Below the pieces are notes generated by a model that saw only the letters and a program-made list of their open reading frames with translations, ran no database searches and had not been told where the DNA came from. Below are positions 1 to 41,580 of a DNA stretch of 41,580 nt, in pieces. The stretch comes from an uncultured bacterium (GTDB lineage: Bacteria > Chlamydiota > Chlamydiia > Chlamydiales > SM23-39): NCBI GenBank assembly GCA_964405125.1, contig CAYOMT010000002.1, forward strand, positions 7,905-49,484. The letters are read 5' to 3'. The first letter of the stretch is position 1; each line of letters starts with the position of its first letter. The translations under genes were made by a program, and so were the position numbers.

Positions 1-11
1 AATTAGCAAGA

Positions 12-40
12 ATGTGTTTGGGATGGGTTCCCAAACACAT
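12..40 (-). terminator. Terminator-like hairpin downstream of ORF 49..606
   Basis: Perfect 12-bp inverted repeat ATGTGTTTGGGA (12-23) / TCCCAAACACAT (29-40) with a 5-nt loop, 8 nt beyond the TAA at 49-51 (minus strand). The trailing sequence on the minus transcript (UCUUGCUAAUU) is only moderately U-rich. Confidence 0.55.
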
Positions 41-48
41 GCAAAAGA

Positions 49-606
49 TTAGGAAAGTCTACTGAGATTTAGCTTTCTCTTTGGAATTTTTTGATCGGGC
101 TCGGAATCGGACTCGGATCCAGTCGAACTGATATATGCAGCCCGGACTTCTTTTAATTTTATTTGAGCCGCAGTTTTAAAGTATCTGTCCGCGCTATTGT
201 TATTATAGTTGATTTGCATAATCGTGCGGATAGCTTTTTTCCCGGAATCAACGAAAGATAAATCCTTGAGTTTGGGTGCAGAAAATACTCTCCAAGCGCT
301 TCGGATTATTTTTTCAAAGCACGATGCTGTGACGAGTGCATCGATCGCTAGGTTTTTTACTGTTTTGGATGTATTTATGTGGCATATCGTTTTTCCTACG
401 AGGACAGCAACTCGGCCGAGAAGCTTGACCGTACTTACTGCGGTAAGGATTGCAAACAATCCAACTTGAGCCGCCGCATCAACTCTCCCCAGCGTGTGTC
501 TATCGAGTCTTTTTTTATGTCCAATCCACACTTTCTCAAGAGGTTTCTCTGAGATATTAGAGGAGCTTGATAAAGATGATAATGAGCTTTGTTTATTTAT
601 TTCCAT
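49..606 (-). CDS. Hypothetical protein with a Ser-rich N-terminus and one interrupted hydrophobic segment (possible membrane or Inc-like protein)
   Basis: 185-aa ORF. N-terminus is MEINKQSSLSSLSSSSNISEK. The hydrophobic stretch AAAQVGLFAILTAVSTVKLLGRVAVLVG lies at about residues 44-72. An AT-rich 113-nt region lies upstream (607-719). I recognise no family motif. Confidence 0.5.
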   Translation of the reverse strand: MEINKQSSLSSLSSSSNISEKPLEKVWIGHKKRLDRHTLGRVDAAAQVGLFAILTAVSTVKLLGRVAVLVGKTICHINTSKTVKNLAIDALVTASCFEKIIRSAWRVFSAPKLKDLSFVDSGKKAIRTIMQINYNNNSADRYFKTAAQIKLKEVRAAYISSTGSESDSEPDQKIPKRKLNLSRLS

Positions 607-719
607 ATTAACCTTATATTAATTTTATAATACTATTATAACATAATATTGATTATTTTGTGTATATAAATAATTCTGCTTATTATGATTTATAAGTGAC
701 TTAAAATCAATATGATATG

Positions 720-3700
720 TTACTTCAATGCCTCTTTCCTGGAGGGGCGGAAGATTTTTTCCTGAAGCTTTTCAAAATAATAGTAAAGTACCGGGGTGAG
801 GAGGAGTGTCAGAAGCTGTGAAATGACAAGGCCTCCTACGATGCAAAGGCCAAGCGAGATGCGCGTTTGCGCAATGGCGCCTCCGACCCCGAGGGCAATC
901 GGGACTGCGCCCATCATCGCAGCCACTGTCGTCATAATAATCGGCCGGAAGCGGATGAGGGCGGCCTCCGTAATGGCGTCTTCTGCCGTTTTCCCCTCGT
1001 TTTCGACCGCATTATTTGCAAAATCGACCATGATGATCCCATTTTTTAATACAATTCCAATGAGAAGAATCAGCCCGACAAAGGAATAAAGCGAAAGGGT
1101 TTGATTGAATAGGTAGAGGGTAAAAAGGCCTCCTAAGAGAGCGGGGGGAAGGGCGCTCATGACGGTTAAGGGATGGATAAAGCTTTCATATAATATGCCG
1201 AGCACAATGTAGATGACAAAGAAGGCGATGATGAGAAGAAAATTTAGGCTTTCAAAGGATTGTTTAAAAACATCTGCGGTTCCAATGACCTGTCCATAAA
1301 TTTGAGGGGGTTTTGAATCTTTTGTCATTTGATTGAGGCTATTTAGCGATTCTCCGAGAGGCACTCCGGATCCCGGATTAAATGAGATATTCACCGCGGT
1401 AAGTCCATTGTAGTGATTGATTGTAAGAGGTCCTGCGGTTTGTACGGGATCTAAAATTTCCGAAAGAGGGACGAGGTGATTTGTGAGGGATCGAACGTAG
1501 AGTCGAGAAAAGACGGTCGGATCGCGATAGAACTTGGGAAGCGTTTCTAAAATCACATCGTATACGTTGATATCGGCGTTGATTTGAGAAATTTTGTTAT
1601 CCGAATAGGCGTATTGGAAAAAATCTTCGATTTGCTGCGCTGTCACATTGTAATTCGACGCTTTATCTCGATTGATGTGGAAAGACCACTCTGGCTGCGC
1701 AATGCGCAAATCGGAAGAGACCTGGGAAAATTTGGGGTCGAGTTTCATCTTTTGCGTAAGCTTTGGAGCATATTCGTAAAGCGCTTTCCGATCGATTCCC
1801 GTCAGAGAATATTGGTAGAGGGCTTGCGCGGTTGTCCCAACGGAAAGATTGATCAAAGGCAGGGGAGACAAGAAGGTATTAATCCCACACAACATATGCA
1901 GTTTTTCCGTGAGCTCTCGGATGGTTGGATACATCGGAAGGCGGTCTTTAAAGGGTTTGAGCCGGATAAACAAAAGCCCTTCATTTGGATTTGTAAAAGA
2001 ACTAATCGAAATTAAAGATTCGACATTTGGGTCATGGATGGCAATGTCGGTGATTTCTTTGTGATAATCTTCCATGAGATAAGGAGATGTCCCGTCTCTT
2101 GCCACGGTCCATCCTTCGATAAATCCCACATCATCGGGAGGAAGAAAGTCTTTCGGAATGACTTGATAGAGTATGCCTGAAAAGAAAATACTTAAAATCC
2201 CAATTCCCACCATGAAGAGTTTATGCCGCATTGCAAAACGAAGGCACGGTTCATATCGATTTCGCATCCAGAGATTCACCGAATCGGCAAGATGCTCCAT
2301 GCGGGTCTTATTTTGGATGCCGTAGGCCGTGACAAAACGGCTTGCCAGCATCGGCGTGAGAGAAAGGGAGATAAAACCGGAGATCAAAACGGCAACGACA
2401 ATTGTGATTGCAAATTCTCTAAAAAGGCGTCCTACGACTCCTTCCATAAACAACATAGGGATAAAAGCTGCCGTAAGGCAGATTGTCATGCTCAAAATAG
2501 TGACGCTGATTTCTTTGGCGGCGATCAGGGCTGCATCAAAGGGGGTCTTGCCCATTTGCACGTGCCGGACATTATTTTCGAGCACAACGATTGCATCATC
2601 GACGAGAAATCCAATGCAAAGAGTTAAGGCGAGCAAAGAGAGCATATCCAAGCTAAAGCCGCAAAGGAGCATGACGGCAAAGGTTCCCGCAATAGATATC
2701 GGGAGCGCAAGAGAGGGGATGACCGTATTGATGGCTTTGCCAAGACAGAGGTAAATAATGACAATCACAAGGCATAAAGCGACAATCAGCGTCATTTTCA
2801 CATCGTTGACCCCTTCGATGATTGTTTCTGCTTGGTCGTAGATCCGGTAGATTTTTAGCGTGCTTGGGAGCTGCTTTTTCATGAGCTCAAGAGTCTTATT
2901 GACTTGATCGACAATTTTGACGGTGTTGGCTCCGGCAATTCTTTGGACGGCGAGAATCAGGCATATTTGATCGGCTTGCTGGTCGACATAGTGAGTGAAG
3001 TATTTGTCGTCTTGAACGCTATCCAGAGCCCTTCCCACGTCTTTGATTTTGACGAGATTCCCATTTTCGTTTTTGATGACAAGCTCGCTATATCCATCGG
3101 CTTTCATGAGCTGTCCGTCGACATCGATTGTGAAATCATCTCGCTTTCCCCAAAGAGTGCCGAGAGGCAGATCGACGTTGCCTTGAGAAATTAAGTTGGC
3201 AATTTGGTCGATTCCAATGTTTTTAGCGGCCAGTTTCTCTGGATCGATTTGGATTCTCGCTGCATACGGAGCTCCATATGTAATGACTTGAGAGACCCCT
3301 TCGATCATCGAGAGGCGCTCGCCTATGAATGTGTTCCCATAATCGTAGAGATCGCCGAGGGTCATGTTCGGGTTGACGAGGGCAAAATACAAAATCGGCG
3401 TTGCGGCCGGGTTGACCTTGCGATAGGTGGGTTGATTGGGAAGATTGTCGGGCAATTGGGGTTGTGCGGTAGAAATCATCGATTGGACATCTGTGGCCGC
3501 TGAATCGATGTCTCGATTGAGATCAAATGTGAGGATGATTGTCGAAGATCCTGTATTGCTAGAAGAGATCACCGACTGAATCCCTTGGATTGTCATGAAT
3601 TGCTGTTCCAAAGGGGTTGCGACCGAGTTGGCCATCGTTTCGGGACTCGCTCCGGGATAGCTGACGCTGACTTCAATGGTTGGCATATCGACATTCGGCA

Positions 3701-3809
3701 GATCGCTGACGGGCAAGGTCCGATAGGACATGATGCCAAAAAATAGAATGCTCAACATGACCAAGATGGTCATCACCGGGCGTTGGATAAAAGGCGATGA
3801 AAGATTCAT
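720..3809 (-). CDS. RND (HAE1, AcrB/MexB-like) multidrug efflux pump, inner-membrane subunit
   Basis: 1029 aa. The N-terminus FIQRPVMTILVMLSILFFGIMSYRTLPVSDLPNVDMPTIEVSVSYPGASPE is typical of the AcrB family. It has two large periplasmic loops and multiple TM clusters. Its ATG overlaps the adaptor stop (ATGA at 3806-3809). Confidence 0.93.
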   Translation of the reverse strand: MNLSSPFIQRPVMTILVMLSILFFGIMSYRTLPVSDLPNVDMPTIEVSVSYPGASPETMANSVATPLEQQFMTIQGIQSVISSSNTGSSTIILTFDLNRDIDSAATDVQSMISTAQPQLPDNLPNQPTYRKVNPAATPILYFALVNPNMTLGDLYDYGNTFIGERLSMIEGVSQVITYGAPYAARIQIDPEKLAAKNIGIDQIANLISQGNVDLPLGTLWGKRDDFTIDVDGQLMKADGYSELVIKNENGNLVKIKDVGRALDSVQDDKYFTHYVDQQADQICLILAVQRIAGANTVKIVDQVNKTLELMKKQLPSTLKIYRIYDQAETIIEGVNDVKMTLIVALCLVIVIIYLCLGKAINTVIPSLALPISIAGTFAVMLLCGFSLDMLSLLALTLCIGFLVDDAIVVLENNVRHVQMGKTPFDAALIAAKEISVTILSMTICLTAAFIPMLFMEGVVGRLFREFAITIVVAVLISGFISLSLTPMLASRFVTAYGIQNKTRMEHLADSVNLWMRNRYEPCLRFAMRHKLFMVGIGILSIFFSGILYQVIPKDFLPPDDVGFIEGWTVARDGTSPYLMEDYHKEITDIAIHDPNVESLISISSFTNPNEGLLFIRLKPFKDRLPMYPTIRELTEKLHMLCGINTFLSPLPLINLSVGTTAQALYQYSLTGIDRKALYEYAPKLTQKMKLDPKFSQVSSDLRIAQPEWSFHINRDKASNYNVTAQQIEDFFQYAYSDNKISQINADINVYDVILETLPKFYRDPTVFSRLYVRSLTNHLVPLSEILDPVQTAGPLTINHYNGLTAVNISFNPGSGVPLGESLNSLNQMTKDSKPPQIYGQVIGTADVFKQSFESLNFLLIIAFFVIYIVLGILYESFIHPLTVMSALPPALLGGLFTLYLFNQTLSLYSFVGLILLIGIVLKNGIIMVDFANNAVENEGKTAEDAITEAALIRFRPIIMTTVAAMMGAVPIALGVGGAIAQTRISLGLCIVGGLVISQLLTLLLTPVLYYYFEKLQEKIFRPSRKEALK

Positions 3810-4903
3810 CTTTGTTTACTTCCTGGAACAAATACCTTGGATCCGGAATAGAGATTCATTTGTCCTTCGATCACAATTTTCTCTCCCGCTTTCAGCCCCT
3901 CGAGAACAACGACTTCATCGTCTTGTCTTTGACCGAGTTTAACTGTTCTTTGGTCAACGGTCATATCTTCTTTGACCACAAAGACAATCGGATTTGTTTG
4001 CGTGATTTGAACCGCTGTGAAGGGAATGGTAACGGCATCTTTCATAGTATTTAAAATGAGCCGATTCCGTATGAATTGGCCCGGCCAAAGTTCTCTATTT
4101 TTGTTTTCAAAAATGGCTCGCAATTTGATCATGCCTGTCTGGGGATCGACTGTGTTATTCAGCATATAAAGGGTCCCTTCAAAAATTTCTCCCGCTGTAA
4201 AATCTTCATACGCAGCCTGTACAACCAGTGTATTTTCTCTATACGCTTTTTGAATTTTCGGAAGCTTGCATTCGGGTATGGAAAAAGTGACGAAAATGGG
4301 GGCCATCTGATTGAGTGTAATGAGCGGAGTTTGGCAATTTACGCAAACCAAATTTCCATAATCGATATTGAGAATCCCGGTCATTCCATCAATCGGCGCA
4401 TAAATCCAGCAGTAATCGAGATTGATGTTTGCGCTATCTACTTGACCCTGATTGGATATGAGCTGCGCGGTATTTGCCGCCATATTGGCTTGGAGCGTTT
4501 CGTAGTCGATTTGCGAGTAGAATTCATCTTTTGTCAGGGTTTTGTACCGTTTTACTTTTTCTTCGGCAAGGACGAGATTCGCCATCGTCTCTTCGAGCAT
4601 TCCTTGCGCTGTTTTGAGCTTGGCTTGGTAGGGTTTTGGATCAATTGTAAAGAGGAGATCCCCCTTTTTTACTTCTTGGCCCTGATTGAAATAAACCCCG
4701 GTGAGCTCCCCCTCAATTCTCGAGTAAATGTCGATGCTCGTGATCGACTGAACATGGCCAAGCGCCTCGATGAAGATGGGAGTGTCTTGCGCTTTTGCTG
4801 AGCCAATTTGCACAGGATAGGAAGGAGTCGGCGCCGCGAGTTGCTTTTTATGGCAAGAATGAAGGAGCAAAGAGGAGAGTATTATAAGGGCGAATCGGTG
4901 CAT
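3806..4903 (-). CDS. RND efflux periplasmic adaptor (membrane fusion protein, AcrA/MexA family) lipoprotein
   Basis: The ORF track gives 3806..4975. I prefer the ATG at 4901-4903, which gives MHRFALIILSSLLLHSC (lipobox). It has a lipoyl-like segment (IYSRIEGELTGVYFNQGQEVKKGDLLFTIDP) and a coiled-coil hairpin, and sits between the OMF and RND genes. Confidence 0.85.
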   Translation of the reverse strand: MHRFALIILSSLLLHSCHKKQLAAPTPSYPVQIGSAKAQDTPIFIEALGHVQSITSIDIYSRIEGELTGVYFNQGQEVKKGDLLFTIDPKPYQAKLKTAQGMLEETMANLVLAEEKVKRYKTLTKDEFYSQIDYETLQANMAANTAQLISNQGQVDSANINLDYCWIYAPIDGMTGILNIDYGNLVCVNCQTPLITLNQMAPIFVTFSIPECKLPKIQKAYRENTLVVQAAYEDFTAGEIFEGTLYMLNNTVDPQTGMIKLRAIFENKNRELWPGQFIRNRLILNTMKDAVTIPFTAVQITQTNPIVFVVKEDMTVDQRTVKLGQRQDDEVVVLEGLKAGEKIVIEGQMNLYSGSKVFVPGSKQR

Positions 4904-6411
4904 AAACCTTCCTCGTTCGGGGTTGCGCAAAGAGATCCTGTTGCATAGGCAATGGAGGCGAGCGAAGAAAACCAATTTTGCTGCGCCTCGGCTTTTTTCG
5001 ATCTGGCATCGGCCAAAGAGCTTTGCGCAGAAAGAACATCTAAAATGGTTTTTGTTCCCGCTTTATAGTTTGCAAGCGCGATATTGAATTCGAGCTCGGC
5101 TGCTTGAAGATATTCATCGGAATCGGAAAGGTTCAATGCGGCTGTTTTTACGCCCATATGCGCTGTTGTGATATTTTGGATCATAGAGAGTTCTGTTTGG
5201 TAGAGCTGGGCTTTCGAAGCCTCGAGATTGGCTTCTGCGTGTCTCACGTTATTTTTGAAATAAAATCCGTCGAAGATGGGGAAATCGAGAGAAAGAGAGG
5301 CGATCCAGTGCATCCCTTGCTCTTGCATTCCCTTTTGGAACCAATAGTGCCCCGTATCGAGCGTCGTGCTCAATACGGGAAGAATTTCTCTTTTCGCGCG
5401 CAGCACAAGAGCTTGTTTCGAGCGGACATTGGCTTCGGCTGCGAGAAGATCTTGTCTTTGGTTTTGGGCGATCGCAACGAGTTTTTCAATGCTTTCTAAA
5501 ACAGGATCGGCAATCACTTGATCGGGGAGAGGCTGAATTTTAAAGCGGATATTGGCAGGCAATCCTGCATCGACAGCCAGTTGAGCAAAGGCATTTTCAA
5601 CGGCTTGTTTTTGGGAAGTTAAATTGATCCTGCTTTGTAGAAATTGGGTGCGCGCTGTTGCCACATCGCCAAGAGCGGCAAGCCCGAGGGCGAATCTCTC
5701 ATTTGCGGCGTCGAGCGACATTTGCGCATTGGCCAAATTGGCTTCATTGGCATGCAAAGCCGCCATTTGATAGACATAATTATAGTAATCGTCCATGACT
5801 GTTTGCAAAATAGTTTGAATCTCTTGATTGTGCGTGAGATCTGCATAATAAAGAGCTTCTCTTGCGGCGGTTGCCGCGGCGGTTCTTTGCCCGAAATCAA
5901 AAAGGACATAGCTCAACGAGACGTCGGGGCCTCCTTGCGAAGCGTAGAATGTTTGCGTCACAAGAGCGTTTGTTGCCACCGTATTGCCAAGAGCTGCCGC
6001 ACTCCCTGAACCCGGAGAAGACCCGGAGGAAGCGGTGAAGGCTTGCGATGTCGGAAAACTTCCCTTTTGCCGGACAAATGAATTGCTGACGTTGATTTGA
6101 GGATAAAAAGAACTCATTGTTTCGCCATATTGCGCGGCAGAGGCCCGAGCATTGGCCCATGTTTGTTTTGTCGACGGGTTGTTTTGCAAGGCGATATCGA
6201 GAAGTTCTGCCAAATTCAGCGCCCCTTCTCCGAACGTGGTGGGGAGCAAAGTTTTGCAATAGCGCGAGGATACGAGCGAATTGCCCCGCATAGGCACCCA
6301 CGTTGAATAGGGGTTTTCGGGAGCAAGCGAAAGGGGATCGGCTGCATCCCTTGCGCAGCTAGACAAGATGCCGATTGCTATGAAAAAATAAGAACGCCGT
6401 AAGATACGCAA
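4882..6411 (-). CDS. Outer-membrane efflux factor (TolC/OprM family) lipoprotein
   Basis: 509 aa with an apparent TTG start (caa at 6409-6411). The lipoprotein signal is MRILRRSYFFIAIGILSSC. It has two-fold repeated long helical segments typical of OMF proteins and is first gene of the OMF-MFP-RND operon. Confidence 0.8.
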   Translation of the reverse strand: MRILRRSYFFIAIGILSSCARDAADPLSLAPENPYSTWVPMRGNSLVSSRYCKTLLPTTFGEGALNLAELLDIALQNNPSTKQTWANARASAAQYGETMSSFYPQINVSNSFVRQKGSFPTSQAFTASSGSSPGSGSAAALGNTVATNALVTQTFYASQGGPDVSLSYVLFDFGQRTAAATAAREALYYADLTHNQEIQTILQTVMDDYYNYVYQMAALHANEANLANAQMSLDAANERFALGLAALGDVATARTQFLQSRINLTSQKQAVENAFAQLAVDAGLPANIRFKIQPLPDQVIADPVLESIEKLVAIAQNQRQDLLAAEANVRSKQALVLRAKREILPVLSTTLDTGHYWFQKGMQEQGMHWIASLSLDFPIFDGFYFKNNVRHAEANLEASKAQLYQTELSMIQNITTAHMGVKTAALNLSDSDEYLQAAELEFNIALANYKAGTKTILDVLSAQSSLADARSKKAEAQQNWFSSLASIAYATGSLCATPNEEGLCTDSPL

Positions 6412-6540
6412 TGGAATGAACCCTCTTATTTGGGTTCATAATTTACTGCAATATTATTTTCAATGACAGACTCTAGATAATGTTTTTCTGTACATTATTT
6501 TTGATTTCTTTTAGAATCTTTGGATAAAAATGGGGTTTTC

Positions 6541-7542
6541 ATGAAAAATTGGTTTTTATTGGCAGCGGGCTTCTCTTTTTTTATCCGCTCGGTTGCGGCA
6601 AATACTTTGCAAGACGCCGATTTAAGTCTGTCTAAACATGAAAAATCTCAAGAAATCGCTGCATTGGACTCTAGTTTTGCAGTGCAAAGTCCGATTTCTT
6701 TTTCGATGCAAGAACCTATCTATCAGCCGAAGCGAGTCAATGCGAATCTCGCGGCTGTTTTATCTATGATCTGTCCCGGGCTTGGCCACGCCTATCTGAA
6801 AGATGTTTCGATGGCTGGGTATTTGTTTGGAAGTTCTTCTCTTGCTGTTTACGCAGCCATAAAAGAGATTGGGAATACGGATGTTTCTTTTGGGTTGAAT
6901 ATAGCTCAAAATACTTGGTCCTATGGAATTTACTCTGCATATCGAGATGCTCGGATTGCCAATGGATTGACGGGCTATAGTTATAAGATGCCAACGGATA
7001 GTTTTTTTGATTTAGCCACAGCTCCCTTCCGCCCGAGCGTTTTAAAAAAACCGGAGGTCTGGGGAGGCGTTCTTGGCGCTCTCGCGGTTGCTTTTACAAC
7101 AGCTTATGTGGTCGAGTCCATAGAAGGGAGGATTCCCTCTCCGGCGGCTTCCTCCCGGGGACCTCTTTTTCCGATGATGGCATTGCCCGTCGGGGTTGGA
7201 GAAGAAGCGCTATTTCGGGGCTATTTGCAGACGCAATTTTGTGAAATGTTCAGACCGGAAATAGGGATCACTCTTTCTTCTTTATCTTTTGGCGCTGCGC
7301 ATATTCCGAATGCGCAAGCTCTTGAGAAGAACCGAAGATGGACTTATTATTCCTTCAGCCTCCCTTTAATTACTTCTTTGGGGGCGTATCTTGGATGGCT
7401 CACACATAAAAACGGCTCTTTAAAAGAGAGTGTCGCCGTCCATACTCTTTACGATATGGCTCTTTTTAGCCTGGCAGCCCTTGCAGATGAAGAAGCCTGT
7501 ATTTTCAAAGACACAGGATTTATGCTGACGCTTCCTTTCTAA
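6541..7542 (+). CDS. CPBP (CAAX/Abi) family intramembrane metalloprotease with an extra N-terminal membrane domain
   Basis: CPBP motifs EEALFRGYLQ and FGAAHIPN are present, and the protein is multi-TM. The track ORF starts at a TTG at 6520. The ATG at 6541 gives MKNWFLLAAGFSFFIRSVAA. Confidence 0.8.
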   Translation: MKNWFLLAAGFSFFIRSVAANTLQDADLSLSKHEKSQEIAALDSSFAVQSPISFSMQEPIYQPKRVNANLAAVLSMICPGLGHAYLKDVSMAGYLFGSSSLAVYAAIKEIGNTDVSFGLNIAQNTWSYGIYSAYRDARIANGLTGYSYKMPTDSFFDLATAPFRPSVLKKPEVWGGVLGALAVAFTTAYVVESIEGRIPSPAASSRGPLFPMMALPVGVGEEALFRGYLQTQFCEMFRPEIGITLSSLSFGAAHIPNAQALEKNRRWTYYSFSLPLITSLGAYLGWLTHKNGSLKESVAVHTLYDMALFSLAALADEEACIFKDTGFMLTLPF

Positions 7543-7552
7543 GGGGCGTAAG

Positions 7553-8836
7553 CTATAGAGCGATTGCTTTTGCGCAAAGCTCTTCCATTTTTTGTTTTAA
7601 AATTTCCGGGGGCAATTCATTCGCCGTCAGTTCTTCGTAGATTCGATTGACAAGGCAAGTGTTTGAATTTTTTGGCGAATTTGGACCATGGTTGGAATAG
7701 AGAAGAGTAGAGGCAATGCGAGAGAGGGACCAATTTTGTTTGACGGCCTTTTTCATGAAGCAAAGTGTGATTTTATGGGGAAGAATTCGATCCATCTTGA
7801 GATTTGAAAGATCTTCTTCCTCTTTGCTTAAGTCTCTTCCATTTTTGACGAGCTCCTCATGGAGTTTTTCGGCCAAGGTTTCAAGAGATTTTTCATCGAT
7901 ATCTTTGATGAATTTCTGAATCCGTTCGCTTGGAGGATTTTGCAGGGTAGAGTTTTTAAGCCAGAAAAATTTTCCCCCATCGATTCCTCTTTGGGATAGA
8001 GAATATCCATTGTCGATTAAGACAAGGGCATTGTCTTTCATGAGCACGTTGAAAATGGTTCCGTCATTATGGAGAATGAGCGTATGCAAGACGGCCAAGA
8101 GTTCGATCAATAGAGGATTATCGACTGTTTCTAGGAGCTCCTCTGAAATCGGTTTGCATCCTGGGATGAATTCTTCAATGATTCCCGTTCCAAGGACGGA
8201 GGGGAGATGGCCGCTTCTGACTTCGGCCAATTTACTTGAAAAGGAGGGGTGCCCCATTTGAGCGTAGGCAATTCTTGGGATAATGCAGCGGTCTGCTACC
8301 TCGGGTAATAATTTTAACAAATTGCGCAAGTACATTCCTGCCAATAGCTCGATGAAGGCGCCGCTTCCCGGAGGACACCCTATTCTAGGAAATGGGATTT
8401 CTTTATTATATATTCTCTTCCATCTTGCGCTTCCCACCTCTGTTTGCCTGAGTTTAATGATCGCGATCGGCTCTTCTGTTTTTGGATAAAATTCAAGGCG
8501 GTTGATTCTCGTCACGACATATGGATACGACATGCCGCTTCCGTAGGGCTTTATTTCTAGATATGTATAGTCTGCCGAAGTTTCGACGAGAGGAGAGGAT
8601 GGAGCAATGGGGGATAAAGGCATCTGAGGAGAGGTAAAAATGGGGTTGAAGAAAGATTTTTTTTCGGCGCTCCGGTTCCAAAGAGTTTGTATTTGAAAGA
8701 GCATTTCTTCAGAAAGATTTCCTCTCACGAGGAGATGAACGCCTAGAGGCTGGGGAGTTTCTGTGGGAGTTGTAAGGGCGCTTTCAGAGAAGGTAAAAAT
8801 GGTTTCGCTGACACATAAAGGGAATGAGAAAGACAT
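7553..8836 (-). CDS. Hypothetical protein with a protein/lipid-kinase-like catalytic core (possible PI3/4-kinase-like effector)
   Basis: 427 aa with no signal peptide. It has a Gly-rich loop YGSGMSY (~98-104), IAIIK (K128), a catalytic-loop-like HNDGTIFN (D258-x4-N263), and IDNG (D275) 12 residues later. That spacing matches the kinase HRD..N/DFG arrangement, and IDNG resembles type II PI4K. The motif maps to about 8006-8071. Confidence 0.45.
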   Translation of the reverse strand: MSFSFPLCVSETIFTFSESALTTPTETPQPLGVHLLVRGNLSEEMLFQIQTLWNRSAEKKSFFNPIFTSPQMPLSPIAPSSPLVETSADYTYLEIKPYGSGMSYPYVVTRINRLEFYPKTEEPIAIIKLRQTEVGSARWKRIYNKEIPFPRIGCPPGSGAFIELLAGMYLRNLLKLLPEVADRCIIPRIAYAQMGHPSFSSKLAEVRSGHLPSVLGTGIIEEFIPGCKPISEELLETVDNPLLIELLAVLHTLILHNDGTIFNVLMKDNALVLIDNGYSLSQRGIDGGKFFWLKNSTLQNPPSERIQKFIKDIDEKSLETLAEKLHEELVKNGRDLSKEEEDLSNLKMDRILPHKITLCFMKKAVKQNWSLSRIASTLLYSNHGPNSPKNSNTCLVNRIYEELTANELPPEILKQKMEELCAKAIAL

Positions 8837-8987
8837 ATAAATCCTCTTATTAATTACATTACATTAATTATTATACCACTCCTGTAATTATTGTATTGTT
8901 TTTGCATAAGTAACTTATTTATAGGCGTATGCATTTTTGGTTAATAAAGAATATATATAATTTTTATTTGAATTGGGTCAAGTTTTT

Positions 8988-9020
8988 GGGGGGTAAGGGA
9001 GGGGGTGCCCTCCCTCCCCC
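8988..9020. terminator. GC-rich hairpin at the left edge of the glycan island
   Basis: GGGAGGG (8997-9003) pairs with CCCTCCC (9008-9014) around a 4-nt loop. Outer G6 (8988-8993) and C5 (9016-9020) can extend the stem with bulges. It lies 10 nt beyond the TGA (9030-9032) of the last minus-strand island gene. On the minus transcript it is followed by A residues rather than U, so it is not a canonical terminator. Confidence 0.35.
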
Positions 9021-9029
9021 GCATGGGTA

Positions 9030-9986
9030 TCAATAGGAGTTATACGAGTGGAATGAAATCGATTTTGTATAGGGGTTAAAATTTCCTTTCCCTTCGAGAA
9101 TAGGGGCGAGATCCCGTTTTCGGACAAAGGTGCTATCGTTGAAAAAATAGAGCTGGATAAAGCTATCGGGATAGAAAGATACGACAAATTGGGGGTAGCT
9201 TTCATTTTCTGCAAAAGCGGAAGCTTGGTTTTTATCCATTAAATCCATGACCGCCTGAAACCAGGGTCTGTGGTGAAGATTTTCGATGTGTTGCTTGAAG
9301 TGTCTGAGCTTGCTTTTTTCAAATAAGGTTGTATGGCTGACAAAAGAAAAGGGTCCTTTGGCTGCTTCTCCAATGAGCTTTTTATAAACATCCCGATAGG
9401 GCTGGTGGTATTCGTCGGAGCATTGGAAAATAGTTCGGCCTTTATACGTGTATGTCTGCGGGCGAATGAGGAGGGTATCTGTATCGATCACGAGGACATG
9501 CTCTGCCTCGCAAATTGTATCGCAGCTTAGTTTTAAGAATTGTTGGAAAAGCCAGCCTCTTCGATCGCATCCTCCGCACTCGGAAGGGAAGTAATGGATG
9601 TCTTTCATTTTAATTGGCAACACCGTGTTTTCATCGACGAAAATGCAGCCGAGTTCTTGCGCAAGAGAGATGATTTTAGGGGTGGGGGGAGCGACGATAT
9701 ATATATGGAGAATGGGGTGGAGGAGATTTTTTTTTGCAAAGGCAATTGTGTGGGGAATCATTTCCAAATCTTTTTCCACTGTCGGAATGAGGATGTCGAT
9801 GGGAATATCGCTCGGCTCAAATGGATAGAGAGTTTCAAAATCTTTTGAAAATTGTCTAATTTGCTCCAATCTTTTCTGATGATTCGAGGAAAATCCGTCG
9901 AGATGGGTCAGACGATACATTATATTCTCTGCGCCAAGACTCAGAGTGGTTAAAAATAAACAGGATAAAATCATTAATTTTTTCAT
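9030..9986 (-). CDS. Exported GT-A-like nucleotide-diphospho-sugar transferase (DUF6492-like)
   Basis: 318 aa. Leader is MKKLMILSCLFLTTLSLGA. A DxD-like motif occurs in VLVIDTDTLLIRP. RRGWLFQQFLKLS resembles the GW..QQ..KL motif I associate with DUF6492-type transferases. Confidence 0.45.
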   Translation of the reverse strand: MKKLMILSCLFLTTLSLGAENIMYRLTHLDGFSSNHQKRLEQIRQFSKDFETLYPFEPSDIPIDILIPTVEKDLEMIPHTIAFAKKNLLHPILHIYIVAPPTPKIISLAQELGCIFVDENTVLPIKMKDIHYFPSECGGCDRRGWLFQQFLKLSCDTICEAEHVLVIDTDTLLIRPQTYTYKGRTIFQCSDEYHQPYRDVYKKLIGEAAKGPFSFVSHTTLFEKSKLRHFKQHIENLHHRPWFQAVMDLMDKNQASAFAENESYPQFVVSFYPDSFIQLYFFNDSTFVRKRDLAPILEGKGNFNPYTKSISFHSYNSY

Positions 9987-9995
9987 TGAAAGACC

Positions 9996-11087
9996 TTAAA
10001 TTGAGAGATTATTAAGTTCGGATAAGACCATGATTTTTACGAGTTCCTCAAAAGAGGTTTTGGGCTCCCAATGAAGGGTTGTTTTTGCTTTTTCGGCATC
10101 GCCCAATACAAAATTTACATCTGTAGGGCGAAAGAAAACGGGGTTGATTTTTACGACAATCGATCCTGTTTTTTTATTGATCCCTACTTCATCGACTCCT
10201 TCGCCTTCCCATAGAATATCGATGCCGACTTGTTTGAAGGCGAGTTCGATAAATTCTCGGACGGAATGGCTTTTCCCTGTAGCAATCACGAAATCTTCGG
10301 GTTTTTCTTGCTGGAGCATAAGCCACATGGCTTCGACATAGTCTTTTGCATAGCCCCAGTCTCTTTGCGCATTTAAGTTGCCGAGATAACAAATTTCGGT
10401 CGATCCTTGGGAGATGCGGGCTGCGGCTCGGGCAATTTTTTTGGTGACAAAATTTTCTCCTCGGAGAGGGGATTCGTGGTTGAATAAAATGCCGCAGCAA
10501 GCAAAAAGGCCAAAGGCTTCTCGATAATTGATGGTCATCCAATGGGCGAAGAGTTTGGAAATTCCATAGGGAGCCCGAGGGTGGAAGGGGGTGGCTTCAG
10601 CCCTTGGATTTTCTTGAGAAAGGCCGAATAGCTCGCTTGTGGAGGCTTGATAAAACTTCACTTTGTCCACCAAGTTCAATTGCTTGATGGTTTCCAAAAT
10701 CCGCAAGGTTCCAAGGGCATTGATTTCGGCAGTGTATTCCGGCTGTTCAAAGGAGATGTGCACATGGCTTTGCGCTGCGAGATTATAAATCTCGTCTGGT
10801 TGAATTGTGCTGATGAGGGAGATGATTGTGCTTGTGTCGCTTAAATCTCCATTGTGAAGAAAAAATCTTCCCTGATTTGCCGGCTCGAGGCAGATGCGCT
10901 CGATATGGCAAGAGTGGTTGGAAGAATGTTTTCTTTTTACACCATGTACCTCGTAGCCTTTTTCGAGAAGAAATTCCGTCAGATACAATCCGTCTTGTCC
11001 CGTGGCGCCGAAGATCAATGCCTTCTTTGGTTCAGAAGGCTGAGCTATGAGTTGAAAAGCTGTAAGAAAAAAAAATAAATATCGCAT
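9996..11087 (-). CDS. gmd: GDP-mannose 4,6-dehydratase with a ~20-aa hydrophobic N-terminal extension
   Basis: Motifs: KKALIFGATGQDGLYLTEFLLEKGYEVHG, YQASTSELFG, and PYGISKLFAHWMTINYREAFGLFACCGILFNHESPLRGENFVTKK (classic Gmd block). The extension MRYLFFFLTAFQLIAQPSEP precedes the Rossmann motif. Confidence 0.92.
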   Translation of the reverse strand: MRYLFFFLTAFQLIAQPSEPKKALIFGATGQDGLYLTEFLLEKGYEVHGVKRKHSSNHSCHIERICLEPANQGRFFLHNGDLSDTSTIISLISTIQPDEIYNLAAQSHVHISFEQPEYTAEINALGTLRILETIKQLNLVDKVKFYQASTSELFGLSQENPRAEATPFHPRAPYGISKLFAHWMTINYREAFGLFACCGILFNHESPLRGENFVTKKIARAAARISQGSTEICYLGNLNAQRDWGYAKDYVEAMWLMLQQEKPEDFVIATGKSHSVREFIELAFKQVGIDILWEGEGVDEVGINKKTGSIVVKINPVFFRPTDVNFVLGDAEKAKTTLHWEPKTSFEELVKIMVLSELNNLSI

Positions 11088-11127
11088 GCCGGGAAAATGT
11101 AAGCTGGGAAATTTTTTTTTGCAAGAT

Positions 11128-12162
11128 TTATTTTTTATAAGGAGCCGCCTTGGAGAGAATCTGATGCATCCAATAATTGTGGGTCAGTTTTTCTCGATAT
11201 GCAGGATTTGTGGAGGCGTCTCCATATTGAGCCAGCCATTTTTCCATGTTTTGCGGTGTGATTTCAGACCAATCTTGGACGATGACGACAGGAAGACCTT
11301 CATAAAGGGGATCGAGCGGAGATGTTTTGACAATGACAATGCAACCCAAGATGAGATCCTCCCAAGTGCGGTGGCAATCCAAGCCGTTTCCGTGAGGACT
11401 AATAGAGAAAGCATATTGGCCTTTGATTTGCCATAGAGAGGATCTTTTTACCCATTTTCCATGGTGAATGAGCCCGGTATGCAAAAGGCGGGAAAAAATA
11501 GTTGTCCGATCCTCTCCAAACTGAAGATGGCGTCTATGTTCTCCATCTCGCATGCTGTCGGAAAACTGAAAATCGACAAACGCCATTTTTTTTCGAAGGT
11601 AAGTTGGCGGAGATTTTTGAAAAGTGTGTTTCAATAAAGATTCTTGTTCGAGAGGGGATCCAATCTCGCCCCATCCTCCCTGAGGTCCTTTGTAGGCAAT
11701 TGTATGAAAATCGAGCCCGATGGGGAAGTGAGTGACTTTTGGGTGTTTTCCTTTGATATCGCAATTTTGCGCGAAGATATGAATGACTCTTTCGTCAGAG
11801 AGGAATTTTTCTAGACACTCTTCGGTCAATCCCGATTGGGAAGGAAAGGATTCATCCCCATCGTTGATCAATAAAACGAAGGGGGCGGTTATGTTTGGAA
11901 GGACTTGATGATAGAAATGGGAGACAAAACGACACTGGAGCCAAATGATATCGCCGCTTTGAATCGGCTCATAAACATATTTGGGGAAGAGGGGAGAATA
12001 ATTTGTCTCAAAAAATTGAACAGGATTTGTTTTTGTCCATTTGTCACAGAAAGGGAGGATGCCGCAATTCCAAATGAAATCGGTTTTTTCCCAAGAGTTT
12101 TTCCGAAAATCTCGGCAATAAAGGTTTGAAAAAAGGCAAAGAGCAAAAAATAGAATTCTCAT
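11128..12162 (-). CDS. Exported exostosin-like (GT47-like C-terminal motif) glycosyltransferase, paralog of 28507..29385
   Basis: The track ORF extends to 12429. I use the ATG at 12160-12162, which overlaps the upstream stop as ATGA and gives the leader MRILFFALCLFSNLYC. The C-terminal block ISPHGNGLDCHRTWEDLILGCIVIVKTSPLDPLYEGLPVVIVQDWSEIT resembles the exostosin P.G....S.R..EA...GCIPV motif. Confidence 0.45.
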   Translation of the reverse strand: MRILFFALCLFSNLYCRDFRKNSWEKTDFIWNCGILPFCDKWTKTNPVQFFETNYSPLFPKYVYEPIQSGDIIWLQCRFVSHFYHQVLPNITAPFVLLINDGDESFPSQSGLTEECLEKFLSDERVIHIFAQNCDIKGKHPKVTHFPIGLDFHTIAYKGPQGGWGEIGSPLEQESLLKHTFQKSPPTYLRKKMAFVDFQFSDSMRDGEHRRHLQFGEDRTTIFSRLLHTGLIHHGKWVKRSSLWQIKGQYAFSISPHGNGLDCHRTWEDLILGCIVIVKTSPLDPLYEGLPVVIVQDWSEITPQNMEKWLAQYGDASTNPAYREKLTHNYWMHQILSKAAPYKK

Positions 12163-13061
12163 TTTCTTAAAGACTCCTTCTGTGTTTGAAGTAGGCCTGC
12201 AACAGTTACATGTACATAATCCCATCCATTCGGGAACTTTCCTTCTTTTTTGGCCTTTGTAAGGAAATTGAGAGAGCGGAAGGTGAAAAGTTCTGGATGG
12301 CGGAGGAGGATGTCTATGAATTCGCGATCGAGCACATCTGCTTTTTTCCCCCGTGCATAGTATCCATTTGGGCTCACTCGGTGTAGGTAGCAATGATCTT
12401 TTAAATAGGCAATCGGGAATCCATGGCATGCTTGCTCAAGCCCGAAATAAAATGTATCTAAAACATATAAATGGGAGTATCCGCCGACAGCATCAAAACT
12501 TTTGCGCGTGAAGAGGTAATTGCCGGAGGCGCAAGGGTGATTGCAGGTTTTTACGATATCAGAGGCGGTATACCTACCTTCGGGGGCCGAGAACTCCCAG
12601 GAGTTTGTCAATTTTAGGTTGCCTTCGAAAAATTGGAGTATCGCAAAGCACGCCGCATCGACTTTTTCTTCATCTAAAAAATCAATGAGATCTTGGATGT
12701 CGTTTGGGTTTGCCAGCAGATTGTCCGAGTCGAGACAAAAGATGAGATCCCCTTGAGAATTTTTGACGCAAGTATTTCGGGCAGGCCCCCCGCCTTGATT
12801 TTCTCGATGCTGAAGAACTTTCATTTCCGGATGCTCTTCTTTGATTTTTAAAAGGAGCTCATAGGTATGGTCTATCGAACCATCGTCTGTGCAGATCAGC
12901 TCAAAGGGGACTTTTAAGTTTTGCCGAAAAATGGATTCGATCGACTCTTCTACAGTTTTTTCGCAGTTGTAACAGGGCATAATGAAAGAAAGGAAATGGG
13001 TTTCTTCCCCAGCAAGCAGGGGCAAGGCAAAACCGAAGAAGATTTGGATCCATCTCTTCAT
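12159..13061 (-). CDS. Family 2 glycosyltransferase (GT2) with an N-terminal leader
   Basis: Motifs: LSFIMPCYNCEKTVEESIESIFRQ, ELICTDDGSIDHT, GGGPARNTCV, and LIFCLDSDNLL (DxD). The start is either ATG 13061 (MKRWIQIFFGFALPLLAG, ATGA overlap with the upstream stop) or ATG 13076. Confidence 0.85.
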   Translation of the reverse strand: MKRWIQIFFGFALPLLAGEETHFLSFIMPCYNCEKTVEESIESIFRQNLKVPFELICTDDGSIDHTYELLLKIKEEHPEMKVLQHRENQGGGPARNTCVKNSQGDLIFCLDSDNLLANPNDIQDLIDFLDEEKVDAACFAILQFFEGNLKLTNSWEFSAPEGRYTASDIVKTCNHPCASGNYLFTRKSFDAVGGYSHLYVLDTFYFGLEQACHGFPIAYLKDHCYLHRVSPNGYYARGKKADVLDREFIDILLRHPELFTFRSLNFLTKAKKEGKFPNGWDYVHVTVAGLLQTQKESLRK

Positions 13062-13717
13062 TTGTAAACAGCCCATAATTTATACCCTGAATTGGAAGTG
13101 AGAAAAAAAACTGTTTTATTTTGAGAGGAGAAAAAGTGATTTACGGCATCTGCGACAGGCTCCATCCAGTAATCATCTCCGATCATGAGACAACCTGTTT
13201 TCAATTTCGGAAGCCATGCAGATAGATCGGCGATGACAGCCTCGTAACGATGATCCCCGTCGACGAAGATGCAATCGATGGATTCATCGGGAAAGGCATC
13301 TGCGGCAACGGTAGAAAACTCTCTCAGTAAACAGCACCTTTCTTCAAAAGGTTTGAGACGAACCTCTTTGACCCACTTATAGAGATAGTCGAAATTCTCT
13401 TGGCCTTTCAGCCCGCTGTAGCTCTCTACATCTTTAGAAAAGCCGTCATTCGGGTCATAGGCGTATAGATAAGGATCGATTCCAAAATAGGTTTTTATCT
13501 CGGTGTTCTGAAGGAGGGTTTCCGCATGGCCTCCTAAAGCAACTCCAATTTCTACGATATTTTGATATCCTTTTTGGCGGATGATCTTGGGTAAAACATC
13601 GTAATAAATACTGGGCCAGCTATTGGTCTCTATGTGCCTTTCTATTCCTCGCAAAACTTCATCGGGAATAGAAGCGAATAGGAAAATAGGAAAAAAGAGA
13701 AGCCGAAATAAAATCAT
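13058..13717 (-). CDS. Class I SAM-dependent methyltransferase (Methyltransf_24/O-MT-like) with a leader
   Basis: IVEIGVALGGHAETLL (motif I), IDCIFVDGDHRYEAV, and GCLMIGDDY. Leader is MILFRLLFFPIFLFAS. ATGA overlap with the upstream gene at 13714-13717. Confidence 0.7.
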   Translation of the reverse strand: MILFRLLFFPIFLFASIPDEVLRGIERHIETNSWPSIYYDVLPKIIRQKGYQNIVEIGVALGGHAETLLQNTEIKTYFGIDPYLYAYDPNDGFSKDVESYSGLKGQENFDYLYKWVKEVRLKPFEERCCLLREFSTVAADAFPDESIDCIFVDGDHRYEAVIADLSAWLPKLKTGCLMIGDDYWMEPVADAVNHFFSSQNKTVFFLTSNSGYKLWAVYK

Positions 13718-14760
13718 GGCTCTCCCAAGAAAAGGTTCAGTTGTTCTTCAATCCAAGGGTATAGTTTTTGCAAACCGGATTCTAAGGTCATAGAGGGCTC
13801 CCAGTTGAGCGCTTCTCGAATGAGGGCGTTGTCCGATTTTCTCCCGCGGACGCCTTCAGGACCCTGGATGTTTTGAATGTAAATGTGTTTGCCTGCAATC
13901 TTTGCAATCAGATAAGCGAGATCGTTGATTCCGATCATTTCTTCGGAGCCGACATTCAAAATGGGCGGTTTTTTTTCGGCAAGAAGGATCCTTCTTATTC
14001 CTTCGATACATTCATCGATGTAGAGAAAAGAGCGCGTCTGATCTCCTTTGCCCCAGATCTCTATCGTCCCTCCCTCTTTTGCCGCTGCAATTTTGCGGCA
14101 TAAAGCTGCGGGGGCTTTTTCCCGGCCGCCTTGCCATGTCCCTTGGGGGCCAAAAATATTATGAAATCGGGCGATGCGGACATCCATTCCGTAATCTTTA
14201 GCATAGGCTTGGTAAAGGCGTTCGCTAAAAAGTTTTTCCCAGCCGTATTCTGTGTCGGGATCGGCTGGATAGGCAGAATTTTCTGCACACTTAGGATTGT
14301 CCGGACTCAGCTGATTGTAAAGAGGATAGATGCAAGCAGAAGAGGAGTAGAATGTTTTATCTACCCCAATTTGGCGGCATTTTTCCAATACGTTTAAGTT
14401 AATTAAAGCAGAATCATGCATGATTTCTGCATCGTGGCAAGAGATAAATCCCATGCCCCCCATGTTTGCAGCAAGCTGGCAAACCTCATTGATAGGCCCT
14501 GGAAGATTTGAAAAGGCTTTTTCCACCTCTTCTAGATACCGAAGATCCGCGATGATGAATTCATCGGCAGAGGTAGGGCCGAATTCGGGGTATTTAAGAT
14601 CTATGCCTCTCACCCAATATCCTTCTTCTTTATATCGCTCAACAAGGTGATAGCCAATAAATCCGCCGGCCCCGCAAACAATGGCAGTTTTTTGGGTCGG
14701 AGTCGCAAATGTGGTTGTCCAGATTCCAAGGAGGATAAAAAAAACAAATTTATTAATCAT
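13714..14760 (-). CDS. GDP-mannose 3,5-epimerase (plant GME-type SDR) with an N-terminal leader
   Basis: Motifs: AIVCGAGGFIGYHL, LAANMGGMGFI, FYSSSACIYP, and RFHNIFGPQGTWQGGREKAPAALCRKI. These closely parallel the plant GME blocks (..ADMGGMGFI.., ..RFHNIYGP.GTWKGGREKAPAAFCRK..). Leader is MINKFVFFILLGIWTTTFA. No in-frame ATG, GTG or TTG lies between the leader and the Rossmann motif. Confidence 0.8.
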   Translation of the reverse strand: MINKFVFFILLGIWTTTFATPTQKTAIVCGAGGFIGYHLVERYKEEGYWVRGIDLKYPEFGPTSADEFIIADLRYLEEVEKAFSNLPGPINEVCQLAANMGGMGFISCHDAEIMHDSALINLNVLEKCRQIGVDKTFYSSSACIYPLYNQLSPDNPKCAENSAYPADPDTEYGWEKLFSERLYQAYAKDYGMDVRIARFHNIFGPQGTWQGGREKAPAALCRKIAAAKEGGTIEIWGKGDQTRSFLYIDECIEGIRRILLAEKKPPILNVGSEEMIGINDLAYLIAKIAGKHIYIQNIQGPEGVRGRKSDNALIREALNWEPSMTLESGLQKLYPWIEEQLNLFLGEP

Positions 14761-14772
14761 TATTTTGTCCGA

Positions 14773-15930
14773 TTATTGTTTTTCGTAATTAAAAAGATTT
14801 CCGTATTTTTCTTGCAGTAGATGGATGACTTCTTCTGTATCGCGGATCGTAACAGGTTTTCCAGATTCGGCGACGTGTTTTGCGACTTCTACTTTCTGAG
14901 AAGCTTCGATGATTTTCACGGGGCAATTTGGTTTGTAGGAGACATCTTCAAAGATGTATTCCTCGAGATTTTGTTCTAAGAGCTTTTTTGCCATGTAGAT
15001 AGCGTGCAAATCATTGACCTCGTCTGTCGCTTTGAAGAGGAGGGGGTTGATTTCTTTGAGCGCTGCATAACGGGAGAGCCCTCGGTTATCTCGAGTGAAG
15101 CAAGGGCCTCCAAACCCAAATCCGGGGAGAAGGCATTTGGATCCCACTCTTTGATCCTTTCCTATGGCATCTAAGATAGCTACTTTATCAGCGCCGGGAG
15201 TTTCTTCTGCAATATCGCCAATTAAATTCGCGAATGCGATTTTTGCTGTGACAAAGCAATTCAAGCCAAGTTTTGCAATTTCTGCGCTTTCTACAGACAT
15301 GCGAGCAATGTGAGGCGTGTTTAAGCAAACCGATTCATAAACAGTTTGCAGGAAGTCTCCCGCTTCTATAGAACCCTCTCCAATGAGGACCATATCCGGA
15401 TTTCTCAGCCCATTGATGATGGCTCCTTGAGCGATGAAGGGAGGATTGTAGCTAATGTCGATATTTTCACAGTCTTTGAGTAGATTCCAGGCGGTGTTTC
15501 TGACATAGCCAGGAAATAAAGTAGAGCAAATCACGATTCTTTTATTGGAAATTTTGAAAGAATTGATCTCTGTCAGAAGCTTTGAAAGAGCTGTAAAATC
15601 GTAGCCATCGACTCCTGTTGTCGTGGAAACTAAGATAAAATAAGAATCGGAAAATGCGAGGCCTTCTTCTAGAGAAGTTGTCGCTTTGAAATGGTGGCTT
15701 GTCTCTAGATAATCATTGATATAGGGTTCTGGAGAATGGAGCGTCTTGGTGTTGAGTTTAGAAACGTATTCTGAAGAGACATCGACTCCCAAAACGTTGT
15801 AACCTGCTTTTTCCAAGCTCAACGCTAAAGAAAGTCCGAGACGTCCGATTCCAATCACAGTTAGATTTTCGGCGAAAACAACGGAAAAAAAACACACAAA
15901 AATTAATAAAAATTTAGAATAATTTATCAT
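14773..15930 (-). CDS. UDP-glucose/GDP-mannose dehydrogenase family nucleotide-sugar dehydrogenase with an N-terminal leader
   Basis: Rossmann motif LTVIGIGRLGLSLALSLEKAGYNVLGVD. Catalytic Cys block GFGFGGPCFTRDN. 385 aa. Leader is MINYSKFLLIFVCFFSVVFA. First gene of the 7-gene minus-strand operon 15930->9030. Confidence 0.8.
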   Translation of the reverse strand: MINYSKFLLIFVCFFSVVFAENLTVIGIGRLGLSLALSLEKAGYNVLGVDVSSEYVSKLNTKTLHSPEPYINDYLETSHHFKATTSLEEGLAFSDSYFILVSTTTGVDGYDFTALSKLLTEINSFKISNKRIVICSTLFPGYVRNTAWNLLKDCENIDISYNPPFIAQGAIINGLRNPDMVLIGEGSIEAGDFLQTVYESVCLNTPHIARMSVESAEIAKLGLNCFVTAKIAFANLIGDIAEETPGADKVAILDAIGKDQRVGSKCLLPGFGFGGPCFTRDNRGLSRYAALKEINPLLFKATDEVNDLHAIYMAKKLLEQNLEEYIFEDVSYKPNCPVKIIEASQKVEVAKHVAESGKPVTIRDTEEVIHLLQEKYGNLFNYEKQ

Positions 15931-16052
15931 AAAATCCTTTGTTTTATATTAAAAATGAACCAAAGCGCAGGGAGAAATTTTCTCTCCGGTTGATTTTTGA
16001 AATTTTTCATATGGCAGTTGATCGTAAAGAAGGTTTGGAATAAGTGCAATAA

Positions 16053-16096
16053 TTTTATTGAATCGCAAGAGGGATAGCTCTGGAGATTCAATAAAA
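16053..16096. promoter_or_regulatory. 11-bp perfect inverted repeat in the divergent promoter region 15931-16167
   Basis: TTTTATTGAAT (16053-16063) and ATTCAATAAAA (16086-16096) are separated by 22 nt, within the 237-nt divergent intergenic region. The AT-rich context lowers its significance. Confidence 0.3.
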
Positions 16097-16167
16097 AAAT
16101 GATTGTGGGTAATTTTTCTCTCGAGTAGGATGCACTGTCATACACAAAAATTTTTGTAGGAGATGTT

Positions 16168-16977
16168 ATGCGGATTGCGCTTCTTAGTCTTTGTTTGGGT
16201 GTTTCTCTTTTTGCAGTGAATGATGAGGCGCAAAGCCTTGTGAGACATAGCCGCACTATGCAAGATACCGGGAATCAAGCGCCGACGCCTTATTATTATT
16301 TTGGAATGCCTTCGGAGAGTCTTTCTATCGCATCTCGTTTTTTACCCGATAATCCGGTGGTTGTAGTTGGGGGCGCTTTCAATGGAAGAGAGAGTTCCGC
16401 CATCGCCCATTTCTGGCCGAGAGGGCATGTTCATGCGTTTGAGCCGGTGAAGCAAATTTATGAGGTTCTTGTCGCGAATACAAAATCGATCCGAAACATC
16501 ACTCCGTATAGAGCAGCTTTAGGGAACCAAGTCGGATCTCAATTGATTTATCTTTCGACAGAATACGAGGATTTAAATCACATTTCCATGTCGAGTTCTC
16601 TTTTGCCTCCAAAAGAGCATCTCCTTTATTCCGGAACTTTATTTCAAGGAGGAGAACTTGTCTCGGTGACTACGCTCGATGCTTGGGCGAAAGAAAAAAT
16701 GGTCGATCAAGTCGATATGCTTTGGCTCGATATGCAAGGATTTGAGCTGCCGGCTTTGAAAGAAGGGCTCCAAGTGCTTTCCAAGGTTTCCGTAGTTTTA
16801 ACAGAGCTAGAATTTGTCGAAGCCTATGAAAATCAACCCCTTTACCGCGAGGTAAAATCTTGGCTCGAAGAACAAGGTTTTGTGCTGATTGCAGGCAATT
16901 TTACTTTCCCCAAAGCGCCGAATCAATGGTTTGGCGACGGAGTTTTTGTTCGAAAAGAACTTCTCGGAATCAGGTGA
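16168..16977 (+). CDS. FkbM-family methyltransferase with a leader
   Basis: Motifs: VVVVGGAFNGRESS, HVHAFEPVKQIYEVLVAN, YRAALGNQVGS, and VDMLWLDMQGFELPALKEG (FkbM-type ..D.EG.E..L.G). Leader is MRIALLSLCLGVSLFA. A TAGGAGA Shine-Dalgarno sequence lies upstream. Confidence 0.8.
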   Translation: MRIALLSLCLGVSLFAVNDEAQSLVRHSRTMQDTGNQAPTPYYYFGMPSESLSIASRFLPDNPVVVVGGAFNGRESSAIAHFWPRGHVHAFEPVKQIYEVLVANTKSIRNITPYRAALGNQVGSQLIYLSTEYEDLNHISMSSSLLPPKEHLLYSGTLFQGGELVSVTTLDAWAKEKMVDQVDMLWLDMQGFELPALKEGLQVLSKVSVVLTELEFVEAYENQPLYREVKSWLEEQGFVLIAGNFTFPKAPNQWFGDGVFVRKELLGIR

Positions 16978-16981
16978 TCCT

Positions 16982-17983
16982 ATGTATCGAAAATTCCTTC
17001 TGATTTGCTGTTTTTTATTTAGCGCAGATCTGTTTTCTTATGGATCTTTATCTGATTTACCCTCAAAGCATTCTTTGAGTTATGAAGGGGGAGACCGATT
17101 TGGAGATAGGGTATTGGTTTATGCGCAGGCCCGGTATCTCAGCTACATCACCTCGACTACATTTCTCTACAGGCCTTTTATTTATAGCGACACTTTAACA
17201 ATTGAGTTTCAGGCATTTCCTTATGAGGCTTATGCATGTCGCTATCATCGAGTCTTCCATATTTTTTCTCTTGAGACATTGACAGAGTTTTTTCGCATTC
17301 TCCGCGATCCTCATTCGCCTCCCACTTTATTTATCCTCGATTATTTTCCTTCCGATATTTCTGAATGGGATTTTGATGCGACGAGATCTTTGTTTTTAGA
17401 TATTCCGTGGGAAGATCCGGGATTTTCCTCGTATTTGAGAAAGAGTCTCTCGCCTCGGATTCACATACCTGATTTACGAAGCCAAGATCGTCTGAATGTG
17501 GCTATTCACGTTCGTACTTTAAGCGGTAGAGACACGGTAGAGTCTTCTTTTATGACTCTTCCTTTAAAACATCCGGGTTCGGATTATCACAAGCGGCAAA
17601 TTGCTCGGGTTTATGAATGGAATCTCAGGAAACCGTTGTATGTTTTCATCTTTAGCGACACGAAGAATCCTTCTCATGTTTTAAGGGATTTTCAAGAGAG
17701 TTTTCGAGGTAAAGATATTGTATTCGGGATTCAATATTTAGAATCTTCGGATACGAATTATGCCGTCCAAGATTTTTTTGCGATGCAGAAATTTGATGTG
17801 CTCATAGCGACTCAATCGAATTTTTCAGCCATGGCTTCCCGGGTAGGATCTCTGAATATGGTGTTCTTGCCTGTGCATGTGCAGGGAGTGTACCCGAATG
17901 CGCGAATAGATCGCACGCGGGTAATTAGTAAAAAAACCGACTGGTTTCCCTATGAGTTCGACATTATTTTTAAAGACCGGTAG
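16982..17983 (+). CDS. Fucosyltransferase-superfamily (GT11/GT23/POFUT-like) glycosyltransferase, divergent paralog
   Basis: The track ORF starts at 16889. The ATG at 16982 gives the leader MYRKFLLICCFLFSADLFS. Motifs: YEGGDRFGDRVLVYAQA (compare GGLGNQ.FQYA of GT11), LNVAIHVRTLSGRD (HxR..D motif), and IATQSNFSAMAS. Confidence 0.5.
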   Translation: MYRKFLLICCFLFSADLFSYGSLSDLPSKHSLSYEGGDRFGDRVLVYAQARYLSYITSTTFLYRPFIYSDTLTIEFQAFPYEAYACRYHRVFHIFSLETLTEFFRILRDPHSPPTLFILDYFPSDISEWDFDATRSLFLDIPWEDPGFSSYLRKSLSPRIHIPDLRSQDRLNVAIHVRTLSGRDTVESSFMTLPLKHPGSDYHKRQIARVYEWNLRKPLYVFIFSDTKNPSHVLRDFQESFRGKDIVFGIQYLESSDTNYAVQDFFAMQKFDVLIATQSNFSAMASRVGSLNMVFLPVHVQGVYPNARIDRTRVISKKTDWFPYEFDIIFKDR

Positions 17984-17984
17984 G

Positions 17985-19028
17985 TTAATAGCCGCCGTAA
18001 GTAAATACGAGGCGGGGATTGATGAATAATTTGTTGTGCCCTTTCGCGATCATGGAAGCGTGAAAGGTGACATGCTCGCATACCGATGGGTATTGATATA
18101 CAAAGAAATTCATCCTCCAAATTAAACTGTCGCCGAGCATAATTCCCACTTCAGGATCTTTAATTTGAGGAAGGTGGGGTTTTGGAGTGTCGATTGCAAC
18201 GAAGGATTTGGCTTTGCGGTTTTTGTCTTGGTAAACCCTAATTTGAGGGTGGTTTGGGTTTTTGTCGATGATCTGTTTTGCGATCAGTCCTAAATCTTTT
18301 GTGGCAATCCCTGAATATCTACAGCCGACAATGGATGATTTTTTATAAATTCCGCATCCTCCAAAAGCAGAGTAGACAGGGTACCAGTCATCGGTTTGTT
18401 TGAGGGAAAAAGAGCGCGGCATATACCACCAGTAATCTCCCAATAATTCGGCTCCAATCGGGTAGGCTTCATTGCGAAAAGCATACCAGTCCCAATAGGC
18501 TTTTCTAGGGTCGACTCCATAAGCAAAAACAGCATCCCATTCTATTTCTGTTTGAAAAGCTTCCACAATGCCTGCGAATGCAGGGGCGATTTTAAAATCC
18601 ATATCCAACCAAATTACGTGGCTAAAATTCTCGTATGCGTCGGACATGGCTATATCCAAAACAATATTTCTCGCTCTTGCAATGGCTTCCGGATGAAAAA
18701 AAGAGCCGTCCGGTTTTATGTTGACAATCGATTGATCCAATTCGGAGTAGGGAACTTTTTCTGTTTTTAGATGCAATCTTGGGTTTTTTTTCGCCCATTG
18801 CTGCAGAATATCGAGGGTTCTGTCTGTGGAATCATTTTCATAGACGATGATTCGATAGTCTTCAAAAAGAGAGCCTATCCGTTCGATGATCTGGATTGTG
18901 TAGGGCAGGGGGACTTCTACATTTTTGCAAACTCCGCAGATCAGAACTTGCTTCGGTACCATAGAGAAGAGAGATCCGTAGGTTAAAAGAAAAAGGGCGA
19001 TTGTATTTCTGATCAAAGGGGTTTTCAT
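17985..19028 (-). CDS. GT-A-fold (GT2-like) glycosyltransferase with a leader
   Basis: Motifs: VLICGVCKNVEVPLPYTIQ, RIIVYENDSTDRTLDILQQW, ARARN, and VIWLDMDF (DxD). Leader is MKTPLIRNTIALFLLTYGSLFS. The stop is 1 nt from the convergent stop of the previous gene. Confidence 0.55.
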   Translation of the reverse strand: MKTPLIRNTIALFLLTYGSLFSMVPKQVLICGVCKNVEVPLPYTIQIIERIGSLFEDYRIIVYENDSTDRTLDILQQWAKKNPRLHLKTEKVPYSELDQSIVNIKPDGSFFHPEAIARARNIVLDIAMSDAYENFSHVIWLDMDFKIAPAFAGIVEAFQTEIEWDAVFAYGVDPRKAYWDWYAFRNEAYPIGAELLGDYWWYMPRSFSLKQTDDWYPVYSAFGGCGIYKKSSIVGCRYSGIATKDLGLIAKQIIDKNPNHPQIRVYQDKNRKAKSFVAIDTPKPHLPQIKDPEVGIMLGDSLIWRMNFFVYQYPSVCEHVTFHASMIAKGHNKLFINPRLVFTYGGY

Positions 19029-19053
19029 GGAAGCTCCGTTTTTTTTTGCCAGA

Positions 19054-19084
19054 AACTTGTCATAGGCCGATTTCTTAAGTCAAT
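19054..19084 (-). promoter_or_regulatory. Conserved promoter/operator-like element (copy 1) upstream of 17985..19028
   Basis: The minus-strand reading is ATTGACTTAAGAAATCGGCCTATGACAAGTT. It matches 25 of 31 positions with the element at 26397-26427. It contains a TTGACT -35-like hexamer and ends about 26-28 nt before the ATG. Confidence 0.4.
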
Positions 19085-19182
19085 CATTTTTTTTACACTC
19101 TGAGAGACTTTCGTTGAGTTTCTTGCTTTTTTTTCAAAAATATTATAAGGTTTGCGGTCAATTAAAGATTTATGGAGATTTT

Positions 19183-19770
19183 ATGAGGAACTTTCTTTTT
19201 GCTTTATCTTGTTGCGCTGCGCTGTCTCCCTTGCTGTCAAATGTGGGACCGCAGGGTTTTGGCGAGTTTCGTCAAAATTATTTTGTTGAGACAGGCACTT
19301 TTGGCGGGGATGCGATTCAGCTTGCTTTGAATGCAGGCTTTACAAAAGTCCGCTCCATTGAATTCGATGCGAATCTTTGCCAAAATGCGCAGCGGCGCTT
19401 TTCGAACAACCCCAATGTTCGGATCGATCATGGAGATTCTTCGATCGATTTATGGAGATTGATTCAGGATCTTGATGAACCTGCGACATTTTGGCTGGAT
19501 GCTCATGTCTGTCCTCCGCGCACAGACGGGGGAAAAAATTGCCCTTTACTCGAAGAACTCGAACAAATCAAACGGCATCCAATTAAAACCCATATTATTT
19601 TGATCGATGATATGCATTGTTGCAATACTGAACTTTTTGATTTTATGAATCAAAGTCATTTCATTGAAAAATTATTGGAAATCAATCCAGATTACGAGAT
19701 TCGTTATGTGGATGGTGGAAATGATGGCGAATATAAAAACAACATCATGGTTGCGATCCCTCCGAAGTGA
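19183..19770 (+). CDS. Class I SAM-methyltransferase-like protein with a leader; paralog of the N-terminal half of 25201..26367
   Basis: The track ORF starts at 19114. The ATG at 19183 gives MRNFLFALSCCAALSPLLS. Motifs: YFVETGTFGGDAIQ (motif I-like), RSIEFD, ATFWLDAH, PLLEELEQIKRHPIKTHIILIDDMHCC. Confidence 0.55.
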   Translation: MRNFLFALSCCAALSPLLSNVGPQGFGEFRQNYFVETGTFGGDAIQLALNAGFTKVRSIEFDANLCQNAQRRFSNNPNVRIDHGDSSIDLWRLIQDLDEPATFWLDAHVCPPRTDGGKNCPLLEELEQIKRHPIKTHIILIDDMHCCNTELFDFMNQSHFIEKLLEINPDYEIRYVDGGNDGEYKNNIMVAIPPK

Positions 19771-19850
19771 ATATGAAAGGGTGTTTTTCAGAAATTTATT
19801 GTAAAACACCCTCGATTCTGTACTTTCTTAATCTTTTCAAAGGGAACTCC

Positions 19851-20843
19851 ATGAAACTTTCAGGATTTTTGGTTTTTAGACATGTATCTTTCTCTCTTTT
19901 GTTTTTTTGTTTTTCGCTCTCTGCATTATCTCCTCAGAAAAATTTGATTACTTATGAATTTAGCGGGGGCAGGTTTGGCGATAACCTTTTGAGCTATCTT
20001 CATGCCAAATGGATTTCCTATCGGTATCAGATCCCGCTGCTTTACAAACCGTTTCCCTATTCTTCGCAGCTAAAGCTTCATGATGTGGAGCTGCAATATT
20101 GTCCGGAGAATTATCCGGCATATAGGAAAGAAGTATATATGCGGGATGGTTTCTGCATGAATTTTTTTCAGGATAAATCCTTGTGTCTTTATATTTGTCC
20201 TTATTTTCCTGAAAATTCCTGGGAACAGATTCATTCAAGAGGACCTTCGGGCGAGCCGTGGTATCACTTTTTAGTGGATTGGCAAGATGTTGAATTTCGC
20301 GAGATTGTGAAAAATCTCATTTCCTTGAAACGGCAGTATCCCTTGACAGTGCCTCCCCAAGATAAAATTAATATCGCCATTCACTTTCGCGAAGGGGGTG
20401 GATACGACTCAGAGGATGTCATTTTTGACTTCATGACAAAAATCCCTCCTTTGGATTTTTATATTAAAGGACTGAGTCGGGTAATCAAGCTTTTCCCCGG
20501 AAAATCTTTTTATTGCCATCTGTTCACAGATGCTTTGAATCCACAGCAAACAATTCAAATATTTAGAGAATCTCTTCCAGAGGAAGTGGATATTACGTTT
20601 GGGTGCAGAGAAAAGGGGAATGTGCATAATAAGAATGTGCTCGAAGATTTTTTTTCCCTATTCGAATTTGACGTGCTTGTTCATCCCCAATCTAATTTTA
20701 GTTTGATTCCTTCTCTCATTCACGATTATGCCATTACTTATTCTCCCTTTTCTGCAAGGAGGGATGGTATAAATGTAGTGATTGATCAGGTCAAACTTGA
20801 AATCAACGAGGGGTTATATGAGCAATTGCTGCACAAACCCTGA
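19851..20843 (+). CDS. Fucosyltransferase-superfamily glycosyltransferase, close paralog of 26519..27523
   Basis: The ATG at 19851 follows AAGGGA and gives MKLSGFLVFRHVSFSLLFFCFSLSALS. Motifs: EFSGGRFGDNLLSYLHAKW, INIAIHFREGGGYD, and HPQSNFSLIPSLI. Confidence 0.55.
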   Translation: MKLSGFLVFRHVSFSLLFFCFSLSALSPQKNLITYEFSGGRFGDNLLSYLHAKWISYRYQIPLLYKPFPYSSQLKLHDVELQYCPENYPAYRKEVYMRDGFCMNFFQDKSLCLYICPYFPENSWEQIHSRGPSGEPWYHFLVDWQDVEFREIVKNLISLKRQYPLTVPPQDKINIAIHFREGGGYDSEDVIFDFMTKIPPLDFYIKGLSRVIKLFPGKSFYCHLFTDALNPQQTIQIFRESLPEEVDITFGCREKGNVHNKNVLEDFFSLFEFDVLVHPQSNFSLIPSLIHDYAITYSPFSARRDGINVVIDQVKLEINEGLYEQLLHKP

Positions 20844-20851
20844 GACTTTGG

Positions 20852-21808
20852 TCAATATTTTTTGATGGGGATGGATTGGATCCCTTCAAGATTTGCCCTT
20901 TTTGCAATGATCAAGCCATCTCCGGAACAACTTTCTCCGGTTGTATGTGTGGCGAGAATTGTGAGGCCATGGGCATTAAAAAAATCTAAGCAAGCAAAAT
21001 GCGCTCCCTTGTGATCGTGGGTAGAAATGACAAAATAATCAATATCCTGAAGATGGCGGATGGATGAGAGGAGCATTTCATATTCGGAGCCCTGCACATC
21101 TGCATGTAAAATGTGTACGTGATCGATTTTTTCCTTATCCATAAAGTCATCCAGCGAGATGCAGGAAGCCCCCTCTAGGTTGGGATCGTCATCAAAGACT
21201 GTTCCAACAAACCCCCGATAAAAAAATCCTGTCTTATCATTGAGTTCGAAATTTTTTCTTCCCACTTCAAGCCGTTTGGGATCTGGCTCGATTAAATAAT
21301 TTTTGGCGCCCTTCACTTCCGAGGCAAACCATAGAGAATAATAAGCCCAGTAGGAGCCGACCTCAATCATCGTTGCATTTTCCGGAATGTATTTTAAAAT
21401 TTCATAAAAACACTTTTCTTCTTGAGGTTCATGATGTCCTTTGAGACCGCAGATTACATCAGTAAGCCATTGGGAATCATAATAGGAATTTAAAACGACT
21501 TTGACTCCATTGTGCATGAGTTGATAGGGGATCTGTCCAGGAATGTTAAAAATTTCTCCTGCATGAGGATGTTTTGGGATATAGTCCGCATCATCCCCTG
21601 TGACAGTGAGAAGAGCGCGCTGCATTTGATAGGAAGGATCTCGAAGATTGCTCGGGTTGGAACTCATGAATGCCTTCCATCGATTTCTGTGTTCCGCCAT
21701 CTCTTCTTGCGTATAAATGATTGAGCCAGAGTTTGAATTGGGCATTTTGACATCTTGAGAAAGGCTCGCGGCGAATAAAAATAGAGAATAACTCATTGTT
21801 TGCAGCAT
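20852..21808 (-). CDS. FkbM-like methyltransferase with a leader
   Basis: Motifs: MIEVGSYWAYYSLWFA, NYLIEPDPKRLEVGRKNFELN, and IDHVHILHADVQGSEYEMLLSS. Leader is MLQTMSYSLFLFAASLS. Confidence 0.6.
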   Translation of the reverse strand: MLQTMSYSLFLFAASLSQDVKMPNSNSGSIIYTQEEMAEHRNRWKAFMSSNPSNLRDPSYQMQRALLTVTGDDADYIPKHPHAGEIFNIPGQIPYQLMHNGVKVVLNSYYDSQWLTDVICGLKGHHEPQEEKCFYEILKYIPENATMIEVGSYWAYYSLWFASEVKGAKNYLIEPDPKRLEVGRKNFELNDKTGFFYRGFVGTVFDDDPNLEGASCISLDDFMDKEKIDHVHILHADVQGSEYEMLLSSIRHLQDIDYFVISTHDHKGAHFACLDFFNAHGLTILATHTTGESCSGDGLIIAKRANLEGIQSIPIKKY

Positions 21809-21916
21809 GGGTTCCTATATGTTTTCATTTCTCTTGGATGCTCATGTTGTCAGAAGAGTTAAAAAAAATCTATAAAAAGTGGATGTATAAATTTTTTTTA
21901 GCTATACTTTACTGCC

Positions 21917-22702
21917 ATGATGAAAAGACTGATTTTTTTATTGCTTCTATTGAGTGGCAATCTAAGCGCAAATACAATGGAAAAATTCGCATATTTCCAT
22001 GTCCCCATGAGACCGGATGGGAAAATAGACATTCCAATTGAGATTCGACACATCAAATTGGATATTGGTTTGTCTTATAGCGCTCCCATGTCTCAGCAGT
22101 GGCTATCTAAGGAAAACGATTTGATGGTCTTTGGATTTGAACCGGATCCAACATCTGTTGAGACAATCAAAAGGGGCGCTGTGAAACAACATCCGGTTCA
22201 CGGAGATCCGTTGGAAGCGAGATATGTGGGGGATAGGATGTTTATTTTCCCTTGCGCTCTTGGGCTCCAGTCGGGAGGAGTGGCCAAGTTTTTTGTGACA
22301 AAGGAAAGCTGTGGATGTTCTAGCCTTTATTACCCGGTATTTTTCGAAGTGGAAAAGGTTCTTGAAGTCCCTGTTTTTCGACTCTCTGATTTCTTTGATC
22401 TCATGCCGTTTGATACCCATCCGGTGATTGATTACATCAAGATAGATGCGCAAGGTTCAGATCTCGATATTTTAAAAAGCGCAGGCCAGTATTTAGAAGA
22501 AAGAGTGGTCTATGTGACGGCTGAACCAGAAAATGATCAGTATAAAGAGACTTCAAATTCAGAGGGCGAGATGGATCGCTACATGAGAAGTATAGGATTT
22601 CGAAGGGATCATTCTCAAGACACCGGAGATCCTACCTATTTGAATCTTAGATTTTTAGATTATGTTCAGAAAAACAAGATTAAAATTTATCAAAGGGGTT
22701 AG
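21917..22702 (+). CDS. FkbM-like methyltransferase with a leader
   Basis: Motifs: IKLDIGLSYSAP, VFGFEPDPTSVETIK, FPCALGLQSG, and IDYIKIDAQGSDLDILKSAG. Leader is MMKRLIFLLLLLSGNLSA. Confidence 0.65.
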   Translation: MMKRLIFLLLLLSGNLSANTMEKFAYFHVPMRPDGKIDIPIEIRHIKLDIGLSYSAPMSQQWLSKENDLMVFGFEPDPTSVETIKRGAVKQHPVHGDPLEARYVGDRMFIFPCALGLQSGGVAKFFVTKESCGCSSLYYPVFFEVEKVLEVPVFRLSDFFDLMPFDTHPVIDYIKIDAQGSDLDILKSAGQYLEERVVYVTAEPENDQYKETSNSEGEMDRYMRSIGFRRDHSQDTGDPTYLNLRFLDYVQKNKIKIYQRG

Positions 22703-22705
22703 TTC

Positions 22706-23482
22706 GTGCTGCGGTATTTTTCTGTTTTTTTGTGCGTATTCAAGACTGTATTCGGGCATTTTGATTCTGCATGTCTACAGTATAATTTGGTCGAAGGGCT
22801 TCCGAATCTCTATTTGAGCCCGATGTCGGAAAAAATTGGACATACTTGGGTGGATGGAGGCGTTTGGGATAAGCCTTTAATCCAAAAATTTTATTCTTTA
22901 TTATCTTTGCACGATCCGTCGTTTGTCGCAATCGACGTGGGGGCTCAGACGGGCAGCTTTTCTCTTTTGGCGAAGTATTTTCCTAAGTCTCGTTGGTTTT
23001 CATTTGAGCCCTTGAAAGAGGCTTGTGAGGCTTTGAAAAACAATCTTTTGTTAAATGACATTCAAAATGTTTCAGTTTATCCAATTGCCCTTTCAAATAC
23101 CTCGGGGCAATGCATCTTGCAATTGCCGGCTATGAATGCTTGGGGACTGTCCACATTGGGGGAGCAAGTGCTGAGATTTGTTCCGATTGAACAAAGAAGT
23201 GTGGAATGCATCGATTTGGATCGTTTCGCTTTTCTCCACAAAATAGAGAAGGTTGACTTTATAAAAATCGATGTTGAAGGGTGGGAATTTTACGTTTTAC
23301 AGGGGGCTAAAGACCTGATTGAAAGAGATCATCCGATCATTCTCATGGAATACAATGAGACAAATATGAAGCAATGCGGCGTTTCAAGAAGTTGGATAGA
23401 TGGGTTTCTAGCAGAATTGGGCTATGAATGGAAATTGGTGAGTAGCGAAGATGTTTTGTGCATGCCAAAAACTCTGGATTGA
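22706..23482 (+). CDS. FkbM-family methyltransferase with a leader
   Basis: GTG start. Motifs: AIDVGAQTGSFSLLA, WFSFEPLKEACEALKNN, YPIALSNTSG, and VDFIKIDVEGWEFYVLQGA. Leader is (M)LRYFSVFLCVFKTVFG. Confidence 0.8.
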   Translation: MLRYFSVFLCVFKTVFGHFDSACLQYNLVEGLPNLYLSPMSEKIGHTWVDGGVWDKPLIQKFYSLLSLHDPSFVAIDVGAQTGSFSLLAKYFPKSRWFSFEPLKEACEALKNNLLLNDIQNVSVYPIALSNTSGQCILQLPAMNAWGLSTLGEQVLRFVPIEQRSVECIDLDRFAFLHKIEKVDFIKIDVEGWEFYVLQGAKDLIERDHPIILMEYNETNMKQCGVSRSWIDGFLAELGYEWKLVSSEDVLCMPKTLD

Positions 23483-23483
23483 A

Positions 23484-24302
23484 ATGACGAATTCAAAAAT
23501 AGGATTCTTTTTATCTCTTACATCTGTCTTTGTAACGGGGCTTATAGGACAAGAGAATATCGTGACAAATCCCTATCGAGAGGATGGATTTGGCGCTCAG
23601 TTTCAGTCTATCCTATTTGCCGCAATGTACGCTGAGCTGCATAATCAGAAATTTGTCTATACTCCGATTCACAAAATGGAGCATAACTACGACAACGATC
23701 CCGAATTTATAAATAAAAAAGAAAACCTTATTCATTTTATTGATCATTTTGATTTAAACCGAGATATTAATATCCAAAAATTGGGTTCGATCAATAAATA
23801 TCAAGATTTTTTCGAGAAGAACGTGTCTATTTGCGCAAATAGTTTCATTCTGAAAAAAATTAAAGAGATTTTCAGGATCAATAAAAGAAAAAAAGATTAT
23901 TTTGATACGGATAGATTGAATATTGCTCTTCATATAAGACGGCCAAATGGGCAGGATTCCCGATTGATAGGGGCTGATCTTCCAGATAGGATCTATCTCA
24001 ATATTCTTTGTTATTTAAGGAAGCTTTACTCTTCTCAAAATCCGCAGTTTCATATTTATTCGCAGGGGGATCTTGGGACATTCTTGGATATTTATGGCGC
24101 TTCGGATGTTGTTTTTCATATCAATGAAAGCCTCGAACAGACTTTTTCTTCTCTTGTATTTGCAGATGTGTTAGTTACGTCTTTAAGTTCATTGAGTTAT
24201 ACGGCAGGTTTTTTGTCGGAGGGAGAGGTCTTTTATCTCCCATTTTGGCACCCGCCGCTTCCTACTTGGACTATATTAGAAACTGGCTGGAAGAACTGGT
24301 AA
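23484..24302 (+). CDS. Divergent fucosyltransferase-superfamily-like glycosyltransferase (very AT-rich gene)
   Basis: The ATG at 23484 is 1 nt after the previous stop. Leader is MTNSKIGFFLSLTSVFVTGLIG. Motifs: EDGFGAQFQSILFAAMYA, LNIALHIRRPNGQD, and VLVTSLSSLSYTAGF follow the architecture of the other three FucT-like paralogs. Confidence 0.35.
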   Translation: MTNSKIGFFLSLTSVFVTGLIGQENIVTNPYREDGFGAQFQSILFAAMYAELHNQKFVYTPIHKMEHNYDNDPEFINKKENLIHFIDHFDLNRDINIQKLGSINKYQDFFEKNVSICANSFILKKIKEIFRINKRKKDYFDTDRLNIALHIRRPNGQDSRLIGADLPDRIYLNILCYLRKLYSSQNPQFHIYSQGDLGTFLDIYGASDVVFHINESLEQTFSSLVFADVLVTSLSSLSYTAGFLSEGEVFYLPFWHPPLPTWTILETGWKNW

Positions 24303-24306
24303 AGTC

Positions 24307-25143
24307 TTACTTTCTTTGGTTCTTCGAAACGATTTCAAAAAAATTGGGGACAGCTTCTTTTTTTATGGCTACGTAATTAGAAATAACAAAATTTTCTAAA
24401 TGGGGTCTCCATTCGGTAATTTGTATGAGGCCATTGGGTATGATTCTGAAAATGGAGTAATCATGCTGAGAAAGAAAATAAAAAATATCTTCCAGTTTTG
24501 TTTTTGCATCTATATAACACCCACCGTATTCGAACTGGATGGATGTGATTTTGTTTTGCTCAATTAGATCGGCAGCTCCTTGTAAAATAATCCATTCAGC
24601 GCCTTCCGCATCGATTTTGAGAAAATCAATTTGATCAATCCCATGATTTAAGCAAAAATGGGTGAGCGTGTCTTGTTCTACTTCGATGATTTTGGGAAGT
24701 TCGTGATCGGCTTTCAGTACTTCTCGTACATAGAAACTGCTGAGTCCTGCAAATTCAAATGACTCATCGTAATAACAAAAATCTGCTTTGCCGATATGAT
24801 TTGAGAGGGCTAAGTTGTGAGCATGAACGTTTGGGTAGTTCGATAGATGCTCTTGCAAGCGAGTGAAAACAATCGGGAGCGGCTCAAAAGCGTAGAGATG
24901 AATGGATCTATTTAAGTCTAGTGCATGCAAACTCCATTCGCCTACATTGGCTCCGACATCAAAAACAATGTCTCCGGAGCGAATCAGTTTTTGCATGAGA
25001 CTCAGCTCTCCATCCGTTTTTATGACCCATTCGCCGTATCCTAGATCCTTTGTTTGTTCGTTTTCAGTCATGATTTTATAGGCAAACAAATTCGTCGCTG
25101 TAAAGACAAGGCAGGCAAGGCATAGGTTTTTGGGATATCTCAT
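24307..25143 (-). CDS. FkbM-family methyltransferase with a leader
   Basis: Motifs: VFDVGANVGEWSLHA, LYAFEPLPIVFTRLQEH, HNLALSNHIGK, and IDFLKIDAEGAEWIILQGA. Leader is MRYPKNLCLACLVFTATNLFA. Confidence 0.8.
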   Translation of the reverse strand: MRYPKNLCLACLVFTATNLFAYKIMTENEQTKDLGYGEWVIKTDGELSLMQKLIRSGDIVFDVGANVGEWSLHALDLNRSIHLYAFEPLPIVFTRLQEHLSNYPNVHAHNLALSNHIGKADFCYYDESFEFAGLSSFYVREVLKADHELPKIIEVEQDTLTHFCLNHGIDQIDFLKIDAEGAEWIILQGAADLIEQNKITSIQFEYGGCYIDAKTKLEDIFYFLSQHDYSIFRIIPNGLIQITEWRPHLENFVISNYVAIKKEAVPNFFEIVSKNQRK

Positions 25144-25200
25144 GGGAATGAACCGTTTTGGTTGTTTTAAAAAAAGTGTATGGTTTTTAGCATAAAAAAA

Positions 25201-26367
25201 CTAGATCCTTTTATACGGATTGGATTTGCAGAAAATCGCTTGGCGTCGATTCGTATGTAAGTACCATCCTCGCTTGAGGAGGTATTTAACGACGAGATTC
25301 TCTTTCATCGCTTCTTGATTATTGTAGTTGTCGATCATAATGACAGATTTTTTTGTCAGTTTGTCGTAAGCTGCGATCAATTCGTCGAGAGTTTGTTTGT
25401 CTGCAGAGCTCGGATTGGATTTGAAGAGACTCGAATTATTTAGATATAGAAAATCAATCTGTTTCGGGAAATTGATTAGATAGCAAACGGGATCTTCTAG
25501 AATAAAAGATACATTGTTAGAATAGAGCGCGCATGATTCTTGGATCTGGCTCAATCGCTCTTTGTTGGTATCTATGGAAAATACGCCTGCATGATGATCA
25601 TATGCCCAATGGCTCAAGACGGCTGTAGATCCTTGATTCCCATATTCTTCGGTTCCTGTTTTTACAATTGTTTGCATATTTCTTTCTGACAAAAGTTTCA
25701 AAGCCGCTGCAAGTGTCGTATATTCGAGACCTTCTTTGGAGAGCCTTTCTTGTAAGTAGCCATCTATATTTTCGGGATCTATCCGGGCGACCATAATATT
25801 ATTGGGGTATTCGCCATGGTCCCCTCCGCTCATATAACTAATTTTGTAATCTGGATTGATTTCTTGGATTTTTTCGATGATTTGTTCTTTTGTAATGAAA
25901 TCAAATAAAGCGGTGCCGCAGCAATGCATATCGTCAATCAAAATCGTATGAGTTTTAATGGGATGGGATCTGATTTGCTCGAGTTCTTCGAGGAGGGGTG
26001 TGTTTTTTTCCTCGGAAAAAACCGAAGATCCTGTATGAGCATCCAGCCAAAAAGTAGCGACCTGATCAATCTTGCGCAGGATCTTCTGTAAATCTTGGGC
26101 CGTATCTCCCTGAATGATATGGACATTCGGATAGGTTTGAAAGCGGTGGGAGGCATCTTGAATGCGGATAGGGTCAATATCCATCGAATAGATTTCGGCA
26201 AACAGGCCTGTTTTTAGTATTTTTGCAATGCTATCTCCTTCAAACGTTCCCGTCTCAATGAAGTAATAGTTTGGGAAATAGTTAAATCCTCCCGGACTCA
26301 TATTTGCTAAAGCATTGCGGCTGATAAAGAGGATCAGCAAAGACGCGGTTATGTAGATTTTTTTCAT
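25201..26367 (-). CDS. Two-domain methyltransferase-like protein: N-terminal domain paralogous to 19183..19770, C-terminal class I MT-like domain
   Basis: The track ORF starts at 26406. The ATG at 26367 gives MKKIYITASLLILFISRNALA. The N-terminal half has YFIETGTFEGDSIA, ATFWLDAH, and PLLEELEQIRSHPIKTHTILIDDMHCC. The C-terminal half has IVKTGTEEYGNQGST, VFSIDTN, IDFLYLN, and VIMIDNY. Confidence 0.55.
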   Translation of the reverse strand: MKKIYITASLLILFISRNALANMSPGGFNYFPNYYFIETGTFEGDSIAKILKTGLFAEIYSMDIDPIRIQDASHRFQTYPNVHIIQGDTAQDLQKILRKIDQVATFWLDAHTGSSVFSEEKNTPLLEELEQIRSHPIKTHTILIDDMHCCGTALFDFITKEQIIEKIQEINPDYKISYMSGGDHGEYPNNIMVARIDPENIDGYLQERLSKEGLEYTTLAAALKLLSERNMQTIVKTGTEEYGNQGSTAVLSHWAYDHHAGVFSIDTNKERLSQIQESCALYSNNVSFILEDPVCYLINFPKQIDFLYLNNSSLFKSNPSSADKQTLDELIAAYDKLTKKSVIMIDNYNNQEAMKENLVVKYLLKRGWYLHTNRRQAIFCKSNPYKRI

Positions 26368-26396
26368 TGACCACCGTAACGAAAAAGAAGAGGGGG

Positions 26397-26427
26397 ATCT
26401 TGTCATATGTCGTCTTCTGAAGTCAAT
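26397..26427 (-). promoter_or_regulatory. Conserved promoter/operator-like element (copy 2) upstream of 25201..26367
   Basis: The minus-strand reading is ATTGACTTCAGAAGACGACATATGACAAGAT, with 25 of 31 positions identical to 19054-19084. It ends about 30 nt before the preferred ATG (26367). This supports that start over the ATG at 26406, which lies inside the element. Confidence 0.4.
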
Positions 26428-26518
26428 AATAAATTTGACTTGTGTGTAAAAAAATATCTTGTTTTTTTTGATAGGAAAAGATAGAAATTACCTTTCGTTT
26501 CAATCGGAAGAAGGTTTG

Positions 26519-27523
26519 ATGAAGGTGCTAAAAGATTTTGGCGTTCAATGGCTCGCCAGTCTGTTTTTGATTTTTTATGTTCCTTGCCAGGCTTTGCCTA
26601 CCCAGCAAAATTTCATCACCCATGAGTTCAGCGGGGGAAGATTTGGGGACAATCTTTTAAGTTATCTTCATGCAAAATGGCTTTCCCATCGGTATCAAAT
26701 ACCCATGGTGTATAAGCCGTTTTTGTATTCTTCAGAATTGGTGTTGGATGATGTGGAGCTGCACTATAATCTAGGGAATCTTTGGAAGTACAAAACTATT
26801 TATATCCGAGAAGAATTGGATTTGAATTCTATCAATAGAGATCTTTCTTTGAAAGAAGCTCCGCGTCTATATGTTTGTCCTTATTTCCCCGAGTGTTCTT
26901 GGGAGCGGGCGAATTTAAAAAGCCTCGATGGGGGACAGTGGCATTTCTTTCCGGTAGACTGGAAAAATCCCGAGTTTCGCTCGATTCTGAAAACACTGAT
27001 TGCTCCGAAAGAAAAGGATAAGTATTTTCTGACTCTGCCTCCGCGCGATAAAATCAGTATCGCCATTCATTTTCGCGAAGGGGGAGGGTATGATACGGGG
27101 GACTGGGCTCTCTATAATCTGATGAAGGCCCCTCCGCTTGATTTTTACATTGAAGGACTCTCTCAAGTTGTCAAACTTTTCCCGGATAAGGCTCTTTATT
27201 GCTATCTTTTTACAGATGCGCTGGATCCGGCTCTAGTGGTGAATGCATTGAAACAATCTCTTCCTCCAGAAGCCGATGTGACTTTTGGATGCAGAGAGGT
27301 AGGCAATGCGCATAATAAGAATGTCCTCGATGATTTCTTTTCTTTCTTCGAGTTTGATGTTTTGATTCATCCAAAATCCAATTTTAGCCTGATTCCTTCG
27401 CTGATTCATGATTACGCGGTCACCTATTCTCCTGTTTTTGGAAAACGAGAAGGGAATCAAGTGGTCATTCATGAAGTAAAATTTGAGATTCATGAAGAAT
27501 TATACAAAAGATTAATGGAATGA
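26519..27523 (+). CDS. Fucosyltransferase-superfamily glycosyltransferase, close paralog of 19851..20843
   Basis: The ATG at 26519 gives MKVLKDFGVQWLASLFLIFYVPCQA. Motifs: EFSGGRFGDNLLSYLHAKW, ISIAIHFREGGGYD, and HPKSNFSLIPSLI. Confidence 0.55.
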   Translation: MKVLKDFGVQWLASLFLIFYVPCQALPTQQNFITHEFSGGRFGDNLLSYLHAKWLSHRYQIPMVYKPFLYSSELVLDDVELHYNLGNLWKYKTIYIREELDLNSINRDLSLKEAPRLYVCPYFPECSWERANLKSLDGGQWHFFPVDWKNPEFRSILKTLIAPKEKDKYFLTLPPRDKISIAIHFREGGGYDTGDWALYNLMKAPPLDFYIEGLSQVVKLFPDKALYCYLFTDALDPALVVNALKQSLPPEADVTFGCREVGNAHNKNVLDDFFSFFEFDVLIHPKSNFSLIPSLIHDYAVTYSPVFGKREGNQVVIHEVKFEIHEELYKRLME

Positions 27524-28503
27524 ATAAACTGATTGTTTTTTGTTTTTTATTTTTTGGTCCAGTTTTGGCCCATGCTTATTCGATTGTTTTTATCCACATC
27601 GGTCCATCGATTCCAGATTACTTATCGATTGCTTTGCAGCAAGCTCGGTTGTTCAATAAGGAATGCCCTATTTATGTAATAGGAAATGAAGGGGCGCTGA
27701 AATCTTGCCCTTTTGCCTTGGATGAGACAATTCACTACATTTCTTGCGAGTCTCTTGCCAGAAGTCAAAGCCATGATCAATTTTCAGCCTCCTCCCGCCT
27801 AGATAAAAACGCCTTTAACGGATTTTGGACCTTTACTTCCGAGCGTTTTTTTTATTTGGAAGAATTGGTGCAGAAATATCAGCTCACGGATGTATTTCAT
27901 TTAGAAAATGATATTATGCTTTATGCCGATTTGTCCTCTTTACTCCCTGTCTTTCATAAAGAATATCATCACAAGATCGGGGCTACTTTTGATAGCGATA
28001 CTCGCGGGATTCCCGGTTTTGTCTACATTTCTGATTTAGTTCCTATTTCCCGATTTACGCAATTGATGGCTGAATTGGCTCAATCTGGAAAAAACGACAT
28101 GGAAATGCTCCAAGAATTTAAGAATCGGTATCAAGGTACATATATTGAGCACCTTCCGATTGTGATGCCTCAGTATAGCCAGGATCATGGATTGAGAAAT
28201 GGACTCAATCAAGTAGCTCGGCATCCAGAATTTTTCTTTCAAAATTTTGATGCATTTGGTTCCGTTTTTGATGCAGCGGCCATGGGTCAGTATTTAGGAG
28301 GGATCTCTCCTCGAAATGGCCCGATGATCCCCGGTTTTATCAATGAAACCTGTTTTTTTAATCCTTCTTATTTTGTATTTACATGGGAGATAGATCTCGA
28401 GGGAAGGTGGGTTCCTTTCATCGTCTATAAAAATGTGAAATATCCTGTGAATAATTTGCATATCCATTCTAAAAATCTCCATCCTTTTTTCTCTTGTAGG
28501 TAA
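27520..28503 (+). CDS. Exported putative glycosyltransferase (unassigned family)
   Basis: 327 aa. Leader is MNKLIVFCFLFFGPVLAHA. The pattern IVFIHIGPSIPDYL..CPIYVIGNEG followed by VFHLENDIMLYADL (DxD-like) suggests a GT-A-type fold. ATGA overlap with the previous gene. Confidence 0.3.
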   Translation: MNKLIVFCFLFFGPVLAHAYSIVFIHIGPSIPDYLSIALQQARLFNKECPIYVIGNEGALKSCPFALDETIHYISCESLARSQSHDQFSASSRLDKNAFNGFWTFTSERFFYLEELVQKYQLTDVFHLENDIMLYADLSSLLPVFHKEYHHKIGATFDSDTRGIPGFVYISDLVPISRFTQLMAELAQSGKNDMEMLQEFKNRYQGTYIEHLPIVMPQYSQDHGLRNGLNQVARHPEFFFQNFDAFGSVFDAAAMGQYLGGISPRNGPMIPGFINETCFFNPSYFVFTWEIDLEGRWVPFIVYKNVKYPVNNLHIHSKNLHPFFSCR

Positions 28504-28506
28504 TTT

Positions 28507-29385
28507 ATGTTGCGATCTGTTTTTCTCTTTCTTCTTCCCTTTTTTTTATGGAGCGTTCCCTATTCTCCTTCGCGAGCTCCTTGGCTTCCCTTTGTTTCGG
28601 GGGACGCTTTTCGTTTTTTTTGCGATTATGTGCTGGATGAGGAAGATTCTTCCCTAGATCCTCTTTCCGTGAAACCGGGGAGCGCAATTTTTGTAAAAAC
28701 AGATTATTTGGGATATTTCTTTCTTAAAATCCATCCTCGGATTCGGCATCCCTATGTTCTTGTGACGCACAATAGCGATTATTCGGTTCCCGGAGGTTTT
28801 TTCCCCTTTCTTGAAGAGGACAAGATCCTCGCTTGGTTTGGACAAAATATCGACGACAATACGCATCCTAAAATACATCCGATTCCCATCGGAATTGCGA
28901 ATCGCTATTGGGGGCATGGAAACGGTCAAGCCATTCAAGAAGTCCAAGCCGGCAATATCCCGCGGGAAAATTCCTTGTATCTCAATTTTGCCATCGGCAC
29001 TTTCCCGGAGGAAAGACAGCGGGCCTATTCTCTTTTATCCAAGGCTCCCTTTTCTTACCCTTCTCTTCCTAAGCAGTTTAATGGATATCTTCGAGATCTT
29101 GCTTCCTGTAAATTTGTGGCAAGTCCCCGAGGCAATGGGCTCGATACGCACAGGCTTTGGGAGGCCCTTTATGTGGGATCCTATCCGATTGTGAAAAGTT
29201 CTACTTTGGATCCTCTATATGCAGACCTTCCTGTTGTCATTATTCATGATTGGAGCGAAGTCACGAAGGAATTTTTAGATCAAAAAGAGAAAGAGCTTAA
29301 GGGAAAGACATTTTCCTTGGAGAAGTTATATATGGATTATTGGGTTCATTTGATCGATTCTTATAAGAAAAGAGATCGTATATGA
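28507..29385 (+). CDS. Exported exostosin-like glycosyltransferase, paralog of 11128..12162
   Basis: Leader is MLRSVFLFLLPFFLWSVP. Motifs: HPYVLVTHNSDYSVP and ASPRGNGLDTHRLWEALYVGSYPIVKSSTLDPLYADLPVVIIHDWSEVT. The second block aligns with the C-terminal block of 11128..12162. Confidence 0.45.
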   Translation: MLRSVFLFLLPFFLWSVPYSPSRAPWLPFVSGDAFRFFCDYVLDEEDSSLDPLSVKPGSAIFVKTDYLGYFFLKIHPRIRHPYVLVTHNSDYSVPGGFFPFLEEDKILAWFGQNIDDNTHPKIHPIPIGIANRYWGHGNGQAIQEVQAGNIPRENSLYLNFAIGTFPEERQRAYSLLSKAPFSYPSLPKQFNGYLRDLASCKFVASPRGNGLDTHRLWEALYVGSYPIVKSSTLDPLYADLPVVIIHDWSEVTKEFLDQKEKELKGKTFSLEKLYMDYWVHLIDSYKKRDRI

Positions 29386-30155
29386 CTTGGGTTTCTCGGT
29401 TTGTTTTATCGTTCTTCCTTTTTTCCGGCGCATCTTTGCAAGCGGAGTGGATAAAACCTTCCCACAGAAAGTATCTCCCTAAATTATCCGAAAAGCCTCT
29501 CAAAGATTCTACGCGGATTCTTTATGGAGAAAATTATGCACAGCCTACTTCTTCTTATGAAATGCTGTTGATGGATCACATGCAAGAAAGTTTAAAAAGA
29601 TCCCTTGCGAATAAGTCCAAATTGAATCATGGAAATTTTAATTTCTCTCTAATTCCTTTACACCATTTATTGAATAATTTGTGTTCATTGATCAGCGCAT
29701 CGTATTTACAGAGCGGACTTTTGTCGGGAGAGGCTTTTGTGGGCGCTCTTTATCAAAATACAGGAGCTTTATGTGGGAAACGGGGGGTTGTCTTTGGCTA
29801 TGAAGACATAAGAGAGGATGTTTTCAACCATCGATGTAATTTATACTTAGGCCATCACAACTATCAAGTCGATACCTTGCATACGCAGCCGTTTTGTTTG
29901 GATCCATCTATTGATATTTATTTTTGTGGATTCCTTCATACATCTTATGTTGCCTACAGAGAAAGTTTTTTTAATCTCAATGATGTGTTTTCTTCTGTTT
30001 TTGTGATTGTGATAGATAATTGGGGCTCGGATTTGGTAAGACAAGAAGTTTTTGATATTTTTGATGAATTGAAGTATCAAATTCTCATTGAAGATGATAT
30101 CCCAGCAAGCGATATATTAGGAAATGGACAATATGTGGCTGTGATTAAGAAGTAA
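29382..30155 (+). CDS. Exported hypothetical protein (weak, degenerate class I MT-like pattern)
   Basis: 257 aa. Leader is MTWVSRFVLSFFLFSGASLQA. ATGA overlap with the previous gene. There is no clear GxGxG. IDIYFCGFLH and VFVIVIDNW only loosely resemble MT motifs. Confidence 0.3.
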   Translation: MTWVSRFVLSFFLFSGASLQAEWIKPSHRKYLPKLSEKPLKDSTRILYGENYAQPTSSYEMLLMDHMQESLKRSLANKSKLNHGNFNFSLIPLHHLLNNLCSLISASYLQSGLLSGEAFVGALYQNTGALCGKRGVVFGYEDIREDVFNHRCNLYLGHHNYQVDTLHTQPFCLDPSIDIYFCGFLHTSYVAYRESFFNLNDVFSSVFVIVIDNWGSDLVRQEVFDIFDELKYQILIEDDIPASDILGNGQYVAVIKK

Positions 30156-30172
30156 TTAAGAAAGGAAAGAAT

Positions 30173-30895
30173 ATGTTTAAAAAGTCGTTTTTCTCTATGA
30201 TGATTGTTTTCTCGGCGAATCTTTTTTCTTCCGATTTAGATCGCATTATTCCTCCAGAAATAAAAAATGATGCTTTTTATTCTGCAATTTATCGATTGAG
30301 CCAAAAAGAATCGATTCGAACGATTTTAGAAATTGGTTCGTCGAGCGGAGAGGGGAGTACGGAGGCCTTTGTACAAGGAATCAGCGAGAATCCTTGCCAT
30401 CCGGTTTTATTTTGTATGGAACTCTCAGCGCCTCGTTTTCTTTCTTTGCAAAAGCGTTATCAGAATAACCCTTCCGTTGTTTGTTATCATGTTTCTTCAG
30501 TTCCTGTGGAGGCGTTCCCTTCCAAAGAAGAAGTCGTTCAATTCATGAGAACGGTAGACACTTCTTTGCGCGACTTTAGAGAAGAGACGGTCATTGGCTG
30601 GCTTAACCAAGATATAGATTATGTAAAATCTGCGTCAGTTCCTCATAGAGGGATTGAGTGGATCAAGTCTATGGAGAAGATAGAGCATTTTGATATGGTT
30701 TTAATTGATGGTTCAGAATTTACAGGCCAAGCTGAATTGGAACTTGTTTACGGTGCAAAATTTATTCTTTTGGACGATATAAGAGCGTTTAAGAACTACA
30801 ATAATTTTATGAGACTAATGAATGATCCTCTTTATGAATTAATTGAGATAGATCGGTTTTTGCGAAATGGGTACGCCATCTTTAAAAAGAGATAG
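30173..30895 (+). CDS. Class I SAM-methyltransferase-like protein with a leader
   Basis: Motifs: ILEIGSSSGEGSTEAF (motif I), FDMVLIDGSEFTG, and FILLDDI. Leader is MFKKSFFSMMIVFSANLFS. Last gene of the island. Confidence 0.5.
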   Translation: MFKKSFFSMMIVFSANLFSSDLDRIIPPEIKNDAFYSAIYRLSQKESIRTILEIGSSSGEGSTEAFVQGISENPCHPVLFCMELSAPRFLSLQKRYQNNPSVVCYHVSSVPVEAFPSKEEVVQFMRTVDTSLRDFREETVIGWLNQDIDYVKSASVPHRGIEWIKSMEKIEHFDMVLIDGSEFTGQAELELVYGAKFILLDDIRAFKNYNNFMRLMNDPLYELIEIDRFLRNGYAIFKKR

Positions 30896-30903
30896 GCACG
30901 CAA

Positions 30904-30933
30904 GGGGAGGGATTGCTCCTCCCCCAAATTTTT
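30904..30933. terminator. Bidirectional terminator-like hairpin at the right edge of the island
   Basis: GGGGAGG (30904-30910) pairs with CCTCCCC (30918-30924) around a 7-nt loop, followed by AAATTTTT. It lies between convergent stops at 30893-30895 (+) and 30933-30935 (-). Confidence 0.55.
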
Positions 30934-31814
30934 CAGAAAAAGATGGATTCTCCTGTATCTTTATGAGTCAATACGATGTACTTATTTTCTTTTTTACTTT
31001 TACACGCATATTCCCTGAAACCCTGTAGAATTTCTATGGCAAGACCCTGTCTTGTGATTCCAGCACAGGTTCTATCGACTTCTTGAAAATAAAAATCCTC
31101 GGGATGATCTTTCCATCGATTCATTAACTGATAGGTAGCAGCAATATTTCTTATAAGAGGCGGAGGTTGTTTGGAAGCGGGCGGCCGTCGGGGAGGAGGC
31201 GGTTTTTTCTGGTATTCTTCTAGGAGTTCGTCAAAATCATCTGCCGGCTTTGCTTTTTGTTTTTGTTTTGGAGCAGGTTGTGTTTTGCTGGATTTTACGG
31301 CTATGACTTTTTTATTTTTGGAAGGCTTTTCTGGCGTTGCGGCCGGTTTTTCAATTTCTTCAGGTAAAGTCTTTAGATCTAATTCGATAGATTCTTCTTT
31401 ACAATCTAAAGGTGGCTTTTCAAAAAGATGGAAGCGATCTTTCAGTTCGTTGATTTGTCGATCTAGTTTCTTTTGGGCAGATTTCATCCTCAAATTTTTT
31501 TGTAGTTCTAAAAAAATATAATTCATTTGAGTTGCGATGGTTTTTTTAGCCCGGTTTTGGCTTAAGATTTTTTTCTGCAAACAATTCACCCGGATCATAA
31601 GCCGCTTCATATTGGGTTGGAAGGAGCTTTTTGCGTCTTGCACAGCTTTTTCTAATAAAGCAATCCGATTTTCTTGATCCACTTGTGTCGATTGGATGAT
31701 TCCAATTGTATCTCCCAGGGCTTTCATTCGCATTTCAAGAGATGAAATTTTGGCGGGGATTGTCACTTCGGCGGTATAAGGGCTCCATTGAGACGGTCTT
31801 ACATGATTTGACAT
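30933..31814 (-). CDS. Hypothetical coiled-coil protein with a Lys/Pro-rich low-complexity centre
   Basis: 293 aa with no leader. The N-terminal half has heptad-like character (LEMRMKALGDTIGIIQSTQVDQENRIALLEKAVQDAK...). The centre is KPAATPEKPSKNKK...KQKQKAKPADD...KKPPPPRRPPASKQPPP. I recognise no family. Confidence 0.5.
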   Translation of the reverse strand: MSNHVRPSQWSPYTAEVTIPAKISSLEMRMKALGDTIGIIQSTQVDQENRIALLEKAVQDAKSSFQPNMKRLMIRVNCLQKKILSQNRAKKTIATQMNYIFLELQKNLRMKSAQKKLDRQINELKDRFHLFEKPPLDCKEESIELDLKTLPEEIEKPAATPEKPSKNKKVIAVKSSKTQPAPKQKQKAKPADDFDELLEEYQKKPPPPRRPPASKQPPPLIRNIAATYQLMNRWKDHPEDFYFQEVDRTCAGITRQGLAIEILQGFREYACKSKKENKYIVLTHKDTGESIFF

Positions 31815-31881
31815 AAAAATCCAAAATTAATTATTTGGAAATATTTTGTGTTTTATTCAAAATTTAAGTCAAATATTATTT

Positions 31882-32583
31882 CTAATAAGTTGAAAAATCC
31901 TCATAGATGTATTGGAAAATGGGAGACTCTTTTGCGAGAGTTCCTTGTTTTGCATCGAACGTATCGAGGATTTTTCCTTGATGCAACAAATATGCTTTAT
32001 CCAAGAGAGCTTTTGCGAGATTCATGTCGTGAGTTGACACAATCGGAGTGATGTGCTGGGAGAGCAGTTTCTCGATTGTATTGTAAAATTGCCGGCTTGA
32101 TTGGGGGTCCAAAGCCGATGTAGGCTCGTCGAAGAGAAGAATTGTCGTATCCATGACAAGAGCGCGGACTATCGCAAGTCTTTGTTTTTGACCGCCGGAA
32201 AGTTGACTTGGGTATTTATTCGCGTGGGCTGAAAGATCGAATGTTTGTAAAAGAGAATCGGCTTTTTCTTTGGCTTCTTTGTAGGACCTTCCCAGGATGT
32301 GTCTTTGGGGATGGATGCAGTTTGTAAGCGCCGTCATATGCGGAAATAAGTCCCATGTTTGAGAAACAAAGCCCACTTTCAAATCGCCTTTTAAAAATAA
32401 GAGATTCCCTTTGGAAGGAAGAAGAAGTTTTGCTAAGCATCTCAGCAATGTCGTTTTGCCGGATCCGCTTTTCCCCAGAAATAAGGAACATCTATTTGGC
32501 TCGATCTCTATATTCAGGTCTTGCAAAATGGGGTGCTCCGTTTTGGGGTATTGAACAGTCAGTTGATCGGATTTAATAAGCAT
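31882..32583 (-). CDS. Polar amino-acid ABC transporter ATP-binding protein
   Basis: Walker A GKSGSGKTTLLR, signature LSGGQKQRLAIVRAL, Walker B ILLFDEPTSALD, H-loop VSTHD. The track ORF extends to 32655. I prefer the ATG at 32581-32583 (MLIKSDQLTVQYPK). Confidence 0.9.
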   Translation of the reverse strand: MLIKSDQLTVQYPKTEHPILQDLNIEIEPNRCSLFLGKSGSGKTTLLRCLAKLLLPSKGNLLFLKGDLKVGFVSQTWDLFPHMTALTNCIHPQRHILGRSYKEAKEKADSLLQTFDLSAHANKYPSQLSGGQKQRLAIVRALVMDTTILLFDEPTSALDPQSSRQFYNTIEKLLSQHITPIVSTHDMNLAKALLDKAYLLHQGKILDTFDAKQGTLAKESPIFQYIYEDFSTY

Positions 32584-33229
32584 TGATTTTTCCTTCAACC
32601 CTTTTGAGCACAGTAGAGAGAAGAGATGTAATTGCAAGATAAAATAATGCGGCAATGAGATAGATTTCCATCGGATTCATCTCTCTTGAGACGATGTCTT
32701 TGCTCACCTTGGTGAGCTCGGGAACTCCCACAACCATTAAAATACTGCTCTCTTTGACGAGAACGACGAGTTCATTGGTGAGGGGAGGGAGAATTGTTCT
32801 CAGTGCTTGAGGCAAGATGATAAAAGAAAGCGTTTGGAAGGACGAGTACCCAAGTATTTGAGAAGCTTCCCATTGTCCAACGGGGATGGAATTGACCCCA
32901 GCGCGAACAATTTCGGCAATATAGGCTGTAGAATTCAGGCCTAGGGCGATCACCCCGGCAAGAAAGGGAGAGAAATTCAATCCCGAAACAGCGGGGAGTC
33001 CAAAATAAAGGATGAGGATTTGCACAAAAAGAGGCGTGCCTCTCATCACAGTGACATATGCGGAAATGAGCGGGCCTACGGGAAAAAATCGGATTCTTTC
33101 GCAATTGAGCACTCCCAAAACAATTCCAAAGGAAAGTCCCACGAGAATGGATGCTAAACTGATTTCAAGAGTTAAAACAGATCCTTTAAGCAGGTTCAGC
33201 AGATTGGGAAGATTCATTTTTACATCCAC
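32573..33229 (-). CDS. Polar amino-acid ABC transporter permease (HisM/GlnP family)
   Basis: 218 aa, about 5 TM. The conserved loop is AEIVRAGVNSIPVGQWEASQILGYSSFQTLSFIILPQALRTILPPLTNE. An alternative ATG lies at 33217. Confidence 0.88.
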   Translation of the reverse strand: MDVKMNLPNLLNLLKGSVLTLEISLASILVGLSFGIVLGVLNCERIRFFPVGPLISAYVTVMRGTPLFVQILILYFGLPAVSGLNFSPFLAGVIALGLNSTAYIAEIVRAGVNSIPVGQWEASQILGYSSFQTLSFIILPQALRTILPPLTNELVVLVKESSILMVVGVPELTKVSKDIVSREMNPMEIYLIAALFYLAITSLLSTVLKRVEGKINAY

Positions 33230-33954
33230 TTTTCTTCGAGTTTTTGAAGCGTTCCCTCGGCTTTTAATTCTTCGATAGCTATGCGGATTTGTTTGATGAG
33301 CTGAAGGTTGTTTTTATTCATCCCGATTCCCTTGCCAATTGTCCAATCGGCTTTTTCCAAGGGAACTTCGAGGAGTTGGATCTCAGGAAATTGATTTTGG
33401 AGGACTTTTGCGACTTTAGGCTCGATGAAGGCTGCCTCCGATTTTTTGTATTGCAGATCCATGATGATTTCGGTCGTATTTTCTAAGGATTTGTAGGCAA
33501 AGTTAGGGATCTTTCGCAAATAGTCCTCTTCGCAAGTCCCTGTCATGACAGCCACGGTATTCAGATCTTTCGGGTGATTGACTCCAGAAGGCTTTTCTCC
33601 CCAAAATAGAAGGTAGAGCGAAGTGATGAGATCTCCTTGGTAAGGAATCATTTCGATTTCTTTTTGACGTGAAGGGGTGATGCTCATTCCTGCCAAGACA
33701 AGATCCACTTTGTTTTGTTTTAGCGCTAAAATCAAAGCGGTGAAACCAAATTGCTTAATGACTAGTTTTTTATTTAATTTGTCCGCAATTGCATTGGCTA
33801 CATCGATATCGAATCCTTCGCACTTTCCATCGGAACCGATCCGCTCGTAGGGTGAATAGGATGGATCTGTTCCTAGAACAAGCGTTTTTGGATCCGGAGC
33901 ATTGCTACTGCATGCCGAAAGTAAAAGAATAAGGCTTAAAAGTATAATTTTCAT
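33220..33954 (-). CDS. Amino-acid ABC transporter substrate-binding lipoprotein (family 3 SBP, ArtJ-like)
   Basis: Lipobox MKIILLSLILLLSAC. Motifs: GFDIDVANAIADKLNKKL and DLVLAGMSITPSRQKEIEMIPY are typical of family 3 solute-binding proteins. Confidence 0.85.
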   Translation of the reverse strand: MKIILLSLILLLSACSSNAPDPKTLVLGTDPSYSPYERIGSDGKCEGFDIDVANAIADKLNKKLVIKQFGFTALILALKQNKVDLVLAGMSITPSRQKEIEMIPYQGDLITSLYLLFWGEKPSGVNHPKDLNTVAVMTGTCEEDYLRKIPNFAYKSLENTTEIIMDLQYKKSEAAFIEPKVAKVLQNQFPEIQLLEVPLEKADWTIGKGIGMNKNNLQLIKQIRIAIEELKAEGTLQKLEEKWM

Positions 33955-33960
33955 AATTGA

Positions 33961-34725
33961 TTAGATTTTCCCTTCCCCGCATAGTTCAATTTCGTCTTTT
34001 CGAAAAATAATTTTTAAGGGTCCGCCCGGCGTTATGACGTGGATGGTGCCGAGATCCCCTCGCCCTTTAAGGACTGTTGCAGCGCAGGAAATCGAGCCTG
34101 TCCCGCAAGATTTCGTGAGTCTTTGAACGCCCCTTTCATAGGTTTTGACTGCAATTGTGTCATTTCCCAAAAAGTGGTAGGCATTGACATTGATCCCGAG
34201 CGGAAACTGCTCTTTTTTGCAATTGAGCTTTCTTCCGATCGAGAAAAGCGCCTCGTCGCTCATTGGCTCTTCTATGACAAGGTGAGGTTCTATGGCTTCT
34301 ACATATTGAAAAGAATCGAGCCCCTCATTTGAGGCGATGAATTTTGGATTCAAGGTAAAATGGACGGGAGGAAGTGTTACGGAAAACTGATTATCTCCCA
34401 ATTTGGCAAGCCGATGAAGATATTTCCCCGTTCTTAAGAAAAGCGATGGATACATTCCATAATGAGCAAATAAATAAGCGGCCGAGGCGCGAGCTCCATT
34501 GCCGCAGTATTCTCCAAGAGTTCCATCGAGCCCCAGTACAACCATTTGCGCCGAAAAAGAGTTTCCCGATTTGCGCTGATCGATAAGAATCAGGGCGTCA
34601 TCTCTATTCGCCTCTTTCAATTGCTTGTGAGCCAAATTTAGCATTTCTTTATCCAAATGAGGAAGATCTAAGCAATCAAAAAGGATAAATGTATTCTGGC
34701 AGGCTTCGGCAAAATATTGTTTCAT
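33961..34725 (-). CDS. dapF: Diaminopimelate epimerase
   Basis: NTFILFD at the N-terminus, and the two catalytic Cys motifs YCGNGARASAAYL and KSCGTGSISCAA. 254 aa. Confidence 0.85.
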   Translation of the reverse strand: MKQYFAEACQNTFILFDCLDLPHLDKEMLNLAHKQLKEANRDDALILIDQRKSGNSFSAQMVVLGLDGTLGEYCGNGARASAAYLFAHYGMYPSLFLRTGKYLHRLAKLGDNQFSVTLPPVHFTLNPKFIASNEGLDSFQYVEAIEPHLVIEEPMSDEALFSIGRKLNCKKEQFPLGINVNAYHFLGNDTIAVKTYERGVQRLTKSCGTGSISCAATVLKGRGDLGTIHVITPGGPLKIIFRKDEIELCGEGKI

Positions 34726-34772
34726 GGGGATAGAGGGGAATATTTTACAGATTGCAGAGGAAAAAAGTCAAT

Positions 34773-36224
34773 TTATAAGAGGGAGATTTTCTTACGAAGT
34801 AAATCAACGACAACTTGCGGCGAGGCTTTCCCTTGCGTAAGCTTCATCACTTGTCCCACGAGATAAGCAAAGGCCCTCTCCCTTCCCGCTTTAAAATCAG
34901 AGACCGATTGTTCGTTTTCTTTCAAGACTCTATCCACGAGAGGGTCGAGTGTTTCTGAATCGCTAAGCGGTTGATAATTAGGGTTTTGCGATACAATTTC
35001 CTCTGGATCGAGCAGGGGATTTATGAGCATTTCGTCAGCGACGGCTTTTGCAATGGGGCCTGTGATTTTATTTCCTTCGATCATATTGACGAGTTTTGCA
35101 ATGTAGAGGGGAGGGATCCCGATGTCGAGTAGAGATTTATTTAAAGGTTTTAACCGCCCGGCAAATTCTACCGTGATCCAATTGCAGAGCAATCGGGGGT
35201 GGGGGCAAAGTTTGAGAGCGCTTTCAAAGTAGTCGGAGAGAACCTTGTCTTGGATGAGGGATTCTGCAGCGTATTCGGTGAGCCCAAGATCCGAGGTGTA
35301 GCGCCTTAGCCTTGCATTCGGAAGTTCAGGGAGGTGATTTTTGAGATGATCGAGATAGCTTTGAGTGAGGACGATGGGGGCTAGGTCGGGTTCGGGGAAA
35401 TAACGGTAGTCTTCGGCGCTTTCTTTTGAGCGCATGAGGACCGTTTTTTTTGTCTCTTGATCCCAGCGATAGGTTCCCGGGGGGACGAGGGAAAGAAACG
35501 GAGTTTCGGGGTTGGTTTTGTAAAGATGGATTTGCCTTTCGACTTCGGCGTTGATTGCCATTTCAAGAAACGTAAAGGAGTTGAGGTTTTTGATCTCTAC
35601 CCTGGGACGCAAGGTTTTTTCTCCCTTTGGACGAACGGAAATATTTGCGTCCATTCTCAAACTTCCTTCTTCCATGTTTCCGTCGGATATGTCGAGATAA
35701 AGGGCGATATCTCGCATTGCCATCGCATAGCTTACAGCCTGTTTTGCGCTGTGGATGCACGGTTTTGAAACAACTTCAATCAAAGGACATCCTGCGCGAT
35801 TATAGTCAATCCCTGCAAAGGAGCTGAAATGTTTTAGCATGCCGGTATCGTCTTCTAGATGCGCTCTTTCGACTTCAAATGTATGCGATACGCCTTCTAT
35901 GTGAGTTGTGATTTGCCCGCCAACGATAATTGGGTTTTCGTATTGCGTGATTTGGAAATTGCGGGGAGAATCGGGATAGAAATACGATTTTCGATCAAAT
36001 GTGCTGAAAAAAGAGATTTTTGATCCGATCGCAAGACCAAAACAAACGGCTTTTTCGACCGCTTTTTTGTTGAGTATCGGCAAAGATCCGGGCTGTCCTG
36101 TGCAAATTGTTGCAATATTGACATTGGGCTCATCGCCAAAGTGGTTTGGCGCCGGACTAAAAAGCTTTGTCTTTGTATTGAGCTGGATATGAATTTCTAG
36201 ACCGATGACAGGTTCCCAATTCAT
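34773..36224 (-). CDS. gatB: Asp/Glu-tRNA amidotransferase subunit B
   Basis: Motifs: VIGLEIHIQLNT, FDRKSYFYPDSPRNFQITQY, HLEDDTGMLKH, and NWITVEFAGR, plus a C-terminal YqeY-like tail. ATGA-type overlap with the gatA stop (36221-36224). Confidence 0.95.
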   Translation of the reverse strand: MNWEPVIGLEIHIQLNTKTKLFSPAPNHFGDEPNVNIATICTGQPGSLPILNKKAVEKAVCFGLAIGSKISFFSTFDRKSYFYPDSPRNFQITQYENPIIVGGQITTHIEGVSHTFEVERAHLEDDTGMLKHFSSFAGIDYNRAGCPLIEVVSKPCIHSAKQAVSYAMAMRDIALYLDISDGNMEEGSLRMDANISVRPKGEKTLRPRVEIKNLNSFTFLEMAINAEVERQIHLYKTNPETPFLSLVPPGTYRWDQETKKTVLMRSKESAEDYRYFPEPDLAPIVLTQSYLDHLKNHLPELPNARLRRYTSDLGLTEYAAESLIQDKVLSDYFESALKLCPHPRLLCNWITVEFAGRLKPLNKSLLDIGIPPLYIAKLVNMIEGNKITGPIAKAVADEMLINPLLDPEEIVSQNPNYQPLSDSETLDPLVDRVLKENEQSVSDFKAGRERAFAYLVGQVMKLTQGKASPQVVVDLLRKKISLL

Positions 36225-37684
36225 AGCGCTGCCTCGTAATTTGGAGGGATTTTTGTATGACCGCTTATTTGTTCAAAAGCATAGGCATACTGCATGACGG
36301 AGACATCGCAAAGAGGAGGGCCAATGATTTGAAGTCCTAGAGGAAGTCCTTTTGCATCGAAGCCGGAAGGGACGCTGATGGCGGGAAGGCCTGCCAAATT
36401 CGCGGGGATTGTGAAAATATCTTGGAGATAAAGTTTCACAGGATCATTCATCGAGCCTCCTTCAAAAGCTCCGCCCGGGGCTGTTGGCATGAGAATCGCA
36501 TCGCAGAGATTGAAGATGGCATCAAAGGCTTGGATCATGAGGGTTCGCACCTGTTGGGCTTTTTTATAATAGGCGTCCTTGTATCCGGAAGAAAGGACGA
36601 AGGTCCCAAGTAAAATTCTTCTTTTGACCTCGAGCCCGAATCCATCTCTTCGGGAAAAATCGTAAATATCGTCGAGGTTTTTTATATTTTTGGCGCGCAT
36701 TCCGTAGCGGATGCCGTCGAATCGAGCTAAATTGGTGGAAGCTTCCGCTGTCGCAAGAATGTAGTATACGGCAATGGAGTATTTGGCAATTTCAAGATCG
36801 ACGTCGATAATTTTTGCGCCGCTTTCCTTGATCCTGTCGATCGATTTTAGGAAATTTGCTTTCGCATCCGGCTGCATTTGCTCGAGAAATGAGTAGGGAA
36901 CCCCAAATGTTGTTTCTTTGAAATGGGGATGCAAAGAGTATGTTTCGGGAGGAAGATCGAGACATGTTGCGTCATGGGGGCAGTTTTTTCCGATGACTTC
37001 CATTGTCAAAGCTGTATCGGCAACGCAAGTTGCCATCGGGCCGATTTGATCGAGAGAGGAGCCAAATGCGACAAGTCCATAGCGGGAGACTCTGCCGTAT
37101 GACGGTTTGAATCCAACAATCCCCGTGAGCGCTGCCGGTTGGCGGATGGAGCCGCCCGTATCGCTGCCCGTTGCAATGAGGCTTAGGCGCGCTGCAACGG
37201 CTGCGGCAGAACCTCCCGAAGAACCTCCGGGAACTCGTTTGAGATCCCAAGGATTGTGGGTCGGGAAATAGGCTGAATTTTCTGTGGAAGAGCCCATGGC
37301 GAATTCATCGAGGTTGGTTTTGCCGATGAGAAGGGCGTCTTCTTGCTCCATGAGCCGCACGACCGTGGCATCGAAGAGAGCTTTATAGTTTCCTAAAAAT
37401 TTGGAGGCGCAGGTCGTTTTTTCTCCCTTGATATGCATATTGTCTTTAATGGCAACGGGGATTGCGGCCATTTTTCCGAGAGGTTTGTTATGGGCCCTTT
37501 TTCTATCCAATTCTTCTGCTTTTTGCAAGACAGTGGGTTCGAGGACCGAAAGAAAGGCCCGAATTTTGGGGTCGAATACTTCAATTCGCTTGAGAAAATA
37601 TTTCGCAATGGAAACGGCTTTGATGTCGCCTTGAAGGAAGGCATTGCGCAAGTGAATTGCGCTCATGTGATGAAGATTCTCCAT
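36221..37684 (-). CDS. gatA: Asp/Glu-tRNA amidotransferase subunit A
   Basis: Amidase signature GGSSGGSAAAVAA, plus PVAIKDNMHIKGEKTTCASK and TNLDEFAMGSSTENS. 487 aa. Confidence 0.95.
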   Translation of the reverse strand: MENLHHMSAIHLRNAFLQGDIKAVSIAKYFLKRIEVFDPKIRAFLSVLEPTVLQKAEELDRKRAHNKPLGKMAAIPVAIKDNMHIKGEKTTCASKFLGNYKALFDATVVRLMEQEDALLIGKTNLDEFAMGSSTENSAYFPTHNPWDLKRVPGGSSGGSAAAVAARLSLIATGSDTGGSIRQPAALTGIVGFKPSYGRVSRYGLVAFGSSLDQIGPMATCVADTALTMEVIGKNCPHDATCLDLPPETYSLHPHFKETTFGVPYSFLEQMQPDAKANFLKSIDRIKESGAKIIDVDLEIAKYSIAVYYILATAEASTNLARFDGIRYGMRAKNIKNLDDIYDFSRRDGFGLEVKRRILLGTFVLSSGYKDAYYKKAQQVRTLMIQAFDAIFNLCDAILMPTAPGGAFEGGSMNDPVKLYLQDIFTIPANLAGLPAISVPSGFDAKGLPLGLQIIGPPLCDVSVMQYAYAFEQISGHTKIPPNYEAAL

Positions 37685-37740
37685 GAGCCCGAATTATATA
37701 TTTCTTGAAATTAGAAGTCTATCCCGTGTTCGAAAGAGGT

Positions 37741-39423
37741 CTATTCTGTGGAGCGCATGAGAAGGCCCATCAAGGCATATCGGTTTTGCGGATTGCCATG
37801 CTGCACAGCATTTAAAAGAAGAGAAATGCTCTTCTCATCCCTTCTATTTGCAATCGCGAGGAATGAATCGATCAAAAGTTTCGACGTTTCTTCGGCAGAA
37901 AGAGTGTAATCGGATTGGTCCATTCGATATTTCCAAGGAAGCAACGGGCGCAAACGAATGAGCTCCCCATTTTTCTGTGTATTGACCCAGTGATTGATGT
38001 ATTCCTCGTAAGGCCCTTCTATTTTCAGGCGGTAAAGAGAGAGGTAGCAATAGTCTCGGATCAGGGGAGAGGAGATTTTTTTTGTCCCTTCTTTCAACAA
38101 TTGAATGGCTCGATCCGTTCTTAGGTTTTCCAAAAGAGAGATCGTCGTTGGAACAAGGTCGTTTTGCTGTTTTTGAAAGATCGTCATCGCCAGTTTTAAA
38201 AACGCTTCTTCCGGCAGATGGATTGCCTCTCTCAAGAAATGTTCGCGCAAGGCCATCGAATAGCTTAAATCAATTGTCGGATCTTTTGCCCGCAGCTCTG
38301 CGGAAGGAACCGCTTTGAATGCGGAGAGAGTTCTCCCGAGAGACCCCATCGGATGAAAGGCGAAATCGCGCGAGTCGCTGATGAGGATTTCGCAAAGAGT
38401 TGGCAAGCACCTAGGATCTCTTCTTTGCAGTAGGGCAAGAGCCGCATTCATTTTGACTTGAAAATCGTGAGATTCGAGGAGTTCAGCGAGCGTTTCCTCA
38501 GAACCTGCCACAGACCCAAGACTCAATATCGCAAAAAGATAATGGTGGTTTGCCATGTCGATGATTTCGGGGACGGCGCTTCGATCTCCTAGCTGCAGCA
38601 AAGCAAGCGCCGCCGCAAGACGGATCGAATCCACAGGAGAGTGCGAGAGTTTTTTGAGTTTTTGGAGAGACGAACTATCTTTTAATGCGCCGATCGCAAA
38701 TAGAGTCGCCTCAATCTCTGCGATATGGGAATGGGAAAGCCTTCTTCGCAGCATCGGAAGAAAATCGTCCCTTCCCAGCTTTGCGACATTCAAAATCGAT
38801 TCGATCCGCACCTGCGGATCCGGGTCTTCGATAAGCCTTTTTAAAGCCGCCGTAGCATCGCTTGTCCCAAGAAGGGCAAAAAAAGAGGGGAAGTAGGGCT
38901 TAAAAACCGGGGGCAGGCGGAACATGAGTCCTTCGATTTGTCCCACCGCATGGGGATGCTTCCTCTGCGACATATAAAAGGCAGCTTCCATGCGCGTCGA
39001 GAGGTAATCCGAGCTCATCGCCCGATTCAAGAGATCGTTTGTTTTATCGTCTTCAAATTGCGCGATGAAGTGCAAGCTAAGTAGCTGCACTTGCGGATCG
39101 GGATGATCCATCCCTTTTTCAATGATTTCAAGAGCCCCCGAGGAACCCGAGATGCCGGCTCCGAAAAGGGTCATGAGAAAGGTTTGGGGATCTTGCGTTT
39201 GGATCCCCTTTTGGAGCATGATCAGCCCCATTTGCTGGAGCGTCTCAAAGTCGTATCTTCCTGCACTCCGGCAGTATTGCTGATAGCGGTCGAGGGCAGA
39301 TTCTACCTCATTGTTTTGCATGAGGAAGAGGGCATGCATTTTTGTTTCTTCGTTTGCCGAAAGTCCAAAAAATGCCTGCACCCACACTACGCCAATAATA
39401 CAGCGCAAGGGAAAATAGGTCAT
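37741..39423 (-). CDS. HEAT-repeat (PBS-lyase-type) protein with an N-terminal signal-like segment
   Basis: Repeated helical units with D/HPDPQVR-type turns: HPDPQVQLLSLHFIAQF, DPDPQVRIESILNVAKLG, SPVDSIRLAAALALLQLGDRSAVPEI, and VKMNAALALLQRRDPRCLPTL. The N-terminus is MTYFPLRCIIGVVWVQAFFGLSA. Confidence 0.65.
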   Translation of the reverse strand: MTYFPLRCIIGVVWVQAFFGLSANEETKMHALFLMQNNEVESALDRYQQYCRSAGRYDFETLQQMGLIMLQKGIQTQDPQTFLMTLFGAGISGSSGALEIIEKGMDHPDPQVQLLSLHFIAQFEDDKTNDLLNRAMSSDYLSTRMEAAFYMSQRKHPHAVGQIEGLMFRLPPVFKPYFPSFFALLGTSDATAALKRLIEDPDPQVRIESILNVAKLGRDDFLPMLRRRLSHSHIAEIEATLFAIGALKDSSSLQKLKKLSHSPVDSIRLAAALALLQLGDRSAVPEIIDMANHHYLFAILSLGSVAGSEETLAELLESHDFQVKMNAALALLQRRDPRCLPTLCEILISDSRDFAFHPMGSLGRTLSAFKAVPSAELRAKDPTIDLSYSMALREHFLREAIHLPEEAFLKLAMTIFQKQQNDLVPTTISLLENLRTDRAIQLLKEGTKKISSPLIRDYCYLSLYRLKIEGPYEEYINHWVNTQKNGELIRLRPLLPWKYRMDQSDYTLSAEETSKLLIDSFLAIANRRDEKSISLLLNAVQHGNPQNRYALMGLLMRSTE

Positions 39424-39480
39424 AGATCATCTCTTTTCTATAACGCTACTTGAAAAAAAGATTTTTGAAAACAACCCGGT

Positions 39481-41397
39481 TTAGCCGGATTTTTTTTTCA
39501 GTTTTTTTCCGCCATTTGCAATCGGCGCGCTGCGCGCATTGAGATCGATCCAGATGGGCGAACTCCATGCAATATGGCCATCTTCCTGTCTCACGCGCAG
39601 ATAATAATAGGCAAAGGGAGGACGATTCAATGTATTTTCGAGCGCAATTTGCGTCAGAGAATCCATGTCGTCATACGCGATTTCCCATTTTTCATCTTTG
39701 ACATCAAATGATTTTAAGATCTTTCCATTGCGAATGAGAACCACTTCAGTCAAAGGAGAGGTTCCGATTGCATAGGCCGTAATGTGCCGATTGAATTCCA
39801 AACCGGGCCGGCTCTTTGTATCTATTTCCGAGCCCATATTTTGTCCGGCGATTTGCAAGCCCAACACGATCCTTTCTCCCGTTGTGGCATAACAAGATCT
39901 TGTTTGGATTGCTTCGATCAAAGAGGATCGATTGTGTTCTTTAGATAAAATGGCAGTCAGCCCTGCGGAATATTCTGTTTGCCCTTTTTCGGGGAGATTG
40001 TGGTAAATGCCTCGATCATCGTGGCCTCCTGCGACAAACCCAAATCGGTGTCCCATATTCAACGCTTTGATTAAAGAGCCTTCAGCCGTTTCAGAAATCC
40101 CATGGCGGCCTCCGGAAATCGGCCTTCTATTGCCTTCTTTGGCGGTGCACTCGGAAGAGCCCCAAGAGTTATAGATTTCTACGACCTTTTCAAATTCAGG
40201 ATTGAAATCCTCAAAGTTATAGCAGGTCTCTTTTCCCATCGTCATCATCGGAATCGCAATCAATTCTTTGGGATTATTCGTTTTAAAAATTTTCTTAAGA
40301 GAATTGTTCTTTGTGTCTTTTCGACGCAAGACCGGCTTGCCGTCTTTTGCGTAAATAAATTGGCGCAAGCCCTCTTCTTTGGGCTCTCCAAGCCATTGAA
40401 ATCCTTGGAATGCAACAAAACGGTCTTCTTCGTTGAATTCGGCAATTTGATTGGAGATCGATTTCCACGATTCATTCGACGTATCTTCTTCTGCTTCAAA
40501 ACAGGAAGTCGCGAAAAACTGGAGCGCTTTGTCATCGCGGACATGGCGAAGGAAGGCTTCGATATTTGCGCTCGATTTCACCCGATCCGATTCTCCGTGG
40601 AGCAATCCCCAGAAAAGGCTTAAGCCTGCTTCCGGAAGACATTTGATCGGAGGAGAGAAAAATGTTTCTTTCGATTTCAAATTGCGCAGCTGGATTCTGT
40701 AGATGCCCGGCTCATTAAAATAAAGATTCGGCAGAGCGATGAACCCGGTTTCCGGAACAAAGAGCTTCCAATTGAGATTTTCCCGCAAGTGCTCATAGCT
40801 TAAATCGATCAGAGTCCCTTCCGGAGCATTTGAAGTCAGATTCCCGTACATATCTTCAAAACGGACGATGATATCGAATCTTTTATTCCGATTCACAAGC
40901 GATGGCGCGATGATCCGCATGTGTTTGAGGTGGCCTCCGCGTACATCGAGGTAAAAAGTTTCGCTTTCCTTGTAATCGCCTTTGCCTTTTGGGTCGATAA
41001 AAAGGGTGAATGGGCGCTTTCTTTGGATGATTTTTTGGGAGAAGTTTCCTTTCTGCGCTTGGCTGCCATCCAAGGTTCCCATGTGAATGACGAGATGCTC
41101 CCCGGGCTTTACTTCTGTAGGAAGGGTGAATTCATAGGAAGGAGTCTTTTTCTGCGGGTGCTCTACTTCAGAGGCTCCAAAGATTTTTCCTTCCACTTCC
41201 GCCCAAATGAGGTTTTCTTTTTTCTTAAGATTTGTTTGCGGGATTTGCCAGTCTAGATTGGATCCATGGCTTTCGAGATCAAAGCGAAGTTTTGTTCCCT
41301 TCGGGAGGTGATTTGCTGTTGTATAGACAAATTTCCAATGGCCGACATCCCCGGCTAGGGCAACATTTGGTTCGCAATGACAGATCGACCGACGCAT
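39481..41397 (-). CDS. Large conserved hypothetical protein, DUF3604/PHP-like metallohydrolase-related (possibly degenerate)
   Basis: 638 aa. The blocks FWGLLHGESDR, IAIPMMTMGK...VVEIYNSWGSSEC, GFVAGGHDDRG, and the C-terminal YYLRVRQEDGHIAWSSPIWI follow the block order I recall for DUF3604/CehA-like proteins. This assignment is from memory only. Confidence 0.35.
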   Translation of the reverse strand: MRRSICHCEPNVALAGDVGHWKFVYTTANHLPKGTKLRFDLESHGSNLDWQIPQTNLKKKENLIWAEVEGKIFGASEVEHPQKKTPSYEFTLPTEVKPGEHLVIHMGTLDGSQAQKGNFSQKIIQRKRPFTLFIDPKGKGDYKESETFYLDVRGGHLKHMRIIAPSLVNRNKRFDIIVRFEDMYGNLTSNAPEGTLIDLSYEHLRENLNWKLFVPETGFIALPNLYFNEPGIYRIQLRNLKSKETFFSPPIKCLPEAGLSLFWGLLHGESDRVKSSANIEAFLRHVRDDKALQFFATSCFEAEEDTSNESWKSISNQIAEFNEEDRFVAFQGFQWLGEPKEEGLRQFIYAKDGKPVLRRKDTKNNSLKKIFKTNNPKELIAIPMMTMGKETCYNFEDFNPEFEKVVEIYNSWGSSECTAKEGNRRPISGGRHGISETAEGSLIKALNMGHRFGFVAGGHDDRGIYHNLPEKGQTEYSAGLTAILSKEHNRSSLIEAIQTRSCYATTGERIVLGLQIAGQNMGSEIDTKSRPGLEFNRHITAYAIGTSPLTEVVLIRNGKILKSFDVKDEKWEIAYDDMDSLTQIALENTLNRPPFAYYYLRVRQEDGHIAWSSPIWIDLNARSAPIANGGKKLKKKSG

Positions 41398-41580
41398 GAA
41401 TTCTCCTTGACTTAAGGAGTCTTATTTTGCCCTAGAATCCTTTGTTTGACAATCCAAATTTATGAAACCTCAGTTTTGGGTTCGTTTCGCTCAAATTCCA
41501 TGGTTATGAAAGGTCGATTCTCGGCTGGATTTTGATTTTTTTAATGGCCCTTTCATTGGAAGAAATCACTTCAAGATCAA

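Follow-up and report, generated by a model that had tools for sequence, protein, structure and literature searches.

The N-glycans of the PBCV-1 capsid protein are made by virus-encoded machinery that includes a GMD, glycosyltransferases and methyltransferases, and the GT114 member with a solved structure, chlorovirus A075L, takes part in building capsid-protein N-glycans. These viral enzymes work on the capsid protein in the host cytoplasm. In the Golgi, Leloir glycosyltransferases with N-terminal targeting segments are luminal, nucleotide sugars enter via transporters, some NDP-sugar interconversion enzymes such as UDP-xylose synthase are also luminal, and fucosyl-, xylosyl- and GT8-type transferases are in use. 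Bacterial clusters of glycosyltransferase, methyltransferase and NDP-sugar genes are cytoplasmic as a rule, and we know of no bacterial glycan pathway that builds its glycan outside the cytoplasm. C. trachomatis exports glycogen enzymes to the inclusion lumen and UDP-glucose enters via host SLC35D2 (Gehre et al. 2016, PMC4829429), which is a precedent for a chlamydial Leloir glycosyltransferase outside the bacterium acting on a nucleotide sugar that the vacuole takes up from the host.

The island described here lies within a window of 41.6 kb, which is the whole stretch of DNA analysed and the part of the genome that was visible. It resembles the PBCV-1 machinery in bringing together soluble sequential Leloir glycosyltransferases, GDP-sugar enzymes and sugar methyltransferases, with lipid-carrier genes in neither. 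NDP-sugar enzymes, glycosyltransferases and modifying enzymes are contiguous as in Wzx/Wzy- or ABC-transporter-dependent loci but, unlike in those loci, all of the island enzymes bear predicted signal peptides. The C. trachomatis glycogen enzymes reportedly leave by type III secretion rather than by Sec signal peptides, their product is glycogen with UDP-Glc as the sole donor, and nucleotide-sugar interconversion enzymes and methyltransferases are absent from that system. In contrast to the Golgi, the island genes are bacterial, their N-terminal segments are short and signal-peptide-like rather than type II anchors of about 20 residues with stems, and no nucleotide-sugar transporter was found for the island.

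Gene content of the island

Twenty-three intact open reading frames follow one another at 9030-30895 between two bracketing hairpins, as the original prediction had described, and none of the products has more than one hydrophobic segment or is a polytopic membrane protein. The features are listed below, and each of the 23 products carries a predicted signal peptide.

8991..9020: left bracketing hairpin, G+C-rich, GGGTAAGGGAGGG / CCCTCCCTCCCCC
9030..9986, reverse: DUF6492 protein, putative GT-A glycosyltransferase, signal peptide MKKLMILSCLFLTTLSLGA/EN (Pfam DUF6492, 25.3 bits)
9996..11087, reverse: GDP-mannose 4,6-dehydratase (Gmd) with 20-aa signal-peptide extension (Pfam 475 bits; PDB 1e-133)
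11128..12162, reverse: GT114 (A075L-like) paralogue (28% identity to 28507-29385)
12159..13061, reverse: GT2 glycosyltransferase (Pfam Glycos_transf_2, 111 bits)
13058..13717, reverse: Methyltransf_24 (TylF/CmcI-like) methyltransferase (Pfam 58.2 bits)
13714..14760, reverse: GDP-mannose 3',5'-epimerase (PDB 2c59, E 1.2e-90)
14773..15930, reverse: NDP-sugar 6-dehydrogenase, UDP-Glc/GDP-Man DH family, C-terminus short (Pfam N-terminal and central domains)
16168..16977, forward: FkbM methyltransferase (Pfam Methyltransf_21, 70 bits)
16982..17983, forward: fucosyltransferase-fold (FT-like) glycosyltransferase (hhalign against A1 family 99.9%, E 7e-33)
17985..19028, reverse: GT2-like/CAP59-like glycosyltransferase (Pfam GT2 35 bits; CAP59_mtransfer sub-threshold)
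19183..19770, forward: small putative methyltransferase (54% identity to N-terminal half of 25201-26367; weak SAM-motif matches)
19851..20843, forward: FT-like glycosyltransferase (58% identity to 26519-27523; in alignment A1)
20852..21808, reverse: FkbM methyltransferase (Pfam 37 bits)
21917..22702, forward: FkbM methyltransferase (Pfam 40 bits)
22706..23482, forward: FkbM methyltransferase, GTG start (Pfam 80 bits)
23484..24302, forward: tentative fourth FT-like glycosyltransferase, LHIRRPNGQD motif (BLAST 4e-4 to 19851-20843; hhalign against A1 60% across 237 columns)
24307..25143, reverse: FkbM methyltransferase (Pfam 77 bits)
25201..26367, reverse: two-domain methyltransferase (C-terminus Methyltransf_24, 30.7 bits; N-terminus weak class-I motif; Methyltransf_25 23.6 bits, under cut-off)
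26519..27523, forward: FT-like glycosyltransferase, fucosyltransferase-superfamily fold (AF2 pLDDT 88; Foldseek)
27520..28503, forward: GT-A, GT8-like glycosyltransferase (AF2 pLDDT 94; Foldseek: glycogenin, LgtC, XXYLT1, LARGE1)
28507..29385, forward: GT114 (A075L-like) glycosyltransferase (PDB 8avq/8asa/8q8i, E 4e-36 with the single sequence and 4e-53 with the profile)
29382..30155, forward: 257-aa protein, no family assigned (one homologue, adjoining an FT-like gene in locus L037)
30173..30895, forward: putative class-I methyltransferase, ILEIGSSSGEGS motif (motif only; homologues at 60-62% in L004, L021 and L037)
30904..30924: right bracketing hairpin between convergent genes, GGGGAGGG...CCTCCCC plus T-run

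A 24th reading frame of 109 aa (15927-16256, reverse) is probably spurious; it lies across the region where two divergent genes start and has no family match.

All three nucleotide-sugar enzymes that had been named from the sequence (Gmd, a GME-type epimerase and an NDP-sugar dehydrogenase) were recovered by Pfam, TIGR or PDB matches, the dehydrogenase scoring 204 bits against TIGR03026 (cut-off 189.8) and matching PDB 3vtf (5e-33) and 1mfz (2e-30). Neither a 4-reductase partner of Gmd nor a supply route for nucleotide sugars, SAM or NAD+ is encoded in the window. Gmd and GME regenerate tightly bound NAD(P)+ and would therefore need no external cofactor pool; free NAD+ is required by NDP-sugar dehydrogenase.

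The earlier count of about ten glycosyltransferases stood while several of the labels did not, as there are two GT2-type proteins rather than one and three clear fucosyltransferase-fold proteins plus one tentative rather than four, besides the GT8-like and DUF6492 proteins, and the two genes called exostosin-like had been mislabelled. By sequence comparison this pair is assigned to CAZy GT114 as homologues of chlorovirus A075L, and as in PBCV-1 both members keep the A075L catalytic Asp and donor-binding Asn/Arg; in 28507-29385 D91, N160, R170, N210 and R216 correspond to A075L D73, N148, R158, N202 and R208. The paralogue at 11128-12162 belongs to profile A3, which matches A075L at 4e-53, and its first 45 codons hold no alternative start codon. 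Fucosyltransferases made up all 50 of the Foldseek matches listed for 26519-27523 (AtFUT1, FUT8, NodZ, POFUT1/2), and the source-named members among its 277 homologues were from chlamydial MAGs and one Verrucomicrobiota MAG. The GT-A likeness of the DUF6492 protein has as its sole basis D168xD170, invariant across the family alignment, and a PDB sequence search with this protein gave no match.

Seven methyltransferase domains exceeded the Pfam cut-off (five FkbM and two Methyltransf_24) and three more are tentative, so that the original figure of at least nine was slightly generous because these three rest on paralogy or motif. Pfam, NCBIfam and PDB searches with 30173-30895 gave no match. The enzyme content bears out a GDP-hexose-based, methyltransferase-rich glycan island.

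Signal peptides on the island products

The most informative feature of the island is a Sec-type N-terminal signal-peptide pattern in 23 of 23 proteins, the three nucleotide-sugar enzymes among them. The original prediction had correctly put the hydrophobic segments at no more than one per protein but overlooked their identity as this signal peptide throughout. Signal peptides are predicted here and were called from sequence features, namely a hydrophobic 9-mer, n-region charge and a -3/-1 site. The 9-mer begins at residue 3-13 in every island protein and the uncharged run spans 9-29 aa (mostly 13-19), while K/R occurs in the n-region of 22 and a small-residue -3/-1 site in 21 of the 23. Only 6 of 15 flank proteins had a signal-peptide-like N-terminus compared to all of the island proteins (Fisher p = 3e-5), and five of these six are recognisable envelope proteins, the remaining one being a HEAT-repeat protein. 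Shine-Dalgarno-like motifs were seen by eye upstream of several of the signal-peptide start codons, and the epimerase has no alternative start codon before its Rossmann motif. Isoforms without the signal peptide are possible because six island genes have an in-frame ATG directly behind it.

Gmds in the PDB align from their own residue 2-3 to residue 21 of the island Gmd, an alignment that puts the N-terminal extension outside the enzyme fold. An extension of this kind was present in 86 of the 117 closest Gmd relatives compared to 1 of 90 family-wide representatives (p = 2e-30). Gained cysteine pairs were tested for in the signal-peptide-bearing Gmds and none were found.

Related loci in bacteria and giant viruses

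In 72 related, mostly chlamydial loci, 87% of island-family proteins were signal-peptide-like compared to 31% of genes at least six positions away. Nearly all island genes of sister islands from four lineages begin with such a segment and the adjoining ribosomal-protein genes are without it. The signal peptides of a relative at about 80% identity have diverged in sequence with hydrophobicity kept, and its orthologues, with dN/dS of 0.05-0.22 at saturated dS and neighbouring housekeeping genes in the same range, are under purifying selection. The island occupies the same site in a close relative, abutting DapF-GatB-GatA. The bacterium is probably chlamydia-like, as relatives were found in Chlamydiota MAGs and GatA is 59% identical to that of a Rhabdochlamydiaceae MAG. 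The island family occurs in environmental lineages, with named Chlamydiaceae absent among the matches.

Family searches of the window found no priming, flippase, polymerase, ligase, ABC-exporter, acyl-sugar or amino-sugar families, in agreement with the original prediction, and its placing of the architecture outside the Wzy and ABC paradigms holds, every hallmark of both pathways being missing from the island. It had allowed that conventional genes might adjoin homologous regions in relatives. Unlike Wzx/Wzy- or ABC-transporter-dependent loci, the window and 71 of the 72 related loci (within 10 kb) lack a polyprenol-phosphate priming transferase, Wzx, Wzy, Wzz, WaaL, Wzm/Wzt and Wza/Wzc. Signal peptides on all of the products offer a reason why genes for priming, flipping, polymerisation and export are missing.

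The GT8-like/GT114/DUF6492 core, overlooked in the earlier reading as a giant-virus feature, occurs in giant viruses too, and the GT8-like protein at 27520-28503 has 344 relatives in IMG/VR. As in the island, GT114 is accompanied by these partners in giant viruses, co-occurring with GT8-like proteins in 50 and with DUF6492 in 36 of 79 loci. The FT-like family, in contrast, was searched for in viral contigs and not found. Signal-peptide-like N-termini were present in 35 of 37 bacterial and 0 of 26 viral GT114 proteins and in 33 of 34 bacterial and 6 of 61 viral GT8-like proteins, none of these six having an upstream Met. The signal peptide on every island enzyme is thus unlike PBCV-1 and giant-virus enzymes (GT114 0/26; GT8-like with a usable start 0/61).

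A candidate extracytoplasmic pathway and its alternatives

An export signal on every product suggests that glycan assembly probably takes place outside the bacterial cytoplasm. We infer, at roughly even odds (about 0.5), an exported Golgi-like pathway that glycosylates and O-methylates independently of a lipid carrier, including its compartment (periplasm or inclusion lumen), its donor (imported nucleotide sugars) and cofactor source, its acceptor and its glycan structure. Synthesised with a cleavable-type signal peptide, all 23 proteins would exit to the periplasm, possibly going onward to the inclusion lumen. Outside the cytoplasm Gmd, the epimerase and the NDP-sugar dehydrogenase would remodel nucleotide sugars that are imported and probably come from the host, a set of about ten soluble Leloir glycosyltransferases (fucosyltransferase-fold, GT114, GT8-like, GT2 and DUF6492) would extend an extracytoplasmic acceptor sequentially and directly, and 7-10 SAM-dependent methyltransferases (FkbM and TylF types) would then O-methylate the glycan. 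An undecaprenyl-phosphate priming enzyme, flippase, polymerase, ligase and exporter would be unneeded because assembly would take place beyond the membrane. A surface O-antigen-like structure would be one of several possible acceptors only.

Conventional cytoplasmic synthesis (LPS extension, O-antigen or capsule), in which the N-terminal segments would only hold the enzymes as a metabolon at the inner membrane on its cytoplasmic side, is unlikely, although such bacterial clusters are normally cytoplasmic and, with 41.6 kb visible, priming, flippase and export genes may sit elsewhere in the genome. A KK follows the Gmd hydrophobic stretch as would suit a tether, but uncharged runs mostly of 13-19 residues, basic n-regions and AxA-like sites form a signal-peptide rather than an anchor pattern, and few island segments were flagged by a 19-residue transmembrane scan. 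Gmd, GME and the dehydrogenase are moreover soluble enzymes with no known need for anchoring, and family-wide relatives are without the extension. The chlamydial locus L001/L017 is consistent with cytoplasmic synthesis, as its glycosyltransferases are signal-peptide-like while its nucleotide-sugar enzymes are not and it has a 7-TM protein lacking family assignment, as is a Verrucomicrobiota locus (L065) where Wzy_C and EamA adjoin the FT-like gene. Of the ten multi-TM proteins that lie closest to island-family genes across the 72 loci, this Wzy_C was the single conventional-looking one, the remainder being MFS, POT, amino-acid, EamA, cytochrome and FtsW proteins and one without a family. The near absence of conventional genes from related loci argues against this explanation, as does a minimal four-glycosyltransferase module that stands alone, flanked by SecA and a transposase.

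The signal-peptide evidence applies equally to host-directed effectors, exported by Sec and then type II secretion or vesicles, that would remodel or mimic protist glycans rather than decorate the bacterium, acting on cytosolic host proteins or, in an ER/Golgi-like lumen, on glycoproteins of the host or the inclusion membrane, an explanation we consider doubtful. The FUT-fold, GT8-like, GT114 and CAP59-like families are mainly eukaryotic or giant-viral, GT11 and NodZ/FUT8 occur additionally in sister islands, one of which has an ankyrin-repeat fusion to a CAP59-like glycosyltransferase, and the carriers (Chlamydiota, Babeliales) are bacteria that live inside protist cells. Giant-virus counterparts are without a signal peptide, as expected for host-cytoplasm enzymes; an effector set with three nucleotide-sugar enzymes and as many as ten methyltransferases would however be unusually large for export into the host cytosol.

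The idea that the island is an inactive remnant, acquired horizontally from a giant virus or a eukaryote, with the hydrophobic N-termini as leftover eukaryotic signal anchors, is disfavoured as very improbable despite the families shared with giant viruses and the lower G+C of part of the island (0.37-0.42 compared to 0.44-0.49 in the flanks), since all 23 reading frames are intact with dN/dS as in neighbouring housekeeping genes (0.05-0.22, dS saturated), giant-virus homologues lack the N-terminal segment, and the Gmd, GME and UGDH-type enzymes also carry it while solved Gmds and nearly all family-wide Gmd relatives do not.

Signal peptide-like N-termini

All 23 consecutive intact ORFs of the island, which lie on both strands of 9030-30895, encode proteins with a hydrophobic 9-mer starting at residue 3-13. 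A simple sequence scan that scored a basic n-region, an uncharged h-region of about 7-20 residues and small residues at positions -3 and -1 identified an uncharged run of 9-29 residues at the island N-termini, a basic n-region (K/R) in 22/23 and a small-residue -3/-1 site in 21/23. The original prediction that island proteins have at most one hydrophobic segment was correct in that none has more, but it had overlooked that in every case this segment lies at the extreme N-terminus and resembles a Sec signal peptide. Signal peptide-like starts were present in 6/15 flank proteins (Fisher p = 3e-5 versus the island), namely five recognisable envelope proteins and a HEAT-repeat protein, and GatA, GatB, DapF and the ABC ATPase were not signal peptide-like.

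Island genes discussed in the text (coordinates, assignment)
9030-9986, DUF6492, in-frame ATG behind the signal peptide
9996-11087, Gmd
11128-12162, GT114
13714-14760, GDP-mannose 3',5'-epimerase (GME)
14773-15930 (-), NDP-sugar 6-dehydrogenase
16982-17983, FT-like (fucosyltransferase-fold glycosyltransferase family)
17985-19028, in-frame ATG behind the signal peptide
19851-20843, FT-like
20852-21808, in-frame ATG behind the signal peptide
21917-22702, in-frame ATG behind the signal peptide
23484-24302, tentative fourth FT-like member
24307-25143, in-frame ATG behind the signal peptide
25201-26367, in-frame ATG behind the signal peptide
26519-27523, FT-like
27520-28503, GT8-like
28507-29385, GT114

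Shine-Dalgarno-like motifs were seen by eye ahead of several of the signal peptide start codons, and the epimerase and one GT114 gene have no alternative start codon before the catalytic domain. Six island genes, where about two would be expected by chance, contain an in-frame ATG that directly follows the predicted signal peptide (codon 21-25); these codons could give cytoplasmic isoforms lacking the signal peptide.

Most surprising is the presence of signal peptide-like starts on all three nucleotide-sugar enzymes. Gmd is a full-length family match (Pfam 475 bits; PDB 7kf3 at 1.4e-133 and 1db3 at 1.5e-127) and is atypical only by a 20-aa N-terminal extension, residue 2-3 of the solved Gmd structures aligning with its residue 21. 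A signal peptide-like extension was found in 86/117 of its closest relatives versus 1/90 representatives across the whole family (p = 2e-30); in the relatives it is hydrophobic, varies in length and sequence and precedes G-x-TGQDG. The clade with this extension has dozens of members in metagenomes, including one named relative from Babeliales. Additional conserved cysteines, taken as a sign of an oxidising compartment, were not found in these Gmds, an uninformative negative. In the dehydrogenase and the epimerase the Rossmann fold begins immediately behind the hydrophobic stretch.

The extension is likewise conserved among bacterial relatives of the GT8-like and GT114 glycosyltransferases. It was present in 33/34 bacterial homologues of the GT8-like protein, compared to a hydrophobic stretch in only 6/61 giant-virus homologues and 0/6 with an upstream Met, and in 35/37 bacterial versus 0/26 viral GT114 proteins. 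Across 72 related loci, collected through the FT-like family, 87% of island-family proteins were signal peptide-like versus 31% of genes at least six positions away, and the fraction dropped with distance from the island genes. In the sister islands, which come from four lineages (L004, L021 from Rhabdochlamydiaceae, L046 from Waddliaceae and L037 from Parachlamydiaceae), nearly all island genes start in this manner, unlike the adjacent ribosomal-protein genes. Between the window and the related locus L155 (about 80% identity) the signal peptides have changed in sequence and kept their hydrophobicity.

Enzyme families and predicted activities

The product of 13714-14760 was identified as a GME (PDB 2c59 at 1e-90; GDP-fucose synthase, the second-best family, reached only 3e-26). 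The dehydrogenase scored over the TIGR03026 cut-off for NDP-sugar 6-dehydrogenases and in the PDB search matched UDP-Glc and GDP-Man dehydrogenases about equally. It has only 385 aa, its alignment to PDB 3vtf ends at target residue 374 of 444, and its C-terminal UDP-binding domain gave no Pfam match. A reading of these two genes as a UXS and UGDH pair was rejected, as 13714-14760 is clearly GME.

The GT114 protein of 28507-29385 matched chlorovirus PBCV-1 A075L at E 4.4e-53 by profile and at E 4.3e-36 by single sequence (residues 82-286 versus 66-280, spanning the GT-B catalytic region). A075L is the founding CAZy GT114 member and a beta-xylosyltransferase that transfers xylose from UDP-Xyl to the fucose O4 position in the core of the capsid N-glycan, with Asp73 as catalytic base and Asn148, Arg158 and Arg208 in donor and phosphate binding; of bacterial homologues, their existence is all that is noted there (PMC11571054). 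In the alignment D91, N160, R170 and R216 of the island protein correspond to Asp73, Asn148, Arg158 and Arg208, and D91, R170 and R216 were invariant in 30 GT114 family members. No UDP-xylose synthase was found in the window.

The FT-like family comprises three island paralogues, with a tentative fourth member, and has no Pfam model; no Pfam match was obtained even at E = 5. AlphaFold2 models of the FT-like and GT8-like proteins were predicted from database homologues. The FT-like model (pLDDT 88) suggests a fucosyltransferase-type GT-B fold, and all 50 Foldseek matches listed against the PDB were fucosyltransferases (AtFUT1, FUT8, POFUT1/2, NodZ), with E down to 6e-7 and TM about 0.5. Residues H184, R186 and D192 were invariant in the family alignment (HFREGGGYD) and may represent the HxR(R)xD GDP-binding motif. 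For the GT8-like protein a GT-A fold is predicted (pLDDT 94) that most resembles GT8 enzymes, and a fold search of this model against BFVD returned generic GT-A matches only. The DUF6492 protein is GT-A-like solely through an invariant DxD and showed no relationship to the GT8-like family (hhalign 3%). No PDB sequence match was found for the FT-like, GT8-like and DUF6492 proteins or for 17985-19028 and 30173-30895. The island also encodes one clear GT2 and one GT2/CAP59-like protein.

Seven methyltransferase domains, five FkbM and two Methyltransf_24, were over the Pfam cut-off and three more candidates were recognised by paralogy or motif only, while 29382-30155 had no assignable family. The inventory originally drawn up from the sequence, with its glycosyltransferases, nucleotide-sugar enzymes and at least nine methyltransferase domains, was thus essentially right; its two 'exostosin-like' genes are the GT114 homologues of A075L and its methyltransferases become seven firm and three tentative.

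Missing assembly genes and a possible extracytoplasmic pathway

None of the 38 window proteins (41.6 kb of genome) belonged to a Pfam family of priming transferases (WecA/WbaP/PglC type), Wzx, Wzy or WaaL. There was no Wzm/Wzt-type ABC-2 permease and ATPase beside the glycosyltransferase genes, the sole ABC system of the window being of the amino-acid uptake type. The single-helix proteins might have included a monotopic priming enzyme of the PglC type, but no Pfam scan gave a Bac_transf match. It had also been proposed that the island is no part of a conventional locus, and the search for priming and export genes adjoining the homologous region in relatives bore this out over the 72 loci with one exception, a Wzy_C gene in a Verrucomicrobiota locus (L065). 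When the ten multi-TM proteins closest to genes of the island families in these loci were scanned, they proved to be MFS, POT, branched-chain amino-acid, EamA, cytochrome oxidase, FtsW and Wzy_C proteins and one 7-TM protein without family. In L065 (6060-9768) the neighbours of the FT-like gene are an EamA/nucleotide-sugar-transporter-like protein and the Wzy_C (O-antigen ligase family) protein.

A pathway beyond the cytoplasmic membrane would need no lipid carrier, flippase, polymerase or exporter, and it is the simplest reading to account for the signal peptides as well as for the missing genes, with an even chance of being right. Exported Gmd, GME and dehydrogenase would remodel GDP-mannose and other nucleotide sugars, soluble Leloir transferases would add sugars sequentially to an extracytoplasmic acceptor, and FkbM and TylF-type methyltransferases would O-methylate the product. 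The giant-virus relatives likewise act on a capsid protein without lipid carrier, flippase, polymerase or exporter, and the logic resembles that of the Golgi. In its full form, to which we assign a probability of roughly 0.45, a complete Leloir-type pathway would operate outside the cytoplasmic membrane, comprising the interconversion of nucleotide sugars, some ten glycosyltransferases and as many as ten O-methyltransferases. In protist-infecting Chlamydiota (and Dependentiae) the periplasm or inclusion lumen would then be a Golgi-like compartment that receives nucleotide sugars, SAM and NAD+ from the host, with a glycosyltransferase core shared with giant-virus capsid glycosylation.

Such a pathway would be implausible in free-living bacteria because their periplasm is without activated sugars. 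Chlamydiae obtain ATP, NAD+ and SAM from the host, and Gmd and GME work without a cofactor pool, recycling the NAD(P)+ that they bind. Glycogen enzymes of C. trachomatis are secreted into the lumen of the inclusion, and the UDP-glucose used there enters via host SLC35D2 (PMC4829429). By analogy, this GlgA-type precedent may extend to use of host-imported nucleotide sugars by island enzymes in the inclusion lumen.

A cytoplasmic pathway in which the N-terminal segments are membrane tethers and the conventional genes lie elsewhere in the genome is rather unlikely, since the h-regions are short, the n-regions are basic and soluble SDR enzymes carry the extension too, although only 41.6 kb is visible and one related Chlamydiae locus (L001/L017) looks mixed. 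Effectors acting on host glycans or proteins, for which we see a similarly low chance, would share the export step with the extracytoplasmic pathway. A relic of horizontal transfer is effectively excluded because the island is under purifying selection, its dN/dS against L155 being 0.05-0.22, like that of housekeeping neighbours.

To our knowledge, every described bacterial nucleotide-sugar glycan pathway is assembled on the cytoplasmic side and then flipped or exported. If the extracytoplasmic pathway is correct, this rule would be broken by an exported set of enzymes for nucleotide sugars, Leloir transfer and methylation, and activated sugars, SAM and NAD+ would be available around intracellular chlamydiae. 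The gene content hints at an O-methylated fucose/xylose/6-deoxyhexose-type glycan at the host-symbiont interface. Every part belongs to a known family, and what appears new is the arrangement, a whole Leloir pathway with predicted tags for export.

Distribution and borders of the island

The FT-like family had 277 database homologues, and its 72 loci in species-representative genomes were almost all from Chlamydiota MAGs (Parachlamydiales, Rhabdochlamydiaceae, Waddliaceae) with a few from Verrucomicrobiota, Babeliales and Pseudomonadota; none of the 72 carries the name Chlamydiaceae. A four-gene core of FT-like, GT8-like, GT114 and DUF6492 recurs in many environmental Chlamydiota and in L156 stands alone between SecA and a transposase. 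With dozens of signal peptide-bearing Gmds in metagenomes and this module in many environmental Chlamydiota, the tagged island is a widespread trait. It is apparently undescribed, as full-text literature searches on Chlamydiae and Dependentiae found neither this island nor signal peptide-bearing nucleotide-sugar enzymes described. The GT8-like protein had 344 relatives in IMG/VR contigs, many labelled as giant-virus MAGs, and GT114 was found within 8 kb in 50/79 and DUF6492 in 36/79 of the viral loci. Two peptide patterns for the FT-like family gave no match in IMG/VR. These genes link chlamydial and giant-virus glycosylation in two groups that both replicate inside protists.

Sister islands add GT11, NodZ/FUT8-like, GT25, GH130, further FkbM and an ankyrin-CAP59 fusion. 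The latter (L004, 11848-14271) is an 807-aa protein of ankyrin repeats and a CAP59/GT2-like glycosyltransferase domain homologous to window 17985-19028. In the Rhabdochlamydiaceae MAG locus L021 (14823-17403) a full-length UGDH adjoins an SDR of the epimerase/dehydratase family, both with an N-terminal hydrophobic extension. The SDR can be read as a possible UXS, and the pair could supply GT114 with UDP-xylose by an exported route. L001/L017 (Chlamydiae MAG MFD00082.bin.1.23) includes GT10, GT11, NodZ-like, GT92, DUF268 and sulfotransferase-like genes. Alongside these it has DegT, GFO_IDH_MocA and dTDP-sugar isomerase genes, these three kinds being without a signal peptide, and a 7-TM protein of no family, and it may combine exported with cytoplasmic steps.

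Features of the island flanks (coordinates, strand, description)
720-6411, -, complete RND efflux system (AcrB, membrane-fusion protein, outer-membrane factor), left flank
left flank, CPBP protease
7553-8836, -, 427-aa protein of no Pfam family, directly left of the island
start of 30933-33954, coiled-coil, proline-rich 293-aa protein, right flank, between island and DapF
31882-33954, amino-acid ABC uptake system (BPD_transp_1 and SBP_bac_3), right flank
right flank, DapF, GatB, GatA, HEAT-repeat protein and DUF3604
37741-39423, -, the HEAT-repeat protein

Pfam scans found no glycan genes in either flank, and there was no evidence relating the RND efflux system to the glycan. G+C-rich hairpins at the island ends (8991-9020 and 30904-30924) have a common GGGAGGG/CCCTCCC-type stem and may be a genome-typical terminator or repeated element. 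G+C is lower in the island's right half (0.37-0.42) than in the flanks (0.44-0.49). A 24th ORF (109 aa, 15927-16256, - strand), located across the region where two divergent genes start and with no family match, is probably spurious. In L155 the island is at the same site and directly abuts DapF-GatB-GatA, and the 293-aa protein and the amino-acid ABC system are both missing from this syntenic relative; the island-DapF junction is therefore variable. The 7553-8836 protein contains a kinase-like catalytic-loop motif (LHNDGTIFNVL ... LIDNGYS) and a weak sub-threshold match to Bud32 kinase at residues 245-282, and could be an atypical kinase or effector. The HEAT-repeat protein has a signal peptide-like start (MTYFPLRCIIGVVWVQAFFGLSA/NE), a segment that is kept in L155.

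Follow-up and report, generated by a model that had tools for sequence, protein, structure and literature searches.

The window, a 41,580-nucleotide stretch of DNA from a chlamydia-like bacterium, contains a 23-gene island at positions 9030–30895. Every island protein, ordinarily cytosolic enzymes among them, begins with a short, positively charged N-terminus (net positive n-region in 22 of the 23) followed by a hydrophobic core and small residues (Table 1). These leaders are, in our assessment, probably genuine Sec-type signal peptides, and the pathway in its entirety, with its GDP-sugar, glycosyl- and methyl-transferase steps, would be exported with them. If true, this would be a whole sugar-nucleotide pathway outside the cytoplasm, not described before in bacteria; no prior report of such an exported bacterial pathway was found in the literature.

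Gene content of the island

The island encodes a GDP-mannose 4,6-dehydratase (Gmd), a GDP-mannose 3,5-epimerase (GME)-like protein, a nucleotide-sugar dehydrogenase, at least four glycosyltransferase-type proteins and about nine SAM methyltransferases. The rest comprises three weakly GT11-like paralogues (family 'unkA') and several proteins without assigned function. Gmd matches the equivalog profile TIGR01472 with 522 bits (cut-off 415), aa 21–359 aligning to profile positions 1–340. Homologues of I06 at 70–75% identity carry the JGI name GDP-D-mannose 3',5'-epimerase. The dehydrogenase contains the N-terminal and central Pfam domains only, without the C-terminal domain PF03720, and retains the catalytic Cys motif GFGGPCFTRD. 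The resemblance of unkA to GT11 in hhalign is weak (7.5% probability), with IHVR and SNFS motifs aligned; the AF2 model of unkA (I09) was unusable. I16 has no PDB sequence match, and I20 has neither a family nor a PDB match. Within the island, no Wzx/Wzy, ABC exporter, initiating phosphoglycosyltransferase, lipid-carrier gene or polytopic protein was found.

Table 1. Island genes and delimited leaders, with positions in the window.
Feature	Positions	Strand	Assignment	Leader
I01	9030..9986	-	DUF6492 protein, Pfam PF20102	MKKLMILSCLFLTTLSLGA, then EN
I02	9996..11087	-	GDP-mannose 4,6-dehydratase (Gmd)	N-terminal extension of 20 aa
Gmd leader	11028..11087	-	codons 1–20	MRYLFFFLTAFQLIAQPSEP
I03	11128..12162	-	GT47/exostosin-like glycosyltransferase	MRILFFALCLFSNLYC
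I04	12159..13061	-	GT2 glycosyltransferase, Pfam PF00535 (111 bits)	MKRWIQIFFGFALPLLAG, then EE
I05	13058..13717	-	Methyltransf_24 SAM methyltransferase, Pfam PF13578; ATGA overlaps GME stop	MILFRLLFFPIFLFA
I06	13714..14760	-	GDP-mannose 3,5-epimerase-like SDR (GME); Pfam Epimerase from aa 27	present
GME leader	14704..14760	-	codons 1–19	MINKFVFFILLGIWTTTFA
I07	14773..15930	-	nucleotide-sugar 6-dehydrogenase; TIGR03026, 204 bits (cut-off 189.8)	present
Dehydrogenase leader	15871..15930	-	codons 1–20	MINYSKFLLIFVCFFSVVFA, then EN, then β1 (LTVIGIGRLG)
I08	16168..16977	+	FkbM methyltransferase, Pfam PF05050	MRIALLSLCLGVSLFA, then VN
I09	16982..17983	+	unkA (paralogues I12, I19), possibly GT11-like	MYRKFLLICCFLFSA
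I10	17985..19028	-	GT2-like/CAP59-like glycosyltransferase (Pfam)	MKTPLIRNTIALFLLTYGSLFS
I11	19183..19770	+	small methyltransferase-like protein, weak MT matches	MRNFLFALSCCAALSPLLS
I12	19851..20843	+	unkA paralogue	MKLSGFLVFRHVSFSLLFFCFSLSA
I13	20852..21808	-	FkbM methyltransferase	MLQTMSYSLFLFAASLS (weakest)
I14	21917..22702	+	FkbM methyltransferase	MMKRLIFLLLLLSGNLSA
I15	22706..23482	+	FkbM methyltransferase, GTG start	(M)LRYFSVFLCVFKTVFG
I16	23484..24302	+	no family assigned	MTNSKIGFFLSLTSVFVTGLIG
I17	24307..25143	-	FkbM methyltransferase	MRYPKNLCLACLVFTATNLFA
I18	25201..26367	-	two-part methyltransferase-like protein	MKKIYITASLLILFISRNALA
I19	26519..27523	+	unkA paralogue	MKVLKDFGVQWLASLFLIFYVPCQA
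I20	27520..28503	+	no family assigned; ATGA overlap with I19	MNKLIVFCFLFFGPVLAHA
I21	28507..29385	+	GT47/exostosin-like (A075L-like, weak RXYLT1_C)	MLRSVFLFLLPFFLWSV
I22	29382..30155	+	no family assigned; ATGA overlap with I21	MTWVSRFVLSFFLFSGASLQA
I23	30173..30895	+	no family assigned	MFKKSFFSMMIVFSANLFS

Architecture of the leaders

A sequence-only reading had placed a leader on all 23 island proteins, and this holds, as do the five leaders it quoted, all present as written. The M-(K/R)-x start that it gave throughout fails for I13, which lacks K/R; I15 has a GTG start; the cores span 9–17 aa rather than 12–18. Its N-terminal extension ahead of the Rossmann or catalytic domain is borne out by Pfam and NCBIfam, in which the catalytic domains begin behind the leader (from aa 21–24 for Gmd, aa 27 for GME and aa 22 for the dehydrogenase). 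The flanking genes that it described as leaderless (7553–8836, 30933–31814, gatA, gatB and dapF) are so, along with the ABC ATPase and DUF3604 genes.

Over the full length of each protein, the 12-residue hydrophobicity peak falls within residues 1–12 in 22 of the 23 cases (chance about 4% per protein). An automatic, deliberately liberal classifier (heuristic criteria with a permissive −3/−1 rule) called 21/23 island proteins signal peptide-like, the two misses being explained by thresholds. The same classifier called 142 of 926 ORFs (15.3%) in a background of 78 ordinary Gmd loci and 0/20 in the leaderless sister cluster L082.

The n-region carries a charge of +1 or +2. The N-terminal flank of the core is more positive than the C-terminal flank in 17/23 proteins and less so in one, the same bias being found in 57–72% of homologues; the first charged residue past the core is acidic in 15/23. 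Neither a Tat RR motif nor a lipobox was found in the island leaders. Among 83 leader-bearing dehydrogenase homologues, A/S/G occupies position β1−3 in 63, with E/Q at β1−2, N at β1−1 and P upstream; cleavage at the predicted site would yield an N-terminus equal to that of the leaderless homologues. This anatomy fits putative cleavable Sec signal peptides, removal by signal peptidase I being most likely. Export of the whole pathway, one of three options that the sequence-only reading offered with no preference, is the best fit to the positive n-region, short h-region, small −3/−1 residues and N>C charge, and it is on these features that we infer it.

Predicted export and membrane topology

The leaders would direct all 23 proteins across the inner membrane, so that the island would encode a glycan-building, O-methylating pathway operating outside the bacterial cytoplasm. 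Its site may be the periplasm or, after type 2 secretion or vesicle release, the lumen of the host-derived vacuole or the host cytosol; Sec-dependent chlamydial proteins do get to the inclusion lumen and host cytosol (PMC7143554, PMC3107777). Such a pathway would need no lipid carrier or flippase, which agrees with the absence of such genes from the island. It would draw on nucleotide sugars, NAD(P) and SAM from the host, met outside the inner membrane by an energy-parasitic intracellular bacterium. Chlamydiae take up host NAD (PMC5381601) and SAM (PMC3104491), so both reach the periplasm, and UDP-glucose is fed into the C. trachomatis inclusion by a host nucleotide-sugar transporter (PMC4829429). 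A point against export is that no exporter or GDP-mannose source was identified for the pathway.

Cofactor supply also weighs against export in part. Since Sec translocates unfolded chains, NAD(P)+ loading would have to occur outside the cytoplasm. In its favour, Gmd and GME recycle bound NAD(P)+ and thus have no net cofactor requirement. The dehydrogenase consumes net NAD+, and RmlD-like 4-reductases (a weak family assignment), which bear leaders in the related loci L084 and L092, would consume NAD(P)H.

Uncleaved anchors were a further option of the sequence-only reading. Signal anchors of this kind (N in/C out) would also translocate the enzymes but hold them on the inner membrane's outer face, a membrane-bound assembly line in the periplasm. 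Export and anchoring predict the same charge bias and positive n-region, the uncharged stretches between charged residues in homologues (median 17–18 aa) are near transmembrane length, and co-localisation of the 23 enzymes at the membrane would aid pathway flux. The strictly hydrophobic island cores (9–17 aa, median about 13), however, fall below the 19 aa of real transmembrane helices in the flanks, and the dehydrogenase keeps A/S/G and the upstream Pro at a fixed distance from β1. The linker to the first core β-strand measures only 2–7 residues in the dehydrogenase, GT2 and GME, so no stem remains, and such anchoring is unlikely.

We know of no bacterial precedent for an anchored Gmd or GME. 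A tether at the cytoplasmic face would keep the catalytic domains, as a metabolon, in the compartment that supplies GDP-mannose, NAD(P)H and SAM; substrates and cofactors are all cytoplasmic in ordinary bacteria. Cysteine content speaks for it: leader-bearing Gmd and GME show no Cys depletion relative to leaderless homologues (about 7.7 Cys in GME with or without a leader), the decrease in the dehydrogenase is marginal (8.6 vs 9.35 in leaderless homologues, p = 0.03) and its catalytic thiol motif is kept, which is unexpected in an oxidising periplasm. The related locus L013 combines leaderless ManC and Fcl, the latter acting directly after Gmd, with an adjacent Gmd that bears a leader if the first ATG is used and with leader-bearing GT10, GT2 and GT32; export would there divide the GDP-fucose route between compartments. 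The N-out/C-in orientation, however, requires an uncharged N-terminus and positive charges behind the helix, whereas K/R precedes the core in 22/23 island proteins, the C-flank is the more positive in only one and the first post-core charge is mostly acidic. The cores are also too short to form a hairpin, and no flippase or exporter gene in the island would move a cytoplasmic product out. This arrangement is as improbable as the outer-face anchors, although it has a precedent in UXS16, a Golgi UXS of tobacco whose transmembrane segment lies at the N-terminus: predicted to be lumenal, it proved to be cytosol-facing by protease protection, and topology inferred from sequence can therefore err (PMC10631120).

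Coding status and distribution of the leaders

GME offers no alternative in-frame ATG, GTG or TTG ahead of GAGGFIG, as the sequence-only reading had it, and none over codons 1–45 as a whole; the Gmd TTG at codon 24 exists but is not the sole alternative, a second TTG lying at codon 34. I03 has no alternative start codon; its ATG is preceded by GAAGGAG and overlaps the I04 stop. Five leader ATGs overlap the stop codon of the upstream gene (ATGA), including that of I04 with the I05 stop; in the longer I04 ORF, the PF00535 domain starts from aa 30. The leader follows an internal ATG of the longest ORF in eight genes (I03, I04, I09, I11, I12, I16, I18 and I19), and I13 has further ATGs at codons 5, 22 and 37.

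Across 11 orthologue pairs shared with a syntenic sister species, leaders stay in frame at 24–90% identity, compared with 84–92% for mature parts; dN/dS is 0.31 in leaders and 0.056 in mature parts, and an uncharged residue is kept in 57 of 76 leader substitutions. Leader sequences change more quickly than the rest of the protein yet remain constrained. The sister Gmd leader is MRYLFLFFITFQLTAQPSEP; I10 has a hydrophobic leader in both species (24% identity, the mature part being 84% identical), and the I01 orthologue in the sister contig L090 has a likewise hydrophobic N-terminus.

Among the best homologues, leaders occur in 86/119 for Gmd, 94/119 for GME and 83/117 for the dehydrogenase. Their sequences are unrelated but of the same character, ahead of an invariant β1 strand, and the trait changes 3–5 times on the trees, compared with 19–30 times when shuffled. 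In nine loci (L081, L084 of Babeliales, L086–L089, L091, L092 and L013), nearly all glyco-genes bear leaders and housekeeping neighbours none. The Parachlamydiales MAG locus L082 has the same GME, dehydrogenase, GT10/GT11 and methyltransferase families, including an I11 homologue, all leaderless, plus a kinase and a nucleotidyltransferase. Leader presence goes by locus, as a pathway-level switch. Among 80 genome Gmd loci, a plausible leader occurs in only two, one further match being a spurious upstream extension. The leader-bearing loci belong to Chlamydiota, Babeliales and further MAG clusters.

Mis-called starts, also proposed in the sequence-only reading, or a hydrophobic-codon bias of an AT-rich genome might be suspected from the eight leaders that hinge on an internal ATG and from I13, with its alternative starts and a leader devoid of positive charge, but such an artefact has a negligible probability and is refuted, as far as sequence analysis reaches, by the lack of alternative starts in GME and I03, the ATGA overlaps, conservation in about 260 independent leader-bearing homologues, purifying selection with maintained hydrophobicity, locus-dependent presence, the background rate of only 15%, the rarity of leaders in the 80 genome Gmd loci, and the lack of leaders on cytosolic flank genes here and on housekeeping genes of six other loci.

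Comparison with known systems

The exported pathway proposed here resembles glycogen synthesis in the C. trachomatis inclusion lumen, a sugar-nucleotide-dependent polymer pathway outside the chlamydial cytoplasm, to which the recruited host transporter SLC35D2 supplies the nucleotide sugar (Gehre et al. 2016, PMC4829429). The sequence-only reading cited this secretion correctly, but the glycogen enzymes travel by type 3 secretion, and SignalP 4.1 assigns them no signal peptide (PMC4829429), so the route of the island proteins, with their Sec-like leaders, would differ. In the island, the chemistry comprises modification of GDP-sugars, assembly of a heteroglycan and O-methylation, and here the nucleotide-sugar interconversion enzymes themselves bear a leader.

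In the eukaryotic Golgi (type II glycosyltransferases, nucleotide-sugar transporters and membrane-bound UXS-like SDRs), an N-terminal hydrophobic segment likewise abuts the catalytic or Rossmann domain, and glycans are made straight from nucleotide sugars with no lipid carrier. The families overlap in GT47/exostosin and weak RXYLT1-/CAP59-like matches in the window and in GT10, GT11 and GT92 in related clusters. Unlike Golgi enzymes, the island proteins have short cores, a small-residue cleavage motif and essentially no stem region, and their genes are bacterial and form operons with overlapping ATGA junctions. In eukaryotes, Gmd, GME and FkbM enzymes are not known from the Golgi lumen. The topology of UXS is contested (PMC10631120).

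Classical GDP-fucose, O-antigen and colanic-acid loci (manB-manC-gmd-fcl with Wzx/Wzy) share the equivalog-level Gmd, GT2 enzymes and a nucleotide-sugar dehydrogenase. Their enzymes are leaderless, and these loci bring with them ManB/ManC, Fcl, flippase, polymerase and initiating transferase genes, all of which the island lacks.

I03 and I21, with a profile match to chlorovirus PBCV-1 A075L/exostosin GT47 structures (E = 4e-27), are clear homologues of A075L; the comparison covers this GT47-like pair alone. The PBCV-1 toolbox comprises Gmd, glycosyltransferases and sugar methyltransferases and yields methylated, fucose/rhamnose-rich glycans independently of the host ER/Golgi. Chlorovirus glycosylation enzymes act in the host cytoplasm and are not known to bear Sec leaders.

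A plausible onward route is that of CPAF and cHtrA, which have an N-terminal Sec signal and are then released into the lumen of the inclusion or into the host cytosol (PMC7143554, PMC3107777); these are single proteases, whereas the island encodes a whole pathway of cofactor-dependent metabolic enzymes.

N-terminal leaders of the island proteins

The island consists of 23 consecutive genes on both strands of the window, and its products share a signal-peptide-like N-terminal leader. The initial methionine is followed by a hydrophobic stretch and then by small residues, with a lysine or arginine usually found within the first few positions. In 22 of the 23 proteins, hydrophobicity measured over 12-mers along the full chain peaks within the first 12 residues. 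The n-region has a net charge of at least +1 in 22/23, the exception being I13, the protein with the weakest leader (net charge 0); the same holds for 80–95% of about 260 homologue leaders. The sequence-only reading had described an M-(K/R)-x opening and a hydrophobic core of 12–18 residues. The basic residue is indeed usual, with I13 departing from the pattern, and the core is present, its uncharged length measuring 9–17 aa (median about 13) against 19 aa in the AcrB and permease helices of the same window. At least one candidate small-residue −3/−1 site occurs in every island protein, the rule being a permissive one. The five leaders quoted in that reading are exactly as written there.

An automatic, deliberately liberal classifier scored 21 of the 23 island ORFs as signal-peptide-like, the two misses being technical, against 0/20 in the leaderless sister cluster of a Parachlamydiales MAG (L082) and 142/926 ORFs (15.3%) in 78 ordinary Gmd loci. 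As had been claimed, no leader is present on the presumed cytosolic proteins of the flanks; flank lipoproteins and a HEAT-repeat protein do carry one.

Start codons and evolution of the leaders

The GDP-mannose 3,5-epimerase-like protein (GME) and I03 have no in-frame ATG, GTG or TTG within the first 45 codons, which for GME bears out what had been read from the sequence. The alternative TTG noted at codon 24 of Gmd exists, accompanied by a second at codon 34. In five gene pairs (I03/I04, I04/I05, I05/I06, I19/I20 and I21/I22) the ATG of the leader overlaps the upstream stop codon as ATGA.

Among the best database homologues, leaders are carried by 86/119 Gmd proteins, 94/119 GME proteins and 83/117 nucleotide-sugar 6-dehydrogenases (DH). 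These are unrelated in sequence and the same in character, and they stand ahead of the invariant Rossmann β1 strand; leaderless homologues begin M-x(3–9)-β1. On neighbour-joining trees the leader trait changes 5, 3 and 5 times, compared with about 26, 19 and 30 times when shuffled.

Two syntenic contigs of one sister species (L090 and L091, about 88% identity) supplied 11 orthologue pairs, in which the leaders are 24–90% identical and the mature parts 84–92%. The pooled dN/dS is 0.31 for leaders (222 codons) and 0.056 for mature parts (3149 codons), and 57 of the 76 leader substitutions exchange uncharged residues. The leaders evolve fast yet under constraint, as signal peptides usually do.

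Signal class

The N-terminal flank of the core is more positive than the C-terminal flank in 17/23 island proteins (five equal, one reversed) and in 57–72% of homologue leaders; the first charge past the core is acidic in 15/23. The core is separated from the first β-strand by 2–10 residues; the distance of 2–7 residues in DH, GT2 and GME leaves no stem. Leaders of the DH family all end at one set distance from β1, and A, S or G is found three residues before β1 in 63 of 83 sequences, with L/A/I/V two residues ahead of it (position −3 of the candidate site), frequent proline at −4/−6 of the site and E/Q-N after it. Cleavage at this site would leave the same N-terminus as in the leaderless homologues.

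By these heuristic criteria, the anatomy fits a cleavable Sec/SPase I signal better than a signal anchor, and the orientation is more likely N-in/C-out than that of a tether facing the cytoplasm. Tat export was rejected, as a twin-arginine motif occurs in 0/23 n-regions. Lipoprotein (SPase II) nature was likewise rejected: the lipobox [LVI][ASTVI][GAS]C is found in 0/23 island proteins and is present in three flank envelope proteins. Golgi-type anchors acquired together with eukaryotic genes were rejected because bacterial-type Gmd, GME, FkbM and GT2 proteins also bear leaders.

Gene content and surroundings

The island is bordered by an RND efflux operon and unknown genes on one side and by an amino-acid ABC transporter, dapF and gatBA on the other. 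The RND operon is syntenic in a sister species, so that two species at least have the island at the same chromosomal site. Searches of the window for tRNA genes and Rfam families found none.

Gmd (I02) matches the NCBIfam equivalog TIGR01472 with 522 bits (cut-off 415), aa 21–359 aligning to profile positions 1–340. In I06 the catalytic domain starts at aa 27; the protein gives a generic Pfam Epimerase match (139 bits), and its top NCBIfam match is Fcl, far under the cut-off. Its name comes from JGI labels on homologues 70–75% identical to it, and it contains SSACIYP and YGWEK motifs, which we take to be marks of GME; it is called here a GDP-mannose 3,5-epimerase-like protein. The catalytic domain of DH (I07) starts at aa 22. 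DH scores 204 bits with TIGR03026 (cut-off 189.8), the alignment ending at profile position 353 of 413; PF03720, the usual C-terminal domain of the three-domain architecture, was not found with Pfam. The Pfam and NCBIfam boundaries confirm that in all three enzymes the domain begins behind the leader. The GME-like epimerase and the C-terminally truncated DH are adjacent in five of seven loci examined, leader-bearing or leaderless alike (L082, L088, L091 and L092 in addition to the window), which suggests a conserved two-step route, possibly with a GDP-L-hexuronic acid as the putative product.

The island also encodes two GT2-type enzymes, six FkbM and three other methyltransferase-like proteins, a DUF6492 protein and four proteins without assigned function. 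The GT47/exostosin-like proteins I03 and I21 are paralogues (33% identical) and clear homologues of chlorovirus PBCV-1 A075L (E = 4e-27 to PDB 8avq/8asa/8q8i), a relationship that links the island to the glycosylation toolkits of giant viruses. The three paralogues of family unkA (I09, I12 and I19) have weak GT11-like motifs, with a weak hhalign comparison to GT11; the AlphaFold model (pLDDT 52.8) was left out of the fold search. PDB sequence searches with I01, I16, I20, I22, I23 and unkA, and an NCBIfam search with ten unknown island proteins, gave no match. Among the 23 genes, Pfam and NCBIfam revealed no ManB/ManC or Fcl and no flippase, polymerase, ABC exporter or initiating phosphoglycosyltransferase; none of the 23 encodes a polytopic protein.

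The second half of the island has a G+C content of 0.37–0.42 (0.44–0.49 in the flanks) and contains many paralogues (six FkbM, three unkA, I11 and I18), a pattern suggestive of acquired DNA that was then duplicated locally.

Location of features in the window and in compared loci
Feature	Location	Strand	Remark
RND efflux operon: outer-membrane factor, membrane-fusion lipoprotein, AcrB-type pump	window 720–6411	(−)	syntenic with sister-species L090 5534–11225
Leaderless island-border gene, no family assignment	window 7553–8836	(−)	homologue kept beside the island in L090
Island	window 9030–30895		
GT47/exostosin-like I03	window 11128–12162	(−)	
GME-like epimerase and DH	window 13714–15930		
Second island half	window 19000–31000		
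GT47/exostosin-like I21	window 28507–29385	(+)	
Leaderless island-border gene, no family assignment	window 30933–31814	(−)	Lys/Pro-rich, coiled coil possible
HEAT-repeat protein, 560 aa	window 37741–39423	(−)	outside the island; signal-peptide-like leader MTYFPLRCIIGVVWVQAFFGLSA followed by NEE
Sulfotransferases and ankyrin-repeat protein	L013 (OY970169.1) 5736–7787 and 1733–3982		
Dehydratase-like and 4-reductase-like proteins	L092 11515–13475; L084 12826–15951		

Distribution of leader-bearing clusters

Named relatives with leaders are Chlamydiales, Parachlamydiaceae and Chlamydiota MAGs, 'Verrucomicrobia'-labelled MAGs, in which an island-like cluster is present, and Candidatus Babeliales. 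Only two of the 80 genome loci recovered with Gmd have a leader on it: L002, a Chlamydiae MAG, and L013, a 1.4-Mb uncultured bacterium with ankyrin proteins, where the Gmd leader depends on the first ATG being the start.

Leader presence goes with the locus, a co-variation drawn from about a dozen loci, since a metagenome search with the dehydrogenase gave only four. Almost all glyco-genes bear leaders in L081, L084/85 (Babeliales), L086, L087, L088, L089, L091 and L092, and neighbouring MetK, NusB, EF-P, SHMT, aconitase, IscS and UvrD in related loci are leaderless. In the L082 cluster, GME, DH, a small methyltransferase-like family, GT10, GT11, GT25 and methyltransferases are all leaderless; a GHMP kinase and a nucleotidyltransferase are also present. 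Leader-bearing and leaderless members are both known for no fewer than five families (GME, DH, the small methyltransferase-like family, GT10 and GT11).

In L013, leaders are found on eukaryote-type, PAPS-dependent sulfotransferases (PF00685) and on a 749-aa ankyrin-repeat protein. Adjoining genes encode ManC and Fcl, both without a leader, and GT10, GT2 and GT32, all with one. Proteins resembling NDP-glucose 4,6-dehydratase, the UDP-GlcNAc 4,6-dehydratase PseB and RmlD-type 4-reductases carry leaders in L092 and L084, so that the phenomenon reaches beyond GDP-sugars, to NAD(P)H-consuming enzymes.

Export and its alternatives

In the best-supported reading, the complete enzyme set of the island would be exported by Sec and be active outside the bacterial cytoplasm, where nucleotide sugars would serve directly for building glycans that the set also methylates. 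That the proteins are exported and their leaders cleaved, where they act and where GDP-mannose comes from are what we infer here. The fullest version, which we put forward tentatively and hold to be somewhat doubtful, is a Golgi-like glycan factory in the periplasm or host-vacuole lumen, operating without a lipid carrier in Chlamydiota, Babeliales and related bacteria that live inside protists. Gmd, GME, dehydrogenases, reductases, glycosyltransferases and methyltransferases, once exported by Sec, would draw directly on the host's GDP-mannose, NAD(P)(H) and SAM; O-methylated glycans rich in deoxy-sugars would be placed on the bacterial surface or vacuole, and the leaderless sister clusters would represent the ancestral state.

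Gmd and GME recycle bound NAD(P)+. NAD and SAM are taken up from the host by chlamydiae (PMC5381601; PMC3104491) and must therefore reach the periplasm. In C. trachomatis, glycogen is made in the inclusion by secreted bacterial enzymes from UDP-glucose that a host SLC35 transporter brings in (PMC4829429), and some chlamydial proteins that depend on Sec arrive in the inclusion lumen and host cytosol (PMC7143554; PMC3107777).

Several observations count against export. Sec passage implies cofactor loading outside the cytoplasm, and there is a net cofactor need: DH uses NAD+, and the RmlD-like reductases of L084 and L092 (a weak assignment) would use NAD(P)H. Cysteine depletion is absent in leader-bearing Gmd and GME and marginal in DH, which keeps its catalytic thiol; in L013, leaders are missing from ManC and Fcl and present on the adjoining glycosyltransferases. 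Tobacco UXS, with an N-terminal TM segment, was predicted to face the lumen and was found by protease protection to face the cytosol (PMC10631120). This evidence keeps two anchor models under consideration: uncleaved anchors holding the enzymes towards the periplasm, which we regard as improbable given an anatomy favouring a cleavable signal, and a membrane tether facing the cytoplasm, to which the favoured N-in/C-out orientation leaves a similarly small chance. A start-codon or composition artefact, also suggested initially, is essentially excluded by the missing alternative starts of GME and I03, the five ATGA overlaps, the preserved character and rare changes of the leaders among homologues, and their dN/dS.

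In textbook bacterial glycobiology, nucleotide sugars are cytoplasmic and donors beyond the inner membrane are lipid-linked. No fewer than two unrelated phyla of intracellular bacteria have the leaders on nucleotide-sugar dehydratases, epimerases and dehydrogenases, on glycosyltransferases and on methyltransferases; if Sec export is confirmed, such conserved, pathway-wide leaders would break the rule, and the surrounding space would serve these bacteria as a compartment capable of metabolism and supplied by the host. The products would be candidates for surface or vacuolar glycans mediating uptake by amoebae or survival in them. Paired leader-bearing and leaderless clusters offer a natural experiment on the change of compartment of a whole pathway. 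In full-text literature searches, Sec-type leaders were nowhere described for Gmd, GME, glycosyltransferases or entire glycosylation clusters of Chlamydiae or Dependentiae, the glycogen pathway of C. trachomatis being the one precedent retrieved; absence from the library searched is no proof of novelty.

Comparison with known systems

Classical gmd loci have enzymes in common with the island and differ from it in leaders and locus composition. Wzx/Wzy- or ABC-dependent polysaccharide loci contain a flippase or exporter, a polymerase and an initiating transferase, unlike the island. Golgi glycosylation resembles the proposed pathway in its working mode; however, type II signal-anchor glycosyltransferases of the Golgi have a TM segment of about 17–22 aa and a stem, whereas the island cores are shorter and stemless. 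Closest to the proposal is the glycogen pathway in the inclusion lumen of C. trachomatis; both belong to one class, in which an intracellular bacterium moves sugar-nucleotide metabolism to its outside. The sequence-only reading had invoked this pathway, rightly as regards secretion of the enzymes into the inclusion; they leave by type 3 secretion and are devoid of a signal peptide (Gehre et al., PMC4829429), whereas the island N-termini are hydrophobic and Sec-like. Confirmed export would thus extend this single precedent to another secretion route and other chemistry.
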